Assembly (NCBI GenBank): GCA_963744405.1
Contig: CAVUTO010000018.1
Location: 881-64,880, forward strand
Source: Vicinamibacterales bacterium
Lineage (GTDB): Bacteria; Acidobacteriota; Vicinamibacteria; Vicinamibacterales; JAMQPK01
DNA length: 64,000 nt
Direction of reading: 5' to 3'
Shown here: positions 1-64,000 of the stretch, piece after piece
Numbering within the stretch: position 1 is the stretch's first letter
How the letters are laid out: each line of letters begins with the position of its first letter
Made by a program: the position numbers and the translations under genes
Notes under the pieces: generated by a model
Databases searched by the model: none
The model's input: the letters and a program-made list of their open reading frames with translations, nothing else
What the model was told of the DNA's origin: nothing

Positions 1-718
1 CAGCGGCGACTGCGTGAATGTGAGCGATGCCGGTTACCGCGACCGCCACGTTCGCTGGAGATGCCAACCACAATGGCGGCGACGACAGCAAGAGCATCCA
101 GATTCTGCAGAAGGCTCTGACGATTACGGCGAATGACGCAACCAAGGTCCTGGGCGAACACAGTGACATTCGCAGGCACCGAATTCACCGTGGACGGTCT
201 CGTCAGCGGCGACACCATCGCGACCGTGACCCGGACGAGCACCGGTGCGGCGGCAGGAGCCGCCGTCGGCTCTTATGAGATCCTGGCGAGCGACGCGAAG
301 GGGGCGGCCGTCGCGAACTACAAATCAGTATGTGAAAGGTGAGTTGAAGGTTCTCTACCGGTGGGATGGCTTCCTGCAGCCGATCAACGATACGGCCCAT
401 GATCTCGGCCCCATGAGCAAGTTCAAGGCGGGCCAAACCATTCCGGCGAAGTTCGTCCTCAAGAATGCCGCCGGTGCAACCGTGCAACAGACGGGCATAC
501 CGACCTTCACGCGCACCGACGACTGGCGCCTGCGATTCGACCGCGGCGCTCGAAAATCCGGACCTCGTGTCGGCAAGCGTCGTGCCCCTGACAAGTGGGA
601 CGGTAGTCAGTACCACTACAACTGGAGCACGAAGGGAGTGCCGGCGGGCCTGTATCGCATCTTCGCGAACCTCGCAGATGGCACGGCCCGCTCGGTGGAC
701 ATCTGCCTGACGAAGTAG
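1..718 (+). pseudogene. 3' end of a cell-surface repeat protein (MBG-like repeat followed by a PxKF-type C-terminal domain), with the reading frame broken several times
   Basis: 'ITANDATKVLGE', 'TFAGTEFTVDGLVSGDTIATVTRTSTGAAAGAAVGSYEILASDAKGAAVANYK' and 'LYRWDGFLQPINDTAHDLGPMSKFKAGQTIPAKFVLKN...KWDGSQYHYNWSTKGVPAGLYRIFANLADGTARSVDICLTK' lie in different + frames (ORFs 27-278, 133-342, 245-718, 465-710). The gene starts upstream of the window. Confidence 0.45.
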
Positions 719-771
719 GCGAAGTCACCGACAGGTAGCCCAGAGACGGCGACTCCTCGCTGCACGCGTCT

Positions 772-1411
772 GTGGGTGTTGCAGCCTCCACGGTAAAGGC
801 GCGGGCGTCAAAAGACGCTCGCGCCTATAAGGCCGACGCGAACTGCACAGTGACGGGTTACAACATGATTTTCGACAACGCGTCCCACACAGCAACTGGA
901 ACGTGCATCGGCGTCGACAAGTCGGTGCTGGCCGGACTCGACCTGAGCAAGACGGCTCATACGCTCGCTGGCGACTACACCGACACCTGGACGTTCACCG
1001 ACGTGACCGGTAACTACAACAATACGGGCGGAACGGTTGTTGATCGGATCGGTCACTGGATGACGAACGGCTTCTATCAGCCGGTGGATATGAGCGGTGC
1101 ACGATCGTGTGGAACATGATAAAGGCGGCTCGACGGTGCCACTAAAGTTCAACCTCTATGCCGGAAGCGGGAAGAGGACCAACGTCAGTGACGTGCCCGG
1201 GTTTGCCTTCGCGCCCGCACCGTGCGAAGCATCGATGATTGATGCGGCAGTCGAGTTCACAACGACCGGCGGCACGCAACTGCGCTACGACGGAACGGCG
1301 GGACAGTTCATCCAAAACTGGCAGACGCCAAAAACGGCGGGAAAGTGCTATGTGGTGCAGCTCACGGCGTTGGATGGCTCGACGATCGCCGCCTATTTCA
1401 AGACGAAGTAG
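772..1411 (+). pseudogene. PxKF-type domain surface protein, frame-disrupted (ORFs 772-1119 and 1097-1411 are one gene)
   Basis: 'CTVTGYNMIFDNASHTATGTCIGV...FTDVTGNYNNTGGTVVDRIGHWMTNGFYQPVDMSG' continues as 'TIVWNMIK' in a second frame. It then reads 'GGSTVPLKFNLYAG...QLRYDGTAGQFIQNWQTPKTAGKCYVVQLTALDGSTIAAYFKTK' in a third frame. This implies two indels within about 30 nt near 1095-1125. Confidence 0.45.
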
Positions 1412-1416
1412 CCGAC

Positions 1417-1453
1417 GCGAACCGCGGAGCGAGGACCTCGCTCCGCGGTTCGC
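1417..1453 (+). terminator. Strong hairpin directly after the stop codon (possible intrinsic terminator without a U-tract)
   Basis: GCGAACCGCGGAGCGAG-gac-CTCGCTCCGCGGTTCGC, a perfect 17-bp stem starting 6 nt after the TAG at 1409-1411. No T-run follows. Confidence 0.4.
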
Positions 1454-1570
1454 CGTATAGCGGTTCGACACCGAGTTGAACGCCCTAGGCGTAAAACACT
1501 TCTTCCCCGTGCCTCTGGTAGGCTCACCATCTTCTGATCAGCACTCTCAGACGGCGCCAATTACTTGAAA

Positions 1571-1779
1571 ATGGCGACAAGCACGAATTTCGACTGAGTC
1601 CAGCACGCATATTGGTGTGGCTTCCGCGGCACGTCGTAAGTGATGTCGCCGAAGAAGGCTACTCGGTCGAGTTCTTCGACATGACGGGCAACACCGTCAC
1701 CGTCGTCACGCTCCCGGCAAGCGCCCTCCGTATGCCGACACCAGCGGATCGGCCTGCGGCGCGCGCTCTCAGCGCCTAA
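1571..1779 (+). pseudogene. DUF4926-like small protein remnant (frame-shifted)
   Basis: ATG at 1571 reads 'MATSTNFD' and then hits a stop. The next frame reads 'SPARILVWLPRHVVSDVAEEGYSVEFFDMTGNTVTVVTLPASALRMPTPAD', which resembles the 'YEVEF.D..G.T.AV.TL....LR' core of DUF4926 as I remember it. It is followed by the hairpin AGCGGCC-tca-GGCCGCT. Confidence 0.25.
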
Positions 1780-2028
1780 AGGCGGAAAGCGGCCTCAGGC
1801 CGCTCGCCAGAGGGTGTCCAGCTGCCTCAGCCAGACTACCGTCTGGTTCCAACTCGTGAAAATGTGGCGTCGCCAACCTTTGCTCATGAACGCACGCGAA
1901 GGTTGCCCACCATCACGCGAAGCGCGACGGTGGGCCGATCTTTACGGAGCTATGGTTGTGAAGCGGAGTGCTTGTATCAGTACTGCCACCTACGGGCAAT
2001 CTTAGTCCCCCCGCAAGAAGCTGTCCCT

Positions 2029-2352
2029 ATGCGTCTCCGGCGCTTGGCACAAGATGTCTCTGATGACGAACCACGAGAGCCGACAGACGCTCCGCGGCGG
2101 TTAGGCGTTGCGCTATCCGGCGGCGGAGTCCGCGCGTCGCTTTTTGCGCTTGGGGCGCTGATGTACCTCGTTGACAGCGGCGAAAACGAGCGGGTCACCG
2201 AGATGTGTTCAGTGTCCGGAGGCTCTATTACGAATGCGTTTGTCGCACAACGGTGTAATTTTCAGACCGTTTCGCGTGCCACTTTGACCAATGTGCATCG
2301 CAACTGGCTCAAGCGATCGTCCGCGGGCTCGTTACGAAGCGTTTTGTACTAA
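2029..2352 (+). CDS. Patatin-like phospholipase, N-terminal part (separated from the rest by a frameshift near 2260-2290)
   Basis: 'LGVALSGGGVRASLFALGAL' is the oxyanion GGGxR motif and 'CSVSGGSITNAF' is the GxSxG nucleophile elbow. ATG at 2029 lies in the frame of ORF 1864-2352. Confidence 0.7.
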   Translation: MRLRRLAQDVSDDEPREPTDAPRRLGVALSGGGVRASLFALGALMYLVDSGENERVTEMCSVSGGSITNAFVAQRCNFQTVSRATLTNVHRNWLKRSSAGSLRSVLY

Positions 2353-2363
2353 CAACGTACGGC

Positions 2364-4190
2364 GTGGCCGGGTTGTTCGTCATCATCCTCACGATGTCGT
2401 CCTGGCCTCTGGATCTCCCGACTTATCTCGACATAGCTCTCATTGCGGTCTTTGGGGCTCTCGTCCTGCTCCGTGGTGTCGTCCTTACGCATCTGTTTCA
2501 ACGGCAGCTGTTCGGTGCGGCACAGCTGCCGAAAACGCTGGGAAGCATCACATCGAACGTCGCCCACGTTTTCTGTGCGACGGACCTCAATGCGAGCATG
2601 CCAGTGTATTTCACGAATGCCGGCGTGCATTTCTATAGTCCCGCGTGGGGAGCTGCAGAGCCGCGCGCCGCAGGTCAGATTCCAATCGCCGATGCCGTTC
2701 GAGCGTCGGCTGCCTTTCCGGGTGGTATTCCGCCAAAGCGGATGAACATTCGGAACTTCCGCGTGAAGCGGACGCCGATTCAACAGCTGCACCAGTGGCA
2801 ACAACTTGTGTTTCGGGATGTTCGACAACCACCGTCAGTGCTGTATCTCGCTGATGGTGGCGTCTGGAATAACCTCGGCACCGATTGGTTTGACCGATCC
2901 ACCAGGCAAGCGGTCAAGGGCGTCTTGGATTGGCATCCCGAAGCGGAGCAAATGCTGATCGTTGATGCGTCTGCGCCGACAGCAGCACGATCGCGCCTCA
3001 GATGGTTTTGGGTTCCGTACTATAGTGAGCTTCGTGTCCTCTTGAAGGTTTGGCTGGTGTCGTATTCGAGCACGGTAAATGGCCGAATCCAAGAACTGCT
3101 GACTCGAGGAATTCATGCGAACGCGCCCGGTTCGGAAATCTTCATTGCTCGCATGATTGACCCTGTTCCAGGCGCTGTGAAACTGGGAGGAGTAGCCTGG
3201 CGCGGGAATCCACAGCATTGGTCGGGGCGATGGAACTTGTTGTCGTCGTGTTGGAGTCTGTGCGCGCGATGGTGTGTCCCCAGGAAGCAATGGGTTGTGC
3301 GTACTGGTGACCGGCTGAATGCGTGGACGTCATCGGTGCCAACCACGTTCTTCTCTATTCCCCCTGAGGTCGCAGTCCAACTGCTTGTTCATGGGTACAT
3401 GTCTACGTCAAAAGCGATGACCGGATCGGAAGACGAAGCCGTCGTGAGATTCCCGGGCATTGACCGGTTCGCGACGATTCTCGGTCTCGAGACCGTTCGC
3501 CCCTCGTGGAGTTCCGCAACGATTCTCGGCTCATCCTCACAGTTGAAACCAGTGAGCCGGGTACAGGAGCTGCAGCTGCAGCTGGCGGGGGGAGTTCTCG
3601 AGGTCTTGAAGGAGGCGCGCAACACGACTGAGACCGTCAGTGGCGCCGCGGAGCGCCAACTGGCTGCAAGTCGTGCGCTGCGCGACGTGCTGGACAAGGA
3701 ACGCGCCAAATTGGGTCCGTTGGAAGGACCTTTCCTCACCTATCCCAATCCAGAGCTCAGGAAGGCGAAGGCTGCGTTGGATAAAGGGGACCTTGCGGGC
3801 GCCGTGGCTCTCTTCGCAGAGATCTTTGCGAAATTCGCTCCTTCCGACGAATCAATCGCTTGCAACGATGTCGCAAGCTATGCTCACGCGCTTGCGGCGA
3901 GCCACGACAATCGAGCTGTAGAGGTTATACACATTGCGGAACACCGACTACTCGCGACAGGTCGCGAGATTACCGCAGCGACACGTGCTGCACTGGGGTG
4001 GTGGAGTCTCGCCAATGCCTATGCCCACCTCGACATGCCAGAAAATGTTGTGCGATCCGCCCGTGAGGGCCTCGCTTGCGATTCCAGAGTTCACCGCTGG
4101 TACGAGCATCAGAAGAATGACGAACACTTTCGCCGCATTCGGAATCATGCGGCGCTTATCGCTTTTGAACAGGAACTCATGCAGCAATGA
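2364..4190 (+). CDS. Patatin-like phospholipase, main part: TM insertion, catalytic DGG region and a helical TPR-like C-terminal domain
   Basis: This frame is already open from 2259 ('FDQCASQLAQAIVRGLVTKRFVLTTYGVAGLFVIILT'), so it continues the 2029-2352 fragment after one indel. 'LYLADGGVWNNLG' is the catalytic Asp motif. Hydrophobic helices follow the junction. The C-terminal ~200 aa are helical and repeat-like. Confidence 0.7.
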   Translation: MAGLFVIILTMSSWPLDLPTYLDIALIAVFGALVLLRGVVLTHLFQRQLFGAAQLPKTLGSITSNVAHVFCATDLNASMPVYFTNAGVHFYSPAWGAAEPRAAGQIPIADAVRASAAFPGGIPPKRMNIRNFRVKRTPIQQLHQWQQLVFRDVRQPPSVLYLADGGVWNNLGTDWFDRSTRQAVKGVLDWHPEAEQMLIVDASAPTAARSRLRWFWVPYYSELRVLLKVWLVSYSSTVNGRIQELLTRGIHANAPGSEIFIARMIDPVPGAVKLGGVAWRGNPQHWSGRWNLLSSCWSLCARWCVPRKQWVVRTGDRLNAWTSSVPTTFFSIPPEVAVQLLVHGYMSTSKAMTGSEDEAVVRFPGIDRFATILGLETVRPSWSSATILGSSSQLKPVSRVQELQLQLAGGVLEVLKEARNTTETVSGAAERQLAASRALRDVLDKERAKLGPLEGPFLTYPNPELRKAKAALDKGDLAGAVALFAEIFAKFAPSDESIACNDVASYAHALAASHDNRAVEVIHIAEHRLLATGREITAATRAALGWWSLANAYAHLDMPENVVRSAREGLACDSRVHRWYEHQKNDEHFRRIRNHAALIAFEQELMQQ

Positions 4191-4215
4191 GAGAACCGAC
4201 GGTAAATAGCCTCGG

Positions 4216-5859
4216 TTAGTCGCGCACGCGCACAGCGCCGCCCAGGTCGGAACGCTCGAAGGTCGCGACGCCGGCGCCGGACGGCACACGGCTGCCGCTG
4301 ACCGTAACATCGCGGGCCGCGACACCGCCGACGTGAACCAGGCATCGGCTTCCTTCGGTCGCCTCACTGTTTCGAATCACGCCGCGATCCACATCCTCGA
4401 CGAGGATCGGTGCGGCATTGGAGCTCGGCAGACCCTGCCGTCCCTTGAAGCCGTCGACGTCGAAATCGGAAACCTTCCGCAGTACCAACGCGCTCCGCCA
4501 CTTCGGCTCGGTCTCCTCCTCACCCCATCGCACCGAGAGATCGCGGACCCGCACGCCCCTGGCGGACTCGATGAACAGCGCATCGTCGGCCCGCTTGTCG
4601 GGAGCATTCTCCGGCAGCATGGTGAGGTTGATATTCGACAGCTGTACGTTCTCGATCGGGCGCTCCGGGTGTCCGACGATGGTACTGGTCCCGCGCACCC
4701 GGGCAATCACGTTGGCTACGGTGATGTCCCGGATCGCACCGAGCTTCGATGCCGGGGTCCGTTTTTTCAACACCAGCTTGAACAGCTCGGCGCTGCCCCA
4801 CCAATTCCAGTGGCGCCTCGCGGTTTCGACTGTCAGGTTGCTGACGATCACATCGCTGACAACGGCGCCGTCCTGGACGTTGATCCCGAATCCCTTGTTC
4901 GAGTTCCTGATGACGCAGTTGTTGAACAGCACGTGACGGATATCTGCCTGGGTCTCCGTCCCGATCATCAGCGCAGTGGACGACGAGGTCAGGACGCAGT
5001 TGGTGACGGTGACGTTCTCCACCGGCCGAGCCGGTTCTCCGTCCCGCGCAATCGCCTTCAGCACGATCGCATCGTCGGCGGTCTCGATGATCGAGTCGGA
5101 GATGGTGACGTTGCGGGACGAGACGATGTCGATGCCGTCGGCGTTCACGCCCTTCTCGAGGTCGGAATAGATATAGACGCCGTGCACGGTGACCCGGTCG
5201 CAGTCATTCAGCCGGACGCTCCACAGCGGCGAATGGACGATCGAGATGTCGCGCAAGTGGACGTGGCGGCAGTTGTTGAGGATGCACATGTAGGTCTGCA
5301 CGCCGACCCGGTAGTACCTTCGCATGTCGATGCCGGCGGCCCGTGCGATTTCAATCTCGCGGGTAATCTCGGGATCGACGCCCCGCATCGGCGCGAACTG
5401 GTACTGCGCAAGGCCGTCGAGCGTGCCGCGCCCCGTGATCGCCACGTTGACGGCGTTCTCGGCGAAGAGCATCGCGCGCCGTCCGCGCGGGAATTGGGCG
5501 TTGTCCTGAATCAGGAACAGCGTAGCGCCTGCCTCGACGTGCAGCGTGACGTTGTCCTTCAGCTGGAGCATGCCGACGCTGTAGTCGCCGGGCGGGACGT
5601 TAACGGTGCCCCCGCCGGCAGCAGTGCAGGCGTCGATGGCCGACTGGCATGCAACGGTGGCGCTCTGAGTGCGGACGCCCGTCGCACCGTAGGCCTTGAC
5701 GTCGAACTGGCGCGTGGCGGGCGTCGGCTGCGGGGCGGGGATCGACTGTCCAGTCAGGGCTGTGCCACCGGCGAGCACGGCGCAGCTCTTCAGCCACGTG
5801 CGCCTGGAGAGCGAGCGGGCCGATGGGCCGATGGAGAGACCGTCGGATCGAACAACCAT
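4216..5859 (-). CDS. Glycoside hydrolase family 28-like (polygalacturonase / pectin-lyase-fold beta-helix), Tat-exported
   Basis: Tat-like signal 'SRRTWLKSCAVLAGGTALTG'. 'FDVKAYGATG...AIDACTAAGGGTVNVPPGDY', 'GVNADGIDIVSSRNVTISDSIIETADDAIVLK' and 'NSNKGFGINVQ' are typical GH28 blocks. Confidence 0.8.
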   Translation of the reverse strand: MVVRSDGLSIGPSARSLSRRTWLKSCAVLAGGTALTGQSIPAPQPTPATRQFDVKAYGATGVRTQSATVACQSAIDACTAAGGGTVNVPPGDYSVGMLQLKDNVTLHVEAGATLFLIQDNAQFPRGRRAMLFAENAVNVAITGRGTLDGLAQYQFAPMRGVDPEITREIEIARAAGIDMRRYYRVGVQTYMCILNNCRHVHLRDISIVHSPLWSVRLNDCDRVTVHGVYIYSDLEKGVNADGIDIVSSRNVTISDSIIETADDAIVLKAIARDGEPARPVENVTVTNCVLTSSSTALMIGTETQADIRHVLFNNCVIRNSNKGFGINVQDGAVVSDVIVSNLTVETARRHWNWWGSAELFKLVLKKRTPASKLGAIRDITVANVIARVRGTSTIVGHPERPIENVQLSNINLTMLPENAPDKRADDALFIESARGVRVRDLSVRWGEEETEPKWRSALVLRKVSDFDVDGFKGRQGLPSSNAAPILVEDVDRGVIRNSEATEGSRCLVHVGGVAARDVTVSGSRVPSGAGVATFERSDLGGAVRVRD

Positions 5860-5871
5860 CGTGCGCCGGAA

Positions 5872-6870
5872 TTATAGCGGCGACAGCAGCAGGGACTCGA
5901 ACTTTATAGGCTGATCCGCCGTCGCGGTTAGTACCTGGATTGGCGACCCTCCGGGAAAGTCGGTGCGAATGTGGCCGCGCACGACCTGCGTGTCGTTGGT
6001 GACGTAGAGGTACCGGCCGGGCCCAAACGCGCAGTTCGAGACGCGGCCCGCGATTGGGGCGAAGCCGATGTGTTCGCCCTTCGGTGAGAAAACGTAAATC
6101 CCCCCGCGACCGCTCGTCCAGATGTTGCCGGCCGAGTCGGCCTTCATGCCGTCACCACGCGCGCCCCCGACCCTTTCGCTGGCGACGAACTGCCGCTGTC
6201 CGGTCGGCATGCCGGAACCATCGAGATCGATGGCGACCCAACCCGAATTGTCCGTGGCGTAGAGAACGCGGTTATCCGGCGACAACGCAATGCCGTTCGG
6301 GGACAGGTTGTCGGCAATCAGGTGCACCTGATTGTCCGGCGTCACGCGGAAGACGCCGGTGTAGGTCAACTCCCGCTGCGGTGACTTCTGCACGCCCGCA
6401 AGGCCGAAGGGAGGATCGGTGAAGTACACGGCGCCGTTGCGGGCGACCACGAGATCGTTCGGGCTGTTGAAGCGTTTCCCTTGGTAGGACTCGGCGAACA
6501 CCGCCTTCTGACGCGTGGCGAGGTCCACCCGCGCCAGCGCGCGAGTTCCGCTGTCGGCGATCAGTAATCCACCACGGCCCAGCGCCAAGCCGTTCGAGCC
6601 GGCCTCGCGGAGCGAAGCGGGAATCGGGAAGCCTTGGTAGCCGGACGGGGCCAGGAAGACGGTGGTTCGCTTGCCATCCCAGCTGTAGATGGCGTTGCCG
6701 GGCACGTCGGAGAAGAGCAGGTGTCCCGCCTCGCCGCCCACCCACACGGGACCTTCGGTCCAGATGTAGCCCGTCGCGATGGCGTCGACACCGCCTTCCA
6801 GTGGATTGGGGATGCCGGGAAAAGACACGGGCGAGGCCGGCGCCTGGGCCGCCGCTGACGCGCTCCACAC
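5872..6870 (-). CDS. SMP-30/gluconolactonase/LRE family protein; its Tat signal lies upstream in another frame
   Basis: 'TEGPVWVGGEAGHLLFSDVPGNAIYSW', 'NSPNDLVVARNGAVYFTDP' and 'PNGIALSPD' match the family. Upstream, the same frame reads 'RRDRRSFLRAAGSSLVLGAGS' with no start codon. The ATG at 6937 ('METR') is one base out of frame, implying one indel near 6925. Confidence 0.8.
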   Translation of the reverse strand: MWSASAAAQAPASPVSFPGIPNPLEGGVDAIATGYIWTEGPVWVGGEAGHLLFSDVPGNAIYSWDGKRTTVFLAPSGYQGFPIPASLREAGSNGLALGRGGLLIADSGTRALARVDLATRQKAVFAESYQGKRFNSPNDLVVARNGAVYFTDPPFGLAGVQKSPQRELTYTGVFRVTPDNQVHLIADNLSPNGIALSPDNRVLYATDNSGWVAIDLDGSGMPTGQRQFVASERVGGARGDGMKADSAGNIWTSGRGGIYVFSPKGEHIGFAPIAGRVSNCAFGPGRYLYVTNDTQVVRGHIRTDFPGGSPIQVLTATADQPIKFESLLLSPL

Positions 6871-6999
6871 ACTTCCGGCACCAAGGACCAGCGAACTGCC
6901 CGCCGCACGCAGGAAAGACCGTCGATCTCGTCTCCATCCGTCTACCTCTCAGGGAGTGTCCGCGAGTATAAGGTAACGCTGCGGCGTTTCGCCAACACG

Positions 7000-7953
7000 T
7001 TGAGTGAACGGCCGATCAGCAATGCGGTGGCCGGAAAAAATCAACATCCCCCTGTCCTGGCCTCCGCCCTCGACTTCATGGAGCGCAAGACGAAAGAGAA
7101 CGTGCCGTGGCTCTGTTACTTCAACCCCACGCGCATGCACGTGTTCACGCATCTGAAGCCGTCGTCGGTGGGCAAGACCGGGCACGGCCTCTACCCGGAC
7201 GGGATGGTCGAGCTCGATGGCTACGTCGGTGATCTGCTGAAGAAGGTCGACGATCTCGGCGTGGCCGACAACACGATCGTCGTCTTTACCACGGACAACG
7301 GCGCGGAAGAATGCATCTGGCCGGACGGCGGCGCGACGCCGTTCCGCGGCGAAAAGGACACGAACTGGGAGGGCGGCTGGCGCGTTCCGTGCGTGATGCG
7401 GTGGCCTGGCGTCATCAAGCCCGGCGAGGTGATCAACGAGATCGGGTCCCTCACGGACTTCCTGCCGACCTTCGCGGCCGCAGCCGGGGATCCGGACATC
7501 GTCGCCAAGCTCAAGAAGGGACACGATATCGGCGGGACGACGTTCAAGGTGCATATCGATGGCTACAACCTGATGCCGTTCCTGTCCGGCAAGGAGCCCT
7601 GCCCGCGCGACGGCTTCATCTACTGGAGCGACGATGGCGACCTGATGGCGTTGCGCGTGCAGCAGTACAAGATCGTGTTCGCCGAGCAGCTCGCGAAGGG
7701 ACTCAAGGTCTGGCGAGCGCCGCTGAAGCAGATGCGCATCCCCAAGATGTTCGATCTGCGATCGGATCCGTTCGAGGCGGGCGAGGACAGCATCAGGTAC
7801 AACGACTGGTTTGTCGAGCACGTCCCGTTTCAGTACGCCGCGCAGGCGATCGTGCACCAGTGGCTCGAGAGCTTCAAAGAGTTCCCACCGCGACAAAAGG
7901 CGGCGAGCTTCACTATCGATCAGATCGTCGAGAAACTGATGCCGAAATCGTAG
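7000..7953 (+). CDS. Arylsulfatase C-terminal two-thirds only (5'-truncated; the catalytic Cys/Ser-x-P-x-R region is absent)
   Basis: 'NTIVVFTTDNGAE...GGATPFRGEKDTNWEGGWRVPCVMRWPGVIKPG' is characteristic. Homology begins near 'ALDFMERKTKENVPWLCYFNPTRMH'. There is no room upstream for the ~250-aa N-terminal domain because the neighbouring gene starts at 6937. Confidence 0.7.
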   Translation: MSERPISNAVAGKNQHPPVLASALDFMERKTKENVPWLCYFNPTRMHVFTHLKPSSVGKTGHGLYPDGMVELDGYVGDLLKKVDDLGVADNTIVVFTTDNGAEECIWPDGGATPFRGEKDTNWEGGWRVPCVMRWPGVIKPGEVINEIGSLTDFLPTFAAAAGDPDIVAKLKKGHDIGGTTFKVHIDGYNLMPFLSGKEPCPRDGFIYWSDDGDLMALRVQQYKIVFAEQLAKGLKVWRAPLKQMRIPKMFDLRSDPFEAGEDSIRYNDWFVEHVPFQYAAQAIVHQWLESFKEFPPRQKAASFTIDQIVEKLMPKS

Positions 7954-7966
7954 GGCCGGCCTACTC

Positions 7967-7972
7967 TATAAT
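7967..7972 (+). promoter_or_regulatory. TATAAT -10-like box upstream of the kinase
   Basis: A perfect TATAAT lies 15 nt upstream of the TTG at 7988, which opens 'APGARLGVYEV'. The arrangement matches that upstream of the 61072 kinase. Confidence 0.25.
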
Positions 7973-8033
7973 CTAGCCCTCTGCCGCTTGCACCTGGTGC
8001 CCGCCTCGGCGTCTACGAAGTAATCTGCCGCGA

Positions 8034-10079
8034 TTGGCGAAGGCGGTATGGGGACAGGTCTTTCGCGCCCGCGACACGAAGCTCAATCGCGACGTGGCGC
8101 TGAAAATCCTGCCCGACTCTTTCGCGCGCGACGCGGAGAGGCTGCAGCGATTCGAGCGTGAGGCGCGGACCCTGGCCGCACTGAACCACCCCGGCATCGC
8201 ACAAATCTACGGTACCGTCGAGGCCGAAGGGCACGAGGCGCTCGTCATGGAGCTCGTGCCCGGCCGCACGCTGGACGAGGTCATTCGCTCGAGCGCAGTC
8301 CGCACCGGCGCGGGCCTGGCGATACCCGACGTCGTCAGAATCGCGTCGCAGATCGCCGAGGCTTTGGAAGCCGCGCACGAGGCCGGCATCGTGCATCGCG
8401 ATCTCAAGCCTTCCAACGTCAAGGTCCGCGATGACGATGTGGTCAAGGTTCTCGATTTCGGCCTCGCGCGTGCGAGCGATTCCTCCGCGGCCAACCCCGT
8501 GGTGAGTCCGTCGACGGCCACGAGGCTGTCGCCGGCAGTGACCCAGGACGGGGTGATCCTTGGTACTGCCGGCTACATGAGTCCGGAGCAGGCGCGGGGG
8601 CGTTTGGCCGACAAGCGTTCCGACATCTGGGCCTTCGGCGCCGTCGTCTGGGAGATGCTGTCGGGCCGTCAGCTCTTCGGCGGCGAGACGGTCGCCGAGG
8701 TGATCGCCGCCGTGATCAAGGACGCGCCGGACCTCAACGCGCTGCCAGCCAACACGCCGCCTGGCCTGCGCCGGCTGCTCGAGCGATGCCTCGAGCGCGA
8801 TCCCAAACTGCGGCTCCGCGACATCGGCGAGGCGCGCATCGCCCTCACGCGGGCCGACGAGCCGCGCGACGTCGCATCGCCGGCGTCGCGATCGGCCGGT
8901 CGTATGCTCCTACTGGCGCTGGGCGTGTTCGGCATTGCCGCCGCGGCGGGTATGGCTAGCTGGATCATGAAACCCGGTGCGCCGGCGGCTCCCGTCCGCC
9001 GTTTCGACTTGCCGCAGACCATTGCCGACAACCGGAGTGCGTCGTTCGCGCCGGATGGCAACCAGATCGCCTACATCAAGGATGGGCGGTTGTACCTCCA
9101 CTCACTCGCCTCCGGAGTGGCGGCCGATCTCGGCGCCGTGCCTCCCGGCGCGGAGAACCTCTTCTGGTCGCACGACAGCCAGACGATTGGCTTCGCCGCC
9201 GAATCGACCATCCGCACAGTTCCGGCCACCGGAGGCACACCGCTCGTCGTCTGCCGGATTCCCGCATCCGGCCAGATCATGGGGGCGCTCTGGTTGCCCG
9301 ACGACACCATCGTGTTTGCCGTGTGGCGGGAGAGCGTCTACCGCGTGGCGGCGACGGGCGGCACGCCCGAGTTGCACGTTGCGCTCGATTCGGCGACGGA
9401 GGTCGATGCCCATTCGCTGACGATGGCGCCTGGCAATCGGCTGCTTCTGACCATCGACCTGCGTGGAGAGGTGGACAATCAGCGCGTGGACATCGTTGAA
9501 AACGGCCGGCGGATTCCGCTGTCGAGTGACGTCGATGTGTGGATTCCGCAGTTCGTCCCCCCGAACCATCTGCTGTTCGTGCGACGGCAAACGAACCCGG
9601 GCGTCTGGACAGTGCCATTCGACGGCGGCCCGCTCGACCTGACGAGGGCGTCGATGGTCCAACCCGGCGCGGCCGGTTTCGCCGCCGCCCGCGATGGCAC
9701 ACTCATGCTACGGTTCATGCCGAAGGAACGGCGTGACCTTGTCTGGGTGACCCGTTCCGGAACGACGACGACGGTTCCGGGCCGGGCGCTCGAGATGACT
9801 GCCGGAACCTTCGGACTGGCGCCGGACGGCGGCCGTGCACTCATCTCGACCCTGGGACCCGACTTCAGGGAGGAAGTCGTCGTACGCGATCTCGCCGCGG
9901 GCACGGACACACGCGTGCCACCGCCGCGACCAGTGAGCGCGATGATGACCGGGGCCACTGTCTCCTGGGCGCCTGGCGGACGCCTGTTCTTCGGCATTGG
10001 CGGCGTAGAAACGTCCGAGATCTTCGATTGGCCCGCCGATGGATTCCGACCGGGGGGCGCAAGCTCGTCGCGGGCCTGA
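8034..10079 (+). CDS. Ser/Thr protein kinase with a TM segment and a PD40/TolB-like beta-propeller; the 5' end is frame-disrupted
   Basis: 'RDTKLNRDVALKIL', 'HRDLKPSNVKV', 'DFGLAR', 'GTAGYMSPEQ', then 'FAPDGNQIAYI' and 'WSHDSQTIGFA'. The true N-terminus ('LAPGARLGVYEV', 'SAAIGEGGMG') sits at 7988-8060 in two other frames, implying about 3 indels in 80 nt. Confidence 0.8.
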   Translation: MAKAVWGQVFRARDTKLNRDVALKILPDSFARDAERLQRFEREARTLAALNHPGIAQIYGTVEAEGHEALVMELVPGRTLDEVIRSSAVRTGAGLAIPDVVRIASQIAEALEAAHEAGIVHRDLKPSNVKVRDDDVVKVLDFGLARASDSSAANPVVSPSTATRLSPAVTQDGVILGTAGYMSPEQARGRLADKRSDIWAFGAVVWEMLSGRQLFGGETVAEVIAAVIKDAPDLNALPANTPPGLRRLLERCLERDPKLRLRDIGEARIALTRADEPRDVASPASRSAGRMLLLALGVFGIAAAAGMASWIMKPGAPAAPVRRFDLPQTIADNRSASFAPDGNQIAYIKDGRLYLHSLASGVAADLGAVPPGAENLFWSHDSQTIGFAAESTIRTVPATGGTPLVVCRIPASGQIMGALWLPDDTIVFAVWRESVYRVAATGGTPELHVALDSATEVDAHSLTMAPGNRLLLTIDLRGEVDNQRVDIVENGRRIPLSSDVDVWIPQFVPPNHLLFVRRQTNPGVWTVPFDGGPLDLTRASMVQPGAAGFAAARDGTLMLRFMPKERRDLVWVTRSGTTTTVPGRALEMTAGTFGLAPDGGRALISTLGPDFREEVVVRDLAAGTDTRVPPPRPVSAMMTGATVSWAPGGRLFFGIGGVETSEIFDWPADGFRPGGASSSRA

Positions 10080-10642
10080 GCGCACGAATGGTGGCGGGCC
10101 GTCCGGAGATCTACTTCACGCGCGACGAGAGAGGTGCGGATTGTTTGCGGCGGGCGGCGCTGCGACCAGACGGGACGGTGGATAAGCTCGAGCCGGTGTT
10201 TCCGGCCAACCCGGAGCCCAAGGTGCGTTGGTTCGACGTGTCGCCGGATGGGCGGCTACTGGCGTTCACCGACGGGGACCCACTGCAGACGAACGTCTTC
10301 GTCACGACGCTGCCGGACCTTCGAGAACGCCGGCAGGTCACCTCGAGCGGCGGGCGCCAGCCGAGGTTCTCGCGGGACGGCAAGGAGCTCCTCTACGTCA
10401 GCGGAACGGGCACAGGCGACTCGATGCGTCAACTCAACGCCGTGTCGCTCGCGATGAACCCGCTCACCATCGGTGCACCATCGGTGGTCCTCGTCGAGGA
10501 TTCGGCGCGCGGGGTGTCGGTGAGGTCGTTCGACGAGGCGGCGGACGGACGGCTGCTGATGACCCGCAGGGCCGACCCGCTGCCCGGCGACGCAGCTCGC
10601 GTGGTGCTGGTGCAGAACTGGCTGGCGGCGATCAGGAAGTGA
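10028..10642 (+). CDS. C-terminal continuation of the 8034 kinase propeller (frameshift near 10045)
   Basis: 'VSPDGRLLAFTDG', 'FSRDGKELLYVS' and the family-typical ending 'VVLVQNWLAAIRK'. It overlaps the end of ORF 8034-10079 in another frame. Confidence 0.6.
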   Translation: MARRWIPTGGRKLVAGLSARMVAGRPEIYFTRDERGADCLRRAALRPDGTVDKLEPVFPANPEPKVRWFDVSPDGRLLAFTDGDPLQTNVFVTTLPDLRERRQVTSSGGRQPRFSRDGKELLYVSGTGTGDSMRQLNAVSLAMNPLTIGAPSVVLVEDSARGVSVRSFDEAADGRLLMTRRADPLPGDAARVVLVQNWLAAIRK

Positions 10643-10654
10643 TTCTGCGCGCGT

Positions 10655-12037
10655 TCACTTCTCCCCGGCGAGCCGCGCGTCGATGTCGGCCTTCGACAGC
10701 CACCGGCCGTTCACCATGACGCCGGCAATTCGCGAACTGTTCGCGATGTTCGCGAGCGGGTTGGCCTCGAGCAGGATCAGATCGGCTCGCTTGCCGGCGG
10801 CGACCGTTCCAACGGTCGACTGCGTGCCGAAGTAGACCCCGACGTTGGCGGTCCCACTTTTCAACGCCTCGTACGGCGTCAACCCGGCGGCCACGATTGC
10901 GCCAAGCTCGCGGTGCGCCGAGAACCCCGGCACGTTCCAGGTCTGCGGCGCGTCGGATCCCAACGCGAACGGGACGCCGCCGTCGTGCAGCGCCTTGATG
11001 AGCTTCCGGCGCAGCGCCAGCAACTTCTGGCGATCGGCCTGCGGATACTTCGCGAGAAACCCCTGCTTCTGAGCGATCCACTTCGCCAGGATTTCCGTCG
11101 CTACGTACTTCATCTCGGGCCATTTCGCCATGACCTGCGGGTCCTCGTCGTTCAGCCAGTTGACGAGCAGGATCTCGGTGGGGACCTGCCACGTTCCGGC
11201 CGCGCGCGTCGTCTTGACCAGCTCCGGGATTCGGCTCTCCTCCGCCCGCGAGACGAGATTGACGCCAAAATTCTGCGACCCGGAGGCGTCGGGCACCAGC
11301 GCCTCGACGTAGCCGTCGAGGTGATCGATGCTTCGATACCTCGCCTCGAGCGCGCGCCTCAACCCGACGGCCTCGGGCACGTGCCCGGCGAACGGAATCT
11401 TGAGCTCGCCGGCCTTGGCAGCCATCGCATCGAAGGCGTCGCGCGGAACGCCCGGGTGAATCTTGAGCAGGTCGTAGCCCGCTTTCTGCTGCTCGATGAC
11501 CATCGCGGCCGCGGCGTCGGGCGCCTTCACGGTGTTGCCGCTGAACGATGGACCCGACGTGTAAATGCGCGGGCCGAGGACTTCGCCCTTCGACACCCGC
11601 TCGCGGTAGACGAGGTGCCGCGGATCGCCCAGCATGCCGCGGATCGTGGTGACGCCGTTGGCGACGTAGAGAAACAGCGTGCGCTCGATGTCGGCCTCCG
11701 GCGCGTTGCCGCCGGGAATGTGCGCGTGGAGCTCACCGAGTCCCGGCATGAGGTACCTGCCCTTGCCGTCGACCTTCACCGCTCCGGCCGGCACCTGCGC
11801 CTTCCCCGCCGGAGCGATCGACGCGATCTTCCCGTCGGTGACGACGACGGTCTGGTCCGCGAGCACGGCGTCCTTGTCCATTGGCAGCACGTTGACGCCG
11901 ATGAACGCCGTGGCTGCCCCCTGCGCAATCGGTTGGTTGGAGGGCGAAGTGTTCAGCAGGGTTGCCGTCGCCGCGATGGCCATCAGGACCGACACGGGAT
12001 GCCTGGCAGTCAGAATAGTCATAGACGAATAGTACAA
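10655..12037 (-). CDS. Amidohydrolase family metallo-hydrolase (secreted)
   Basis: N-terminal signal-like helix, 'GLGELHAHIPGG' (HxH metal motif), 'IDHLDG' and 'FALGSDAP'. Confidence 0.8.
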   Translation of the reverse strand: MYYSSMTILTARHPVSVLMAIAATATLLNTSPSNQPIAQGAATAFIGVNVLPMDKDAVLADQTVVVTDGKIASIAPAGKAQVPAGAVKVDGKGRYLMPGLGELHAHIPGGNAPEADIERTLFLYVANGVTTIRGMLGDPRHLVYRERVSKGEVLGPRIYTSGPSFSGNTVKAPDAAAAMVIEQQKAGYDLLKIHPGVPRDAFDAMAAKAGELKIPFAGHVPEAVGLRRALEARYRSIDHLDGYVEALVPDASGSQNFGVNLVSRAEESRIPELVKTTRAAGTWQVPTEILLVNWLNDEDPQVMAKWPEMKYVATEILAKWIAQKQGFLAKYPQADRQKLLALRRKLIKALHDGGVPFALGSDAPQTWNVPGFSAHRELGAIVAAGLTPYEALKSGTANVGVYFGTQSTVGTVAAGKRADLILLEANPLANIANSSRIAGVMVNGRWLSKADIDARLAGEK

Positions 12038-12069
12038 CGGCAGCGGGAGACGACTGCGAGAAGTAGCGA

Positions 12070-12408
12070 TTACGCTACCGAACGCTGCCCCGTCTCAGCT
12101 TGCTGGTCGCCTCTCTTCTTCAGGAAATCGAGGACACGCGCGTCCACGATTCGAGATTGGCTGAAACACATGTCGTGACGGCAGCCTGGGATCAGTTCGC
12201 CCTCGAAATGAGTAATCAGCCGGCGTGCCCGATCGCATGCCTGCGCCGGGTCGTAAATCACCTCGCCATCACCAAAGAGCAGCAGCACCGGCATGTGCAG
12301 GCTCTGCAGCTCGTTGTCGGATAACGGATTGACAGCGTCACGATTCACACGCATCGTCTCCTTGGGCATTCGAAAGTGCTTCGTCCCCAGATACATCAGG
12401 TCAAGCAC
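12070..12408 (-). CDS. Alpha/beta hydrolase C-terminal part (belongs with 12396-13622; frameshift near 12400)
   Basis: 'HMPVLLLFGDGEVIYDPAQA...LIPGCRHDMCFSQ' carries the catalytic His region of the alpha/beta fold. It overlaps the upstream ORF end in another frame. Confidence 0.6.
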   Translation of the reverse strand: MLDLMYLGTKHFRMPKETMRVNRDAVNPLSDNELQSLHMPVLLLFGDGEVIYDPAQACDRARRLITHFEGELIPGCRHDMCFSQSRIVDARVLDFLKKRGDQQAETGQRSVA

Positions 12409-13622
12409 ATACCCAGCGTCCTCTTAGTTATCCCCGCCCAACTCATGAACGAGTTGACAGTGAACCGCGTGGGAAAAAACGCCAGCAGCATGCCGCGGAG
12501 GCCAAACTGCTTCACCATGTGCAGGAAGCCCCCCGCGGAGAGAAGAACGAGACGCTGGATCCGCTCAGGCGCGGCCACTGTGTACTGCAACGCAATCCAT
12601 CCGCCGAACGACATGCCTACGAGCGAAACGCGACCGAGATCGAGGCCATCAAGTGTGGCAGTCAACCACGCAACATAATCTTTTGCATCTCCGATCGGGT
12701 CGCAGGGAACACTCTTGCCCGGCTGCCCCATGATGTCGATCGCATACACACGATAGTCCCTGCTGAAGTCGGCAACATTCGGTGCCCACATCACTGACGT
12801 TGCCATGTACCCGTGCAACAAGACCAATACCGGCGCGTTCTTCGGGCCGGCCGCGACGACGTGCGTCAGGCCGAAGCGCGTCGGGATGTCGAGCTGTTCG
12901 TACGGGACGGGCCACAGCTTCAGCGCGGCGTCATAGGCCGCGAGGAACCTGGCTTCACCGTCAGGAGTCCTGAATCCTTCCTTCGATGTTGTGGTCCGCA
13001 ACAGTACCATCGCCAGCGCCGCAACCCACGTCAGGAACACGGCGATGTTGATGCGCTCCCACAGCCCAATCCACGGAGTGGGCAGACCGGATTCCAGACG
13101 TGGAGCTTCGACAAACGTCAGGGCGCCGAACGTGATCAGCACCACGCCGCTGATGATGGAGTAGAGGCGGAACCGCTTTCCGAATGCGCTAGCGCCAAAG
13201 CCCATTGCGAGGAACATGAGGAGCACCGTCACGCCGCCGAGCACGACGTGCATCGTGTCGCTCCACGTGCCTCCGCCGGCTGCCAGCACCTCGCGCTGGT
13301 GCATCGCAGCAAACGGCCAGAGGAGCCCGAGCGATCCGTAGGCCAGCATCAGCCCGCCCACGATTCGCACGGCACGGTTGCGGCCGGCCGATTGCCAGAC
13401 GCCCAATCCAAAGGCGGCCATCAGCACCGTGTAAGCCGAGCCGAGCCACATCCAGAGCGTCCGCGTCGGCGCTCCAATCGCGGTCAGTTCGCTGGGCACC
13501 TGAGAGACGAGGCTGTATCCCTCGAACCGGATCGCGCCGATCATCGCGCCGTAGAGCAGCGAAGAGAGGATGCCGCAGACGAGCAACGCCTGTCGCGCTT
13601 CCATGACACCTATGCGTAGCAT
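12396..13622 (-). CDS. DUF998-like polytopic membrane domain fused to an alpha/beta hydrolase (N-terminal and central part)
   Basis: About 200 aa with 6 hydrophobic helices, then 'VLVLLHGYMATSVMW' and the nucleophile elbow 'LVGMSFGGWIAL' (GxSxG). Confidence 0.7.
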   Translation of the reverse strand: MLRIGVMEARQALLVCGILSSLLYGAMIGAIRFEGYSLVSQVPSELTAIGAPTRTLWMWLGSAYTVLMAAFGLGVWQSAGRNRAVRIVGGLMLAYGSLGLLWPFAAMHQREVLAAGGGTWSDTMHVVLGGVTVLLMFLAMGFGASAFGKRFRLYSIISGVVLITFGALTFVEAPRLESGLPTPWIGLWERINIAVFLTWVAALAMVLLRTTTSKEGFRTPDGEARFLAAYDAALKLWPVPYEQLDIPTRFGLTHVVAAGPKNAPVLVLLHGYMATSVMWAPNVADFSRDYRVYAIDIMGQPGKSVPCDPIGDAKDYVAWLTATLDGLDLGRVSLVGMSFGGWIALQYTVAAPERIQRLVLLSAGGFLHMVKQFGLRGMLLAFFPTRFTVNSFMSWAGITKRTLGMCLT

Positions 13623-13756
13623 TTGCCGTACCCAATCAGATCGGCGCGAATCTGAACCTGGCGCGGGCCCTCCCGGGGATAAGACAAGTCAGCTGTCGAA
13701 AATCCCGCCCGTCCCAGGGACTTTTTCGCTTTAGGATTGCCATCACGGCAGTCCTC

Positions 13757-14417
13757 ATGCTCCGCCACGTGTTTGCCTGGTTCGCAATGCTCGTCATCGC
13801 GGTTGCGAACGGAGCGCCGGGCGTTGTGAGGACGATGGGGTTGGCTGTGTCGTTGCCCTTGCTGTTGGCCCTGCAGGCAACAGCTCAACAGGTTGACGCC
13901 ACTGCCGAGCCCGCCCCGCTGGCCCGTGGCTACCGTACTCGCACGCTGGCCGGAGGCTGGGGGCACTCGTGGTTGCACGGCTGGCCTGGCTACGGCAAGG
14001 CGGTCAGCGACATTCAGTACTTCGGCTTCTACCCGCAGATGGGCTGGTTCGTCACGAATTGGCTCGAACTGTACGGCGAAGGGACGGTGCACCTGTACTA
14101 TCGCCCCGATGTTTCCATTCTCGGGGGAATTGTCGGCTTCGGCGGCCGGCACTACTTCCTGAGGGACCGGCCGTGGACACCTTATTACACCCTGGCCGGC
14201 GGAATGGCTTGGACGTCCCTCGAGGTGCCGGAGGTGGACCGGATTCTGGAATTTCCAGGTGGTGTGGGGCGCAGGTATCAAGCGGATCACTCGCCGCGGG
14301 CCGGGGCTGATGCTGGAGTTCCGCAACCACCACATCTCCAACGCCGGCACTCGCGGCGAGAACCTCGGCGTCAACGCCGCGACGGTGGTCGTCGGTGTCC
14401 ACTGGGTGCTGCGGTAA
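13757..14417 (+). CDS. PagL-like lipid A deacylase / acyloxyacyl hydrolase outer-membrane protein (one frameshift at ~14249)
   Basis: After 'EVPEVDRIL' the frame must shift by one base to read 'NFQVVWGAGIKRITRRGPGLMLEFRNHHISNAGTRGENLGVNAATVVVGVHWVLR*'. This carries the HxSN catalytic motif, and the stop is at 14415-14417. Confidence 0.6.
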
Positions 14418-14895
14418 GTCGGGCCGACAGGCGGTGAAGGCAAACACCATCGGCGGCAGTCGCAACGATCAACCTGGCGTCGGCACCGACTTAGGCGTCT
14501 GTTAAGGCTCAGGCCAATGTCTCGGTGAATTCCCCATCGCTTGGCGGACTACCCCGGAGTAATCCGCCGAGAAATGTCGGAGTCACCCGCATCGCTGGAC
14601 AGAAATCGCCAACTTCAGTTGACCGCGACCCCGATGAGCGGCAACGCCGCCTCAGAGCGCACGGCGTTGTAACCCTCTAAACGTGCCGGTCCTACTGCGG
14701 CTTAGACTTCACCCAGCCGCGCTTGTCAACCAGAACGCCGCGCTTTACAAAGACGAAGTACTCGATACCGTCACCAGGATCTGCGTACTCCAGCATCACT
14801 TGTTCGCTCGCCATGTTAAGGAATTCTGCAGCGGGCGCCAACCTGGCGAAAAGCCGGGCTCGCCAGCCTTGAATTGATCCTGTGCAACGGTAGGA

Positions 14896-14971
14896 CTCTA
14901 TCGGGAGTGACCCGGCGCGCGGACGCACGCTTCGAGCCCGGATGAGGACCGCCGGGTCACTTTCGATAGAG
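14896..14971. other. Conserved end-proximal hairpin of IS copy 1
   Basis: The arms CTCTATCGGGAGTGACCCGGCG and CGCCGGGTCACTTTCGATAGAG form 22 bp with two G-T pairs. Copy 2 has the same structure with a compensated C:G to T:A change. Confidence 0.5.
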
Positions 14972-15224
14972 CCGTTTGGACCAAGCCGCTGGCGTTTGCG
15001 GCGGACGCGGGCCGGTCGGCTATGGGCGTTCGAATCGTGACGAGCCCCGAGGCGTTCGGGTGCGCGTCTTCGCGATGGAGGCCTGATCGAGGCGGTCGAG
15101 GACGTCGCCGGCATGTCGGATCGACATGACGGATGCGACACGGCGATCGCGGCTGTGGACAGACCTCCGGTGCTCGCGCGTGGGAGCGCGGCTGACGGCG
15201 GAGTGGCGAGACGCGGGCGGCGGC

Positions 15225-16419
15225 TTACGAGCTGTCATAGACGAGGTCGGCGAGGAGCGCTGCAAGAAAGAGCTGCCGCGCGGTCAGTCGTTCGACGATG
15301 CGCATAGGCGCGCCACAGCGCGGACACGGCCAGGACGCTCGTGGCGTGCGGTGACTGAGCGGCGCGGTCGGTGGCGGCGGCGCACCGCGAGCGACCTGCT
15401 CGACACGTGGGCAAGATCGGCGGGTGCGAGCAGCGAGGGGCGAGCAAGCCCGAAGTAGCGGATGCGGACGAAGCGTTTCGGGAGGACGTGCAGCAAGAAA
15501 GCGTCGGAGGAAGTCGTCGACGTCGAGCGTCAGCGTGCGCATCTGGCTCCCGTGCCGATAGTCCTTCCACCGAAACGAGACCGTGTCGTCGGTGACGGCG
15601 ACGAGTCGGTGATTCGAGATGGCGACGCGGTGGGTGTACCGCGCGAGGTAGTGCAGGACGTGGGCGGGGCTGCCAAAGGGCGGCTTCGCGTAGACCACCC
15701 ACGGTTGGTGATGGAGCGATCGGAGCCACCGCGCGAAAGGCGGACTCGGGTGCCAGCGCCTGCAAGGCCCCAGGAAACGAGAGCCGTCCCTCCCGCCACG
15801 CCTTGCGCAAGCCGGCGACGAGTTTCCCGCGAAAGACCTGCCTCAGCACCTTCACGGGCAGAAAGAAATTCGGTCGCGCGTGGATCCACCGCGCCCCATC
15901 GGGCGACAGGCCGCCAGCAGGGACCACGCAGTGGACGTGCGGGTGATGCTGCAGGCGTTGTCCCCAGGTGTGGAGGACCATCAGTCCCCCAATCGCCGCG
16001 CCCAGGCGTTTCGGATTCGCCGCGACCTGCAGCAAGGTCGCGGCGGTGGCCTGAAACAGGAGGTCGTAGACGACGCGTTTATTCGCCAGCGCGAGCCGTG
16101 CCAGCGGTTCCGGCACCGTGAAGACGACGTGGACGTAGCCCACCGGCAGGAGCTCGTGCTCCCGCGCGGCCACCCAGGCGTTACGGGCGGCTGTGAGGCA
16201 CTTCGGGCAATGCCGATCCCGACAGCTGTTGTACGAGAGCGCCGACTGCGCGCACTGGTCGCAGCGATCGCGGTGCCCGCCGAGTGCCGCGGTTCGACAC
16301 TGGGCGATGGCCCGGAGGACGCGCCGATGGTGCCCGGTCACCCAGGCGCAGTGCGTCTCCAAGAAACGATCGCCGTGTTGGCGCACGATGTCGGCCACCT
16401 CAAAGGGTGGCCGCGTCAC
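15225..16419 (-). pseudogene. IS91-family Y2 (rolling-circle, HUH) transposase, at least 3 frameshifts
   Basis: 'CDQCAQSALSYNSCRDRHCPKC' is the zinc-binding motif. 'HTWGQRLQHHPHVHCVVPAGG' is the HUH motif. 'HYLARYTHRVAISNHR' is the Y2 motif. The pieces are spread over ORFs 15235-16980, 15225-15698 and 15284-15496. The GTG start at 16419 overlaps the recombinase TGA. Confidence 0.75.
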
Positions 16420-17314
16420 CGCCGGTGCTTCAGCCGCGTCCGTCGCGCGGTGTCGGGCGCCGCGAGGGTCAGCGCGTCCAAGGGACTGGCGACGGCCTGG
16501 AGATGTTTCTGGGAGAGATGGAGATAGAGCACGGTGTGCCGGATCTCCACGTGGCCAAGGAGCAGCTGAATCGTCCGGAGGTCCGCGCCACTCTCCAGTA
16601 AGTGGGTGGCGTACGAATGGCGCACCAGGTGCGGCGAGCAGCGCTTGCGCACGCCGGCGCGCCGGGCCGCGACGACGCACGCGTCCCAGAGGACCTTGGG
16701 CGTGATGGGCTTGTCGGCGCGCCAGCCGTCGACGGTGCCCGGAAACAGCCACGTCTTCGGCCGCATCCACCGGTAGTAGGCGCGCAACGTCGTCAGGAGC
16801 GTCGGGCTGAGCGGCACATACCGATCTCGTCCGCCCTTTCCCGCGCTGGATGTGAATGAGCATCCGCCGGCTATCGATGTCCGCGACCTGCAGCTGGCGC
16901 AGCTCCGCGTTCCGCATGCCGGTCGAGTACAGGACCATCAGCATCGTGCGGTGCGACAGACTGTCGGCGGCGTCGATCAACGCGCGCCATCTCCTCGACG
17001 CTCAGGATCTTGCGGCAGCCGCCGCGGGGCTTTGGGATAGGGCGTGTCGTCGAGCAGGTACCGACGCTTCAGCGTCTTCACGAAGAAGAAGCGCAACGCC
17101 GCGACGTGGAGGCGAACCGTCAACGGTCGCATCTTCCGCTCGATGCAGCAGATACGCTTGGTAGCGATCGGAAATGCGTCTGATTCAGCCGGTCAGGCCG
17201 GCACTTGAAATGTCGGGCGAATTGCTCGACGGCGTGAAGATACGTCGAGATGGTCGTCGGCGCGTAGTTACGGCGCTGGAGCTCCTCCAGCATGATCTGG
17301 CGGCAATGGGTCAC
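16416..17314 (-). pseudogene. Tyrosine recombinase (phage-integrase family), frame-disrupted
   Basis: N-terminal SAM-like 'MTHCRQIMLEELQRRNYAPTTISTYLHAVEQFARHF' (17120-17314). Core 'ADSLSHRTMLMVLYSTGMRNAELRQLQVADID'. C-terminal 'HLVRHSYATHLLESGADLRTIQLLLGHVEIRHTVLYLH' (16416-16817). AGGAGG lies 6 nt upstream of the GTG. Confidence 0.75.
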
Positions 17315-17468
17315 AAGACACCTCCTGTGACCCCCACGCTACCCCGACGATCGAGCGAGGCTTACGCGTAGCGTCCGCCGCGCCAGCGGCTTGGTCCAAC
17401 GCCGTAGTGTAGAGATACCGATCGCTCCACACCAGGCGACCAATTGCGGGTAATCCTCTGATGGTTTA

Positions 17469-20465
17469 ATGCTGATGACGCCTGACCAATGGTTGGAGGT
17501 CCAGCGGATCTATCACGCGGCCTTGGCGCTAAGCGCCAACGACCGGGCCAGTTTTCTCGACCAGGCGTGCGCGGGCGACGACACACTACGCCGTGAAGTC
17601 GAGTCGCTGCTCGAGCATGAGCTGAGCGTGGAGGGCTTTCTGGCGACGACGCGGACCGTGGACGCCGACCCCGAGGTCAAGCCGCGTTCGCTCTCCCCTG
17701 GCACGATCTTCGGCCCCTACCGAATTCTCCATTTGCTCGGCCGCGGCGGCATGGGGATCGTGTACGAAGCAGAGGAAGTCGACAGCGCGCGTCGCGTGGC
17801 GCTGAAGGTGATCGCCACGCGCCTGCAGAACCAGGTCGAGCGTGATCGCTTTCTGCGCGAGGGCCGGCTGGCTGCCTCGATCAATCATCCAAATTGCGTT
17901 TACGTTTTCGGGGCCTGCGAGATCGATGGCCAGCCCGCGATCGCGCTGGAGCCGATGCTGGAGACTCTCGCCGATCGCCTGCACCGCGACGGCCCGTTGC
18001 CGCCAGCGGCGGCCGTTGACGCGATTCTCCAGGTTGCTCGAGGGCTCGCGGCCGCGGCAGATGGCGGCATTCTGCATCGCGATGTCAAGCCCTCGAACTG
18101 CTTCATCGGCGACCACGGCCTCGTCAAGATCGGCGATTTCGGGATTTCGCGATCGGCGCGTCCTGCCATCGACACGACGCAGCTCTCCAGGGTCGGACAT
18201 GTCGTCGGGACCCCAAGCTATGCCTCTCCGGAGCAGCTTCACGGCGCCCCGCTCGACACGCGCAGCGACATCTACGGCGTAGGCGCCACGTTGTTCGAGC
18301 TGCTCACCGGTCGCACGCCCTTTGTCGCGGCAGACCTGATGTCGATGCTGATGGCGGTGGCGAATGATCCTCCGCCCGCGCCCCACACGTTCGACCGGAC
18401 GATCCCGAAGGGTTTGAGCGCGGTCGTTGTGCGTTGTCTCGCAAAAAAACCGGAGCACCGGTTCGCAGACTACCAGCAGCTCGCCGCAGCACTCGAGCCA
18501 TATGCATCGGCGAGCCCTACCGCCGCGACCCTCGGTCGTCGATTCGTGGCCGGAACCATCGATCTCGCGATCGTGAGTGCGCCGCTCATCGCACTCGGCA
18601 TCCTGGGTACGAGTCTCGCAGAATTCGTCATCATGTTGCTCTACTTCGGCCTCTTCGAAAGCATCTGGAGCGCGACCCCCGGCAAGGCACTCTGCGGCCT
18701 TGCCGTCGTCGGCGCAAACGGTCAACGTGCCAGCCCGGCTCTCGTGATGGCTCGGGCGGCCGCTTACGCCATGGGGCTGCTTTTGATCACGTTCATTTCG
18801 ACACGGGAACCCCAGGGTCTCGAGCAGACGCTGGGCGGCCCGTTGGCATTCTTGACCGTCCAGGCGTTCGCATTGCTGCCACTCGCGATCATGTTCTCGA
18901 CCGCGCGGCGTCACAATGGCTTCGCTGGCCTGCACGATCTCGGCACCCGCACGCGCGTTGTCGAGCGCCGAGTGAGAGCCGCTCGAGCCGCGCTCACCAC
19001 ATCGGCAGGTCCGCCGCGGCATGTGATCGCCGGACGAGCGGGACCCTACGAAGTGCTGCCAGACGCCGTACGAGGCCTGGCTGACGGATGGCGATGGGGA
19101 TTCGACCCGCGCTTGCGGCGCACTGTCTGGCTCCGGTTCAGCGATCCCGGGACGCCACCCGTTGTTCCTGCACGCAGGGCGGTGGGCCGCGGCACACGGT
19201 TACGCTGGCTGGCTGGACGCCGGCTCGATAACGAGGCGTGGGACGCGTACGAGGTGGCCGAGGGTGTACCGTTGGCCGAGGCCACGCGGGACAGGCACGA
19301 GTGGACCGACGTTCGATGGTGGCTACTCGACCTCGCCAGGGAGTGCGCGGCGATGACAACTGCCGATCGGGCGCCGCGCAGTCCGCAACGCGTGTGGGCG
19401 CTCTCGTCTGGTGGCGTCAAGTGGCTCGACGATCCAGTGGCGGATGCCGTCGCTCCGGCCGACACAGTCGCCACGGATCAGGAACTCTTGATCGCCATTG
19501 CACGGACCGCGCTCGGCGGCGAGCTCGAACCGGTGACCGCGAGCTCGGTGTCTCGCCACCCGCTTCCTCTCGGGGCGTGTCGCTTCCTCGAGCGCCTCGC
19601 CGGTCCGCCGGGCCGGGACATCGGTGCGATGGTGCGAGAGCTCGAGGCACTGACCAAACAGCGCGCCGTCCTCACGCGGGCATGGCGAATGGTGCCTGTC
19701 GCGATCTGTGCGCTAGTGCCCGCGTTCGTTTTGAGTGCGGCGATGGTGTTCACGACGACCAAGGACGTCGACCGAAGCCGCGTGCCGATCGACGAGCGCG
19801 CGGCGGGAGCCTTGCTGTGGCACCTCGCGCTCGCCGACCGCGCGTGGATAGCGATTTCGATGGACGAGCGCGAATCGATCGAGCGCGCGCTGGCGACTCG
19901 ATACAGGGACGAGCTGTCCGAGGGTCGATTGTTCACCCCACGGAACATGGATTATCTCGATCTCCGACGACTATCACCAGGCGATCGCGAGCGATGTGCT
20001 GCGGCGTTATCCACAACCGCTCCCCGATCGGCAGGATCAAGTCGACACTCGAGCCGCCGCCATCATTCGACGAGCGACCCAGGACCCGGTGCGGCCGTGG
20101 TACGAGCCCATCCTTTCGGGAGCGTTCCAGATGTACTTGTCGGTCGCCGTGCTGGCACTCGTCGTGAACTTCGCCTTTCGGCGTGGCTTGATACGCATGA
20201 TGGGACTCGAGCTCGTGACGGCCGACGGGCGGCCTGCGTCACGGCTGCGTGTGCTCGCCCGTACGGCGATCACGTGGTCACCTGTGTTAATGGTTCCGTT
20301 CGTGATCCCGTTCGTCCCGGGAATCCCGCCAAGTCTCACTGGGACACCCTGGTGGATGTTGGTAATGATCGCGGGCGGCGTCTTCGTCGTCATCACGCCC
20401 GCGCGCGGCGTGCAGGATCGCATCGCTGGCACCTGGGTCGTGCCAAGATAGCGGCCGGGGGATAG
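17469..20465 (+). CDS. Ser/Thr protein kinase with RDD-family membrane domains (the last ~170 aa of this ORF are out of frame)
   Basis: 'MTPDQWLEVQRIYHAALAL...REVESLLEHE' is the N-terminal extension shared with the other kinases. 'GRGGMGIVYEA', 'HRDVKPSNCFI', 'DFGISR' and 'GTPSYASPEQ' are kinase motifs. The RDD-like stretch is 'RRFVAGTIDLAIVSAPL...WSATPGKALCGLAVV'. Confidence 0.8.
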   Translation: MLMTPDQWLEVQRIYHAALALSANDRASFLDQACAGDDTLRREVESLLEHELSVEGFLATTRTVDADPEVKPRSLSPGTIFGPYRILHLLGRGGMGIVYEAEEVDSARRVALKVIATRLQNQVERDRFLREGRLAASINHPNCVYVFGACEIDGQPAIALEPMLETLADRLHRDGPLPPAAAVDAILQVARGLAAAADGGILHRDVKPSNCFIGDHGLVKIGDFGISRSARPAIDTTQLSRVGHVVGTPSYASPEQLHGAPLDTRSDIYGVGATLFELLTGRTPFVAADLMSMLMAVANDPPPAPHTFDRTIPKGLSAVVVRCLAKKPEHRFADYQQLAAALEPYASASPTAATLGRRFVAGTIDLAIVSAPLIALGILGTSLAEFVIMLLYFGLFESIWSATPGKALCGLAVVGANGQRASPALVMARAAAYAMGLLLITFISTREPQGLEQTLGGPLAFLTVQAFALLPLAIMFSTARRHNGFAGLHDLGTRTRVVERRVRAARAALTTSAGPPRHVIAGRAGPYEVLPDAVRGLADGWRWGFDPRLRRTVWLRFSDPGTPPVVPARRAVGRGTRLRWLAGRRLDNEAWDAYEVAEGVPLAEATRDRHEWTDVRWWLLDLARECAAMTTADRAPRSPQRVWALSSGGVKWLDDPVADAVAPADTVATDQELLIAIARTALGGELEPVTASSVSRHPLPLGACRFLERLAGPPGRDIGAMVRELEALTKQRAVLTRAWRMVPVAICALVPAFVLSAAMVFTTTKDVDRSRVPIDERAAGALLWHLALADRAWIAISMDERESIERALATRYRDELSEGRLFTPRNMDYLDLRRLSPGDRERCAAALSTTAPRSAGSSRHSSRRHHSTSDPGPGAAVVRAHPFGSVPDVLVGRRAGTRRELRLSAWLDTHDGTRARDGRRAACVTAACARPYGDHVVTCVNGSVRDPVRPGNPAKSHWDTLVDVGNDRGRRLRRHHARARRAGSHRWHLGRAKIAAGG
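19996..20451 (+). CDS. True C-terminal part of the 17469 kinase (second RDD-like membrane domain); frameshift near 19950-19990
   Basis: 'YLSVAVLALVVNFAFRRGLIRMMGLELVTADGRPASRLRVLARTAITW...ARGVQDRIAGTWVVPR' has the RDD-family ending. The frame is open upstream as 'DYHQAIASDVLRRYPQ'. Confidence 0.55.
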   Translation: MLRRYPQPLPDRQDQVDTRAAAIIRRATQDPVRPWYEPILSGAFQMYLSVAVLALVVNFAFRRGLIRMMGLELVTADGRPASRLRVLARTAITWSPVLMVPFVIPFVPGIPPSLTGTPWWMLVMIAGGVFVVITPARGVQDRIAGTWVVPR

Positions 20466-20511
20466 GGATGGGATGGGGATTGGGGATTGGGGATTAGGGA
20501 TTGGGAATGGG
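20456..20511 (+). repeat. G-tract repeat (GGGGATT/GGGATT-type), G-quadruplex-prone
   Basis: Nine runs of 3-5 G separated by 2-4 nt (GGGGGATAGGGATGGGATGGGGATTGGGGATTGGGGATTAGGGATTGGGAATGGG), directly after the kinase stop. Confidence 0.6.
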
Positions 20512-20802
20512 CGACGACGAAAGTGTGCTGACGCCGCGACAAATTACCTTGCGGATCTTTATTCAATGAAGGCTGCAGCCTCAACACTACTGGTTATCGC
20601 ATCTTACAGTTTAGGTCAGAATGCTGTGCTCGACAGACTCGAACAGCTGCCCAGCGATCCACGAGACCGTAACTTTTGGACTTTCTATAGAAACGACTGG
20701 CTTCCGGACGAGACGCGAGACTACGTGATGTCCGTTTTCTCTGCAGCGCTCATCTGCGAACAGCCGGACGTTTTCAATATTCCAGTAGAAAGAATCTGGT
20801 AG
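20473..20802 (+). pseudogene. C-terminal fragment of a lytic transglycosylase (SLT/MltD-like) in a lower-GC patch
   Basis: 'AATNYLADLYSM...LLVIASYSLGQNAVLDRL...RNFWTFYRNDWLPDETRDYVMSVFSAALI' resembles the end of SLT-domain proteins ('AAYN.G...FW.L....LP.ET..YV'). There is no N-terminal catalytic Glu region. The ORF start lies inside the G-tract repeat. Confidence 0.4.
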
Positions 20803-20878
20803 CTGGGAGTGGCTATTCGAACCCAGCAAGAGATGGCCCACTTCGTGGGGCGATGACATCGCGGATTAAGGATTGGGA

Positions 20879-20974
20879 ATGGACGACGACGGAAGCGTGC
20901 CTCCCGATTTTCTGGCGAGCGGACGGCTGGCACCGGCCGCGGCTTCACCGTCTCAGGAGGCTGGGCGTGAGTGA
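20879..20974 (+). pseudogene. Orphan 5' fragment of a kinase paralog (31 codons)
   Basis: 'MDDDGSVPPDFLASGRL' matches the start of the 57441 kinase ('MSDEQAVPPDFLASGRL'). The preceding 35 nt (20866-20900) repeat 20494-20528 with 4 mismatches. Confidence 0.35.
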
Positions 20975-21042
20975 GGCCAAGATTCTTGAAGCGTTCCTTC
21001 CCGCCATCGCTCAGAATCGTCAAGCGGCGCTCTTGGGCAGAA

Positions 21043-21663
21043 TCAACTGCGGTCACCCCTGACACACCGCACGGAAATAGCCATCTCCTTCTCACCCTGG
21101 GGCTGACGGTGGAGAGCTTGGCCGCCTTGACCGAAGTTGTAATACGGGGCGCTGCTCCGATCGTTGTCTGATGCCGTCCAGTAAAACCCGTGCGCCTCTA
21201 ACCGGGCGTACTTTCCATCGGAACGGTTGCCGCCCAGGACGGCATTGAAGCCTGACGTGCCTCCGCTCACGAGTGCCGTGAACGAGGCTCTACCTTTGTC
21301 AGCCGAGTCGTCGCTGACTCCGCCATAGCGCTTCGCCATCTGCCGCCATTCGGCGTCGGTCGGCAAGCGCCAACCGTCTCCGAGCGACCCACACACCCGC
21401 TGCGCCGACTCCCATGTATACATACGGCCGTATCGACGGCAATTCGGCTCGGCATCGTCATAACAATAAGATGGCGACACGTTGACGTTGAGATTGGCAG
21501 TTGTCCATTCCTTACCGTCCGCCATCCGCCTCGAGGAAGAGATTGTGCCGGACGCGTTCTGGTCTTTCGCTGAACGCTCGGTCGTGCCGGCACGGCCGAC
21601 AGATGCGAAGGCGATACTCAGCGCGAGTGCCACGATACGAATTCGAATCGGCGTCATGGTCAT
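21043..21663 (-). CDS. FISUMP (Fibrobacter succinogenes major paralogous) domain lipoprotein/secreted protein
   Basis: 'DGKEWTTANLNV...CYDDAEPNCRRYGRMYTWESAQRVCGSLGDGWRLPTDAEWRQM...GFNAVLGGNR...GFYWTAS...SVRCVR'. Confidence 0.75.
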   Translation of the reverse strand: MTMTPIRIRIVALALSIAFASVGRAGTTERSAKDQNASGTISSSRRMADGKEWTTANLNVNVSPSYCYDDAEPNCRRYGRMYTWESAQRVCGSLGDGWRLPTDAEWRQMAKRYGGVSDDSADKGRASFTALVSGGTSGFNAVLGGNRSDGKYARLEAHGFYWTASDNDRSSAPYYNFGQGGQALHRQPQGEKEMAISVRCVRGDRS

Positions 21664-21699
21664 GCGGACCGTTCCGGGCTACATACCGTGCGGTGAGCG

Positions 21700-22293
21700 T
21701 CAGAATCTGAACACGAAACCAAGCGAGGCTCTCGTGAAATCGACCTTCCCGGGCGACTGGGCGATCGGGACGCCGAGGATCTCCAGATCGTCGAACGTCT
21801 GGAAGTAGCGGATGTCGAAACGGAGACCGGCGCGGGTCCCGAAGAACAGCATCACGCCGCCCCCGGCGCTCCACGTCAGATCGTTCTCGTCGATGTCGGA
21901 GACGCCGGTACCGAAGTCCGACTTCGATTTGAGCAGGCCCGCGCCGCCGACGCCGTACGGACGGATGCCGAAGCCCTGCTGGCCGCCGAAGGGAATCCCG
22001 ATGACCAGGTTTCCAGTCGCCGTGAACACGCTGCTGCCGCCCACGTCGGTCTTGCCATAGAAGTCTGGACTGAAACTGAAGTCACCCTCGACGCCGAAGA
22101 CTCCGCCGCCCATGAAGGTAATGCTCCCGCCCCAGTTGAATTGACTGGTGTCGAACGCATCCGAGAACTCCGTGCCGGAATCGCCGCCGAAATTTACGCC
22201 GAAGAACGGAATGAGCAGTGTGTCTGCCCGCGCGGGTACCGCCGCGAGCATGATCGCGACGAGCGCAGTGCCGATGACTCTGGTTGAAAGCAT
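21700..22293 (-). CDS. Outer-membrane beta-barrel protein (OmpA-like/OmpW-like barrel family)
   Basis: Signal peptide 'MLSTRVIGTALVAIMLAAVPARA', an alternating Gly/aromatic beta-strand pattern, and the terminal 'SLGFVFRF'. Confidence 0.7.
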   Translation of the reverse strand: MLSTRVIGTALVAIMLAAVPARADTLLIPFFGVNFGGDSGTEFSDAFDTSQFNWGGSITFMGGGVFGVEGDFSFSPDFYGKTDVGGSSVFTATGNLVIGIPFGGQQGFGIRPYGVGGAGLLKSKSDFGTGVSDIDENDLTWSAGGGVMLFFGTRAGLRFDIRYFQTFDDLEILGVPIAQSPGKVDFTRASLGFVFRF

Positions 22294-22539
22294 GTGTCGC
22301 TCCTCCTCAATGATTCGCGCCGCTGGCGCCGTGAGTAACCACCATGCAACTCCGCGTCCGCCCGACCCGGGGGGCGGGGCTCACGCGCATCGCATGGCGC
22401 GTCAAGGAGTTGCGGCTATCGGGAGGGCTCGGGTCTCCGGACAGACCACGAAATCTCGTGGCCAGCCCCACCGGGGGTGGTGGGTATATGGCGACCGATA
22501 GCCGCGAGCCGTTCTGCGTATACTGTGCGAACCTCCCCG

Positions 22540-23715
22540 ATGACACCTGAACGGTGGCAGCAAATCTCACAGCTCTACATCGCTGCGCTGGCGTGCGACG
22601 TGGCGGAGCAAACCGCGTTTCTGCACGATGCCTGTGGCGACGATGCGGAGCTGCGAAGCGAGGTCGAGTCGCTGCTCGCCCAGGAAAGTCTGCCCGATAG
22701 TTTTTTGAATCCGTTAAGAGGATTAGAGATTGGGAAGTCGGAATTCGATCTGACTGGTCAGCAGATCGGCATCTATAAGGTTATGTCCCTCCTGGGTGTC
22801 GGCGGGATGGGCGAGGTCTATCGCGCGCGCGACTCGAAGCTCGGTCGCGAAGTGGCGATCAAGATCCTGCCAAGGCTTTTCATCAGCGATCCTGATCGGT
22901 TGACGCGATTCGAACGCGAAGCGCGCGTGCTTGCGTCCCTCAATCATCCCCACATCGGCGCGATCTACGGAGTGGAGGACGCGGACGGGATTCGGGCCCT
23001 GGTGCTCGAGCTGGTCGAAGGCGAAACGCTGGCCGACCGCATCGTGCGCGGGCCCATACCTCTGGCCGATACCCTGACCATCGCGCGACAGATCGCCGAT
23101 GCCCTTGATGCAGCCCATGAGAAGGGGATCATTCACCGCGATCTCAAACCGGCCAACATCAAGATCACGCCCGACGGCATCGTCAAGGTGCTGGACTTCG
23201 GGCTCGCGAAAGCGACGGCGGGTGACGGAGCGACACCGGACTTCACGCAGTCGCCCACGGTGACGGCAGGTGGCACACGCGAGGGAGCCGTGCTCGGGAC
23301 TGCGGCCTATATGAGTCCCGAACAAGCGCGAGGGCAGGCAGTCGACAAGCGAACCGACATCTGGGCGTTCGGCTGTGTGGTGTACGAAATGCTGACCGGC
23401 CGAATCGCATTCGCGGGGCAGACGGTCTCGGACACGATAGCGGCCATTCTCGAGCGCGAGCCTGATTGGTCTCGGTTGCCTGCATCCACGCCGGCGAACA
23501 TTCTTCGTGTGCTGCGACGCTGTCTTCAGAAGGATGCGAGACGCCGCCATCGCGATATTGGCGATGTTCGGATCGAGCTCGATGACTCGCCGAGCGACGC
23601 TGCGCACACGGTGCCTGTGGCTCGCCCTGTTCTGTTGAGCCGGCTACGGTCGTGGGTTGGCGGCGCCGTTGCCGGGAGTCATCCTGAAGGCGCTGCAATG
23701 AGAGGGATCACCTGA
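22540..23715 (+). CDS. Ser/Thr protein kinase, C-terminally truncated tandem paralog (kinase domain only)
   Basis: ATG at 22540 ('MTPERWQQISQLYIAALACD'). '[13 protein letters not shown]', 'HRDLKPANIKI', 'DFGLAK' and 'GTAAYMSPEQ'. The ORF ends about 25 aa after the kinase domain, where the paralog has its TM helix. Confidence 0.8.
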   Translation: MTPERWQQISQLYIAALACDVAEQTAFLHDACGDDAELRSEVESLLAQESLPDSFLNPLRGLEIGKSEFDLTGQQIGIYKVMSLLGVGGMGEVYRARDSKLGREVAIKILPRLFISDPDRLTRFEREARVLASLNHPHIGAIYGVEDADGIRALVLELVEGETLADRIVRGPIPLADTLTIARQIADALDAAHEKGIIHRDLKPANIKITPDGIVKVLDFGLAKATAGDGATPDFTQSPTVTAGGTREGAVLGTAAYMSPEQARGQAVDKRTDIWAFGCVVYEMLTGRIAFAGQTVSDTIAAILEREPDWSRLPASTPANILRVLRRCLQKDARRRHRDIGDVRIELDDSPSDAAHTVPVARPVLLSRLRSWVGGAVAGSHPEGAAMRGIT

Positions 23716-23804
23716 GTCCCAAAGGACGACTGGCCCTCGCCCACCCCGCCTGCGCCAAGCAGTAACACGATCTGATAGACGGCCGATCTGCCGGCATTTC
23801 CCCA

Positions 23805-23948
23805 CGGCGGGTGGCGCCGATTTTTCTTTGTCCGCCGCGCCCCTCGACACCGCTCGGGGCGCCCTGAGCCTCGTCGAAGGGCGCAGGGCCGTCTCACGTA
23901 CACGCGCTTGTCGGCCCGAGGACGGGCAAAGGAAAATCGGCGACAGGG
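23805..23948 (+). repeat. Structured intergenic repeat, copy A (long inverted-repeat form with a 44-nt insertion in the loop)
   Basis: Arm GGCGCCGATTTTTCTTTGTCCG pairs with CGGGCAAAGGAAAATCGGCG (20 bp, 2 G-U). The core GGCCCGAGGACGGGCAAAGGAAAATCGGCGACAGG is shared with 26022, 46144, 54410 and 63643. Confidence 0.6.
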
Positions 23949-24026
23949 GCCTGAAGCTGGCGAACGTTACGAAGAACTGCAGGATGTGCCGCGAGCCGTT
24001 CTGCGTATACTGTGCGAACCTCCCCG

Positions 24027-25796
24027 ATGACACCTGAACGGTGGCAGCAAATCTCACAGCTCCACATCGCTGCGCTGGCGTGCGACGTGGCGGAGCGAAC
24101 CGCGTTTCTGCGCGATGCCTGTGGCGACGATGCGGAGCTGCGAAGCGAAGTTGAGTCGCTGCTCGCCCAGGAAAGTGTGCCGGAGAGTTTTTTGGAACCG
24201 TTACCGGGGTTGGGGATGAGGGAGTCAGAATTCGATCTGAGTGGTCAGCAGGTCGGCATCTACAAGGTGATGTCCCTGCTGGGCGTCGGCGGCATGGGCG
24301 AGGTCTATCGCGCGCGCGATACGAAGCTGGGACGCGACGTGGCGATCAAGATCCTACCACCCCACTTCACGAGCGATCCCGATCGGCTGGCGCGGTTCGA
24401 GCGTGAAGCGCGGATGCTGGCGGCCCTCAATCATCCGAACATCGGCGCCATCTACGGCCTCGAAGACGCCGACGGCGTTCGTGCATTGGTGCTCGAGCTG
24501 GTCAACGGCGAGACGCTGGCCGAGCGAATCGTGCGCGGACCTATCCCTCTCGCTGAAACTCTGCTCATTGCGCGACAGATCGCGGACGCGCTCGAGGCGG
24601 CGCATGAAAAGGGCATCGTTCATCGCGATCTGAAACCGGCCAACATCAAGATCACCCCTGACGGTGTCGTGAAAGTCCTCGACTTTGGCCTGGCGAAGGC
24701 GGCGTCCAGCGACGCGGCGACCGGCGATCTGACGCAGTCGCCGACGATAACTGTCGGCGGGACGCGGGACGGAGTCATCCTCGGGACGGCGACGTACATG
24801 AGCCCCGAGCGGGCGACGGGCCGCCCCGCAGACAAGCGCGCAGACGTGTGGGCGTTCGGCGTTGTGCTCTACGAGATGCTGACAGGCCGGCGCGCCTTCG
24901 AAGGAGAGACATTCTCAGACGTACTGGCGAAGGTGATCGAACGTGAACCAGATTGGACGGTGCTCCCGGCCACGACTCCTCCTCGCCTGCGTGAATTGTT
25001 GCGGAGATGTGTGAGGAAGGATCCGAAGACACGGCTCCAGGCAATAGGAGATGCGCGCGTTCAGATCGATGAGCTAATCAGCGGCGCGACGGAGGAAACC
25101 GCTACGGCAGTAAAAGCGCCCACCGCCTACAGAAGCTGGCGCGTTCACGTGGCGTGGGCGTCAGTGCTGCTCGCCGCCGTCGTCACCGCGATCTGGCTTT
25201 CTGCGGGGACTGTTTCTGAGAATCTTCCCGCCCCAAACGCCGTCCCGGTGATCGTGTTGATGGATTCGCCGCTGCCCGGGCGCGTTTACGATCCGCGCAC
25301 GCTTGCCGAAGGAGGCACGAACGCGGACGACGTGACGGACGTGCTGCGGGACTTGCGGGTCGCCATCCGCAAGGAAAACACGAGCGCCGCGTGGCATCGC
25401 GAGGAGCAGGTCGTGGGAGGGAACCCCGACTTGATCGTCGCCCATCTGTCCTGTCTCCTCGATGCACGCGTAGGAGAAGGCCAGACGGCCATATCGGCAC
25501 ACCTGGTCGATCTTGCAGAGAACCGGTTCATCGTCTTTCTCGCGTATGTGGCGGCGCGCAATCCGCGCACCCGATTCATCGTGTATTCACGTTCAGTTTT
25601 CCAGACGCATGGCGGCGAAGAACAGTGGGTCGCAACGCAGGTCGCTCGGCTGCCGGTGCTGAAAGATCGCTTGAACGCCTTCACCGTGCCAGGCGGTCGG
25701 GAGAAGGCGACGTTTCGTGATCCCCAGAGTGCGCAACTGCTCCGCGCGCGAGTCGCACAAGTTCTTGGTCGGGGGCCGAAAGGAGCTTCGAACTGA
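24027..25796 (+). CDS. Ser/Thr protein kinase with a TM helix and an uncharacterised ~190-aa C-terminal domain
   Basis: 'MTPERWQQISQLHIAALACD', '[13 protein letters not shown]', 'HRDLKPANIKI', 'DFGLAK', and TM 'VAWASVLLAAVVTAIWL'. I did not recognise the C-terminal domain. Confidence 0.8.
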   Translation: MTPERWQQISQLHIAALACDVAERTAFLRDACGDDAELRSEVESLLAQESVPESFLEPLPGLGMRESEFDLSGQQVGIYKVMSLLGVGGMGEVYRARDTKLGRDVAIKILPPHFTSDPDRLARFEREARMLAALNHPNIGAIYGLEDADGVRALVLELVNGETLAERIVRGPIPLAETLLIARQIADALEAAHEKGIVHRDLKPANIKITPDGVVKVLDFGLAKAASSDAATGDLTQSPTITVGGTRDGVILGTATYMSPERATGRPADKRADVWAFGVVLYEMLTGRRAFEGETFSDVLAKVIEREPDWTVLPATTPPRLRELLRRCVRKDPKTRLQAIGDARVQIDELISGATEETATAVKAPTAYRSWRVHVAWASVLLAAVVTAIWLSAGTVSENLPAPNAVPVIVLMDSPLPGRVYDPRTLAEGGTNADDVTDVLRDLRVAIRKENTSAAWHREEQVVGGNPDLIVAHLSCLLDARVGEGQTAISAHLVDLAENRFIVFLAYVAARNPRTRFIVYSRSVFQTHGGEEQWVATQVARLPVLKDRLNAFTVPGGREKATFRDPQSAQLLRARVAQVLGRGPKGASN

Positions 25797-25949
25797 AGGC
25801 TCCACCATTTTAACGACCGTGATTGACACCTCGCTACTTGAGATTAGGTTTTAGTCGCGATCACCGCGAGTGTCATCGGACTGACGAACAGCCGCGCCGG
25901 ATCGTCGAGCTCAGCCAGTTCGCGGTCCCCCTGCGTGACGTCTGCGCCT

Positions 25950-25993
25950 GCGCGCACCGGCTGCGAAGTGTTTAGCTCAGCTAAAGCTGAGCC
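25950..25993 (+). repeat. Second intergenic repeat module (CGCGCACCGGCTGCGA ... TTAGCTCAGCTAAAGCTGA hairpin)
   Basis: The same two blocks recur at 54561-54607, and the first block recurs at 26197-26214. GCTCAGC-taaa-GCTGAGC is a 7-bp hairpin. Confidence 0.4.
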
Positions 25994-26021
25994 CTACGAA
26001 TAAAGCTGAGCCCATCCGCTG

Positions 26022-26062
26022 TTGTCGGCCCGAGGACGGGCAAAGGGAAATCGGCGACAGGA
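26022..26062 (+). repeat. Structured repeat, core-only copy D
   Basis: TTGTCGGCCCGAGGACGGGCAAAGGGAAATCGGCGACAGGA has an outer TGTCG/CGACA stem and an inner GCCCG-agga-CGGGC stem. Confidence 0.55.
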
Positions 26063-26081
26063 ACTCAGAGTTCTGACGCAC

Positions 26082-26178
26082 CATTGGTGGATTGGTAGAT
26101 TCGTAGATTGGTAGATTACGGAGCTTGCACAGTGCCTTTCTTAATCTTCCAATCTACCATTCTTCCAATCTACCAATG
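26082..26178. repeat. 97-bp imperfect palindrome built from four TTGGTAGATT-type units
   Basis: The 37-nt arms 26082-26118 and 26142-26178 are reverse complements at 32/37 positions. Each arm is itself a ~16-nt tandem duplication. The 23-nt loop contains GCAC-a-GTGC. Confidence 0.55.
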
Positions 26179-26218
26179 CGCGCGTTCAAGTCGACCCGCA
26201 CACCGGCTGCGAGAAACC

Positions 26219-27430
26219 TCATGGAATCCTGCCTCGTTTGAGCGTGAGAACCGGCACGAGCTTCTGTCTCGCTTTCCGAATTTCCCCCTGCGAGTCGACA
26301 AGCGAGAAATCGCCGTCAACGAGGTCGAACACAGCGACATCGGCCGGGCTGCCAGGTTTCAGCGACGCCATTTCTCCGGTTTTGTCGATAGCCCGTGCGG
26401 GAGCGACTGTCGCGAGCTCCACGACTTTCTCGAGCGTGAGACCGAGATGGAGGAACTTCGTCATTGTGGTGGGAAGGTCGAAAACGGGACCGAGAGCGCT
26501 GTACGCATGGATGTCGCTGCTAATCGTCGCCGGCGCGAATTTTTGCTGCAGCGCCGCTTCGGCAGCGGCGAACGAGAAACTGCCGCTGCCGTGGCCGACG
26601 TCGAACAGAACTCCGCGCTCTGACGCGCGCCGGATGTAATCGGACACGCGCCCATCTGGTCCAATCACACCGCCCCCGCCGCCTCGACGAAAGGCGTGCG
26701 TCACGATATCGCGCGGGCGCGTCAGCTCGAGGATCTTCTCCATGGGTGAGTACGGATTGCCCACATGGATCATCAACGGCTTTCCGATCTGGTCGGCCAC
26801 GCTGCGCGCTGCGCGTACGGCCTCGATGTCGTTGGGACCCGAATAGTTTTCGCCGCACCGGACCTTGATGCCGACGATGACGTCGGCGTGCTCCTTCGCC
26901 ACGCGGAGGGCCGCCGGAACATCGATCATCCGCGTGTCCACGAGCTCGCCGGGCTGGCCGATCAGTCCGATTCGCGAGATGTTGAGAAACGCGAGAACCC
27001 GTGTACGTGAGCGGTCGATCACGAGTCGCCTGAAGCCCTCGAAGCTGTCAGACCCCGACGTGCCGGCGTCGATCGCAGTCGTGACGCCGCGCGCGATGCA
27101 GTACTGATCGAGGTCGACACCCCAGTGCGAAACGCCGGCAAACCCATGGGTGTGCAAATCGACCAGCCCGGGCGTGACAATTTGACCGGCCACCGGAACG
27201 GTCCGCTCGGATTCGGCCGCATCGATGTCACGGGCTATCGCCGCAATCCTGCCGCCAGCAAGGGCCACGTCGGCAGGCGCGTTGAAGGATTGCGATGGGT
27301 CGATGACCCGTCCTCCCTTGAGAAGGAGCTCATACTTTCGTCCCTGGGTCTGACCAAGCGCGCGGGGGCCGGCCATCAGCACAGGCATGGAACCCATGCT
27401 GAGGGCGCATATCATTTGTCGTCTGTTCAT
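26219..27430 (-). CDS. Amidohydrolase/deacetylase-family metallohydrolase (dihydroorotase-like fold), exported
   Basis: 'GLVDLHTHGFAG' (HxH), 'IKVRCGE', 'MIHVGNP', 'THAF', 'FDVGHGSGSF' and 'ISSDIH'. Confidence 0.8.
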   Translation of the reverse strand: MNRRQMICALSMGSMPVLMAGPRALGQTQGRKYELLLKGGRVIDPSQSFNAPADVALAGGRIAAIARDIDAAESERTVPVAGQIVTPGLVDLHTHGFAGVSHWGVDLDQYCIARGVTTAIDAGTSGSDSFEGFRRLVIDRSRTRVLAFLNISRIGLIGQPGELVDTRMIDVPAALRVAKEHADVIVGIKVRCGENYSGPNDIEAVRAARSVADQIGKPLMIHVGNPYSPMEKILELTRPRDIVTHAFRRGGGGGVIGPDGRVSDYIRRASERGVLFDVGHGSGSFSFAAAEAALQQKFAPATISSDIHAYSALGPVFDLPTTMTKFLHLGLTLEKVVELATVAPARAIDKTGEMASLKPGSPADVAVFDLVDGDFSLVDSQGEIRKARQKLVPVLTLKRGRIP

Positions 27431-27549
27431 GGTCTGGCCTCGCTTTCGGGGTCGGAAGACTATCAGACCCGATGCCTTTCGCGAACAACTTCAATCTCCT
27501 GTGGCCGGTCCGTGCCTTCGTGACCACACCTGATTAGAATGTAGTCTCA

Positions 27550-27831
27550 ATGGCCACACGCGAGAAACGAATCGGCATCAGGGAGCTCAAGTCGACGCTG
27601 AGTGAATGCGTCCGCGAGGTCAGGGCCGGCAGGACCATCGTGGTCACCGATCATGGCCAACCCGTCGCTCGCATCATTCCTGAGACTGCCTCGCTGCGCG
27701 AACCCGTTGAGGCTCTAAGGAAAGCCAGCGCCATCGCGTGGAGTGGGCGACGGCTGCGGCCGGCGAAACCTGCCGGGAAGATTCGCGGCACCAGGACGGT
27801 GGCCGATCTGGTCGTCGAAAACCGCGAGTGA
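27550..27831 (+). CDS. Phd/YefM-type antitoxin (type II TA)
   Basis: 'IGIRELKSTLSECVREVRAGRTIVVTDHGQPVARIIP'. The stop TGA overlaps the GTG of the downstream PIN remnant (GTGA). Confidence 0.7.
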   Translation: MATREKRIGIRELKSTLSECVREVRAGRTIVVTDHGQPVARIIPETASLREPVEALRKASAIAWSGRRLRPAKPAGKIRGTRTVADLVVENRE

Positions 27832-28071
27832 TTGCATATCTCGACGCAAGCGCGCTCGTGAAACGGTACATCGTCGAGCGTGGCTCACGAGAGACGATCG
27901 CGCTCACGACCGTGGGAGCATGGCTTGCGCGGCTATGACGCCGTCCAGCTCGCGTCGGCTCTGACTTGGCAGGAATCTCTCAGCGAGGAGATCGTCTTGG
28001 CGAGCTTCGATCAGCCACTATGGGAAGCGGCGAAGCGCTCGGGACTGAAGGCATGGCCGGATGGTGTCTAA
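27828..28071 (+). pseudogene. Degenerate VapC (PIN) toxin: internal deletion plus frameshift
   Basis: 'VIAYLDASALVKRYIVERGSRETIAL' (first PIN Asp) stops after 36 codons. Another frame carries 'RGYDAVQLASAL...LASFDQPLWEAAKRSGL' (distal PIN acidic residues). The total of 244 nt compares with about 390 nt for an intact VapC. Confidence 0.5.
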
Positions 28072-28774
28072 GACGTCCATGCTGCCGCTCGTAAGGGCCT
28101 TCGACTGGAGGGCCGTCGATGCGGGACTGAGGGAGAAGCCGCAGCTCGTCACGCATCGGGATGAGCGTGGGCGCAACTGGCTGCATGTGTGCTGCGCGAC
28201 ATCGCTCGATGGGCGCAATCCCAAGTCGAGCATTCGCACCGCGGACGTCCTGATGGCGCATGGAATCGATTTGCGGGATCACGCGTTCACGGAAGGGCGT
28301 TGGCGTGCCACGCCAGTGTGGTACTGCGTGGCCTTTGGGCGGAATCTCAAGTTGGCCGAACACCTGATGAAGCTTGGCGCGAGCCCGCAGTATTCGCTCT
28401 ACGCAGCAGCGTACAACCGCGACACCGATGCCATCCGCTTGCTCGTGCGCTATGGCGCCGACATCGAGGAGCCGTCCGGCCCGGGCGAGACGCCGTTTCT
28501 CGGGGCGATCGGCTGGAGTCACTTCGAAGCTGCAGCGGCGATGCTGGCGTGCGGCGCCAACGTCAATGCGCAGAACGATCGAGGCATGACAGCAGCGCAC
28601 ATGATGCTGAAGAAGGGGTCGGATTACGAGCACTTCGAGGCGCTTGCCCGATACGGTGCCCGGTTCGATCTGCCCAACAAGGACGGTGTCACGGCCGCGG
28701 AGATCATGTTGCACAAGCGTGACCCGAGATTCCGGGCCCTGGCAAATCTGCGGACCCACCATAATCAGGCTTGA
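28061..28774 (+). CDS. Ankyrin-repeat protein
   Basis: Repeated 'G.TPL/W..A...G...(L/M)...L(L)..GA(D/S/N)' units, for example 'GETPFLGAIGWSHFEAAAAMLACGANVNAQNDRGMTAAHMML'. Confidence 0.75.
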   Translation: MVSKTSMLPLVRAFDWRAVDAGLREKPQLVTHRDERGRNWLHVCCATSLDGRNPKSSIRTADVLMAHGIDLRDHAFTEGRWRATPVWYCVAFGRNLKLAEHLMKLGASPQYSLYAAAYNRDTDAIRLLVRYGADIEEPSGPGETPFLGAIGWSHFEAAAAMLACGANVNAQNDRGMTAAHMMLKKGSDYEHFEALARYGARFDLPNKDGVTAAEIMLHKRDPRFRALANLRTHHNQA

Positions 28775-28829
28775 TCCGAAACGCGGCTGATGCTATCAAG
28801 GGCGACAATGGATTGACACTCCGGTCGAG

Positions 28830-30452
28830 GTGATGAGGAGGCGTATGCGAGCTTTATTGATGATTTTCATTTGCTCCGTCACGCTCGCGGCACAGCAGGC
28901 GAGTGCACCTCTGGTCACGAATCAGGATCTGCTTGCCGGCCTTTCGAGCGACGGTTCGAAGTGGCTCATCTACCACGGGAACTACTTCGGGCATCGTTAC
29001 AGCCCGCTGACGCAAATCACCCCGCAGAACGTCAACCAGCTCAAGGCTCAGTGGACGTTCCAGACACGTATCAGTCCGAATTTCCAGTCGACGCCGATTT
29101 TCGTCGACAACGTGCTGTATATCACTGGCTTCGGCGGGTACGTGTGGGCCATCGATGCGCGAACAGGACGGCAGATTTGGCAATATCGAAAGCAAATACC
29201 AGGCGACTTCCGTGGCTGTTGCGGACCAAATAATCGCGGAATGGCGGTGCTCGGCGACACGCTGTTCCTCGGAACGGGTGACGCACATCTCATCGCGCTC
29301 GATATGAAGACCGGCACGGCTGTGTGGGACGTAGAGCTCGCCAACTACAAACACGGATATTCAATCACCGTTGCGCCGCTGGTCGTGAAAGACAAAGTGA
29401 TCGTCGGCATGGCGGGCGCCGAATTCGGCATTCGCGGCTTCATCGAGGCCTACGACGTCAACACGGGGAAGAAAGCCTGGCGATTCTATACAGTGGCCGG
29501 ACCGGATGAGCCGGGTGGGCATACGTGGCCGAAAGGCACCGACGCGTACTTGAGGGGTGGCGGATCGATCTGGGTGACAGGGACCTACGATCCCGAGCAG
29601 AACCTCGTGTTCTTTGGCACAGGCAATCCGGGTCCCGGCTACTACAGTGCCGTCCGCGAAGGCGACAACTTGTATACGGGATCGGTCGTCGCGCTCGACG
29701 TCGATACCGGACAACTGAAATGGCACTTCCAGTTCACGCCCCACGACACGCACGACTGGGACTCCACCCAGGTGCCCGTCCTTGCCGATCTGACGATCGA
29801 CAATCAGCCACGCAAGACGATGCTGTTTGCCAATCGCAACGGATTCTTCTACACGCTCGATCGGACGAACGGGCGCATGATTCTGGCAAAGCCGTTCATC
29901 ACACAAACATGGGCGAAGGAAATCAGCCCCGAGGGACGGCCGATTCTGCTCCCGGGCAATACGCCCAACGAAGAGGGTGCGAGGACGTGTCCTGATTACG
30001 GTGGCGGGACGAGCTTCTTCTCCCCCTCCTACGATCCGGCGCAGCGTCTGTTTTTCGTGAACGCGCGTGAGACGTGCGCCACTTACTTCACCTTCAACGA
30101 GCCGTTCAGACAAGGGGAACAGTACCAATCGGGCGGTACGATACGGGCGCGCGATCACCAGACCTACGGCGCTCTCCGTGCGATCGACCCGCTGACGGGT
30201 GATCGCAAATGGGAGTTCCGCTATACGACCGGTTCTTCCTCCGGCGTGCTGACGACGGCGTCGGGACTGGTGTTCTCGGGGGACGGCGACGGCAACATCA
30301 TCGCGTTGGACTCTCGGAGCGGGAAGTATCTGTGGCATTACCAGCTCGGCGTGGGTCTTCGGTCTACCGGCGGAACGACCTACATGGTCGACGGCCGCCA
30401 GTATCTCCTCACGCCGTCCGGCAACGCGCTGACGGCGTTTGCGCTGCCGTAG
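28830..30452 (+). CDS. PQQ-dependent dehydrogenase, methanol/ethanol (quinoprotein ADH) family, periplasmic
   Basis: Signal peptide, the vicinal Cys pair 'RGCCGPNNRG', W-docking propeller repeats and 'FTPHDTHDWDSTQ'. Confidence 0.85.
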   Translation: MMRRRMRALLMIFICSVTLAAQQASAPLVTNQDLLAGLSSDGSKWLIYHGNYFGHRYSPLTQITPQNVNQLKAQWTFQTRISPNFQSTPIFVDNVLYITGFGGYVWAIDARTGRQIWQYRKQIPGDFRGCCGPNNRGMAVLGDTLFLGTGDAHLIALDMKTGTAVWDVELANYKHGYSITVAPLVVKDKVIVGMAGAEFGIRGFIEAYDVNTGKKAWRFYTVAGPDEPGGHTWPKGTDAYLRGGGSIWVTGTYDPEQNLVFFGTGNPGPGYYSAVREGDNLYTGSVVALDVDTGQLKWHFQFTPHDTHDWDSTQVPVLADLTIDNQPRKTMLFANRNGFFYTLDRTNGRMILAKPFITQTWAKEISPEGRPILLPGNTPNEEGARTCPDYGGGTSFFSPSYDPAQRLFFVNARETCATYFTFNEPFRQGEQYQSGGTIRARDHQTYGALRAIDPLTGDRKWEFRYTTGSSSGVLTTASGLVFSGDGDGNIIALDSRSGKYLWHYQLGVGLRSTGGTTYMVDGRQYLLTPSGNALTAFALP

Positions 30453-30667
30453 TAGGTTTTTCTTGTCTCAACGCAGAGGCGCGGAGACGCTGAGCTGAGC
30501 ATCGACTTCGCGGCCCACGAAGTCGATGCGTACCCACTGGTAAGTGCATGTTCTCTGCGGCTCTGCGTCTCTGCGTCGAGATAGTGACGTCCAGGCTAGC
30601 AAGAGCGATGAACTGCTGTCCGCCGGACGCGCGCGCCCCAAACCGGCGAAGTAGATGTGAAGGATGT

Positions 30668-32557
30668 ATGCGAATCCTTTCATGTTGGCTTGGAGTCATC
30701 TGTGCGGTAGCTGGGTCGCTCGGCGCACAGGTCACCGTGCCGATGTCGCAGTACGACTATGGGCGGACGGGAGCCAACCTTCAGGAATGGATGCTCAACC
30801 CGTCCAACGTGGACGCGACCCACTTCGGCAAGCTCTTTTCGAGGAGAGTAGACGACAGCATTTACGCGCTTCCTTTGATCGTTCCCAACCTCAACTTCTC
30901 CGGCCAACGCCACAACGTCATGTTCGTCGCGTCCATGGGAAATACCGTGTACGCATTTGACGCCGACGATCCTGCGCAATCGGAGCCTCTTTGGTCGCGA
31001 AACCTTGGCACGCCCGCTGCCGGCGACGGCTGGATCGGGCCGACCCGTCATGGCATTCTCGGAACGCCCTTTATCGATGTGCCAACCGGTACACTTTATG
31101 TGGTCGCCGTGGTGGCGAAAGACAACGAATACAACCTCTGGGTGAATGCCCTGGACATCTACAACGGCAGTCCCAAATACAACTCTCCACAACTCCTGTC
31201 ATTCCCCTTCGCTGGACCGGAAGGAACGCTCACGAACGTGAAAGGCGCGCTCCAACGGGTGGGACTCCTGATGGTCAATGATGTGCTTTACATCGCCTTC
31301 GCAAACATAGTGCCCGATCCAAACGACCAGCGCTGGTCTCAGGAAGGCTTCGTGCAAACATTCAATGCGCGCGATCTGAGGCAACGGTTGGCAGTCTTCC
31401 AGACGACGCCGAGTGGACGGAAAGGTGGAATTTGGCAGGCGGGCCGCGGGATCGCGACGGATGGTCTGGGCAATATCTTTTTTTCTACTGGCGGCGGCTT
31501 CTATGACGGTGTCAGCAATTTTGGCAGCAGCACGCTGAAGTTGCGTGGCCCCAGCCTCAAACCTGCCGACTGGTTTACACCAGCGAATCACGAGTATCTA
31601 TTCCTCAACAATCTGGACATGAGCGCAGGCGGTGTGACCTTGATCCCCAATTCGCCGCTCATGTTCTCCGGCGGCAAGGAAGGCGTTATCTTCCTCCTGA
31701 ATTCGAACGACATGGGCAAGCTGGAAGGCGCCAACGGCGGCCCACTACAGCGGTTTCAAGCTGGGAAAGGTTGCGGCCAGGAAGACTGCGCGCAAACTCT
31801 CGGAACGGCTTTCTGGAGCCGACGAAATGACGGCGTTCTTTACGTCTGGGACCGAGGGGATGTCCTCAGAGCCTATAACTTCATCAACAACCGCTTCGTC
31901 ACGACTCCAACCGCGGTGAGTGCGGTAAGACCAGGGATGACCGGCGGCCCCAGCGTTTCGGCGAATGGCTCTGACATCGGCAGCGGCATTGTGTGGGCCG
32001 TTACGACTCAATCCAGCAAGAGCGACGACCAAACTCCCGGTACGCTGCGCGCCTTCCGCGCCTCCGATGTGAGTCAGGAAATCTACAACACCGACACGAA
32101 CAGCGCACGTGACGCGCTTGGTGACTTCACCAAGTTTGCGCCGCCAGTCGTCGCGAATGGAAAGGTATACGTATCGACGCAGACGAAGGCAGTGAGCGTT
32201 TATGGCCTTCTTTGCGGCAGCAATGTGTCATCACTGGTGAGCGTCAATACTGGAACGCGGAATGCCGCGCCGAACAATACCTACACGCAGTCGATCACCG
32301 TCAAGAACACCTCGTCACACGCCATTGGCGCACCATTCGACATTGCCTTGGACAACCTCACCCCTGGCGCCACTCTGACCAACGCGACGGGCGCGACTTC
32401 GTGCGCCTCGCCATCCGGAAGTCCCTTGATCCGATCGACAGGCGCGCCGCTCTGGCTCGAGCCGGGCGCTTCTTTTACGGCCGCCTTCACATTCACGGCG
32501 CCTTCCAACGAAATTCGCTTCAGTGCGCGCGTTATCAGCGGCTCCGGCGGCCGGTAG
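30668..32557 (+). CDS. Secreted beta-propeller protein (PQQ-like repeat type) with a C-terminal Ig-like domain
   Basis: ATG at 30668 gives the signal 'MRILSCWLGVICAVAGSLGAQ'. 'VMFVASMGNTVYAFDADD', 'GTLYVVAV' and 'ANGKVYVSTQTKAVSVYGL' follow. The ORF track extends upstream to 30548. Confidence 0.5.
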   Translation: MRILSCWLGVICAVAGSLGAQVTVPMSQYDYGRTGANLQEWMLNPSNVDATHFGKLFSRRVDDSIYALPLIVPNLNFSGQRHNVMFVASMGNTVYAFDADDPAQSEPLWSRNLGTPAAGDGWIGPTRHGILGTPFIDVPTGTLYVVAVVAKDNEYNLWVNALDIYNGSPKYNSPQLLSFPFAGPEGTLTNVKGALQRVGLLMVNDVLYIAFANIVPDPNDQRWSQEGFVQTFNARDLRQRLAVFQTTPSGRKGGIWQAGRGIATDGLGNIFFSTGGGFYDGVSNFGSSTLKLRGPSLKPADWFTPANHEYLFLNNLDMSAGGVTLIPNSPLMFSGGKEGVIFLLNSNDMGKLEGANGGPLQRFQAGKGCGQEDCAQTLGTAFWSRRNDGVLYVWDRGDVLRAYNFINNRFVTTPTAVSAVRPGMTGGPSVSANGSDIGSGIVWAVTTQSSKSDDQTPGTLRAFRASDVSQEIYNTDTNSARDALGDFTKFAPPVVANGKVYVSTQTKAVSVYGLLCGSNVSSLVSVNTGTRNAAPNNTYTQSITVKNTSSHAIGAPFDIALDNLTPGATLTNATGATSCASPSGSPLIRSTGAPLWLEPGASFTAAFTFTAPSNEIRFSARVISGSGGR

Positions 32558-32843
32558 TCTTCGGCCTGACTTACGGTCCGCCGCAGCGCGCCTGGGCTGG
32601 ACGTGACCCTCACCCACTGAAGTGGCCGGAATTTGGCGGGCCGGGCATACTTGAGGAGTACCCATGCCTCACGCGACGATTTCGCGCGGCGCAGCTTGGA
32701 GGACGCGCACCCGACGCGGTCGCGCGCGCCGCTGTACTGCATCCATGATCACGGCGTGGTTGAGGACGGCCCTGGCACGACCCGCGGGCACCTGATATAA
32801 AAGGGGCGCTCGAACGGGCCGATCATCAAGCGTGGAGGAACCA

Positions 32844-33866
32844 ATGAAGCGTCTGGCTGTGTATTTCCTCACGACCTGTGTTCTCGTCGGCTTCGTGCAT
32901 CAGCGCCGTGTCGCCAGCCAGCTGAACACGGTCAAAGAGCTCGCGCCGGGCGTGTACTTCCACGAAGGCGATCTGCCTGGGAAGGGACACTGCAACAACG
33001 GCTGGGTGATCTTCGACGACTACGTGCTCGTGCTCGACGCCAATTTTCCCTCGGGCGCGCAGGAGATTATCCCGAAGATCAAGGCGCAGACGAACAAGCC
33101 GATCCGGTTCGCCTTCGACACGCACCACCACGGGGATCACGCCTACGGCAACCAGGTCTGGGCGGACCTCGGCGCCGTGCCGGTCGCACACGAAAACGTC
33201 GTCGCCGAGATGCGGAAGTACGAGACCGGGTTCTTCGGCGGCAAGCCCGGACGCTGGGAGGAAGCGGCGAAGCAGCGCGAGGATCTCAAAACGACGCGGC
33301 TCAAGCCGCCGTCACTGCTCTATCGGGACCTGATGATTTTCGATGACGGCAGTCACCGCGTCGAGCTGCGCTACTTCGGCGTGGGACACACGCACGGCGA
33401 CGGCTTCGCGTGGCTTCCCAGAGAGCGGATTCTCTTCACCGGCGACGCCGCCGTCAACGGTCCGTTCAACTACATGGCCGACGGCGACAGCGGCACGTGG
33501 ATCGAGACGCTCGCCAGCGCCCAGAAGCTCGGAGCAACCATCGTCGCGCCGGGTCACGGGCCGTCTGGAGACGCCCGCGTGCTCGAAGCCCAGCGGCAGT
33601 ATTTCGTGGCGCTGCGAGCCGAGGTGGCAAAGAGGAAAGGGCTGGCGCCCGAACGCGTGCAGGCCGACGTTCCAGCCATGCGCGACGCCCTCCTCAAACA
33701 GCACGCGACGTACATCGATACCAGCACCAAATCAATTGCCGGATTCGAAGCCCAGGCGGCGCAGGTTTACAAAGAGCTCACCGGCCGTGAGTTTCCGAAA
33801 AGAGCGGCGATGGAGGACGCCCGGCGGGCGCACGAGCACCATCACGGCATCGCGGCGATTCAGTAA
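32844..33866 (+). CDS. MBL-fold metallo-hydrolase (secreted)
   Basis: GGAGGA lies 4 nt before the ATG. 'FDTHHHGDHAYGN' is the HxHxDH motif. 'VGHTHGD' and 'APGHGP' are also present. Confidence 0.8.
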   Translation: MKRLAVYFLTTCVLVGFVHQRRVASQLNTVKELAPGVYFHEGDLPGKGHCNNGWVIFDDYVLVLDANFPSGAQEIIPKIKAQTNKPIRFAFDTHHHGDHAYGNQVWADLGAVPVAHENVVAEMRKYETGFFGGKPGRWEEAAKQREDLKTTRLKPPSLLYRDLMIFDDGSHRVELRYFGVGHTHGDGFAWLPRERILFTGDAAVNGPFNYMADGDSGTWIETLASAQKLGATIVAPGHGPSGDARVLEAQRQYFVALRAEVAKRKGLAPERVQADVPAMRDALLKQHATYIDTSTKSIAGFEAQAAQVYKELTGREFPKRAAMEDARRAHEHHHGIAAIQ

Positions 33867-34092
33867 GCGTCTCTTCTGGAGGACTCACCTCATCGCCAGT
33901 ATGCGTCGAGTCGGCCCTTCGACGTATGCGCGCATCGCTTCTTCGGTGGACGCGCAACACGAAGTCTCTGTCATCTGGTGAACAGGGCAAGAGGTCGATT
34001 TGCACCGCAGTCTCGGGCGATGCAGGTGTCTCAATTCGTCCGGATTCCGCTTCTAGTCGTGGAGGATCGACCTTCGAACCTGAGCGAGCGTG

Positions 34093-34133
34093 CCAAAAAG
34101 GCGGGCCAGGAGGTTTGACACCTCCGGCGCCTT
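34093..34133 (-). terminator. Intrinsic terminator candidate for the HNH gene
   Basis: On the minus strand this reads AAGGCGCCGGAGGT-gtcaa-ACCTCCTGGCCCGCCTT followed by TTTTT, about 70 nt after the stop at 34204. Confidence 0.45.
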
Positions 34134-34203
34134 CTGGAAATTCTCAAGCAACGCTGAAGTATTACACGGTCGCATCGATGGAGTTTTGGTCGTAATCAGG
34201 TTC

Positions 34204-35328
34204 TTATGGCGGCCGGTCGCTAGCGGAGTTTCGTGCTGCGAGCTCATCGCTTGACAGCTCGTTCCAGAACGAGTCTGCTTCCCGCCGTTGGTCACTAGGC
34301 CGCTCGCGCACGAACAATGGCCCTTGCCCTTCTGCGCTGAAGTACTTCTCAGCCTCGTACGCGTTGTGCGGCCGACAGCGAAGCTCCAGATTCTCGACCG
34401 ACGTCTCTCCTCCATCGGCGTAGGGCATGATGTGGTGAAACTCCAGGAAACCCGTCTCGGTGCATCGGCCGTTGTTGCCGACAAACGCGCACCGGCCACC
34501 GTCACGAGTCCACACGTCACGTTTGACGGCTGCTGGAATATGTCGCGACATGGTTGATGCCACTGCAGTGGTGCGGGGGCGCTTCGCCGCCGCGAACTTC
34601 CTCCGCTCCAGCTCGCACAACAACAGCGTGAGCGCTCGATCGAAGATCACAGATGGATCACCGTTGGGAATCGTGTGCCGCATTAGGTCCTGCGCACGCC
34701 GCAGCTTGTCGTGGGTCTCCTTCGATATCGTGAACTGAACTTTGTACCGTTCCGGCGAAAGCGGCCTGACTAACGGCCGGCGCGCAGCTGATGGCGACGC
34801 GAATTCCGGCGGCGACGTCGCTGGCTCCCCTTCCTTCGGGCACTCCGTCACCGGCGGTACTTCGGTGACGAGAGGTGACGCTGCCGGTGCGGGAAGTTTG
34901 CGCATACACGGGGCAACATCTGGTTCTGGTTTCTGCTGCGCAAGGAGGTGCTCGATGTCACGCTTGCTCTTGTGCCGCGCCGCATCCAGCAGCGCTCGAT
35001 GGTTCTCCGCCGTGAGCGTTGGCGCCAGCAGGCGCACCGCCGTGAGATGGATTGACCCGTCTGCGAGCCGCTCGAGAATCTGTGGAAATCGCCGCGCGGT
35101 CCTCGCCGCTTCAATTCGGTTGTAGGCGGCGTGCTCCGACAGATGCAGCACCTGCGTGCAATACGTGAACAGGCTCGAACAGCCCTCGCTCAGGTACAGC
35201 TGCCGCGCATCGACTTCGGCGAGCGAGGCAACGAGCTGGGCCGTCGCTTCGCGTTCGCTCGCGGCGAGGCGACTCACTTCCGCGAGCAGGTCACGATCAG
35301 AAAAATCATTGAAGGAAAATATCGTCAC
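34204..35328 (-). CDS. HNH endonuclease with a DUF222-like N-terminal domain
   Basis: 'DARQLYLSEGCSSLFTYCTQVLHLSEHAAYNRIEAAR' is DUF222-like. 'CAFVGNNGRCTETGFLEFHHIMPYADGGETSVENLELRCRPHNAYEA' is the HNH motif. The frame is intact. Confidence 0.75.
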   Translation of the reverse strand: MTIFSFNDFSDRDLLAEVSRLAASEREATAQLVASLAEVDARQLYLSEGCSSLFTYCTQVLHLSEHAAYNRIEAARTARRFPQILERLADGSIHLTAVRLLAPTLTAENHRALLDAARHKSKRDIEHLLAQQKPEPDVAPCMRKLPAPAASPLVTEVPPVTECPKEGEPATSPPEFASPSAARRPLVRPLSPERYKVQFTISKETHDKLRRAQDLMRHTIPNGDPSVIFDRALTLLLCELERRKFAAAKRPRTTAVASTMSRHIPAAVKRDVWTRDGGRCAFVGNNGRCTETGFLEFHHIMPYADGGETSVENLELRCRPHNAYEAEKYFSAEGQGPLFVRERPSDQRREADSFWNELSSDELAARNSASDRPP

Positions 35329-35534
35329 ATGCCCTTCATACCACGCGACTTTTGGACCGACGACGTCTGGCTGTATTGAAAGAATGACGGCGGGGAGGAC
35401 GCCGAACCTGGAATGACCGACGATCGTCGCGCATACGCAGTTTCTCGCTCACCTACGAGCCTGCTGCCGAAATCGTTTCGGACGCAAACGCATCAGGTGC
35501 GCAAAGCGTGTCAAGGGTTTTTTGGGGTCGCAAC

Positions 35535-35605
35535 AGCAAGAGCGATGAACTGCTGTCCGCCGACGCGAAGGTCATCCGCGAGGTCTTGATGGTGGCGGCC
35601 CTTAT
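35535..35605 (-). pseudogene. Tiny fragment of a PQQ-dehydrogenase 3' end
   Basis: AGAGCGATGAACTGCTGTCCGCC...GAAGGTCATC.GCGAGGTCTTGATGGTGGCG matches the last ~25 codons of the 46199 gene ('TIKTSPMTFAVDGQQFIAIAV'). A 33-nt identical piece also occurs at 30598-30630. Confidence 0.3.
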
Positions 35606-35624
35606 CGCTGAACTCCGCAGTCGC

Positions 35625-36054
35625 TCATCGCCGGTATGCGGCGCGTCGGCCTTTTAGATCCGCGACCGTCGCCGCATGGCGGGCGTCCTGCGCCAGGTTC
35701 GTCGTTTCGCCGGAATCGCGTTCCATGTCGTAGAGCTGCGCGCCATCCTGCCCCGCACCCCACTCGATGTAGCGCCATCGGTCGGTCCGCACCGCATAAC
35801 CGTTCTGTGTCTGCGTGAACGCGGCGTCTTTGACCGACGCTGACGGGTTGTCGACGAGCGGCGCGAGGCTGACGCCGTCGAGCGGCCCTGCGAGCTTGAT
35901 GCCGGCGAGCTCTGCAAGCGTCGGATACAAGTCGACGAGCTCGGCGAGGCCGCGCGCTGCCGCGCCCCTTACCTTCGCACGTGGAACTGCGATGATGAGC
36001 GGAACCCGCGCGCTCCGCTCGAACAGGCTCCGTTTTTGCCACAGGCCGTGATCG
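35625..36054 (-). pseudogene. Sulfatase 3' fragment (last ~143 codons), duplicate of 41216-41645
   Basis: 35620-36054 versus 41211-41645: 435 nt, 9 substitutions, no indels (by eye). Homology stops abruptly at 36054. The ORF-track extension to 36275 is unrelated read-through. Confidence 0.7.
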
Positions 36055-36121
36055 ACTACAGGCGCAGCCGCCAAACGCTGGACACAATGCCGGTCACTGG
36101 GCCTGCCGCAGAGTTTGCGGT

Positions 36122-36337
36122 GATGTCCGGAACGGATACGTGGCCACGTACACGCGCGAGAGGCCGGGTATGAGCGCGTTCGCGCTCGAGGACGGCGTCG
36201 TGTATCACACCTACTCCACTTATGCGCGTTGAGTGGACGGCCTCTGGGGCATGTACCAGTGGCTCGACCGCGCACCCAAGGGGCGCAACGAGGTGGGCGC
36301 CTGGTGGCGCCGCCATGACGAGTACAACAAGGGCTAG
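36122..36337 (+). pseudogene. DUF899 (thioredoxin-like) C-terminal fragment with an in-frame TGA
   Basis: 'DVRNGYVATYTRERPGMSAFALEDGVVYHTYSTYAR*VDGLWGMYQWLDRAPKGRNEVGAWWRRHDEYNKG'. The TGA at 36230-36232 sits where the family has Gly. The N-terminal ~150 aa are missing. Confidence 0.55.
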
Positions 36338-36469
36338 AGCATTTCAGAATGCTCTGATGCAGCCGGTTCCTGGTCCTGTTCCCGGGTTCCGGTGTTCGCG
36401 GTGGGCGGCTGATTCAGGACGATAAGTGCAGCCTTCACGATCCTCTGGGCCTTACTTTCGGCCGCTCAG

Positions 36470-36475
36470 TATAAT
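36470..36475 (+). promoter_or_regulatory. TATAAT -10 box 8 nt upstream of the GTG start (leaderless or near-leaderless transcript)
   Basis: A perfect TATAAT is followed by CCCCGGTC and then the GTG at 36484. No Shine-Dalgarno sequence is present. Confidence 0.3.
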
Positions 36476-36483
36476 CCCCGGTC

Positions 36484-39138
36484 GTGGCCTTACGACTCTT
36501 CCGCGCCGTCGTGTTCTTTGTCGCGGTCGCAGCGACCCTCGGCTTCGCCGCGCAGATCAATCGCTCATGGCCTCCGAGGCTCGCGACCGTGCCTGAGATG
36601 TCCCCTCCGCTGGCGCCAGAGGAGGCGCTGAAGAAGTTCTCTATGCCGCCGGGTTATCGCGTGGAGCTCGTCGCCAGCGAGCCGCTGATCCAGGACCCGG
36701 TCATGATCGAATGGGATGGGGAAGGACGGATCTGGGCCGTTGAGATGCCGGGATATATGGCAGACATCCAGGCGACCCGCGAACACGCACCAATCGGCAA
36801 GATCGTCGTTCTTGAAGACACCAACAGCGATGGCCGCATGGATAAGCGCACGGTCTTCCAGGACGGTCTGGTGCTGGCGCGATGGTTGAAGGTGCTCGAA
36901 CGCGGTGTGCTGGTCGCGGAGCCGCCGAATCTCTGGTTGTTTCAGGATACAAACGGTGATCTGCGCGCGGATCGCAAGGAGCTCGTCACGGCCGCCTACG
37001 GAAGCCGCGAGACGAATGTCGAGCACAACGCCAACGGCCTATTGTGGGCGCTCGACAATGACATCTACACCTCCGAAATCGACATCGACCTTCGACTCAA
37101 AAACGGCAAATTCGAAGTCCGGAAGACGCTGTCGCGCGGTCAGTGGGGCATCACGCAGGATGACGCCGGTCGAATCTATAGAAACACGAACCAATCGGCG
37201 CTGCACGTCGATCTCATTCCTGCTCGCTACTTCATGCGTCATACGAATCTGCTTCGGACGCGCGGCAGCTACGAATCGCTGACCGGACCGAATGGTGAGC
37301 TGAACGACGTCTGGCCCATTCGCCCCACGCGCGGCGTCAACCGCGGCTATCAACACGGAATTCTCCGCCCAGATGGGACGCTCGCGAAATATACGTCCGT
37401 GTGCGCGCCGCTTGTGTATCGCGGGGACCGGCTACCCTCCGAGCTGTATGGAAACGTTTTCGTTGTCGACCCAACGGTGAACCTCGTCAGCCGATTCATT
37501 TTGAGTGACAGTGGCAACGGTCTGACGGCTGGCAAGGCTTATCGCAATGTTCGCGGCGAGTTCCTCGCCTCGACCGACGAACTCTTCCGCCCCGTGAATC
37601 TCTCACTCGCTCCAGACGGGACGCTGTACGTCGTCGACATGTACCGCGGAATCATCGAGCACAAGGGATACATAACGGAGTATCTGCGCGACTACATATC
37701 GACGCACAAGCTCGAGCAACCGACTTCGTACGGGCGCATCTATCGCATCGTGCACGACACGACGCGCCGCGATACGACGCCGCTGTCGATGCGCGCCACA
37801 CCGGCGCAGCTCATTGGATGGCTGTCGCATCCGAATGGATGGCGGCGCGATCGGGCCCAGCAGCTCCTTGTCGAGCGTGGTGATAAGTCAGTCGTCCCTG
37901 CGCTGCGGAAGTTAGCAGATGGCGCCACAGATGTCCGCACGCGACTCCACGCCTTGTGGACGCTGGACGCACTTGACGCTGTCGAGCCCGCGTCGGTCAC
38001 CCAGGCGCTTGCGCATCCGAACCGGGACATTCGCGTGTCGGCGCTACGTATCGCCGAACGGTGGTTCGGCCAGCCGAATCATCCGATCCAGGGTGAGGTT
38101 CTCAAGCTCCTCGACGATCGAGATTGGGCCGTCCGGCGTCAGCTCGCGGCGACGCTCGGAGAGCTTCCCGCCGCATCGAAGGAAAGCGCGTTGGCAAACC
38201 TGCTCGAACGGCATGGTGATGATCCGATTGCCCTCGACGCGGCCATCAGCGGCATGCGGGGCAGCGAGCTGGCAGTCCTCGACCGGTTGCTGCAAGCCGC
38301 ATCCGAGACGCCGCAACGTTCTGCGGCAATGACCATGCTGGCCGCGACGATCGTGAGAACGAGCGAAGATGCGCCCGTACAGGCATTGCTCGGTCGTGTC
38401 TCGGAAAACACACGAGCGAGCTGGCAGAGATCGGCGCTGCTTCGTGGCGCCGAAGTGGCGTTGCTGGGAGCGACGATGCCGGGGGCGCCGAGTCGTGGTG
38501 GGGGCGATCCAAACGCGCCGTGCGAGACCTGTCCCGGTGGACGAGGTGGTCCCGGTGGCGCACGCGCATTTCCAGGCGCGCTGGCTGGTGCGACTCCGCC
38601 GGCGCCGCCAGCTCGCGCCGGTGGGCCGTTCCTGACGCTCGGCCGCGAGCCCGCGCTGATTGCGATTGCCGCCGGCAGCGGCGAGCTGGCCGATCGCGCG
38701 ACTAAAGTGCTCGCGCGAATTGGTTGGCCAGGCAAACCAGGCGCGGGGCCGGCTGCTGCGCCGCTGACGCTGGGTGAGCAGAAGCGGTTTACAGCCGGCC
38801 AGGAAATCTACAAGGACCTCTGCGCAGGCTGCCATGGTGCCGACGGCCGGGAGCAACCGGGCGCCGCACCCAACATCGTCGGATCGCCCACCGTTGTCGG
38901 CTCAGCCGGCTTGCCTATCCGCGTACTCCTTCACGGCAAGGAAGGTCCTGTCGGGCTCATGCCTGCGCATGGCGAGACGCTGAACGATGAGGAGATTGCC
39001 GCGGTCCTCACCTTCATCCGTCGAGCGTGGGGACAGGCTGGTACACCTATAGATCCGTCAGCAGTTCAACAGATTAGAGCCGCTACCGCCGACCGCGCAC
39101 GCGCGTGGACGCCTGAGGAACTCTCGCAGACTAAATGA
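36484..39138 (+). CDS. PVC-type haem-binding CxxCH protein (membrane-bound dehydrogenase-like domain + HEAT repeats + C-terminal cytochrome c)
   Basis: 'PPGYRVELVASEPLIQDPVMIEWDGEGRIWAVEMPGY', HEAT-like 'VRTRLHALWTLDAL...HPNRDIRVSALRIA', and the haem motif 'CAGCHGADG' with 'AHGETLNDEEIAAVLTFIR'. Confidence 0.75.
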   Translation: MALRLFRAVVFFVAVAATLGFAAQINRSWPPRLATVPEMSPPLAPEEALKKFSMPPGYRVELVASEPLIQDPVMIEWDGEGRIWAVEMPGYMADIQATREHAPIGKIVVLEDTNSDGRMDKRTVFQDGLVLARWLKVLERGVLVAEPPNLWLFQDTNGDLRADRKELVTAAYGSRETNVEHNANGLLWALDNDIYTSEIDIDLRLKNGKFEVRKTLSRGQWGITQDDAGRIYRNTNQSALHVDLIPARYFMRHTNLLRTRGSYESLTGPNGELNDVWPIRPTRGVNRGYQHGILRPDGTLAKYTSVCAPLVYRGDRLPSELYGNVFVVDPTVNLVSRFILSDSGNGLTAGKAYRNVRGEFLASTDELFRPVNLSLAPDGTLYVVDMYRGIIEHKGYITEYLRDYISTHKLEQPTSYGRIYRIVHDTTRRDTTPLSMRATPAQLIGWLSHPNGWRRDRAQQLLVERGDKSVVPALRKLADGATDVRTRLHALWTLDALDAVEPASVTQALAHPNRDIRVSALRIAERWFGQPNHPIQGEVLKLLDDRDWAVRRQLAATLGELPAASKESALANLLERHGDDPIALDAAISGMRGSELAVLDRLLQAASETPQRSAAMTMLAATIVRTSEDAPVQALLGRVSENTRASWQRSALLRGAEVALLGATMPGAPSRGGGDPNAPCETCPGGRGGPGGARAFPGALAGATPPAPPARAGGPFLTLGREPALIAIAAGSGELADRATKVLARIGWPGKPGAGPAAAPLTLGEQKRFTAGQEIYKDLCAGCHGADGREQPGAAPNIVGSPTVVGSAGLPIRVLLHGKEGPVGLMPAHGETLNDEEIAAVLTFIRRAWGQAGTPIDPSAVQQIRAATADRARAWTPEELSQTK

Positions 39139-39148
39139 GGACGCAGTA

Positions 39149-40057
39149 ATGATTGCTTATTCTCGAAGAGAGCTCTTGGGTGCATGCCTTGCTTTGACCG
39201 CTGTGCCATGGCTTCAGGCACAAGACAGCGGCGACCCGATCCTGGATCTGCACCAGCACACACCTTATAACAAGCGGCCACGTGACTTGGTCTTGGCCCA
39301 CCAGAGCCAGCACCGTGTCAAGACCACAGTGCTGTTGCCCGGCGAAGGGTGGATGCTGAAAATTGTCGGCGGTAACCGGGAATGTGCCGCGTTTGAGGCA
39401 GAGCATGCAGGTCGATTTGTCCGGTTTGCGACTGCCGATCCGGCAGAGTCGCGCGCGATAGACGTCTTGAGGGGACATGTCGAGCGGGGCGCCATCGGGT
39501 TCGGCGAGATGAAGTATCACGTTGCCGTTGACTCTCCCGAGATGCATCGGGTCTACAAACTTGCCGAGGAACTGAGTGTTCCGGTGCTGCTGCATTTTGA
39601 GCATGAAATGTACAATACCGGCTTCGAGCGTTTTGAAAAGATCCTCAAGGAATATCCTCGAGTAAACTTCATCGGCCACGCCCAGACCTGGTGGGGAAAC
39701 CTGAGTTCGGAATTGGATCCTCTGGACATGTATCCGAAAGGGCGAGTGAAAGCCGGGGGACTCACCGAAAAACTTCTGCAAGACTACGGAAACCTTTACG
39801 CCGACCTGTCAGCCGGCTCTGGCCTGAATGCCATCACCCGAGATCCGGAGTTCTATCGCGGCTTCATCGAACGGCACAGTCGAAAGCTCGTCTGGGGCAG
39901 TGACTGTGACTGTCACGATGGAAAGGGGAGTGGAATCGGAAGCGCACGGTGCCTTGCGGCACAGTCGTTGGAACTTCTGCGTAAACTATCACCTGACGAG
40001 GCGACCTACCGCAGGATCGTGCACGGAAATGGGACGGCGCTGCTCAAGTTGAAGTAG
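39149..40057 (+). CDS. Amidohydrolase (Amidohydro_2-like TIM-barrel), Tat-exported
   Basis: Tat-like 'SRRELLGACLALTAVPWLQA'. 'ILDLHQHT', 'VPVLLHFEHE', 'NFIGHAQTWW' and 'KLVWGSDCDCHD'. Confidence 0.7.
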   Translation: MIAYSRRELLGACLALTAVPWLQAQDSGDPILDLHQHTPYNKRPRDLVLAHQSQHRVKTTVLLPGEGWMLKIVGGNRECAAFEAEHAGRFVRFATADPAESRAIDVLRGHVERGAIGFGEMKYHVAVDSPEMHRVYKLAEELSVPVLLHFEHEMYNTGFERFEKILKEYPRVNFIGHAQTWWGNLSSELDPLDMYPKGRVKAGGLTEKLLQDYGNLYADLSAGSGLNAITRDPEFYRGFIERHSRKLVWGSDCDCHDGKGSGIGSARCLAAQSLELLRKLSPDEATYRRIVHGNGTALLKLK

Positions 40058-41201
40058 GCGCCGTCGCACGGCGTGGATGAAATTGCTCATGCGTGTGCTT
40101 TTCGACCGCATCCATGTTCAGAGCGATGCCCAACCCGGGTGTGTCTGGCACCGCTAGCAGGCCATCGCTACCCAACCTCCATGGGTCAGCGACCAAGTCA
40201 TCAATGAACGGCGATCCGGTGAGGTACTCGACCATATTGGTGTTTCGAATCGCAGACGCCAACTGCAGGTCGGCGGCCAATCCCAGCGCGGTGTTCCATC
40301 CGTGCGGGATGAACTGCACGCCGTTATCCTCAGCCATCCAGGCGATCCGCCGCGCTTCACTGATTCCCCCGACTTTAGTCGCGTCGGGCTGCACGATGTC
40401 GAGCGCTCGCTGCTGACACCACGGAACAAACGACTGCCTCCTGGTCAACACTTCCCCTCCGGCAATCTTCACCGGTGCTCGTTCGCGGAGCAGCACGTAA
40501 TCCTGCAAATTGTCCGGCGGAACGGGTTCTTCAAACCAGTACACGTCGTAGGCGGCCAACATGTCACCGGTCCGCAACGCCCATTTGTAATCCTGCGGCC
40601 AGAAGGCATCGCTCGCGCCCGCATCCACCATGAGCATCGCGTCAGGGCCGATGGCCTCGCGTGCTGCCTTGACGACCGCCTCGTCCCGTGCTGCGCTTTG
40701 CCGCCCAAACGGTCCCCAGCCAATCTTGTACGCGCGAAATCCCTGACCGCGAACGGCAAGCAGATGGTCCACGAGGGCGCCAGGTTCGGTTATCAAGATT
40801 GACGCGTAGGGCATCACTCGCTCACGGTATCGTCCACCCAGCAACCGACCCGCAGGCTGGCGCGTGAACTTGCCAAGAATGTCCCATAGGGCAATATCGA
40901 TTCCGCTGATGGCGTGTGTAACGGAGCCCCCGCGACCCATCCAGAACGTATGTGCGTGTAGTTTCTCGTTGACCCGTTCTGGTTCGAGCGGGTTCTCGCC
41001 TAAGTAAAGCGGCTCCAAGACTGTCAAAGCGCCGCGAACCAGCTGATCGTTCGTGAAAACAGACCCCCAGCCTGTGACACCTTCGTCCGTAAACACCGCA
41101 ATGAGCGTGTGCACACAGTCATCCGGCTGGATCTCTTTGGCCCAGCCGCCTTCGGGCGTCCCGTGCCGCAGACCTGCCGATCTGACTTCGACGATCTTCA
41201 T
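40044..41201 (-). CDS. Enolase-superfamily enzyme (mandelate racemase/muconate lactonising family, sugar-acid dehydratase-like)
   Basis: 'GFRAYKIGWG', 'LMVDAGASDAFW', 'YWFEEPV' and 'IAGGEVL...DIVQPDATKVGGISE'. Confidence 0.8.
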   Translation of the reverse strand: MKIVEVRSAGLRHGTPEGGWAKEIQPDDCVHTLIAVFTDEGVTGWGSVFTNDQLVRGALTVLEPLYLGENPLEPERVNEKLHAHTFWMGRGGSVTHAISGIDIALWDILGKFTRQPAGRLLGGRYRERVMPYASILITEPGALVDHLLAVRGQGFRAYKIGWGPFGRQSAARDEAVVKAAREAIGPDAMLMVDAGASDAFWPQDYKWALRTGDMLAAYDVYWFEEPVPPDNLQDYVLLRERAPVKIAGGEVLTRRQSFVPWCQQRALDIVQPDATKVGGISEARRIAWMAEDNGVQFIPHGWNTALGLAADLQLASAIRNTNMVEYLTGSPFIDDLVADPWRLGSDGLLAVPDTPGLGIALNMDAVEKHTHEQFHPRRATAPTST

Positions 41202-41215
41202 TCAGCGATTGTCGC

Positions 41216-42619
41216 TCATCGCCGGTACGCGGCGAGTCGGCCTTTCAGATCCGCGACCGTCGCCGCATGGCGGGCGTCCTGCGCCAGGTTCGTCGTTTCG
41301 CCGGAATCGCGTTCCATGTCGTAGAGCTGCACGCCATCCTGCCCCGCACCCCACTCGATGTAGCGCCATCGGTCGGTCCGCACCGCATAACCGTTCTGTG
41401 TCTGCGTGAACGCGGCGTCTTTGACCGACGCTGACGGGTTGTCGACGAGCGGCGCGAGGCTGACGCCGTCGAGCGGCCCCGCGAGCTTGATGCCGGCGAG
41501 CTCTGCAAGCGTCGGATACAAGTCGACGAGCTCGGCGAGGCCGCGCGCCGCCGCGCCCCTTGCCTTCGCACGTGGGACTGCGATGATGAGCGGAACTCGC
41601 GCGCTCCGCTCGAACAGGCTCCGTTTTTGCCACAGGCCGTGATCGGCCAGGTGATATCCGTGATCGCTCGTGAAGACGACGATCGTGCTGTCGGCAAGAC
41701 CCAGACGATCCAGCGCGTCGAGCACCTGGCCAACCTGCGCGTCCATGAAGGTGGTCGAGGCCCAATAGGCCTGAATGGCCGCGCGGCGCTGGTCGTCGGT
41801 CATGACGTCTTGTTCTTTGAAGGCGCTCTGATAGGCCGGCGCCGGCCTCCGCGCCCGATCGTCGTCTGAGAGCCGCGGCAGCTCGATCGCTTTCATGGGG
41901 TAGAGATCGAAATATGATTTGGGCGCGACATACGGTGTGTGCGGCCGGTAGAATCCGACAGCCAGAAAGAAGGGTTGATTGTCTCGCTTGAAGCGCTCGA
42001 GCAGCCGCACGGCTTCATGCGCGGCGATGCCGTCGGTCTGCTCGGAATCCGGTCCTTCGTCGGCCAGCCAGCTGAGAGTCGCACCGAACTGTCCCGGCAG
42101 GAGCGAGAAGATCTTGTGGTGACTCTCGCGGTCGCGTCCGCGCGGATTGATCGTGAGATCCCACGATGGATAATCGTCGAGGCCGGCGGTTCCGATGTTG
42201 TTCGGCACGCCATAGTGATAGAGCTTGCCGACCCGGGCTGCGACCCAGCCGTTCGTGCGAAATGCCTGCGGCAGCGTCACTGCACCGGGCAGCTTCTCGC
42301 GGAAGTGCGGCGACATGGGGTTTTTGCCCGGATTCGACAGTACACCCGTCGCGTCGGGGCGTCGCCCGGTAAGAAACGACGAGCGGCTCGGGCTGCACAA
42401 CGGATATTGGTTGTAGGCGCGATCGAATCGCACTCCGCGCGCCGCCAGCCGGTCGATGTTCGGCGATCGAACCGTGCTGCCGTAGGCGCCCAGGTCATTG
42501 TTCAGATCGTCTGCGATCAGAAACAGGATGTTCAGTCGCGGTGGCGGCGACTGCGCCTGGACGAACATTGAGACGGCCAGGAGAGAAACGGCGAGACAGG
42601 CCAGCAGTTTTCGAGACAT
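41216..42619 (-). CDS. Sulfatase (formylglycine-dependent, iduronate-2-sulfatase-like), secreted
   Basis: Signal peptide, 'NILFLIADDLN', the FGly motif 'LCSPSRSSFLTGRRP', 'GKLYHYG' and 'IVVFTSDHGYHLADHGLWQK'. Confidence 0.85.
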   Translation of the reverse strand: MSRKLLACLAVSLLAVSMFVQAQSPPPRLNILFLIADDLNNDLGAYGSTVRSPNIDRLAARGVRFDRAYNQYPLCSPSRSSFLTGRRPDATGVLSNPGKNPMSPHFREKLPGAVTLPQAFRTNGWVAARVGKLYHYGVPNNIGTAGLDDYPSWDLTINPRGRDRESHHKIFSLLPGQFGATLSWLADEGPDSEQTDGIAAHEAVRLLERFKRDNQPFFLAVGFYRPHTPYVAPKSYFDLYPMKAIELPRLSDDDRARRPAPAYQSAFKEQDVMTDDQRRAAIQAYWASTTFMDAQVGQVLDALDRLGLADSTIVVFTSDHGYHLADHGLWQKRSLFERSARVPLIIAVPRAKARGAAARGLAELVDLYPTLAELAGIKLAGPLDGVSLAPLVDNPSASVKDAAFTQTQNGYAVRTDRWRYIEWGAGQDGVQLYDMERDSGETTNLAQDARHAATVADLKGRLAAYRR

Positions 42620-42703
42620 CGCTTACCTCCGCGGACCATCGACTGACGATCGACGAGAACGGCGTAGATTACACGATCCAACCTGCAGCCGAAAGGTTAT
42701 AGG

Positions 42704-44131
42704 ATGCAAGGGTTCCGCAAGCCAACGCGCTCGCTCCTCAGTATTCTCGTTGTTGCGGTTTCGGCCGTCGCATTTCTCGTATCGACCGGCGTGGGATTCG
42801 TGTGGCCTCTTGCATGGCTCGCGCCGATTCCCGTTCTGGTGCTGGCCGTTCACCGTTCCTGGCGAGTAACCGCCGTTGTTGCCTTCACCGCGTCGCTTCT
42901 AGGTGATCTCAGTCTGGCTCGAACATACGGGCCGGGTGCCGTGCTCATCTTCGGAGTCCCTCCGGCGTTGGCATTTGCCGCGGCGACGCTGGTCACTCGC
43001 TCTGCCGCGCGGCGACTGCCGGCCCCGTTGGCGGTCTTCGCGTTTCCAACGATGCTGACATCCTACGAGTTCCTGTTTTCGCGCATCTCGCCCAACGGCA
43101 CCTTCTGGAGTCTTGGATACTCGCAAACCGATTTTCTCCCGCTGCTTCAAGTCGTCTCGCTGACAGGGCTCTGGGGCGTAGTGTTCGTCCTGACGCTCGT
43201 CCCCTCGGCGGCGGCGCTCGCCATCTTTCGTCGCTCCTTTGCGCCGTTGATTCCAGCACTCGTGATCTTGCTGGCCGCGCTGGGCTTTGGAGCGTGGCGG
43301 TTAATGGACGCGTCCGACGAGGCCGGCGTGCGTGTCGGACTGGCCGCAACGGACCGCGGTTTGCCCGACGCATCGATCACTACGGATCCATCGATGGCGC
43401 TCACTGCAGCCGCCGCGTACGCGGACCGCGTCGCTCGCTTGGCGGTCCAGGGCGCGCAGATTGTCGTGCTCCCGGAAAAAATGGTCGGCGTGACATCAGA
43501 CAGTGCAGACGTTGTGGTGAAAGTGTTCAGCGATGCCGCCCGCGCGGCACACGTTACGGTGATTGCCGGTGTGAGCCGCAACGGAGTCCAGCCCAGACGC
43601 AACATGGCCCTGGTCATCGCTCAAGACGGAACGCTCGTCGTGGAGTACGAGAAGCGTTACCTGGTCCCGATGATAGAAACGACCTTCGCCAGCGGAAACA
43701 CGCCCGGCCTGTTTGCGGGTCCTGGGGCGGACTGGGGCGTGGCCATCTGTAAAGATCTCGACTTCCCGGCCTGGTCGCGCGCCTACGGCCAGCACGGTGT
43801 GCGCTTGATGGCAGTGCCGGCGTGGGACTTCGTCCGCGACGCCCGCATGCATTCGCGGATGGCGGTCATGCGCGGCGTCGAGAACGGATTCGCCATCGCT
43901 CGCTCCGCCCAGGAGGGACTCGTCACGTTCAGTGACGCCTACGGCCGCATCCTCGGTGAGCAATCTAGTGCCGCCGATCCCATGATGGTGCAAAGCGTCC
44001 CCATCGGTCCGGGAGCGACGCTTTACACGCGGTACGGAGACTGGTTTGGATGGGCGAACGTCATGGCGCTGGGCGCACTGTTGCTGGGGCTCATCCCCGC
44101 CATCGCACTGAATTCGAAGAGGGCCGGCTAA
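42704..44131 (+). CDS. Apolipoprotein N-acyltransferase-like protein (polytopic N-domain + CN-hydrolase domain)
   Basis: About 6 TM helices, then 'QIVVLPEKMV', 'YEKRYLVP' and 'GVAICKDLDF' (Glu-Lys-Cys triad pattern). Confidence 0.6.
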   Translation: MQGFRKPTRSLLSILVVAVSAVAFLVSTGVGFVWPLAWLAPIPVLVLAVHRSWRVTAVVAFTASLLGDLSLARTYGPGAVLIFGVPPALAFAAATLVTRSAARRLPAPLAVFAFPTMLTSYEFLFSRISPNGTFWSLGYSQTDFLPLLQVVSLTGLWGVVFVLTLVPSAAALAIFRRSFAPLIPALVILLAALGFGAWRLMDASDEAGVRVGLAATDRGLPDASITTDPSMALTAAAAYADRVARLAVQGAQIVVLPEKMVGVTSDSADVVVKVFSDAARAAHVTVIAGVSRNGVQPRRNMALVIAQDGTLVVEYEKRYLVPMIETTFASGNTPGLFAGPGADWGVAICKDLDFPAWSRAYGQHGVRLMAVPAWDFVRDARMHSRMAVMRGVENGFAIARSAQEGLVTFSDAYGRILGEQSSAADPMMVQSVPIGPGATLYTRYGDWFGWANVMALGALLLGLIPAIALNSKRAG

Positions 44132-44227
44132 CCTCGCGATGCACCCGATGGCCGCGGGTGACAACGTAGGATCGAATAGTGAACTCGGTGCTATCCTTCC
44201 CGCTTCGGGTCAGCGACAGGAGGGGCG

Positions 44228-45331
44228 ATGAATAGCAGGCGGTCGGTGACACGTATGCTTCCCGTCATCGTGCTCCTTCTCGCGTTGTCGCTCGCCATCG
44301 AAGGTCAGGGTCCGTTACTTCCGACTCTGGCGCGCCTGGAGGCATTGAAGCTCGCCTCTATCGAAGGCGATGTGCCCGTGCGTTACAGCAAGGGCGCTTC
44401 TCGCGATGTCGCGAGTGCACTCGCGGGGCGGATCGCTGAGTGTCGCGGTCTGCTCGCAGCAACGGGTCGTCCGTCGATCGTGCTGGCGCTACTTGACCGG
44501 TCTGACTGGGAGCGAGTGTCGGACCGTCCTTACGGAATGCCTCATCACAGCGCCGCCGACTCGCCGTATATCATCGTGATCCCACAGAACTGGAGAGACG
44601 CTGCCACGATGTTTATTGGGGTGAGAACGCACCTCGCCGGCGCGCTCGGAGAGCATGGGGTCGATCGCTACGTTCATCTCGCCGCCCTGCACGAAGCGGG
44701 ACACCTGCTCACGGACGCGGCGCTGGAAACGACAACCGAGGCCATCCGGACGCGTTTCCCGTTCTGGTATGGCGAATTCCTCGCCAACTATTTTGCGGAC
44801 GCGTGCCTCGCACCGCAGGCTGAAGAGAGCGCCTTCCGCCGCCGCGGCGCGGCGGCACTGGCGGCGATTCCTCGTCAGCGGTTCACCACCCTCGACGACG
44901 CGGACCGCCTGCTGACCGAAAGGGATCCCTCGGGGCCACCGTACGTCACGACCGAAGCCGGCGGTCTGAACTTCGCGCGGTACCAAGGGTTTACGAGTCA
45001 AATGGCGAGTCGACTGCGCGACGCAGGGCTCGGAACGACACGCATCGTTGAAGTACTGCGGCTACAGTGGGCGCGTCCGGGCCGGCAGGCGACCGACGTC
45101 CTCCTGAAGGACTTCGCTGGCATCGCGCCGGGTTGGAATGAATGGCTTGTCGAGCAGGGTGCGATCGCCAGACTAGCGCGGGGCGACACTGACGCTGCCG
45201 GACACGCTCAGCTTTTGTTCACTGACCCGACGGATACTCGCAGGCCGCGAGCCTTGTCGGGGGTAACCGCATCATCGAGGGCCGTGGACTCGGTACCGAG
45301 ATCCGGCACGATTCGCGCAACCAGATCCTGA
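44228..45331 (+). CDS. Secreted hypothetical protein with an HExxH motif (putative metallopeptidase)
   Basis: Signal 'MLPVIVLLLALSLAIEG' and 'HLAALHEAGHLLTD'. No family recognised. The last ~40 aa look low-complexity. Confidence 0.4.
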   Translation: MNSRRSVTRMLPVIVLLLALSLAIEGQGPLLPTLARLEALKLASIEGDVPVRYSKGASRDVASALAGRIAECRGLLAATGRPSIVLALLDRSDWERVSDRPYGMPHHSAADSPYIIVIPQNWRDAATMFIGVRTHLAGALGEHGVDRYVHLAALHEAGHLLTDAALETTTEAIRTRFPFWYGEFLANYFADACLAPQAEESAFRRRGAAALAAIPRQRFTTLDDADRLLTERDPSGPPYVTTEAGGLNFARYQGFTSQMASRLRDAGLGTTRIVEVLRLQWARPGRQATDVLLKDFAGIAPGWNEWLVEQGAIARLARGDTDAAGHAQLLFTDPTDTRRPRALSGVTASSRAVDSVPRSGTIRATRS

Positions 45332-45560
45332 ACGCGACCATTACCGGCATCAGGCCATAAGTCTACGGACAGGTGTCTTGGCGCAGCGGACAAGTGCTTT
45401 CTGCACGTCTTCCCACGATTCGCGGGTGACGGCTTCGGCCTTCGGTTCGCGCCGGAATATGGGCAACCAGTGCCGCGGGAGCGGTTGGAGCGAGAAGCGG
45501 CATCCATAGCAATGGCGCGACCGTCTCGTGGTTCGAATCGTAACGTAACGTAGGAGAGAG

Positions 45561-46132
45561 ATGCCCGAAAGGTCGATTGGCTATGAGAACTTTGCGGGGG
45601 CCTTTATCCGCTCCCGGAGTTCCTCTATCGGGCCGACCGTTGTGCGGAGATGGGCCAAGGGGCTGCGGGCCGGTGCCTCGATCCTCGATATCGGATGCGG
45701 GAGTGGGGTTCCGATTTCGGAGGTGCTGATGCAGGAGGGGTTTGCGATTTACGGAGTCGATGCATCGGCAACACTGATCGCGAAGTTCCGTGAGCGATTT
45801 CCGGGCGTTCCGCTGGAATGCAGCCCGGTGGAGAACTCGCTCTTCTTCAGTCGCATCTTCGACGCTGCAGTCGCCTGGGGGCTGATGTTCTGCTACCTAT
45901 TGATACGCAACGCAGCCTGATCGGCAAGGTGGCTCGTGTGCTGAATCCGAATGGGCACTTCCTATTCACCGCGCCGAAAGAGGCCGGTACAGGCCCCGAC
46001 GGCATCACTGGGCTTCCCACCTATTCACTTGGACGAGAAGCGTACGAGCGGGAGCTCGTGTCACATGGTCTCCGATTGATCGGAAACGACCTGGACAACG
46101 GGGACAACTACTACTACTTCACGGCCAAGTGA
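45561..46132 (+). CDS. Class I SAM-dependent methyltransferase (frameshift near 45890 joins ORFs 45561-45920 and 45818-46132)
   Basis: Motif I 'ILDIGCGSGVPISE' and 'FDAAVAWGLMF', then in another frame 'LLPIDTQRSLIGKVARVLNPNGHFLFT'. Confidence 0.65.
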
Positions 46133-46143
46133 TCATGCGACCA

Positions 46144-46182
46144 AGGCCCGAGGACGGGCAAAGGAAAATCGGTGACAGGACC
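46144..46182 (+). repeat. Structured repeat, core-only copy E
   Basis: AGGCCCGAGGACGGGCAAAGGAAAATCGGTGACAGGACC lies 12 nt after the methyltransferase stop. Confidence 0.5.
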
Positions 46183-46198
46183 TGCGCGACGCGATGCG

Positions 46199-48532
46199 TT
46201 ACAGTCCAAAGCACACGATGGTGGAGCCGACAGCAATCGCGATGAACTGCTGTCCGTCAACGGCGAAGGTCATCGGCGAGGTCTTGATGGTGGCGTTCAG
46301 CGGAACGCGCCATAACGTTTTCCCGTCCCTCTCGTCAACGGCCACGAAGTAGCCGCTCGCGTCTCCGTAGAACAGGATGCCCGCCGCGGTCCCCAATACG
46401 CCCGCATCTCTTTTGCCGTCCGCTGGTCCGGCCTGCGGGATCTCCCACACGATTTTCCCGGTCTCGATATCGAGCGCGCGGAGATATCTCGCCGCAGGCT
46501 CCGCGCGCGGGCGCTCGGTTTTCCAACTGCCGGGCGACGGTCGGACGCTGCACTGCTCTGTGGCCTGAACGTAGTAGAGGCGTGTGACCGGGCTGAAGGT
46601 GGTGCTGTGCCAGTTCGTCGCGTGGCCGGGACAACTCACGCCGCTCTCGGGAATACGAATCGGGCGGCCATCTGCGCCAACTCCACTCGCCCAGGTCAGC
46701 TTTCGAACGAATTTCTCGGTAAGCAGTCGCTCACCGTTCGTGCGATCGAACACGTAGAAGAAGCCGTTCCGGTCTGCATGCAACAGCAGCTTTCGCTCCT
46801 GCCCGCGATACGTGGTGTTGACGAGGACATTGGGCTCGTTCGCATCCCAATCGCGAACATCGTGCGGTGTGAACTGGTAGTACCACTTCAGCTTTCCGGT
46901 GGCCGGATCGAGCGCGAGGACACAGTCGGTGAACAGATTGTCGCCGCCGCGCTCGCGATCGTCGGAATTCGGCCACGGATTGCCGGTAGCCCAGTAGAGC
47001 GTATCGGTCTCGGGATCGTATGAACCGGTCTGCCAGGTCCCTCCCCCGCCGGTGGCGACGGCCGTTCCCTTCCAGGTCTCAAAGCCTGGATCACCTTTGG
47101 CCGGAATGGTCCAGTGGCGCCAGACGCGTTCGCCGGTCGCGGCTTTGTAGGCCGAAAGGAATCCGCGAATGCCCCAGTCGCCGCCCGAGACGCCGGCAAT
47201 GACCATATCTTTGACGATGAGCGGCGCCATGGTCCCGCCGTAGCGCTGGGCCTCGTCGGGCATGACGACCTCCCATACCGGACGACCCGTGATGCGATGC
47301 AACGCAATCAAGCGCGCGTTGTCGGTGACCATGAACACGTGATCACCCAGAACGGCGACGCCACGGTTCGTGCCGAGTGACGCGTCGGAGACCAGTTCGG
47401 TCGAGCGCGGGCGCGAGTAATGCCAGATCTGATGGCCGGTGCGCGGGTCGAGCGCGAACACCTGGTTCGGCCCTGTCACGTACATGATGCCGTCGGCCAC
47501 GATCGGTACGGTTTCGAGGCCGAAGTACTGCATGTTCTGGCGATAGTACGGAGTGTCGGGATGGAATAGCGACCAGAGCGGAATGGAAAACGTCCATTTC
47601 AGGCTCAGCCTGCTCACGTTCGACTTGTCGATCGCGGTGAGCGGGCTGTAGCGGTTTCCGCTCACGTTTCCGTTGAACGTCGGCCACTCGCCGGCCTTCG
47701 GATTGAGAATCCTGCTGAAATCAATTCCCGTATCGGCACGCCCCCCCTCGACTCGATCGCTCGGAGCAGGCCGGACCACAGGTCCTGGACGTACGCCGGT
47801 CAGCCGGCTCAAATACGCGATCACGTCGCGCAACTCGTCGGCGCTCGCCTTCACAGCGCCCATGTGCGACGTTTTCTCGTCGGTGACGGACGCGACGTCA
47901 TCGAGCGACAACGTGTGAAACGCGCCTGTCAGGTCCTGAATAGCCACGTCGAAACTGCTGCGGCTTCGCGCGAAGCCGCGCAGCATTCGACCGTCGCGCC
48001 GGCGAACGGAAACCACGCCATAGCCGGGAGCGATCCGCGCGTCTGGATTCAGCAGCGCGTCTCGAATTTCGTCCACCGTCAGCGTCAGCGCAATATCCGA
48101 GAGATCGGGTCCGATCGCCGAACCCTCACCCTGCGCGAGGTGGCACGACACGCATTGCCCCTTCCCCGCAAAAAACTGGCGGCCCGCGGCGGCATCACCG
48201 GGAACGCTGGCGTTTGCCGCCACCGCGTTCCACGACGTGATGATCGTCGCGAGCGCATCGATCGTGTCGGCCGGAAGATCGAATGCGGGCATCCCTGCGG
48301 CGGCGATCCCATTTCGAATGACATTACGAAGGCTTTGAGGGGATCGCGCGCGAACCGACGGACTTCCAGCAAGTGCCGGGCCCTGCTCGGTGCCCCGCCC
48401 ATCGTCTCCATGGCATCCGCCGCAACGCGTCGAGTACGTTTGCTGGATCTCCGGAGGATTCTGCGCCCACAGCAAGGGGCTCAAGAGAGCCGCGATGGTG
48501 ATGGTGCCGAATTTGGTTGTCGCGTTAGCCAT
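46199..48532 (-). CDS. PQQ-dependent dehydrogenase fused to two N-terminal cytochrome c domains (quinohaemoprotein-like)
   Basis: The likely start is the ATG at 48532 ('MANATTKFGTITIAALLSPLLWA'). Haem motifs 'CGGCHGDDG' and 'CVSCHLAQG', then the propeller with 'DWGIRGFLSAY' and 'FTPHDVRDWDANE'. The ORF track extends to 48670. Confidence 0.8.
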   Translation of the reverse strand: MANATTKFGTITIAALLSPLLWAQNPPEIQQTYSTRCGGCHGDDGRGTEQGPALAGSPSVRARSPQSLRNVIRNGIAAAGMPAFDLPADTIDALATIITSWNAVAANASVPGDAAAGRQFFAGKGQCVSCHLAQGEGSAIGPDLSDIALTLTVDEIRDALLNPDARIAPGYGVVSVRRRDGRMLRGFARSRSSFDVAIQDLTGAFHTLSLDDVASVTDEKTSHMGAVKASADELRDVIAYLSRLTGVRPGPVVRPAPSDRVEGGRADTGIDFSRILNPKAGEWPTFNGNVSGNRYSPLTAIDKSNVSRLSLKWTFSIPLWSLFHPDTPYYRQNMQYFGLETVPIVADGIMYVTGPNQVFALDPRTGHQIWHYSRPRSTELVSDASLGTNRGVAVLGDHVFMVTDNARLIALHRITGRPVWEVVMPDEAQRYGGTMAPLIVKDMVIAGVSGGDWGIRGFLSAYKAATGERVWRHWTIPAKGDPGFETWKGTAVATGGGGTWQTGSYDPETDTLYWATGNPWPNSDDRERGGDNLFTDCVLALDPATGKLKWYYQFTPHDVRDWDANEPNVLVNTTYRGQERKLLLHADRNGFFYVFDRTNGERLLTEKFVRKLTWASGVGADGRPIRIPESGVSCPGHATNWHSTTFSPVTRLYYVQATEQCSVRPSPGSWKTERPRAEPAARYLRALDIETGKIVWEIPQAGPADGKRDAGVLGTAAGILFYGDASGYFVAVDERDGKTLWRVPLNATIKTSPMTFAVDGQQFIAIAVGSTIVCFGL

Positions 48533-48561
48533 GGCAGACGATCCGAAAATATCTGAGGAGT

Positions 48562-50116
48562 TCAGAGGTTTCGCAGGAATGCCAACAATGCGCTTCGGTC
48601 TTGGACATTCAGCGACAGACCGAAGGTATGCCCCGGCACGGCGCGCCTCGTCACACCGGGCGGATTCCACCCTTTCGGTTCGTAGTCAGGACTGAGACGA
48701 GCTACATCGAACATCTCTTCGAGAGTCGTGACCGAGGCATCGTGCAGCAGGCGCGGCCGATACCACACGCCGCGCAGCGAGGGAATCTTATAGAAACCAG
48801 TTCCCTTACGCGTCTTGAGTGCGAGCCCCGGATCGGTTCCCGCTGAGACAGGTGCAATGTCGTCGAGATTGGGGTGATTCGCCGGCGGTTCCCACCCCTG
48901 GGCGAGTGTGAGCTTCCCGCTCGTGTAATTCGGTGGCACGTGACAGTTCGCGCAGCCCTCCCGGCGAAAGACCTGTTCACCGCGCGCCAGCACGCTCGGC
49001 CTCTGCCGGGTTCGGATTCTTCGCAGGCTCGAGCGACATCAGGTACATCCCGATTGCATAGAGTACTTCATCGGCGTACCGGAACCGCACGCGGCGCTGC
49101 GCGTCGGTCAGGATGCGATGTGATCCGAAATCCATTGGATCGGCGCCCGTGATAAACGCGGCGTACCGGGCAGCATCCTCAGGTCCTCGGAGCCGATGAG
49201 TGCCCGTCGCATCCAGGTAACGGCTGTAGCGCAGGATGTGCAGGTCCGGAATCTTCGTTGCGTAAAACGGACTGCCGTGGGGGCGATTGAAGACGCCCGG
49301 ATCACCTGCAACAAGTGCCTGGAGTTCGCGATTGTCCGCGTTCCGACGACTCTCGATACGTTCGTCAGGCGCCCAGGGGACCGACCACATTCGCCACTGG
49401 AACATCGGGCGTGGATCGCCCTCGTAGAAACGCTGCATAGCCTCTGGGGCGCCAGCTGCCACGACTCCGATGCCGCGAGGGATCAGCACGAGACTTCCGG
49501 GAGGGCGCGGTCCTCTTGGAAGCGCAAAGGCGACGGTGCCATCCGCCCGAAACGCAACGTGACAGGCACTGCAGGCAGGCGAAGACAACCTCACGCCTCC
49601 CGGAGTTATCACCCAGCGCGGTCCGAAGGCGGTCCCGTCGGGAAGCCTGAAGACGCCTTCGAACGACCGTGGATCTCGGGCCCGCGCGATCAGAACCGGA
49701 TCATTCGTGCGGCTCCAGAAGTTATCTACTTCCCGAAACGCGCGTTCACCTGCTGCTATCCAACCCTGTGTGCTTCGAATCTCCGACACGTCCACAAGCG
49801 GCTCGGGCTTCTTCTTGTTCAGTTCCTCCCAATATCCAGGCGGCTCGCTGTCAGGATGATAGACGGGATAGGTGCGCAGGTTCTCCCCGGGGACGCTGTA
49901 GTACTCGGCCGACGAATAGTGGGATGGACGAACGTTGAGGCCCGCGACCGGCGTCGCCCAATCCGCCAGTGCAGTGTCATCCCAAATTCGGGGTATTTCC
50001 GTCGGCGCTTGTGCCACAAACGCCGCGGAAAACGCGGCCAGCAGCCCCAACCGGAGTACAGCGACTGCATTCATGATGACGTAAGGTCCTTGCGGGGAGG
50101 CGTCGCCGAGTATCAC
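48562..50116 (-). CDS. Di-haem c-type cytochrome protein of unknown function (frameshift near 48985 joins ORFs 48977-50116 and 48562-48993)
   Basis: Signal-like N-terminus. The first haem site is 'PACSACHVAF' and the second is 'EGCANCHVPPNY'. The C-terminal 'FGLSLNVQDRSALLAFLRNL' resembles cytochrome c peroxidase/MauG-like tails. Confidence 0.55.
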
Positions 50117-50163
50117 ATAAGTGCGCAGTGCCGAACAAGCTCAGAGCCCATACCACTGCGCAT

Positions 50164-51934
50164 TCACCGAGAGACCGGAGCGCTCACACCGCCATCGGCA
50201 ATAAACTGCGCCATCCGCTGCTCCAGCACCGGCAAGGGCACCGACCCGAGCGCCAGAATGGCATCGTGGAAGTGGCGCTGGTCAAATTTGGAGCCCAGCT
50301 TCTCCTCCGCCTCGCGACGATGCCGGCGGATCTGCAGCTCGCCAAGCTTGTACGCCAGAGCCTGCCCGGGCCATGCGATGTACCGCTCGATCTCGGTCGT
50401 GATCTCATGGTCGGAAAGCGCCGCGCGCGTGCGCAGGTAGTCCATCGCCTGCTCGCGACTCCAGCCGAACGCGTGGATTCCCGTGTCGATCACCAGCCGG
50501 CACGCGCGCCACATTTCGTATGTGAGCCGGCCGAAGTCCTCGTACGGGGTTTCATAAATCCCCATGACGGTGCCCAGCCACTCGGTGTAGAGTCCCCATC
50601 CTTCGCCGTAGGCGGAGAATGAGGTTCCGCGCCGGAATGCGGGGCGGTCGGGCATTTCGAGTGCGAGAGCCGCCTGAAAACTGTGGCCGGGTGTGCACTC
50701 GTGCAGCGTCAGGGCCGCAAGCGTGTAGAGCGGGCGCGCTGGAAGGTTGTAAGTATTCATCAGGCACGCTTCGAGCCCACCTCGCCCACCGGTAAAGATG
50801 GGCGCGAGCGCGTCGGGAACAGGCCGGATGCCGTGCCTGCGCCGCGGCAGGAACCCGATCGTCTCGCCGAGCTTCCAGTCGGCCTTCTTCGAGACGTACG
50901 CAGAGTACGACAGGAGCTCGCGCGGTGTCTTTGCATAGAACTGCGGATCGGTTCGCAGAAACTGGAAGAACTCCGCCATCGTGCCTTTGAACTTCGCCCG
51001 CTGCCTGGTCGCTTCCATCTCTTTCTCGATGCGCGCCACCTCCTTCAGGCCAATCTCGTGGATCTGCTTTGCCGTCAGGTTCAGCGTCGTGAACTTCTCG
51101 ATCATGGCCTGGTAGTAGGCCTCACCATCGGGCATCGCGGTCGCCGCGAGCGTCGTGCGAGCCTTCGGCACGTACTCGGTGCGCACGAAGGTGAGGAGCC
51201 GCTCGTATGCCGGCGCGACGACCTCACGGAGCACCGTCTCCGCTTCGGCGCGCATCGCCGCCTGGTCCGTCTCGGAGATGCTCGAGGGCATCTCGGTGAA
51301 CGGCGCGTACAGAGGATTGGCGGTGCCGCCCTTGACGTACGGCTCGATCGTCTTGTCACGCCCGGCGACCGACACGCGCGGCACCGTAAAACCGCGCGCC
51401 AGGCCGGCCCGCATATTGGTGACCTGCTCGTCGAAGTAGCGCGGCACGTCGCGAAGACGGCCCAGATAGGCGCGATAGGCGCTGACGGTGACGAAGCCCT
51501 GGCGCGGCGTGAAGTCGGTCCAGAAGAAGGTGTCGCTGTTGAAGGGCGCTTCGTAGGTCCGGAACTTGATCTCGTTCGAGAGCGCGTGAATGGAGGCGCG
51601 GAAGACCTGCGCGTTCACCTTCTCCACAGGCGAGAGCTCGTCGAGCGGGATGCTGTCGAGCGTCGCCAGCGTTCGCGTCCAGTAGGCCAGCCGCGCCTGT
51701 TGCGACGCGGCATTCAACCCTTGGGAAGTGATCGCTCGCACCCTCTTCGCCAGGCTGATCGCTACTCCGCGCCATCTCCTGCCGCCGCCAATTCCACTCT
51801 TCCGTGTAGAGGGCGCGGAGCCTGGCATCAGCGGAGCTGGTATCGCGCTGCGTCTCGGCGGGGGCAGGCAAGAGCACGAGAACGCCGCAGAGAACAAGAG
51901 AAGTCAGCGCGCTCGGAACGAAGGATTTCAACAT
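50164..51934 (-). CDS. DUF885-family protein (frameshift near 51750; the signal peptide and first ~55 aa are in ORF 51356-51934)
   Basis: '[26 protein letters not shown]...[17 protein letters not shown]' is followed by '[22 protein letters not shown]' and the '[11 protein letters not shown]' motif. Confidence 0.75.
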
Positions 51935-53367
51935 GGTGGCACCATGTCATCGGGAATGCCGAGCCCCGGCCCGCCGATGTCCGCGGTGCGGATGTATCCG
52001 TCGGTGATCCTGAAGATGCCGGGAAAACGGTGCTGCCATGGCTCGTTCGCCGCGGGAACGTACTGTCGCGCGTTGGCTTCGATGCCGGCGACCGCCGGAA
52101 CGCGAGCGGAGATGCCAGCCGAGTGGATAAGCGACGCGCCGGGACACGTGAGATCCTGCACGCACAGGAACATCTTGTACTTCTCGGCGGCAGCGGCCAT
52201 CAGCATCGTCTGGCTCTGGCCTTTGCAGGCTTTCAACGCCACACCCGTGTAGCCCATTTCGCGCGCGAGCACGAGACTTTCGAGATCTGTCAGCGATTCG
52301 TCGATGACGACCGGACGCAACCGCGCGGCTTCGTGCATGACATTCTGCCGGTTCGCTCTAGATTCCGCGCCGTCGGCTGCTCTACGTAGAGAATCCGCTC
52401 GAAGCCTTCGGGAGACCGGGCGCGGATTCGATCGAGACATTCGACAACGTACTGAGCGTCTGGGCAGCGCTCGTTGAAATCCAGGCAATACGCCATATCG
52501 GCCTGCCCTAGCGAGCGCGAGCGAGTCGAAGGGTAGGCGATCCGATCGATCGCCAGCGTCCGTTCGACGTCCCACGACAGATCGTCGCCCTGCAGCTTGA
52601 TCTTGATGCGCACGAGACCATCGCGCCGAATCCATTCAGACAGCGTTTCAGGCAATCCGTCGCGGACGGGGTTCTCGACGTCGCTGGTCTCGAGCGGATC
52701 GAGTCCGCCGACGCTGTGAAACACAGGGATTCGCTCCCGTCGCTTCGACAGCAATGCCCGGTCGAGCCGCACGCCGTGAAAGTCAGCACCGAGATAACGT
52801 GACACGTCGTGGGTCATCAGATCGGGGCTGTAGGTGTCGTAGACGTTTCGGTTGTGAACCTTCCCGAACGCATCGTGCAACGCCGCGTCGAATGCACTGG
52901 CGACGACGAGCGTGCAGAGCTTGGGGATGGGTTCGGTGAGCTTGCGCTCTGCGGAAACCTCAGCGGCGGCCTTCAGGCACTCGGGCTCGAGGACATGTGC
53001 AATGTCGAGTGGATGCCCGATCTCGGGGCAGTCGCCCGCCAGCCGCGCGATGCGCGATGCCAGGGCTTTCATGGCCTCGAGCGTCGTGTCGTACGACATG
53101 GTGGTTGATGGAAACGCCCACATGTTCCCCATCGTCATCGACCCGAAGCCCCAGGCGGTCTGGCCGTTTCGCGTCGTGACGCGACAGTGAACGTTCAGCA
53201 GCGTCACGCGGTCGACGACCCGGCCGCCGAACTTGTACGGCGCGCGGTACACGTGGTCTTCGTAGCCGTGAACAACTTCGGCGATGCGGATATCGGTGGG
53301 TTTCGGCGAGACGATCGCAACGCCGAGCGGTACGGCCGACGCCGGGCGCAGAACCTGCCGGCGCATG
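51928..53367 (-). CDS. Enolase-superfamily-like enzyme (frameshift near 52340-52390 joins ORFs 52290-53678 and 51928-52635)
   Basis: 'VRIKIKLQG', 'YCLDFNERC', 'ILYVEQPT' and 'PVVIDESL...[14 protein letters not shown]'. The ATG at 53367 lies 4 nt after the upstream gene's stop. Confidence 0.65.
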
Positions 53368-53371
53368 ACGA

Positions 53372-54310
53372 TTACATCGCCGAATAGGCTTCGGCGAGGC
53401 GCGCCTTGACAAACGCCAGATCGCGCGCGGCCGCGGTCAGTGTGTTCTCCTCTTCTGCCGCGGGTGTGGCGCCGGTGATCTCGTATTCCAGATGAAGCGA
53501 TACGGGACCGTGAAAACGCGCTTTCGCGAGCATGCCGAAGAACCGCTTCCAATCGACCATGCCCTCGCCTATGGGGCAGTTTCGCTGCTGCCACGAGCCG
53601 CCGGTCTTTTCCCAGAAGAAGTCCTTGAGTGCGATCATCGACAACCGCGGCGACACCAGGTCGAGCGCCGTGCGCCACCCGCCGTCTCCGCCTTCGACCA
53701 CGGCATGACGGACGTCGAAGTAATACCCGACGGTTGCCGCGTCGAGCGGCTCGATGAAGGGGGCAAAATCCCAGACCGGGCCGCCGATGTACCCCGCATG
53801 GTTGTGATACCCGATGCGCATCCCATGGACGCGGCTCAGATCGGCAAGTCCTCTCAGCAGCCCGCCTGCGGCTTCGAGCTCTTTGCGAACATCGACGAAC
53901 TTATATCGGTAGTAGCCCGGTTTGTAGAACGGAATCTTCAACCGCGCCGCGGTCTCGAGCGTCGGCTGCGCGACCGGATCCGAATCGGATAAAAGCTCGG
54001 TGGTGATCATCGGCACCGCGACACCCTCATGGCGGATGGCGTCGACGAACGCGGGCAGCTCGATCGCCACACGTTTCGGATCGACGTGCCCGCCAGAGCG
54101 CACCGTGAGATCGACGCCGTCGAATCCGAGCCCCTTCACCGCCCGGCCGACCTCGCGGGCGTTCATCCGCGGCAGGTGCTTCGAAAACAAGCAAAGAGAA
54201 CCGCGGAAGCCCGCATCGCGCTGTGCGCCGGATGCGCGAGCGACGGCGGGCCCCACGGCCGCCGCACCCGCCGCGATTTGAATGAAACTGCGCCGGCTCA
54301 GCGTTTCCAT
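53372..54310 (-). CDS. Sugar phosphate isomerase/epimerase (xylose-isomerase-like TIM barrel), Tat-exported
   Basis: Tat signal 'SRRSFIQIAAGAAAVGPAVARA'. 'GFDGVDLTVRSGGHV', 'IGYHNHAGY' and 'GPVSLHLEYE'. Confidence 0.8.
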   Translation of the reverse strand: METLSRRSFIQIAAGAAAVGPAVARASGAQRDAGFRGSLCLFSKHLPRMNAREVGRAVKGLGFDGVDLTVRSGGHVDPKRVAIELPAFVDAIRHEGVAVPMITTELLSDSDPVAQPTLETAARLKIPFYKPGYYRYKFVDVRKELEAAGGLLRGLADLSRVHGMRIGYHNHAGYIGGPVWDFAPFIEPLDAATVGYYFDVRHAVVEGGDGGWRTALDLVSPRLSMIALKDFFWEKTGGSWQQRNCPIGEGMVDWKRFFGMLAKARFHGPVSLHLEYEITGATPAAEEENTLTAAARDLAFVKARLAEAYSAM

Positions 54311-54409
54311 GGCTGCATCCTAGCTGCGAGCCGTGGTGTTTATCAAGTCAAGCCGGAGGGGTTGCTCGCCACTTGGCTCAGCAGTAGTCGACCGCCTCGT
54401 TGCGGAAAA

Positions 54410-54561
54410 GCCGGCCGGCTTGCACTCGTCCCACAGTGACGCGTTTCGCAGCCCTCATGGCGGGTGGCGCCGATTTTTCTTTGTCCGCCCCGCAGGGCCG
54501 TCTCTCGTGGCACGTGCTTGTCGGCCCGAGGACGGGCAAAGGAAAATCGGCGACAGGACCC
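54410..54561 (+). repeat. Structured intergenic repeat, copy B (long form)
   Basis: It aligns over ~150 nt with 63643-63791 with few mismatches. It has the same 20-bp arm pairing and core as copy A. Confidence 0.6.
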
Positions 54562-54607
54562 GCGCACCGGCTGCGAGAGACTGAGGGGTTAGCTCAGCTA
54601 AAGCTGA
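54561..54607 (+). repeat. Second repeat module (CGCGCACCGGCTGCGA ... TTAGCTCAGCTAAAGCTGA), here 3' of the core
   Basis: The same blocks occur at 25950-25993, where they lie 5' of the core. Confidence 0.4.
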
Positions 54608-54639
54608 TCGCTCGCCACTTGGCGACGGATCGTGACCGC

Positions 54640-57441
54640 TCAGTGCTTTGTCGCCGACGCAATGCGGCGTAGCTCGTCGAAGAAGTTGAAGATGAAGACG
54701 AGCTTGTCCGGCCGATCCTCGGCCTGACCTTCGGTCGCCACGGCGCCGGCCACTCGCTCGCCGTCCGGATGAAGGTCCATCATGCGCCGAAATGTCGGGA
54801 CCGGGCCCAGTAGGATCCGTCGCTCGGTCCAGAGCTTTGGCGCTTCGGCCCTGAACGAATCCCCTACTACTGTGTACGACGCCGCCATGATCTGATTGTC
54901 GAGCGTGAGATAGAGCAGCTCATCTTTCGCCCGCGACCATATTGGCCCCTGACCGCCACCGTTGGATACTCGCCAACTGCCCTCTCGCTTCGGAAACGGG
55001 CGCACGTGCACCTCAAACCTCCCGGACTCGTTCGATTGGTAGGCGAGCCAGCGCCCATCCGGCGAGAAAGACGGTGCGACCTCGGCAGCAGGCGTATTCA
55101 AGAAGGCATAAGGCTTTCCCGGTTTCCACCCTGAAACCCCATCGCCCTCCATCGGGAGGATCATCAGGTCCGCAACGTTTTGAGAACCTTCCTGGAAGGC
55201 CAGGAACCGGCCATGCCATGAACCCGTGGCTACGGCGCTCAGTGATGCGCTGTCGGTCAGTTGCTCTGGGTCACCGCCGCCGTCAGCGCGGACCAGGTAA
55301 AGATTCACCCGCCCATCGGCGACACGATTCGAGACGAAAGCTATGTGCTGGCCGTCTGGCGTCCACACAGGCATGCTGTCAGGCTGGGCATCAACCGTGA
55401 GGTGGGTCAGCTTGTCTCGCGCCCAGTCGTACACGGCGATGTCTCTCTGGCCGTTGTCGATGATGTCCATCGCCACACGTGTACCATCCGGTGAAAACTG
55501 CGGATGACTCCAGTTTGCGAGTGTGGCTCGAAGGGGAGTGATCTTTCCGTCACGTGTCAGCCATTCGATCGGGAGGTCCGTGGACGAGGTCTGCCAGGGC
55601 CGGTAGACTGCCTTGCCATCTGCCGCAAAAGCGAACTGAGCAGCACCGGTGCTGCGAGTCTCCGCAATGTTCTCGATGACCGGCCTCCCCGTGCCGGTCA
55701 TCAACGTCACGAGATCGAACGGCGCAGCAAACAGCGTCCCTTTGTGCACGTAGACCAGATGGCCGCTCGGCACATATCTCCCGAAGCTTCCACCGCGCTG
55801 GACGATCTTGCGCGGTCCGTTCGGCAGCGTTTGAACGACGATGTTGGCATCGGCGTAGTTGTTCGCGCGGTTGTGCGCGGTGTACAGGATTGCTCTCGCT
55901 CCTGGAAGCACCTGGGGCCATCGGTGCGTGACTTCGTCGTCTGCTAAGGTCGTCGCCGGTTGCGGCGTGCCGCCATCGGCCGACACACGCAATAGCGAAT
56001 TCCGCGGCGAGGAGACGGAGCTTGCGAGGCTGAACAGGATGTCACCGTCCTCGCCCCAGGCGCCGCCACGCGGGTCTGGGGCGTCGCAGATCGGGACGAC
56101 CGCGCCACCGGCGACCGGCACTTTTTTCAGCTTGCCTTCCGCGAAGAACCCAATCCACAGCCCGTCGGGCGAGAAAAAGGGTAACGAGGCACCGGCCGTG
56201 CCAGGAAGGGCGACCGCCTGCAACTGCTCGAGCGGCCGGCGGTACAACTGACTCGACCCATTACTAATCCCCGGAAACGCCAGCACGGACCCATCCGGCG
56301 AGAGCGCCAGACCGGCATTCGGCGAAATGTCGCCGTCCATTCCTAACTCCGCGCTGAGTCGATGCGGTGACACAAGAGCGGGCTGGGACTGCCAAGGCGC
56401 CCAAGGCGAGATGGCGATCCACACCGCCAACGCGAGGACACTGGCGAAGGCTAACGCGATTTTAGGCCGCGAGAACGGCTTCGGCGTAGAGCTGACCTCA
56501 GCGACTTGCTCGGCGCCGACTTCAGCGATCTCCAGCCGCGCGTCGGCGATGTCGCTGAGTCGCTGATGACGATCCTTGGCCAGGCACCGCCGAAGCATCC
56601 GGCGGATCGACGCGGGGGTGGACGCTGGGAGCGCCGACCATGCCGGTTCTTTGGTGATGACGAACGCCAGCGTGTCAGACACCTCATCGCCCGCGAACGC
56701 GCGGACGCCGGTCAACATCTCATAGAGCACGCAGCCGAACGCCCAGATATCGGTGCGTTTGTCGACGGGCTTTCCCAGCGCCTGTTCGGGGCTCATGTAC
56801 GCCGCCGTGCCCAGGATGATCCCCGCTTGCGTCATCGCTTGCGTGATCGTCGGTGACGGCGACACGTTCGGCGCACGACCGACGGGTTCCATCGCCTTCG
56901 CCAACCCGAAGTCCAGCACCTTCACCGTGCCGTCGGCACGGACCTTGATATTCGCGGGCTTCAGATCGCGATGGATGATCCCCTGCTCGTGCGCCGCTTC
57001 GAGCGCGTCGGCGATCTGTTTCGCGATCGGCAACGCCTCGTCCATGGGGATCGCTCCGCGTGCGATGCGCTGTGACAGGTCCTCGCCCGTCACCAACTCC
57101 ATGACGAGAGCGTGGGCATCACCTGTCTGCTCGAGCCCGTGGATGATGGCGATGTTGGGATGATTCAACGACGCGAGGGTCTGGGCTTCGCGGATGAAAC
57201 GTGCGAGCCGTTCGGCGTCGCGCACGAAGAGATCGGGCAGGACCTTGATCGCAACATCGCGGTGGAGCTTCGTGTCCGTGGCGCGATAGACCTCGCCCAT
57301 GCCGCCCGCGCCCAGCTTTTCAGTGATGTGATAGACCCCGATCGATTTGCCGATCAGGTCGACACCCAGATGTCGAATGGCCGATTCCAAGCGTCCGCTC
57401 GCCAGAAAGTCGGGCGGTACGGCCTGCTCGTCACTCATCAC
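54640..57441 (-). CDS. Ser/Thr protein kinase with a TM helix and a large PD40/TolB-like beta-propeller domain (intact)
   Basis: '[13 protein letters not shown]', 'HRDLKPANIKV', 'DFGLAK' and 'GTAAYMSPEQ'. Propeller repeats 'FSPDGTRVAMD', 'WTPDGQHIAFVSNR' and 'FSPDGRWLAYQSNESGRFEVHVRPFP'. It ends 'FIFNFFDELRRI'. Confidence 0.85.
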   Translation of the reverse strand: MMSDEQAVPPDFLASGRLESAIRHLGVDLIGKSIGVYHITEKLGAGGMGEVYRATDTKLHRDVAIKVLPDLFVRDAERLARFIREAQTLASLNHPNIAIIHGLEQTGDAHALVMELVTGEDLSQRIARGAIPMDEALPIAKQIADALEAAHEQGIIHRDLKPANIKVRADGTVKVLDFGLAKAMEPVGRAPNVSPSPTITQAMTQAGIILGTAAYMSPEQALGKPVDKRTDIWAFGCVLYEMLTGVRAFAGDEVSDTLAFVITKEPAWSALPASTPASIRRMLRRCLAKDRHQRLSDIADARLEIAEVGAEQVAEVSSTPKPFSRPKIALAFASVLALAVWIAISPWAPWQSQPALVSPHRLSAELGMDGDISPNAGLALSPDGSVLAFPGISNGSSQLYRRPLEQLQAVALPGTAGASLPFFSPDGLWIGFFAEGKLKKVPVAGGAVVPICDAPDPRGGAWGEDGDILFSLASSVSSPRNSLLRVSADGGTPQPATTLADDEVTHRWPQVLPGARAILYTAHNRANNYADANIVVQTLPNGPRKIVQRGGSFGRYVPSGHLVYVHKGTLFAAPFDLVTLMTGTGRPVIENIAETRSTGAAQFAFAADGKAVYRPWQTSSTDLPIEWLTRDGKITPLRATLANWSHPQFSPDGTRVAMDIIDNGQRDIAVYDWARDKLTHLTVDAQPDSMPVWTPDGQHIAFVSNRVADGRVNLYLVRADGGGDPEQLTDSASLSAVATGSWHGRFLAFQEGSQNVADLMILPMEGDGVSGWKPGKPYAFLNTPAAEVAPSFSPDGRWLAYQSNESGRFEVHVRPFPKREGSWRVSNGGGQGPIWSRAKDELLYLTLDNQIMAASYTVVGDSFRAEAPKLWTERRILLGPVPTFRRMMDLHPDGERVAGAVATEGQAEDRPDKLVFIFNFFDELRRIASATKH

Positions 57442-57587
57442 TTATCACCCATCACCGTTCGCGTCATCCACCGGTAGGGGCAAGGGCCAGACTTCTGCAG
57501 ATTATAGGGTAGTTGCTCCCGGCGAAGGGGATTACTCCTGCCTGAGGCAGTCCATCCCTCGGGCGACGTTAACGCAGGACGCACGAC

Positions 57588-57616
57588 TTGCTTAGCTAAG
57601 CGCGCCTAGCTAAGAT
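57588..57616 (+). promoter_or_regulatory. Candidate promoter/operator of the vapBC-like operon
   Basis: TTGCTT-N17-TAAGAT ends 10 nt before the GTG at 57627. It overlaps two TAGCTAAG half-sites (57592-57600, part of the perfect palindrome CTTAGCTAAG, and 57606-57614). Confidence 0.35.
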
Positions 57617-57626
57617 CGAAGAGACC

Positions 57627-57860
57627 GTGGCGAAGCCTCATTCCATCCATGCCGCCAAGACCCATCTGTCGCGCCTGGTCGAACGCGCAGAACGCGGAGA
57701 AGAAGTAATCATCGCGCGTGGATCGACACCCGTCGTGCGTTTGACCCGCCTGCGGGCAGAACGGCCCGCCCGCCGGTTCGGCGCCATGCGCGGCCGCGCC
57801 CGCGTCACGCGGGCCTTCTTCGAGCCGCTCCCGGAATCCGAGCTCAAGCGCTGGGAGTAG
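57627..57860 (+). CDS. Phd/YefM-type antitoxin
   Basis: 'IHAAKTHLSRLVERAERGEEVIIARGSTPVVRL'. It ends 3 nt before the PIN gene. Confidence 0.75.
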   Translation: MAKPHSIHAAKTHLSRLVERAERGEEVIIARGSTPVVRLTRLRAERPARRFGAMRGRARVTRAFFEPLPESELKRWE

Positions 57861-57863
57861 CCG

Positions 57864-58250
57864 GTGCGCCTGCTGCTGGACACTCATGCACTGCTCTGGT
57901 GGCTGGATGGCGACCGCCGGTTGTCACTGAAAGCACGCCGTGCGATAGCCAATCAGTCGAACACGATCCTTGTCAGCGCCGCCTCCGCGTGGGAGATCGC
58001 CACAAAGGCGCGCCTCGGCAAGCTGCCCGGTGCGACGGATGTCGCAGCGGACGTTGCGGCGTGCGTCGCCGGCCAGGGCTTTCTGCCGCTGGACATCACG
58101 CTGCTCCACGCACAGAGGGCCGGTCGACTGCCTGGCGAACACAGAGACCCGTTCGACCGAATGCTCATCGCGCAGAGCCAAATGGAGGACATCGCGCTCC
58201 TCAGCGACGACGAGGCCTTCGACAACTTCGACGTCCGCCGATTCTGGTAG
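57864..58250 (+). CDS. vapC: VapC-family PIN-domain toxin
   Basis: 'LLLDTHALLWWL', 'LVSAASAWEIATK', 'HRDPFDRMLIAQS' and 'LLSDDEAF' carry the PIN acidic residues. The frame is intact at 128 aa. Confidence 0.8.
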   Translation: MRLLLDTHALLWWLDGDRRLSLKARRAIANQSNTILVSAASAWEIATKARLGKLPGATDVAADVAACVAGQGFLPLDITLLHAQRAGRLPGEHRDPFDRMLIAQSQMEDIALLSDDEAFDNFDVRRFW

Positions 58251-58370
58251 CTCACTCGACCGGCCGAAAGGCATCAAGGGAACTCGCAACGTAGCGCGAA
58301 GCGGCTGGCTCTCGTTGAGCTGCGGCCGAATTACTCCCGAACTGGCGGGTGAGTGGATTACGCGGGCCGA

Positions 58371-61072
<2,702 letters not shown>

Positions 61073-61139
61073 GCGATCTTCGTGGATTATACGGGTCGAC
61101 GCGACCACGCGGACGGTATTACTCCCGATCACGGTAGGA

Positions 61140-61214
61140 CTCTATCGGGAGTGACTCGGCGCGCGACGCACGCTTCAAGCCCGCACCTCGATCGCCGAGT
61201 CACTTTCGATAGAG
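61140..61214. other. Conserved end-proximal hairpin of IS copy 2
   Basis: Arms CTCTATCGGGAGTGACTCGGCG and CGCCGAGTCACTTTCGATAGAG. Relative to copy 1 the paired positions changed together (C:G to T:A), while the loop sequence diverged. Confidence 0.5.
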
Positions 61215-61449
61215 CCGTTTGGACCAAGCCGCTGGCGTCTGCGGCGGACGCGGCCCCTCAGCTATGTGCGTTCAATCGTGGGAGCCCCGGACGTAGGGAC
61301 TTCCATCTACCCAATGGAGATCGCGAAATCCACATGCGCAGGAGTCATCGCACGCCGGGTGCGGGTCGTCAATCGTGGCGATTTGCCACACCTCCGGCGC
61401 ACGCGCGTCCGAGCGCGACGGCGAGCGGGTGGCGGGACATGGACGCGGC

Positions 61450-62632
61450 TTACGAGGTGTCATAAAAGACGTCTGCCAGGAGCGCTTCAACGAAGAGCTG
61501 TCGCGCGGTTTGGCGTTACGATGCGAGTAGGCGCCCCGCAACGAGGGCACGGCCACGACGCTCGTGGCCGCGCGGTGATGAGCGGTTCGGCCGGTGGTGT
61601 TGGGGCGCCCGCGAGCGCCTGACGACAGTGGGCCAGCCCGCGGGTACGAGCGCGTGAGGCGAGGAAGCCAAAGTAGCGGATGCGGACGAAGCGCTTCGGC
61701 AGCACATGGAGGAGAAAGCGTCGGAGAAACTCGTCGGCGTCGAGCGTGAGGGTGCGGATCTGACTCCCATGCCGGTAGTCCTTCCATCGAAACGAGACGG
61801 TGTCGTCAGTCACGATGACGAGCCGGTGGTTGGAAATGGCGACGCGGTGGGTGTAGCGCGCGAGGTAGTGCAGCACGTAGGCAGGACTGCTAAAGGGCGG
61901 CTTGGCATAGATCACCCACGACTGGCGATAGAGCGATCGGAGAAACGCGCGGAAGGCGGACTCGGCGGCCAACGACTGTAAGGTGCCAGGAAACGAGAGC
62001 CGCCCTTGGTGAAATGCTGCGCGCAAGCCGGCGACGAGTTTCCCGCGAAAGACCTGGCGCAGCACCTTCACGGGCAGAAAGAAAGTCGGTCGCGCGTGGA
62101 TCCACGCGCGCCATGGGCGACAAGCCGCCAGCAGGTACCACGCAGTGGACGTGGGGGTGATGCTGGAGGCGCTGGCCCCAGGTGTGGAGGACCATCAGTC
62201 CGCCAATCGCGGCGCCCAGGCGTTTCGGATTCGCCGCGACCTGGAGCAAGGTCGCGGCGGTGGCGTGAAACAGCAGGTGGTAGACGACGCGTTTATTGGG
62301 CAGCGCAAGCCGTGCGAGCGGTTCCGGCACCGTGAAGACGACGTGGACGTAGCCGACGGGCAGGAGCTCGTGCTCCCGCGCGGTCACCCAGGCGTTGCGG
62401 GCGGCTGTGAGGCACTTCGGGCAATGCCGATCGCGACAGCTGTTGTACGAGAGCGCCGACTGCGCGCACTGCTCGCAGCGATCGCGATGCCCGCCGAGTG
62501 CCGCGGTGCGACACTGGGCGATGGCCCGAAGGACGGCCGATGGTGCCCGGTCACCCAGGTGCAGTGCGTCTCCAAGAAACGATCGCCGTGTTGGCGCACG
62601 ATGTCGGCCACCTCGAAGGGTGGCCGGGTCAT
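61450..62632 (-). pseudogene. IS91-family Y2 transposase, frame-disrupted
   Basis: 'MTRPPFEVADIVRQHGDRFLETHC', 'CEQCAQSALSYNSCRDRHCPKC', 'HPHVHCVVPAGG' and 'HYLARYTHRVAISNHR'. There is a 2-nt deletion near 62100 and a shift near 61500. Confidence 0.7.
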
Positions 62633-63521
62633 CGCTGGTGCTTGAGCCGCGTGCGTCGCGCGGTGTCGGGCGCCGAGAGGTTGAGCGCGTCCAAGGGACT
62701 CGCGACGGCTTGGAGATGTTTTTGGGAGAGATGGAGATAGAGCACGGTATGCCGGATCTCCACGTGGCCGAGGAGGAGCTGAATCGTCCGGAGGTCCGCA
62801 CCACTTTCAAGTAGGTGCGTGGCGAAGGAATGGCGCAACAGGTGAGGTGAGCAGGGCTTGCGCAAGCCGGCGCGCCGGGCCGCGACGACGCACGCGTCCC
62901 AGAGGACCTTGGGTGTGATGGGCTTGTCGGCGCGCCAGCCGTCGACGGTCCCCGGAAACAGCCACGTCTTCGGCCGCATCCACCGGTAGTAGGCGCGCAG
63001 CGTGGTGAGGAGCGTCGGACTGAGCGGCACATACCGATCGCGTCCCCCTTTACCCCGTTGGATGTGGATGAGCATGCGCCGGCTGTCGATGTCGGCGACC
63101 TGCAGCTGACGCAGCTCCGCGTTGCGCATGCCGGTCGAGGTACAGAACCATCAGCATCGTGCGGTGCGACAGACTGTCGGCGGCGTCGATCAAGCGCGCG
63201 ACCTCCTCGACGCTCAGGATCTGCGGCAACCGACGCGGGGCTTTGGGATAGGGCGTGTCGTCGAGCAGGTACCGACGCTTCAGCGTCTTCACGAAGAAGA
63301 AGCGCAACGCCGCAACGTGGAGGCGAACCGTCAGCGGTTGCATCTTCCGCTGGCGCAGCAGATACGCTTGGTAGGACCGGAAATGCGTCTGATTCAGCCG
63401 GTCAGGTCGGCACTTGAAATGTCGGGCGAATTGCTCGACGGCGTGAAGATAGGACGAGATGGTCGTGGGGGCGAGTTCGGCGCTGGAGCTCCTCCAACAT
63501 GATGTGGCGGCAATGGGTCAC
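62629..63521 (-). pseudogene. Tyrosine recombinase, frame-disrupted
   Basis: The C-terminal half is intact in ORF 62629-63129 ('GKGGRDRYVPLSP...HLLRHSFATHLLESGADLRTIQLLLGHVEIRHTVLYLH'). The N-terminal part is broken near 63120 and 63470. The ATGA overlap links it to the transposase start. Confidence 0.7.
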
Positions 63522-63642
63522 AAGACACCTCCTGTGACCCCCACGCTACCCGGTCGGTCGAGCGAGGCTTACGCGTAGCGTCCGCCGCGCCAGCGGCTTG
63601 GTCCTAACGCCGTAGGGTAGACCGATCCTGCGGTCCTGTTGA

Positions 63643-63791
63643 GCGGCCGGCTAGCACTCGTCCGACAGTGACGCGTTTCGCAGCCCTGATGGCGGGTGGC
63701 GCCGATTTTTCTTTGTCCGCCGCGCAGGGCCGTCTCACGTACACGCGTTTGTCGGCCCGAGGACGGGCAAAGGAAAATCGGCGACAGGACC
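63643..63791 (+). repeat. Structured intergenic repeat, copy C (long form)
   Basis: See 54410-54561. It lies 16 nt after the IS right end and 33 nt before the ATG at 63825. Confidence 0.6.
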
Positions 63792-63824
63792 CGTGCTATT
63801 GGTTAAGTCAGGTCGGAGTGAACC

Positions 63825-64000
63825 ATGAACGTGTTTCTGCGGAAGCTACGTGGCGTCGTTGCGACCGGCCTGATCTGGTGCCCTTTTTGGGCGGCGCTGT
63901 TCGCTGTTCTGGTCGGCATGATCGCGATCTTCCTCCCCTTCCGAGGTGATGTAGGACCGATCAGAGTGATCACGACTATCGGGTGGGTCGGTTTTGTGTC
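63825..64000 (+). CDS. Hypothetical membrane protein, 5' part (runs off the window)
   Basis: The ATG at 63825 opens 'MNVFLRKLRGVVATGLIWCPFWAALFAVLVGMIAIFLPFRGDVGPIRVITTIGWVGFV' with no stop before the window end. Two hydrophobic helices are present. It is absent from the ORF track because it is open-ended. Confidence 0.35.
   Translation, partial: MNVFLRKLRGVVATGLIWCPFWAALFAVLVGMIAIFLPFRGDVGPIRVITTIGWVGFV

Follow-up and report, generated by a model that had tools for sequence, protein, structure and literature searches.

Insertion sequences of the IS91 family move by rolling-circle transposition through a single-stranded circular intermediate, with one-ended transposition from ori. Their transposases are kin to rolling-circle Rep proteins and combine an HUH motif with a pair of catalytic tyrosines (Y2). 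The elements lack classical terminal inverted repeats and typically insert beside a GTTC/CTTG (GAAC/CAAG) tetranucleotide abutting the right end. IS91-family elements are 1.5-1.8 kb long, compared with 2.5 kb for the element described here, and some members listed in ISfinder, e.g. ISWz1, ISShvi3 and ISSod25, have an upstream phage-integrase-like open reading frame. ISwz1 and ISShvi3 have been named as IS91-family elements (PMC11322121, PMC9229058), and the left end of the family has been described as opening with a tetranucleotide of GAAC/GGAC/CAAG type, behind which lies a conserved GC-rich stem-loop (PMC3189936). Genes annotated as "tyrosine-type recombinase/integrase" and "IS91 family transposase" are also paired in plasmids of Sinorhizobium and Bradyrhizobium. 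Literature searches found no description of what the recombinase does in elements of IS91 type and no paper on the acidobacterial lineage treated here, its ends or its target motif. The two-gene layout is already known from public plasmids; the ends and target motif of the acidobacterial lineage are defined below.

Gene content of the two copies

The window, i.e. the whole stretch of 64,000 nt analyzed from a Vicinamibacterales bacterium, contains two collinear copies of such an element, c1 and c2, both on the minus strand, ~2.5 kb each and 46 kb apart (Table 1). Base-level local alignment pairs 14887-17423 with 61131-63627 over 2481 columns at 90.4% identity, reproducing the coordinates first proposed for both copies and agreeing with the ~90-93% then estimated by eye. 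About 45 gaps, mostly of 1 nt, interrupt the alignment, and identity is 88.1% when they are counted (BLAST). A perfect match of 80 nt persists between the copies, so they could still recombine.

Both copies belong to the IS91 family and have a tyrosine recombinase gene upstream of the transposase, as the original prediction had it. Four Pfam domains, Phage_int_SAM_4, Phage_integrase, Zn_Tnp_IS91 and Y2_Tnp, are found in each, spread over several frames. The intact transposase of L008 (L-numbered loci are copies or stretches of the element from other genomes) reaches 418.6 bits on NF033538, the IS91 equivalog model of NCBIfam, for which the cut-off is 125. The N-terminal zinc-binding domain PF14319 (Zn_Tnp_IS91) is present in c1 (E = 9e-28) and c2 (E = 7e-26), PF04986 (Y2_Tnp) is found in both at E 8e-13 to 4e-41, and the frame-corrected transposases contain the HPHVH and YLARY motifs. 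The recombinase matches PF00589 (E = 3e-31) and, at its N-terminus, the SAM-like domain PF13495; the R..K..HxxR..H..Y residues are seen in the corrected translations as MRNAEL, GKGGRDR, HLxRH, LGH and LYLH. Its closest solved structures are XerC-like 4a8e, IntI4 2a3v, XerA 5hxy and XerD 1a0p, and it falls in none of the specific equivalogs XerA, XerC, XerD and IntI (best scores XerA 184.5, XerD 175.6, IntI 173.2; curated cut-offs 220-435). The frame-corrected c1 recombinase is 93% identical to that of L008. In intact relatives the recombinase has 297 aa and the transposase 395/396 aa, and the stop of the one gene overlaps the start of the other; the overlap claimed for the window is present as GTGA in c1, where the transposase starts with GTG, and as ATGA in c2, and AGGAGG, 6 nt and then the recombinase GTG were likewise seen where expected (17326-17312 and 63533-63519).

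At E<=1e-20, at least 8000 homologous proteins were found (every candidate that was scored), and the best 120 listed are 83-92% identical. The element was confirmed in 365 genomic stretches, several per genome and mostly in Acidobacteriota, and copies within one genome are 98-100% identical. This recombinase-plus-IS91 element is among the commonest insertion sequences of soil Acidobacteriota.

Table 1. Features of the two element copies and of the DNA between them (window positions)
Feature	Position	Strand	Remarks
c1, full-length IS91-family element, 2513 nt	14887..17399	-	conserved termini, same-genome copies, motif coordinates
c1 left-flank target motif (…CTACACTACGGCG)	17400..17423	-	outside element; PWM score 15.0 (random 99th percentile 2.6)
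c1 left end, TT-GGACCAAG then GC-rich stem-loop GCCGCTGGCGCGGC	17372..17399	-	ter-like
c1 recombinase start signals	GTG 17314-17312; AGGAGG 17321-17326	-	
c1 tyrosine recombinase frame, Xer/integron-integrase-like	16416..17314	-	~297 aa frame-corrected; five +1 insertions
c1 Y2-HUH transposase frame, IS91 family	15225..16419	-	~396 aa corrected; four +1, one +3 insertion
c1 right-end module	14887..14994	-	internal repeat 14978-14994, complementary to left end
c1 right-end interrupted hairpin, 19 bp	arms 14950-14971 and 14896-14917	-	
c1 terminal tail, 9 nt, TCCTACCGT	14887-14895	-	
c2, full-length element of the same family, 2477 nt	61131..63607	-	alignment, Pfam, terminal motifs
c2 left-flank target motif (GGTCTACCCTACGGCG)	63608..63627	-	outside element; PWM score 17.8
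c2 recombinase start signals	GTG 63521-63519; AGGAGG 63528-63533	-	
c2 tyrosine recombinase frame	62629..63521	-	2-nt deletion, one +1 insertion
c2 transposase frame	61450..62632	-	ATG overlaps recombinase stop; four small deletions
c2 right-end module	61131..61237	-	repeat 61221-61237, arms 61193-61214 and 61140-61161, terminal tail
Intervening block, 43.7 kb	17424..61130	.	ordinary chromosomal-type genes
Ser/Thr kinases in block	17469, 22477, 24012, 54640		
Ser/Thr kinase with PD40 repeats	58371..61132	-	adjoins c2 right end, downstream; paralog of 54640-57441
PQQ dehydrogenases in block	28830, 46199		
Sulfatase; sulfatase fragment	41216; 35625		
Phd/YefM antitoxin; PIN toxin	27550; 57864		

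Termini and target site

Element ends were defined on the conserved termini of 19-132 insertions, on copies within the same genome and on motifs in the window. The true ends, 14887-17399 and 61131-63607, come from L007 and L008, two copies within one genome that are 99.92% identical over 2495 nt, and from where the terminal motifs lie in the window. On the recombinase side, the outer 20-24 nt over which c1 and c2 are similar are conserved target motif, not element DNA.

The general left end, TTN-GGAC/GAAC-CAAG/GAAG-CC-GCTGGCGCGGC with a GC-rich stem-loop, is kept in all copies, and 1 nt is deleted in c1 relative to the consensus TTNGGACC. It would be ter-like by its likeness to IS91 and IS801. 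The general right end has three parts: an internal repeat complementary to the left end, a hairpin of 19 bp that covaries, and a tail of 9 nt that ends in CCTACCGT. The hairpin is conserved across 78 copies (95.9% of cells paired), with covariation at one stem position (CG 62, GC 7, UA 3), and c2 has a T-A pair in the stem at a position where c1 has C-G. Hairpin, tail and left end are structurally intact in both c1 and c2. The outermost ends are not inverted repeats; a 17-nt inverse repeat of the left terminus lies ~90 nt inside the right end, and its pairing with the left end holds in 9-13 of 13 combinations per position, with compensatory changes at two positions. The idea that this repeat acts as a "splint" by pairing with the final 4 nt of the element as well was rejected, as CCGT/TCGT/ACGT against ACGG is not kept, and the left-end pairing alone was retained. 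No tRNA genes or Rfam families were found at or near the element ends. Six right-end-only fragments of 22-34 nt occur in metagenome contigs and may hint indirectly at rolling-circle or one-ended transposition. L006 and L008 have 718 nt in common past the right end, which the canonical IS91 model does not predict; 3' transduction was considered for this stretch and set aside, as the right end is ori in the IS91 convention, with which transduction is at odds.

Insertions fall in a long, semi-conserved motif of ~35 nt, T.GGT.AACACT.CGGCG on the 5' side (77 unique flanks) and TWMTCRSGASYWA on the 3' side (132 unique flanks). The GTTC/CTTG-type target tetranucleotide that had been proposed for the element ends is absent at both ends, in 19 and then in 132 insertions, and no direct flank repeat, such as a target-site duplication, was found in 19 full-length insertions, c1 and c2 included. 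On target PWMs built without the c1 and c2 junctions, all four of these junctions score 7.9-17.8 (random 99th percentile about 2.5), and each copy occupies a complete target-like site of its own. A scan for empty targets with the joint PWM gave 18 matches in 3 Mb, compared with ~14 expected, so the target is no repeat family. The definition of ends, hairpin and unusually long target motif suffices for annotation of the element and for automatic detection of insertions.

Origin of the pair and of the intervening block

It is probable that c1 and c2 are two independent insertions of a widespread two-gene IS91-family insertion sequence of about 2.49 kb into an acidobacterial-type chromosome, that the 43.7 kb between them are resident, and that their shared orientation is a coincidence. 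Substitutions between the copies are distributed over codon positions as 48:30:142, which argues that they diverged while still transposing, under purifying selection; intact L008, compared with intact L002 or L012 from different genomes, gives the same profile. Copies from unrelated metagenomes are about as close to c1 (88.3% for L089 and 88.0% for L012, BLAST) as c2 is, at 88.1%. Counting against independence, the closest sampled relative of c2 is c1, and the next stands at 84.6%. Each copy had been said to carry its own set of frame-breaking indels, and the number of indels common to both is indeed 0.

The cargo originally listed for the block (four kinases, two PQQ dehydrogenases, sulfatases and two TA loci) is present, and a fifth kinase, broken by four frame shifts within its first ~1 kb, adjoins c2. 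Comparison of k-mer and GC composition between block and flanks gave no break at the boundaries: GC is flat across them, and the tetranucleotide distance is 0.185 within the block, 0.207 between block and flank and 0.226 within the flank, with the IS copies as outliers at ~0.29. Paralogs of kinase, sulfatase and amidohydrolase genes are present on both sides of c1. The block looks like resident chromosomal DNA with no sign of a mobile unit. The nearest relatives of the window genes share 90-93% aa and 92.8-93.5% nt identity. Synteny was compared via the left-flank hydrolase and via the RDD-kinase that follows c1 on its right. The nearest relatives (92.8-93.5% nt) have a single gene in common with the window: in L082 and L205 the homology ends where that gene ends, and the order of genes differs, so these genomes offer no empty site or conserved neighbourhood for comparison.

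The original prediction took the geometry for that of an old composite or one-ended-transposition structure, a reading that codon skew, foreign kin, target sites, composition and paralogs all count against. In a composite unit, transposition would run from the ori of one copy through its ter and across the block to the other ter, making 14887-63607 mobile. The direct orientation is compatible with such read-through, and indeed needed for it, left and right ends are structurally intact, and read-through into adjacent DNA is documented for IS91, IS801 and ISCR (PMC3189936, PMC5714925). Moreover, direct pairs of ISwz1 flank resistance genes and yield circular forms (PMC11322121), and L014 and L015 have ~50 nt in common upstream of the left end. 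However, this compatibility is one of geometry, and a composite has no positive support: neither a second copy of the block nor an empty site was seen in the sequences compared, the block resembles its flanks in composition and function, c1 and c2 come from diverged lineages, and both transposase genes are broken as sequenced. The read-through reported for IS801 spans 0.3-1.4 kb (PMC3189936), far below 46 kb. The element is also multi-copy in related genomes, where nearby pairs can be inverted (L044/L045 and L057/L059), which suggests that proximity alone is common. A mobile composite is, altogether, very unlikely here. Even harder to credit, and close to negligible, is an origin of both copies in one event (segmental duplication or one-ended transposition) followed by decay in place. 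Collinearity, common orientation and ~20 nt of similar left flank would fit it, but divergence in place should fall evenly over codon positions, contrary to the skew found; the flank likeness is explained by the target motif, present at unrelated insertions too, and foreign copies are as near to c1 as c2 is. With two independent insertions, the pair marks neither an island nor a captured set of genes, and the kinases, PQQ dehydrogenases, sulfatases and TA loci between the copies are best taken as part of the resident chromosome.

Frame breaks, transposition and known systems

Both copies are inactivated, as sequenced, by small indels only, and their frame-corrected proteins contain no stop codons. 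The earlier remark that neither looks functional is right for the frames as sequenced; it holds solely if the sequence is accurate, and the c1 indels are anomalous in this respect. The private indels of c1 comprise 18 insertions and 0 deletions, compared with 0-3 insertions in 13 relatives. Every one of the 18 lies next to a family-polymorphic column (0.64 expected each), and among the 15 single-base insertions, 10 match the alternative allele of the neighbour (0.27 expected, p=0.0017). This all-insertion pattern beside polymorphic sites suggests a consensus artefact. The small indels may be real early decay or, at least in c1, consensus errors across several IS copies.

It is possible, although we hold it tentatively, that the frame breaks of both copies are long-read or mixed-population consensus errors in a multi-copy repeat and that at least one of the elements is intact and active in the real genome. 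Apart from the c1 insertions, this would agree with corrected proteins that keep all catalytic motifs, and with isolated split genes, both among the unique genes of the window (a hydrolase and a methyltransferase) and in the relatives L082 and L205, which stem from similar assemblies. Against it, most long genes of the window are intact, pointing to a low general error rate; the bases inserted in c1 match no single partner copy; and the indels of c2 are mainly deletions, with no association with polymorphic sites. Private substitutions in c1 are spread nearly evenly over codon positions (15:9:20), as for some neutral decay, and the four breaks in the kinase adjoining c2 fit real inactivation after insertion. 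The c1 pattern warns that "decayed" repeats in metagenome-derived assemblies may be consensus artefacts; since such artefacts are possible, pseudogene calls in multi-copy elements need to be checked against reads.

By analogy with the IS91/IS801 model, the transposase would nick the right end (ori), strand displacement would proceed along the element as far as the left end (ter), and the displaced strand would be joined beside a target that looks like the terminus of the element itself. The co-inherited recombinase would probably serve to resolve or integrate an intermediate that is circular or multimeric. A more speculative and rather unlikely reading is that of a hybrid transposon whose HUH transposase would generate a circular copy and whose co-translated Xer-like recombinase would integrate this circle site-specifically at the ~35-nt semi-palindromic target, the left-end/internal repeat and the right-end hairpin serving as recombination site. 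If this were true, the two direct copies would also bound an excisable 48.7-kb segment.

Among known systems, the element is like IS91, IS801 and IS1294 in its Zn_Tnp_IS91 and Y2_Tnp domains, HxH and YxxxY motifs and passing of the IS91 equivalog, and in its asymmetric ends, absence of target duplication, and GGAC/GAAC plus CAAG with a GC-rich stem-loop at the left end. It differs from them in having a second, upstream gene for a tyrosine recombinase, a ~35-nt target instead of GTTC/CTTG beside the right end, and a 17-nt repeat shared by the left terminus and an internal site ~90 nt from the right end. The rhizobial plasmid pairs have the recombinase immediately upstream of the transposase in the same order and orientation, but transposase identity to them is only ~52%. 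Like Helitrons, the element has a hairpin a few nt from its 3' end and makes no target duplication, and the capture of flanking DNA by read-through in Helitrons is a further likeness. Unlike them, it lacks a helicase domain, resides in a bacterial host and is accompanied by a recombinase. In the Helitron Helraiser, the hairpin near the 3' end acts as terminator (PMC4778049), whereas in the present element, by analogy with IS91, the end with the hairpin would be ori and not ter.

Relationship between the two copies and the intervening DNA

Both copies of the recombinase-transposase element were found where the original prediction had placed them, on the minus strand, and its by-eye identity of about 90-93% came out at 90.4% in a base-by-base local alignment of 14887-17423 with 61131-63627 (2481 aligned columns; about 45 gaps, almost all single-nucleotide). 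A repeat finder run on the window also recovered them as a chain of direct repeats spaced about 46.2 kb apart. The predicted details of layout hold as well, with AGGAGG 6 nt ahead of the recombinase GTG in both copies and the recombinase stop overlapping the transposase start (GTGA in copy 1, ATGA in copy 2), and annotation of the window confirmed the cargo listed for the 43.7-kb block between them. All four Pfam domains, namely the SAM-like and catalytic domains of the tyrosine recombinase and the zinc-binding and Y2 domains of the IS91-type transposase, were detected in each copy on the minus strand, spread over several reading frames.

The copies are two independent insertions of a common IS91-family element rather than the product of one event. 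In a codon-aware alignment to intact references, their differences are distributed over codon positions 1, 2 and 3 as 48:30:142, a profile of the same shape as that separating L008 from L002, two intact elements of different genomes (65:38:193; L numbers denote loci from other genomes and metagenomes). Copies fixed at one locus evolve neutrally, and an excess at third positions accrues only while lineages transpose; most of the roughly 10% divergence therefore predates both insertions. Moreover, copy 1 is as close to elements from unrelated samples (88.3% to L089, 88.0% to L012) as to copy 2 (88.1%), no indel is common to the two copies, and in other genomes element pairs within 10-26 kb lie in inverted orientation (L044/L045, L057/L059).

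The composite or one-ended-transposition structure originally proposed for the pair gains no support from copy divergence, from the paralogs or from the composition of the block, which is ordinary chromosomal DNA. GC content stays at about 0.62 on crossing either boundary, and tetranucleotide distances are alike within the block (0.185), between block and left flank (0.207) and within the flank (0.226), with only the IS copies standing out (about 0.29). Copy 1 has PD40-repeat kinases, sulfatases and amidohydrolases on either side. The closest homologs of the flank hydrolase and of the kinase beside copy 1 are 92.8-93.5% identical in nucleotides and lie in different neighbourhoods; homology of window 12115-13729 with L082 and of 17471-20453 with L205 ends at gene borders, and all neighbours differ. 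These comparisons point to gene-by-gene mosaicism among L082, L205 and the window, apparently with no conserved synteny. The geometry is compatible with a possible rolling-circle read-through from the ori of copy 1 (14887) across the block to the ter of copy 2 (63607); read-through is documented for the IS91 family (PMC3189936, PMC5714925), as are circles from direct pairs (PMC11322121). Homologous recombination between the copies would also still be possible, over a perfect match of 80 nt.

The window holds further repeats (table). The core of a small repeat family, GGCCCGAGGACGGGCAAAGGAAAATCGG, occurs five times against none expected, and its long copies (about 150 nt) fold as an extended, imperfect hairpin whose arms are GGCGCCGATTTTTCTTTGTCCGCC and GGACGGGCAAAGGAAAATCGGCG (z = -4.1). 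No Rfam family matched the repeat, which was absent from the 202 other loci examined; judged from sequence, it resembles a MITE-like palindrome specific to this genome. One of its copies starts 17 nt past the end of the similarity between copies 1 and 2 (63627), 37 nt past the left end of copy 2, and another lies between two tandem Ser/Thr kinase paralogs that look like a local gene duplication. The C-terminal part of a sulfatase gene has been copied into a fragment ORF, directly beside a gene with an HNH-endonuclease domain. Another sulfatase ORF is a 5'-truncated remnant: its N-terminal part is missing, and the adjacent gluconolactonase gene is too close for that part to lie upstream.

Features of the window (positions in nucleotides)
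Feature	Position	Strand	Remark
Copy 1, element proper	14887-17399	-	from end motifs
Copy 2, element proper	61131-63607	-	from end motifs
Hydrolase	12097-13622		single-copy; frame break at 12422, a 1-nt deletion
Methyltransferase	45561-46132		single-copy; split over two frames
Kinase near 8030	~7981-8034		apparent frame shift near N-terminus, by coordinate arithmetic only
Small repeat	23800-23955, 25995-26069, 46145-46187, 54412-54565, 63644-63796	+	
Kinase paralogs	22477-23715, 24012-25796		91% over 300 nt; spacing 1487 nt
Sulfatase C-terminal duplication	35620-35919, 41211-41510		at least 300 nt, 98% identity
Sulfatase gene	41216-42619		source of fragment
Sulfatase fragment ORF	35625-36275		216 aa
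HNH-endonuclease-domain gene	34204-35328		
Truncated sulfatase ORF	7000-7953		starts at profile position 152

Origin of the frame breaks

The original prediction held that neither copy looks functional. Frame-breaking indels are indeed present in both, but once these are removed the proteins contain no stop codons, keep all catalytic motifs and are 82-93% identical to the intact L008, so that decay is less than it appears and perhaps nil. The indels of copy 1 may instead be a consensus artefact from mixed IS copies. The private indels of copy 1 are 18 insertions and no deletions, against two insertions and seven deletions in copy 2 and 0-3 insertions in each of 13 full-length relatives, whereas bacterial indel spectra favour deletions. 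All 18 insertions adjoin columns that vary among the other members of the family (0.64 expected for each; about 3e-4 overall), and in 10 of the 15 single-base insertions the added base matches the alternative allele of the neighbouring column (0.27 expected, p = 0.0017). Random mutations should fall without regard to polymorphism in the family, and the pattern suggests a consensus of reads from more than one copy, in which both alleles of a SNP were written in tandem.

However, no single partner copy accounts for the inserted bases, and the private substitutions of copy 1 are nearly even over codon positions (15:9:20). Furthermore, the kinase directly downstream of copy 2 has four frame shifts, and most long genes of the window are intact. 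These observations favour some of the decay in the two copies being real. Isolated frame breaks also occur in single-copy genes of the window (table), and in the closest relatives, which come from ENA assemblies, the same genes are likewise split, in versions of their own (L082 1893-4326, L205 1463-4304). This suggests a background of indel errors in such assemblies.

Termini and target site

The border between element and flank was given by L007 and L008, two copies from one genome with 99.92% identity over 2495 nt and unrelated sequence outside it. The left, recombinase-side end reads TT[T/A]GGACCAAG followed by a GC-rich stem-loop, GCCGCTGGCGCGGC. This agrees with what has been published on left ends in the IS91 family, where a tetranucleotide of the GAAC/GGAC/CAAG type precedes a conserved GC-rich hairpin (PMC3189936). 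The right terminus reads …CGCCGGGTCACTCCCGATAGAGTCCTACCGT, and the pattern CACTCCCGATAGAGTCMTAYCGT can be used to count element copies. Just inside it lies a 19-bp interrupted hairpin, in which 95.9% of cells are paired across 78 copies (31-46% in slid controls). Three Watson-Crick pair types occur at one stem position (CG 62, GC 7, UA 3), the observed number of double changes was reached by none of 500 shuffles, and a compensatory stem change also separates copy 1 from copy 2. The left terminus recurs in inverse orientation upstream of this hairpin as a 17-nt repeat, two positions of which show compensatory changes.

No target duplication was found at the element junctions, and the GTTC/CTTG-type tetranucleotide expected there was likewise absent from them. 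The flanks instead carry a long motif, T.GGT.AACACT.CGGCG on the left (77 unique flanks) and the imperfect palindrome TWMTCRSGASYWA on the right (132 unique flanks), with a consensus target of GGTCTACCCTACGGCG|TACTCGCGAGTAATC around the insertion point. The similarity of the two copies runs 20-24 nt past their true left ends because this motif is common to both. The four window junctions score 7.9-17.8 on position weight matrices built without them (random window sequence, about 2.5 at the 99th percentile), so each copy represents a simple, complete insertion into a well-matching target. Composite target sites without an insertion are not over-represented (18 found, about 14 expected).

Matches consisting of the right end only (the last 22-34 nt, with unrelated DNA before) make up about 6% of metagenomic matches (L090, L098, L105, L119, L133, L155), and on two contigs a pair of tandem right ends lies 34 or 257 nt apart (L083 2722-3001, L095 64-120). 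Both may be products of one-ended transposition, as described for IS801, or remnants.

The element family and known IS91-type systems

The transposase is very common. With a reconstructed protein as query and every candidate scored, 8000 matches were obtained at E<=1e-20; identity is 83-92% in the 120 best of those listed, and intact proteins measure 395 aa. A scan of one genome per species confirmed 365 element stretches, most of them from MAGs of Acidobacteriota, where a genome often has several. In intact relatives the recombinase has 297 aa and the transposase 395 or 396 aa, the stop of the first gene overlapping the start of the second. Close copies also occur in bins labelled Casimicrobiaceae, Gemmatimonadaceae, Alphaproteobacteria, Ignavibacteriota, Planctomycetota and Bathyarchaeota (L003, L004, L012, L013, L055, L063; transposase identity 58-85%, 68% in L013), a sign either of broad horizontal transfer or of IS-bearing contigs that contaminate these bins.

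On the NCBI IS91 equivalog model the transposase scores 418.6 bits (cut-off 125); it found no match among solved structures. The recombinase is similar to XerA, XerD and integron integrases, with XerC-like, IntI4, XerA and XerD proteins as its closest solved structures, and falls under every equivalog cut-off, those of the XerA, XerD and integron-integrase models included. One feature is unpredicted by the IS91 model, in which read-through passes the left end: L006 (7516-8233) and L008 (7518-8235), from one genome, have 718 nt in common (97%) past the right end, including an ORF of about 166 aa on the opposite strand, and differ in their left flanks. Segmental duplication or an unorthodox form of transduction could account for this extension. 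The end of the left-flank motif (…CTACGGCG), in turn, resembles the right terminus (…CCTACCGT), matching the IS91 principle that the sequences beside both cleavage sites are alike. The recombinase-transposase pair is also found in Sinorhizobium and Bradyrhizobium plasmids, with an identity of about 52%, and is already annotated there as 'tyrosine-type recombinase/integrase' and 'IS91 family transposase', so the element is of a known IS91-family type; within it, the copies described here belong to a new, well-definable lineage with an unusually long target motif.

Follow-up and report, generated by a model that had tools for sequence, protein, structure and literature searches.

IS91-family and ISCR elements mobilise resistance and virulence genes, and the reading of their ends is poorly defined; transposition has been shown for only four members of the IS91 family (PMC13181058). 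The oriIS ends described for IS91, IS801 and IS1294 carry subterminal palindromes, the oriIS of IS91 lies downstream of tnpA, and of the IS91 intermediates only the bottom-strand single-stranded circle is inserted (PMC13181058). The bottom strand of IS91 presumably corresponds to the strand antisense to tnpA. An IS91 copy retrieved for comparison supports this identification: its flank is CAAG on the tnpA strand, so that the opposite strand has 5'-CTTG, as reported. Among the IS91 members in ISfinder are some with an integrase ORF. The presence of tyrosine recombinases in IS91 elements has also been noted (10.1101/542381). In the literature searched, no description of the ends of this integrase-carrying subgroup was found. 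Related behaviour is known from the IS200/IS605 family (e.g. IS608), where an HUH transposase acts on one strand, recognises subterminal imperfect palindromes, cleaves a few nucleotides from the hairpin foot and generates no target duplication.

The stretch of 64,000 nucleotides analysed here, referred to as the window, contains two copies of an approximately 2.5-kb element, which were aligned by blastn as a single block of 2535 columns with 88.2% identity (Table 1). The gene order on the minus strand is a tyrosine recombinase gene (int) followed by tnpA of the IS91-family HUH/Y2 type. The transposase scored 428.6 bits with the NCBIfam IS91 model NF033538 (cutoff 125) and matched the Pfam domains Y2_Tnp (PF04986, E = 5.9e-66) and Zn_Tnp_IS91 (PF14319, E = 4.4e-28); the HPHVH and YLARY motifs are visible in the tnpA translations of both copies. 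The combination of an HUH/Y2 transposase and an N-terminal zinc-binding domain, by which the IS91 family is recognised, is present here. The recombinase contains Phage_integrase and N-terminal SAM-like domains and stayed below the cutoffs of the Xer and integron-integrase models in the profile search, with 182 bits in two stretches for TIGR02249 (cutoff 265) and 133 bits for NF011946 (cutoff 435). Judged from the domains and the gene order, the element is a member of the IS91 family, in the subgroup in which tnpA is immediately preceded by a tyrosine recombinase gene.

Frameshifts interrupt int as well as tnpA in copy 1 and copy 2 alike and may reflect real decay or assembly errors. As both copies are pseudogenised, the ori signal in the window is regarded as a relic. 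In two relatives, L007 and L053, the int and tnpA genes are intact and their stop and start codons overlap as ATGA. The same arrangement is found in IS91, with the difference that the upstream ORF is orf121 there and a tyrosine recombinase in this clade.

Table 1. Coordinates of the two element copies and of their parts in the window.
Feature	Position	Strand	Basis or remark
IS copy 1	14887..17413	- (genes on minus strand)	ori end 14887, ter end 17413; blastn homology limits
IS copy 2	61131..63621	-	blastn homology limits
tnpA, copy 1 (IS91-family HUH/Y2 transposase, frameshifted)	15225..16419	-	ORF fragments, Pfam and NCBIfam matches
Tyrosine recombinase gene, copy 1 (frameshifted)	16416..17314	-	ORFs, domain matches; stop overlaps tnpA start
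tnpA, copy 2 (frameshifted)	61487..62632	-	ORF fragments
Tyrosine recombinase gene, copy 2 (frameshifted)	62629..63521	-	ORF fragments
P0 5' strand ACGG, terminal element nucleotides	14887..14890	+	sharp homology end; pairs with 14972-14975
Bulge TAGGA, 5 nt, conserved	14891..14895	+	complement of TCCTA (tnpA-sense); TAG nearly invariant in 60 distinct ends
P1 5' arm, copy 1	14896..14917	+	sequence, covariation
P1 loop, copy 1, 32 nt	14918..14949	+	sequence and length variable across the family
P1 3' arm, copy 1	14950..14971	+	sequence
P0 3' strand CCGT	14972..14975	+	RNAalifold prediction, covariation
IR ori-side arm, copy 1	14973..15008	.	holds GCCGC-N8-GCGGC at 14985-15002
IR ter-side arm, copy 1	17371..17401	.	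holds GCCGC-N4-GCGGC at 17377-17390
ter terminus, copy 1	17402..17413	-	poorly conserved in relatives
ori structure, copy 2	61131..61218	+	P0 61131-61134/61215-61218; bulge 61135-61139; P1 arms 61140-61161/61193-61214
IR ori-side arm, copy 2	61216..61251	.	blastn, sequence
IR ter-side arm, copy 2	63578..63609	.	blastn

An earlier sequence-only reading of the window had described a 22-bp stem in both copies, and this stem (P1) was recovered in each of them. In copy 1 the arms of 22 nt form 20 Watson-Crick pairs and two adjacent G.T pairs (14904.14963 and 14905.14962). The copies differ at a single pair of the stem, on both arms, with C:G at 14912:14955 versus T:A at 61156:61198, and the compensatory change proposed earlier was thereby confirmed. 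The hairpin is separated by 254 nt from the tnpA stop, on its downstream side, and lies 9 nt inside the end of the inter-copy homology. It had been placed outside the left inverted repeat (IR), which is correct with respect to the repeat; however, it lies inside the element, the homology of which begins 9 nt before the stem (14887/61131). The loop had been described as freely diverged. This applies to the wider family, where it is free in sequence and 28-45 nt long, but not to the two copies, since the first ~28 nt of their loops are alike except for one substitution and one indel, and the divergence is confined to the last ~9 nt.

Relatives were collected by scanning one genome per species with the reconstructed transposase, which resulted in at least 357 matches, and 80 loci (L001-L080) were retained. 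These originate mostly from Acidobacteriota MAGs, and their TnpA are 55-86% identical. Using a profile of the window's end, 76 of the 80 loci were found to have a homologous end, at a distance of 290-400 nt downstream of tnpA, all 76 with the hairpin, which travels with the element into unrelated flanks. The stem sequence differs between the subfamilies; examples from the tnpA-sense strand are CTCTATCGAAAGTGACCCGGCG...CGCCGGGTCACTCCCGATAGAG, the type of the window, CCCTATCGAAACTGCCCCG...CGGGGCAGTCCCGATAGGG, GCTGTATCTGAAGCGCCCC...GGCGCTTCAGATACAGC and TTGTATCCGAAGTGCC...GGCACTTCGGATACAA. The same architecture with integrase and tnpA was found in cultured bacteria, on plasmids of Legionella, Bradyrhizobium, Rhizobium johnstonii 3841 and Dinoroseobacter shibae, and the transposase clade is represented in 409 plasmid records at E <= 1e-40. 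All the inspected relatives with a TnpA identity of at least 43% carry the recombinase.

To follow the pairing through the family, 60 distinct ends were aligned without gaps by anchoring on the invariant TATC/GATA box, with no structure fitting and with the loop trimmed to 8 nt. The paired cells amounted to 95.2%, 15 of the 19 pairs had changed on both sides, and the observed values were reached by 0 of 500 shuffles. When the partner was shifted by 1-3 columns in the same alignment, the pairing fell to 34-45%. With an independent MAFFT alignment of 39 real ends including their loops, RNAalifold predicted both P1 and a short terminal helix, P0, with compensatory changes in 16 of 21 pairs; 97.3% of the cells were paired and the observed value was equalled in 0 of 500 shuffles. 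The covariation analysis of further copies suggested in the sequence-only reading was clearly positive, and the structure lies far outside chance expectation. The comparison supports the interpretation that the hairpin is a conserved single-strand origin signal which is kept by compensating mutations.

The two G.T pairs of the stem had been taken as a sign of strand-specificity. The stem changes were counted on the window + strand by parsimony on a neighbour-joining tree of tnpA DNA, resulting in 30 double changes from one Watson-Crick pair to another, 26 changes to G.T, 2 to A.C and 13 reversions of G.T to Watson-Crick. For the 26:2 split between G.T and A.C, the binomial p is 3e-6. The tnpA coding region served as the control for mutation bias; the same classes were counted there as 1517:2114, in the opposite direction, and against this expectation the p value of the stem bias was 2e-8. 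Mutation bias by single-strand deamination therefore does not account for the G.T excess. When the two strands were folded with DNA energy parameters, the + (bottom) strand was the more stable one in 61 of 69 distinct ends, with a mean difference of 2.1 kcal/mol. The G.T excess, the opposite bias of the coding region and the higher stability of the + strand together indicate that the fold is selected on the strand antisense to tnpA, and that the asymmetry noticed in two base pairs holds family-wide. The folded molecule is presumably DNA rather than RNA, between which G.T and G.U pairs do not discriminate. The comparison provides strong evidence of a strand-specific fold of DNA.

On the + strand, the end is arranged as flank, ACGG, TAGGA, P1 5' arm, loop, P1 3' arm, CCGT and IR. 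P0 covaries between ACG:CGT, AGTC:GACT and GAC:GTC: one main subfamily combines ACG(G) with (C)CGT, the other AAGTC with GACTT, and a single locus GAC with GTC. Across the family, P0 is separated from P1 by a bulge of 5-6 nt. P1 consists of ~21 bp with the invariant TATC/GATA box, a spot immediately above it where wobble pairs persist, and a loop free in sequence and length, and the sequence of its distal part varies freely while the pairing is kept. The ori boundary is sharp, and copies in the same genome diverge right after CGT. In the IS91 family, functionally distinct ends are expected, with a palindrome-bearing oriIS downstream of tnpA and a conserved terminus; such an oriIS was found here, with the hairpin 9 nt from the end.

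The terminal motif of the clade, GTCCTA(N)CGT (CCTAnnCGT) at the very end of the element, matches TTCCTATACGT of IS1294-like, TTCCTATCGAT of IS91 and TTCCTATGCAT of IS801-like copies. The ori termini of these recombinase-less members are ...AAATTCCTATCGAT before the flank CAAG (IS91), ...CCTATGCAT before CAAG (IS801-like) and ...TTTCCTATACGT before GGAC (IS1294-like), and the window element terminates with ...GAGTCCTACCGT. The CCTA of the IS91/IS1294 ori termini has its counterpart in the TAGGA bulge, and the IS801-like terminus is the 3' arm of a 9-bp palindrome. The structure is assigned to the transposase and not to the recombinase mainly because of this homology with recombinase-less members. 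By distribution, the two enzymes are inseparable as readers, since every examined hairpin-bearing relative carries the recombinase.

The imperfect IRs described in the sequence-only reading were borne out in both copies, with the extent 14973-15008 versus 17371-17401 in copy 1. The arms of copy 1 are identical at 31 of 36 positions, with a 4-nt indel and a single-base gap, and the same pattern was seen in copy 2. Subterminal IRs of 31-37 bp are present at both ends in every subfamily and share the core TTG(A/G)AC.AAGCC and a small GC palindrome. They are atypical for IS91, as had been remarked. The family is characterised by the absence of terminal inverted repeats; the present ones are internal to the termini and depart from the classical description without excluding membership. 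The small palindrome covaries in relatives (GCCGC..GCGGC versus GCCGT..ACGGC; also GCCGT-GGT-ACGGC and GCC-TTAC-GGC) and is probably the counterpart of the subterminal palindrome known from the terIS of IS91. The IR arms keep fixed transversions, e.g. GAAC(T/G)AAG at ter versus GAAGGAAG at ori, and are therefore read as putative protein-binding sites rather than pairing partners. The transition differences between the arms lean to bottom-strand G.T (10 versus 3 position/type combinations, p = 0.09, not significant), which is a weak hint of an IR panhandle in a single-stranded intermediate; the conserved transversions speak against it.

The ter boundary is ragged, and the 8-14 nt preceding the ter-side IR vary between copies. 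Some copy pairs have common extra upstream DNA at ter, such as L012/L013, which share more than 40 nt. In L005/L008, located in the same genome, at least 600 nt beyond the ori end are in common and the ter flanks are different. In L021, a spacer of 24 nt separates the ori end of one subfamily from the ter end of another, and this spacer is also present in front of ter in L072. These cases may be traces of one-ended transposition or of insertion beside resident copies.

No target-site duplication was detected, as direct repeats at 58 insertion sites were no commoner than in permuted flank pairs. A GATCGG repeat flanking copy 2 was considered as a target duplication and was within the chance distribution. 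On the ori side, a degenerate target preference of ~13 bp was observed at a fixed distance from the CTA bulge (14860-14886 and 61105-61130 in the window, and the flanks of L001-L080). In the tnpA sense, the consensus of the CGT-ending subfamily (n = 33) is T(T/A)nTC(A/G)GGAC(T/C)(A/T)ATC, with A at +8 in 26 of 33 loci, and that of the GACTT-ending subfamily (n = 35) is CTCGGTACTAATC. The ~13-bp target resembles an inverted copy of the hairpin foot (GATAGAGTCCT). In the flank consensus, no GTTC/CTTG-like tetranucleotide abuts the ori end, and in this respect the clade deviates from the IS91-family target. The sharp ori, the ragged ter and the lack of target duplication fit rolling-circle initiation at the hairpin end.

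Three further explanations of the flanks were considered, and the last two of them were rejected. Formation of a hairpin by the pre-insertion target, with the left flank pairing with the right, was not supported, the mean longest stem being 4.53 compared to 4.44 +/- 0.12 in permuted flank pairs. Target choice by pairing with the P1 arm, similar to the guide of IS608, disagrees with the near-identical target consensus of the two main subfamilies despite their differing arms, TATCGGGAGTGAC and TATCTGAAGCGCC. The flanks are not part of a larger element either, as the 600 nt downstream are unrelated between loci, save one duplicated pair and one 47-nt match. As an observation on copy 2, its flank at 61121-61129 (ACTCCCGAT) is perfectly reverse-complementary to ATCGGGAGT, which is part of the P1 5' arm (61144-61152); this alternative hairpin would put the putative nick site in a loop, and no general rule emerged across loci.

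Compared to the oriIS of IS91, IS801, IS1294 and IS1294b, the clade has in common a transposase of the HUH/Y2 type whose N-terminus binds zinc, the position of this end downstream of tnpA and the subterminal palindrome (PMC13181058). It also shares with them the terminal CCTA..CGT/GAT, the lack of target duplication, possibly an imprecise ter, and presumably the strand antisense to tnpA as the active or selected one. In contrast, the stem of the clade has ~21 bp and a loop of 28-45 nt, whereas the palindromes of these elements have roughly 9 bp; CCTA is located in a bulge between two helices and not inside the stem as in IS91/IS801; and the target is a degenerate ~13-bp motif instead of the GTTC/CTTG tetranucleotide of classical IS91 members. 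The 31-37-bp IRs beside both ends and the tyrosine recombinase in place of Orf121 as the upstream ORF are further differences. IS200/IS605 elements such as IS608 would resemble the clade in the action of an HUH enzyme on one strand only and in cleavage a few nucleotides from the hairpin foot; hairpins near the ends and the absence of target duplication are common to both. However, these are Y1 enzymes with another fold context, and their sites are read by guide base pairing beside the hairpin, whereas pairing of target and arm was not found in the clade. In Helitrons, the 3' hairpin is likewise a subterminal end signal of a rolling-circle HUH transposon (PMC4778049); it marks the termination end, while the hairpin of the clade would mark the initiation (ori) end, and the host domain of life and the enzyme family differ. 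On these comparisons, the kind of signal is already known, and the clade differs in the stem size, the architecture of two helices and a bulge, the IRs, the companion recombinase and the non-GTTC/CTTG target.

The most probable reading, to which we assign a probability of about 0.8, is that the hairpin is the central part of oriIS in a rolling-circle IS of the IS91 family and its recombinase-carrying subgroup, and that the HUH/Y2 transposase reads the bottom-strand fold. The bottom strand, antisense to tnpA, would fold into a P0 of 4-5 bp starting from the first nucleotides, the TAGGA bulge and the P1 of ~21 bp. The fold would be recognised on single-stranded DNA by TnpA and not by the recombinase, the cut would be made at the foot of P0, between 14886 and 14887, and TnpA would become linked to the 5' end. 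The same fold would mark the bottom-strand intermediate for insertion. The ori/ter-type single-strand signal of an HUH transposon, as postulated in the sequence-only reading, is supported by the assignment to the IS91 family, the position of the hairpin at the oriIS end, the covariation and the strand asymmetry. The strand-specific selection on the fold also gives indirect support for a putative route through a single-stranded circular intermediate and rolling-circle transposition.

The element's own tyrosine recombinase could instead use the hairpin, or a duplex of the IR arms, as a folded single-strand site in the manner of integron attC, which we consider unlikely. The integrase IntI acts on bottom-strand hairpins. 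Like attC, the hairpin of the clade lies on the bottom strand, has conserved boxes close to its foot and varies in the distal part and the loop. The recombinases of IS91 elements fall in the integron-like subgroup of tyrosine recombinases but have no IntI-specific insertion (10.1101/542381), and the present one scored below the integron-integrase models and was matched in two stretches only. Recombinase presence in all examined hairpin-bearing relatives, the conserved boxes and persistent non-Watson-Crick spot of the stem, and a target preference spanning ~13 bp, unlike that of TnpA-only IS91, would suit such a site. The boxes, however, are TATC/GATA, and no R/L-box consensus (GTTRRRY/RYYYAAC; R''/L''-L'/R' boxes) was seen by eye in the stem. 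The lean of the IR-arm transitions to bottom-strand G.T (p = 0.09) is opposed by the conserved transversions between the arms (positions -2/-1), which disfavour arm-to-arm pairing. Unlike in conservative site-specific recombination, the two junctions have no shared core or duplication; the hairpin abuts an HUH-type terminus, and the terminal motif is homologous to that of IS91/IS1294, which lack the recombinase. A relay of both enzymes, in which the bottom strand is displaced from the hairpin by the HUH transposase and the integron-like recombinase inserts the folded strand into the ~13-bp target, with the hairpin or an IR panhandle being attC-like, is considered quite improbable. If true, it would explain the constant recombinase of the clade, the IRs and a target longer than a tetranucleotide.

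The remaining explanations do not involve the recombinase. The hairpin might act as RNA in a + strand transcript that enters from outside, antisense to the tnpA 3' end, e.g. as a read-through barrier or antisense regulator. The wobble bias would suit G.U as well as G.T, and the RNA fold z-scores of the + strand were -3.4 to -3.9. This is nevertheless very unlikely, as no promoter-like or terminator-like site was found in 14600-17700 and no T run behind the stem, and no Rfam family matched 14600-17700 at E <= 1 or the whole window at gathering thresholds; moreover, P0 uses the first nucleotides of the element, so that each insertion would require a transcript start in the unrelated DNA of its flank. 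Both strands fold well according to the DNA minimum free energies (-36.1/-33.9 and -37.7/-39.3 kcal/mol), as would be expected of a symmetric duplex-DNA binding site or a cruciform with both strands read equally. Such a site is just as improbable as the RNA in view of the 26:2 asymmetry of intermediates with no matching mutation bias, the more stable bottom strand in 61/69 ends, and the distal stem, where the free sequence with kept pairing is unexpected for a duplex read by its sequence. As for a chance palindrome or a REP-like host repeat hit by the IS, nothing more than the position at the element edge speaks for it; this explanation is refuted by the movement of the hairpin with the element into unrelated flanks at 76 loci, and no solo or miniature copies are present in the window.

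Several other repeats of the window were recorded. An invariant ~35-nt motif, GGCCCGAGGACGGGCAAAGGAAAATCGGCGACAGG, occurs five times on the + strand (about 23908-23947, 26022-26062, 46145-46187, 54518-54562 and 63749-63793); it opens with a small hairpin, GCCCG-AGGA-CGGGC, and has no Rfam match. Three of the occurrences are within a longer ~150-nt repeat, and one such repeat starts 23 bp from the ter end of copy 2. The paralogous repeats 22501-23402/23988-24889 and 56528-57316/60225-61022 are 72-83% identical and appear, by ORF translation and inspection of the N-terminal motif, to encode Ser/Thr protein kinases; each of the two IS copies has one of these apparent kinase genes closely downstream. 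A 435-bp repeat, 35620-36054/41211-41645, has 98% identity.

The clade is abundant, with at least 357 matches in one genome per species and 409 plasmid records, and natural variation suffices to define the ori structure by comparison, namely a helix at the putative nick site, a bulge that is conserved and a long stem containing the invariant TATC/GATA box. The comparison also gives an independent sign of selection on the strand antisense to tnpA. The result supplies substrates for biochemistry and a model for the annotation of ori ends.

Follow-up and report, generated by a model that had tools for sequence, protein, structure and literature searches.

The described elements closest to the sequences considered here are the REPINs, doublets of REP sequences that form hairpins, that occur in Pseudomonas and Enterobacteria, and that are mobilised by RAYT transposases (Bertels & Rainey 2011, PMC3116915). 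In a survey of REP sequences (Di Nocera et al. 2013, PMC3733652), Acidobacteria are mentioned only for one tyrosine transposase group. Our literature search found no paper linking REP sequences with Vicinamibacter, and no description was found of REP- or REPIN-type repeats in the Vicinamibacterales, which are abundant and poorly studied soil bacteria.

The present analysis concerns a stretch of 64,000 nucleotides from a Vicinamibacterales bacterium, hereafter called the window, together with related contigs, and centers on a repeated palindrome designated M3. M3 is a real repeat family for which neither Rfam nor the literature provided a description; the type of element is well known and ordinary. 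Because its anatomy and population pattern match those of REP dimers and REPINs, M3 is read here as a non-autonomous mobile palindrome, and we consider it reasonably probable that the family is a non-coding, non-autonomous REP-dimer/REPIN (MITE-like) repeat whose distribution is restricted to one lineage. A preliminary description of the window had left three possibilities unranked, namely a MITE, a REP/BIME-like element and a small structured RNA, of which the REP/BIME-like element is favored by the evidence presented below.

The M3 repeat in the window and in related contigs

Scanning of the window with a 35-nt core, GGCCCGAGGACGGGCAAAGGAAAATCGGCGACAGG, returned five plus-strand matches with 0-1 mismatch each (23913-23947, 26027-26061, 46145-46179, 54523-54557 and 63754-63788), while 100 shuffles gave 0 matches and the chance expectation is 0, and the initial report of five near-invariant core copies in a single orientation within the window is thereby borne out. 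Equally well founded was the claim of an upstream arm that pairs over 20 bp in the three long copies: the left arm GGCGCCGATTTTTCTTTGTCCGCC is present exactly, on the plus strand, at 23813, 54466 and 63698, and only in the long copies (A, B, and C), and the two T·G wobbles said to lie within this 20-bp helix are present. The outer TGTCG/CGACA stem that had been described for the core is found in four of the five copies and is missing from the copy at 46145. Each long copy constitutes a single long imperfect hairpin, with predicted folding energies of -64.8 to -92.9 kcal/mol (z -5.4 to -6.6) for plus-strand RNA, and a 153-nt stretch of copy C, when folded both ways, gave z values of -4.5 for the plus strand vs -2.3 for the minus strand.

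Alignment of the copies indicates that the core, though indeed repeated, is not the natural unit; rather, the core forms the right arm of a longer palindrome, M3, which measures about 105-108 nt. The left arm of M3 is YGGCGGGTGGCGCCGATTTTTCTTTGTCCGCC and the right arm is GAGGACGGRCAAAGGAAAATCGGYGACAGGACCCGC, and between them lies an apical stem in which GGGCCG is paired with CGGCCC, closing a loop of variable sequence. Along its own reading direction, each arm is made up of the tag [T/A]G[T/A]C, then a small hairpin (in the right arm, GCCCG-AGGA-CGGGC), and lastly an A/T-rich tail. M3 is thus an inverted dimer of a ~45-nt unit, and as a whole it folds into an imperfect hairpin of about 50 bp. 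The ends of M3 pair with one another as terminal inverted repeats (GCGGGT with ACCCGC), with covariation at this position in copy L007a, and the unpaired bases of the bulges GAGGA and GCGCA are invariant. The family, which is described by the pattern GTCGGCCCGAGGACGGNCNAAGGAAAATCGG, has the consensus CGGAC at the position where the window copies carry the CGGGC variant. In copy A an extra 44-nt double hairpin is located between the left arm and the apex (~23837-23880), and the presence of the same type of 44-nt insertion in L008a, L008b, and the predicted protein P0126 defines a subfamily.

The preliminary description had additionally proposed that the repeat adopts two mutually exclusive folds. 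Alternative folds are possible, since each arm of any REP dimer has its own small hairpin, and the "competing" local hairpin is the hairpin of one M3 monomer. Their existence does not constitute evidence for a switch between the two, however, and the long helix is more stable than the local fold by ~45 kcal/mol, making such a switch implausible.

The features of the window are as follows, with the modules M1, M2, and M4 being described in a later section:

23805-23952, plus strand: copy A, a full M3 of the insertion subfamily (MFE -92.9, z -6.6; covariance model 91.9 bits)
25946-25997, plus strand: M4 upstream of half copy s2, consisting of CGCGCACCGGCTGCGAAG, the hairpin GCTCAGCTAAAGCTGAGC, then CCCTAC
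26022-26062, plus strand: half copy s2, the right arm of M3 only, ending ...GACAGGA
26063-26193, no strand assigned: AT-richer palindrome of ~131 nt, interrupting the 3' end of s2 (MFE -57.5)
26194-26218, plus strand: displaced 3' end of s2 (ACCCGCACA) and the start of M4 (CCGGCTGCGAGAAAC)
46145-46187, plus strand: half copy s3, the right arm of M3 only
54364-54377, plus strand: left member of the perfect 14-nt direct-repeat pair (GCTCGCCACTTGGC) on either side of composite B
54412-54457, plus strand: M2 upstream of copy B, the 3' end of which (TCGCAGCC) pairs with GGCTGCGA of M4
54458-54566, plus strand: copy B, a full M3 (MFE -64.8, z -5.4; covariance model 118 bits)
54561-54609, plus strand: M4 downstream of copy B, its hairpin truncated after GCTGA
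54610-54623, plus strand: right copy of the 14-nt direct repeat
63606-63626, plus strand: M1 (AACGCCGTAGGGTAGACCGAT), equal to the last bases common to the copies of an IS91-like repeat
63644-63689, plus strand: M2 upstream of copy C
63690-63797, plus strand: copy C, a full M3 (MFE -65.3, z -6.4; covariance model 127 bits)

Half copies s2 and s3 are truncated remnants of M3, the former being split by a foreign palindrome that is unrelated to M3 and for which no second copy was found in the ~250 kb examined. The segment at 26194-26218 abuts the stop codon of an amidohydrolase gene (26219-27430, minus strand), and s3 takes up the greater part of the 66 nt that separate two convergent genes.

Family members beyond the window were sought by concatenating the translations of copy C in all six frames and comparing this single query with predicted proteins, a search in which about 11 predicted "proteins" matched significantly and proved to be translations of the repeat. 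With the copies on the contigs encoding six such proteins (L007-L012), on contig L001, and at an orthologous locus (L013), the set comprises 17 full M3 copies at non-homologous loci, distributed over the window and eight related Vicinamibacterales-type contigs, or 19 copies when the half copies s2 and s3 are included. Exact-pattern scans of genome and metagenome collections recovered one true copy, that of L001 (a Vicinamibacterales MAG), but these scans undercount, as the pattern used the CGGGC variant where the consensus is CGGAC, and they say little about rarity. Matches to the same scans in L002 and L003 were rejected as chance matches inside coding sequence, and a broader pattern gave 0 matches in viral contigs. 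A covariance model built from the 17 copies identified no further full copy in a search of ~250 kb; its weak matches inside an IS91-like integrase gene (E 0.05 and 0.9) were likewise rejected as ordinary GC-rich coding sequence.

The 64-kb window carries 5 copies and L013, over 14 kb, carries 1, and there are 0 in the ~60 kb formed by L004-L006 and L014. L004-L006 and L013 have genes in common with the window at ~90-97% nucleotide identity, and the genes that L001 and L010 have in common with L005 are 92% and 97% identical, respectively; by virtue of these common genes, the carrier contigs are tied to the window genome. In L009 and L011, M3 occurs as direct tandem pairs with other modules between the M3 units.

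Hairpin conservation, gene context, and orthologous sites

The mean pairwise identity of M3 copies is 91% within contigs and 89% between contigs, and when considered by part it reaches 91-95% in the arms and 100% in the apical stems, and 80% in the apical loop region. Across the 17-copy alignment, pairing is kept in 95.8% of cells and 7 pairs are changed on both sides, as compared with a figure of 1.6 for shuffled alignments (0/500) and of 0-3 after displacement of the partners by 1-3 columns, with the proviso that the copies are related by descent and that cell counts overstate the number of independent events. The divergent copy L013a (70% identity over alignment columns, 77% by BLAST) keeps its apical stem via compensatory swaps at three or four pairs, and in the outermost stem of L007a a G-C pair has been replaced by A-T with compensation. 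Template switching, in the absence of selection, can likewise give rise to compensatory-looking changes in DNA palindromes. The M3 hairpin is maintained.

Pairing within the hairpin is asymmetric between the two strands. A total of 66 cells hold a G·T wobble vs 12 that hold an A·C combination, and all main-stem polymorphisms common to several copies (5/5) preserve pairing on the plus strand, while the pair-breaking variants are, with one exception, confined to a single copy. Consistent with this asymmetry, the plus strand folds more stably in 14 of the 17 copies under RNA parameters and in 16 of the 17 under DNA parameters. The plus-strand wobble asymmetry described at first for the window is thus real, holds for the newly recovered copies too, and fits single-stranded DNA as well as it does RNA.

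All 19 copies are intergenic. According to the gene tables, ~17 of the 18 classifiable copies are located close to a gene 3' end in spacers whose bordering genes are convergent or co-directional, the distance to a stop codon being for most copies no more than tens of bases; the one copy found between divergent genes has an IS as its neighbor. Within co-directional gene pairs, ~2 copies are sense and 6-7 antisense by a count from the same tables. The repeat had initially been described as always residing on the plus strand, a statement that is accurate for the window and fails for the related contigs L010 and L012, each of which carries one M3 copy in each orientation, 2-3 kb apart or less. Copy orientation agrees with local GC skew in 14 cases and disagrees in 5, the skew being weak and the copies within a locus non-independent.

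The location of most copies near stop codons, between convergent or co-directional genes, bears directly on the question of whether M3 functions as a cis-acting RNA hairpin within mRNA 3' UTRs and is retained by selection for that reason; there it could block 3'-exonucleases, provide a site for RNase III, or aid termination, roles that have been suggested for certain REPs. REPs have a like 3'-end placement, and the case has been made that they work at the RNA level (PMC3733652). The compensatory changes that maintain the M3 hairpin, the G·U-compatible character of those variants that spread, and a match of the left arm to a weak terminator pattern on the plus strand (a 5-bp stem followed by ATTTTTCTTT) would all be in keeping with a role of this sort. 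The orientation of copies relative to the adjacent gene is mixed, however, such that the better-folding strand is often not the transcribed one, and sites of the same type retain half and interrupted copies. Furthermore, the terminator-like stem comprises just 5 bp, the full hairpin is not followed by a U-tract on the plus or the minus strand, and no intrinsic terminator was found on the minus strand of M3, which makes a canonical terminator unlikely. A cis-acting RNA is thus an unlikely, if still credible, explanation of the family, and an RNA role of M3 is in any case compatible with a mobile origin.

Comparison of orthologous sites provides a view of gain and loss. At the 3' flank of the PQQ-dehydrogenase gene, L014 possesses a 38-nt spacer without an element, L013 a full but divergent M3 enclosed by an outer palindrome of its own, and the window the half copy s3, nearer the stop codon; these look like independent events at a single gene end. 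The junction between DUF1501 and AP_endonuc_2 is a 30-nt spacer in L014, while in L001 a composite is found directly after DUF1501 and in the window composite B is found before AP_endonuc_2, the two having the same relative orientation. Synteny between the window and the AP_endonuc_2 loci of L013 and L014 breaks 12 nt upstream of the start codon. Similarly, the amidohydrolase loci of L004-L006, orthologous to the neighbor of s2, contain no M3 copies, and their similarity to the window ends at the stop codon. Between-genome similarity thus stops at the repeat in 4 of 4 comparisons, suggesting that the repeats mark rearrangement breakpoints. Each of the four comparisons includes a synteny break, and among them there is no clean filled-vs-empty pair with identical flanks; the flanking intergenic DNA of the copies is not alignable between related genomes.

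Direct repeats at the ends of copies were also considered. Within flanks of 200 nt, 16 of the 17 copies lack a convincing direct repeat indicative of target-site duplication, and a few flank matches of 9-10 nt occur at unequal distances from the element. Only composite B is bounded by a direct repeat, the 14-nt GCTCGCCACTTGGC at 54364 and 54610, and the check for target-site duplications that had been suggested for the long copies thus yields no consistent one. Copies in both orientations, accompanied by terminal duplications, had been named in advance as pointing away from an RNA and toward a plain MITE; both orientations do occur, and consistent target-site duplications are absent.

Under the favored reading, in which M3 is a non-autonomous mobile palindrome, a trans-supplied enzyme would copy the element, now or in the recent past, into further intergenic positions, and these new sites would mostly lie just past gene 3' ends, often within or beside other palindromic modules. 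From the wobble asymmetry we infer a single-stranded DNA step in this mobility, with the enzyme probably recognizing the folded plus strand of M3 as single-stranded DNA; such an enzyme would most plausibly be an HUH-type transposase (Y1/RAYT-like or Y2/IS91-like). Single M3 copies would later decay to half copies or take other insertions, and the dispersed copies would come to be marks of genome rearrangement sites.

Neighboring modules and further explanations

M3 mostly sits among the short repeated modules M1, M2, and M4. M1 is CGCCGTAGGGTAGACCGAT, M2 includes ...GCACTCGTCCGACAGTGACGCGTTTCGCAGCCCTCA, and M4 consists of CCGGCTGCGAGAAACTGAG, a short variable stretch, the hairpin GCTCAGCTAAAGCTGAGC and then CCCTAC. 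Copies L007a, L008a, and L013a have unrelated flanks, yet in each case the left and right flanks are complementary (duplex z of -3 or lower), and outer palindromes surround M3 in at least 5 copies. The pairing between M2 and M4, taken together with these complementary flanks, indicates that M3 is often found at the center of a larger palindrome.

The window also contains two copies of an IS91-like element (14887-17425 and 61131-63626), with genes for a tyrosine recombinase and for the domains Zn_Tnp_IS91 and Y2_Tnp; a frameshift in the second copy is suggested by its two ORFs, which overlap in different frames. Neither this element nor an IS110-like gene in L010 includes M3 sequence. No Y1_Tnp/RAYT domain was detected in the scanned window ORFs or in the locus gene tables (~250 kb, in which a single-copy gene would rarely be expected), and no transposase with ends matching M3 was found in the ~250 kb examined.

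Several observations would be in keeping with a link between the IS91-like element and the modules. Each IS copy terminates in M1-like sequence, the start of copy C lies 64 nt past the IS end, and M1 is located upstream of M3 in five independent copies, three of them seen in DNA (copy C, L001, and L010) and two in translation (P0126 and P0127). Moreover, the left end of the IS (ACGGTAGGACTC...GAGT) and the other strand of M4 (GTAGGGCTCAGCTTTAGCTGAGC) both consist of GTAGG followed by a short hairpin, and M1 also has GTAGGG, after which a short imperfect stem can follow in some copies. One rather improbable proposal is that the plus-strand hairpin of M3, with its invariant bulges, could be the substrate of an HUH enzyme new to such repeats, the candidate being the IS91-like Y2 transposase with its partner tyrosine recombinase, which would cleave GTAGG-plus-hairpin at both IS ends and on the other strand of M4; alternatively, within the same proposal, the hairpin could be a true strand-specific regulatory RNA. 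If the IS91-like Y2 route were to prove true, the system would represent a rolling-circle-mobilised analogue of the REPIN-RAYT system in Acidobacteriota.

It is a distinct and quite doubtful suggestion that the IS91-like element mobilises the entire mosaic, from M1 to M4 with M3 inside, either through rolling-circle read-through or through recognition of GTAGG-plus-hairpin ends. While the observations on M1, the IS ends and copy C listed above speak for such a process, the M1-M3 composites of L001 and L010 are without an IS91-like gene in the DNA examined, and L007 and L008 have M3 without M1 or M4. In addition, M1 and M4 are mutually inverted whereas the two IS ends are direct, and no sequence is common to M3 and the IS, the covariance-model matches within the latter being the weak, coding ones noted above.

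Also considered was a family of independently transcribed small RNAs that switch between the long helix and local hairpins, a highly unlikely explanation even though pairing is strand-asymmetric, unpaired bases such as GAGGA are invariant, and alternative folds are possible. The copies have no conserved promoter-like site alongside them, their upstream sequence varies from one to the next, and the long helix exceeds the local fold in stability by the margin given earlier. Truncated copies and tandem arrays, furthermore, resemble the decay and amplification of repeats and not genes, and the interrupted copies, the lack of a U-tract, and the variable orientation of M3 with respect to genes also speak against a dedicated RNA gene. 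Rfam, a search of which had been recommended at the outset, likewise lends the idea no support: the whole window gave no family match at the gathering threshold, and two composites searched by E-value returned only generic, sub-threshold miRNA-precursor hairpins.

Finally, it is scarcely credible that M3 copies are attC/integron-type recombination sites used by a tyrosine recombinase, an idea prompted by the single orientation of the window copies, their strand-specific folding and imperfect pairing, and the tyrosine recombinase gene that adjoins copy C but largely refuted by gene content and mixed orientation, in that direct reading of the copies reveals no R'/R'' core sites of the GTTRRRY type, the copies are 2-28 kb apart across ordinary chromosomal genes on both strands with no cassettes, both orientations exist elsewhere, and the recombinase belongs to the IS91-like unit, which is itself repeated.

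M3 among known repeat systems

Recognition of the M3 family has several practical consequences. Firstly, it serves as an aid to annotation, in that at least 11 predicted "proteins" of public databases can be identified as translations of M3. Secondly, the family flags sites of assembly breaks and genome rearrangement. Lastly, together with its covariance model, the family offers a starting point in the search for the enzyme responsible for its movement.

With regard to known systems, MITEs (e.g., the Correia element) and the PATEs, which are non-autonomous IS200/IS605 derivatives with hairpin ends, are, like M3, small and non-coding, with terminal inverted repeats and multiple dispersed copies, and the strand-specific imperfect hairpins of M3 are those expected of elements handled as single-stranded DNA. 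M3 differs from these elements in having neither a consistent target-site duplication nor a conserved flanking target motif, and no parent IS with matching ends is found in the ~250 kb examined. The BIMEs of E. coli and repeats of the RIME/ERIC type also bear a resemblance to the M3 mosaic, in which a palindromic unit is combined with short motifs (M1, M2, and M4) in variable order at intergenic sites. These repeats have no sequence relationship to M3, however, and the units of M3 arrays are in direct tandem and not in alternating orientations.

A likeness to the anatomy of M3 is also found in the GTAG- and CGTC-tagged REPs (Di Nocera et al. 2013, PMC3733652). The right-arm tag of M3, TGTC, is listed as a variant of CGTC, and as in these REPs the tag is followed by a small stem-loop with a 4-nt loop (PMC3733652). 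Tagged REPs also form inverted dimers able to fold as one large stem-loop, these dimers can sit in longer palindromes and in mosaic intergenic regions, and a preference exists for spacers between convergent or co-directional genes, near 3' ends (PMC3733652). Differences between the two are nonetheless apparent: the CGTC families have stems of 8-9 bp that start with A-T pairs (PMC3733652), whereas the small stem of M3 is 5 bp and all G-C, and each M3 arm additionally possesses an A/T-rich tail of 20 nt, paired with the opposite arm.

Membership of M3 in the REPIN-RAYT system proper is not established, as M3 is without a GTAG tag, GTAGGG being present only in the adjacent modules M1 and M4, and no RAYT was seen in the ~250 kb sampled. 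Unlike REPINs, moreover, M3 is hosted by Acidobacteriota, and its half copies, of which there are just two, are no more diverged than the full copies. Despite these differences, the likeness of M3 to REPINs extends to several levels: two highly conserved inverted arms surround a less conserved spacer, a long single-stranded DNA or RNA hairpin with compensatory changes is predicted, and the elements are extragenic, with singlets that are remnants of doublets and tandem clusters that include flanking sequence (PMC3116915).

Breakpoints and translated copies of the repeat

Copies of M3, the palindromic intergenic repeat of ~105-108 nt, coincide with synteny breakpoints: in every comparison with a related contig, similarity stops at or beside a copy, the places concerned being 26219, 46199 and 54322 of the window and 5899 of the related contig L001. 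The related contig L005 runs out precisely at the stop codon of the amidohydrolase gene, the point at which the window has its repeat cluster. Public databases hold at least 11 predicted proteins (P0121-P0131) that are whole or partial translations of M3, including ...GGWRRFFFVRRAGPS... and ...RVLSPIFLCPSSGRQ..., and in some the repeat-derived stretch is fused to a real gene at its C-terminus. All are annotation artefacts.

IS-like elements, palindromes and direct repeats

Elements and direct repeats in the window
14887-17425, genes on the minus strand: IS91-like element, copy 1
61131-63626, genes on the minus strand: IS91-like element, copy 2
26063-26193: AT-richer palindrome of ~131 nt, inserted in half copy s2, within its 3' end
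54364-54377 and 54610-54623: perfect 14-nt direct repeat GCTCGCCACTTGGC, flanking the whole M2-M3-M4 composite B

The IS91-like copies, 86-96% identical, encode a tyrosine recombinase and a Zn_Tnp_IS91/Y2_Tnp transposase, which form a single 581-aa ORF in copy 1 and two overlapping ORFs in different frames in copy 2. A GTAGG motif stands in direct orientation at both ends of the element, and the right ends of both copies continue into sequence resembling M1, one of the short modules neighbouring M3. The direct repeat, unique among the sequences examined, encloses composite B as a 232-nt insert, and could represent a long target-site duplication or the trace of a duplication event.

The palindrome in s2, perfect in appearance and containing repeated GATTGGTAGATT motifs (MFE -57.5), may constitute a second MITE-like family; no further copies were found in the ~250 kb examined (window and related contigs). 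On the related contig L010 (13251-13300), the M4 hairpin beside M3 copy L010b breaks off at GCTCAGCTGA and is followed by unrelated sequence, with a Transposase_20 (IS110-family) gene 400 nt away (13672-14052). This arrangement may reflect insertion of an IS110-type element in the hairpin.

Duplicated genes and the insertion in copy A

Paralogous Ser/Thr protein kinase genes are numerous in the window, and copy A, a full M3 copy, sits between two of them, a tandem pair whose initial 300 nt are 91% identical.

Genes and associated sequences
22477-23715 and 24012-25796: tandem kinase pair
8034-10079, 17469-20465 and 54640-57441: further kinase paralogues
35620-35919 and 41211-41510: direct repeat whose two 300-nt copies share 98% identity and lie 5.6 kb from one another
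45561-45920 and 45818-46132: methyltransferase-like gene, two overlapping ORFs in different frames, upstream of half copy s3
23837-23880: 44-nt insertion of the copy-A subfamily

The 300-nt repeat spans the 3' portion of sulfatase-type genes (SGSH_C domain at 35625-36275; 41216-42619). The apparent split of the methyltransferase-like gene may reflect a frameshift or a pseudogene. The 44-nt insertion, also present in copies a and b of the related contig L008, forms two small hairpins, and its second half (CCTGAGCCTCGTCGAAGGGCG) may resemble a GC-rich repeat motif of other soil bacteria.
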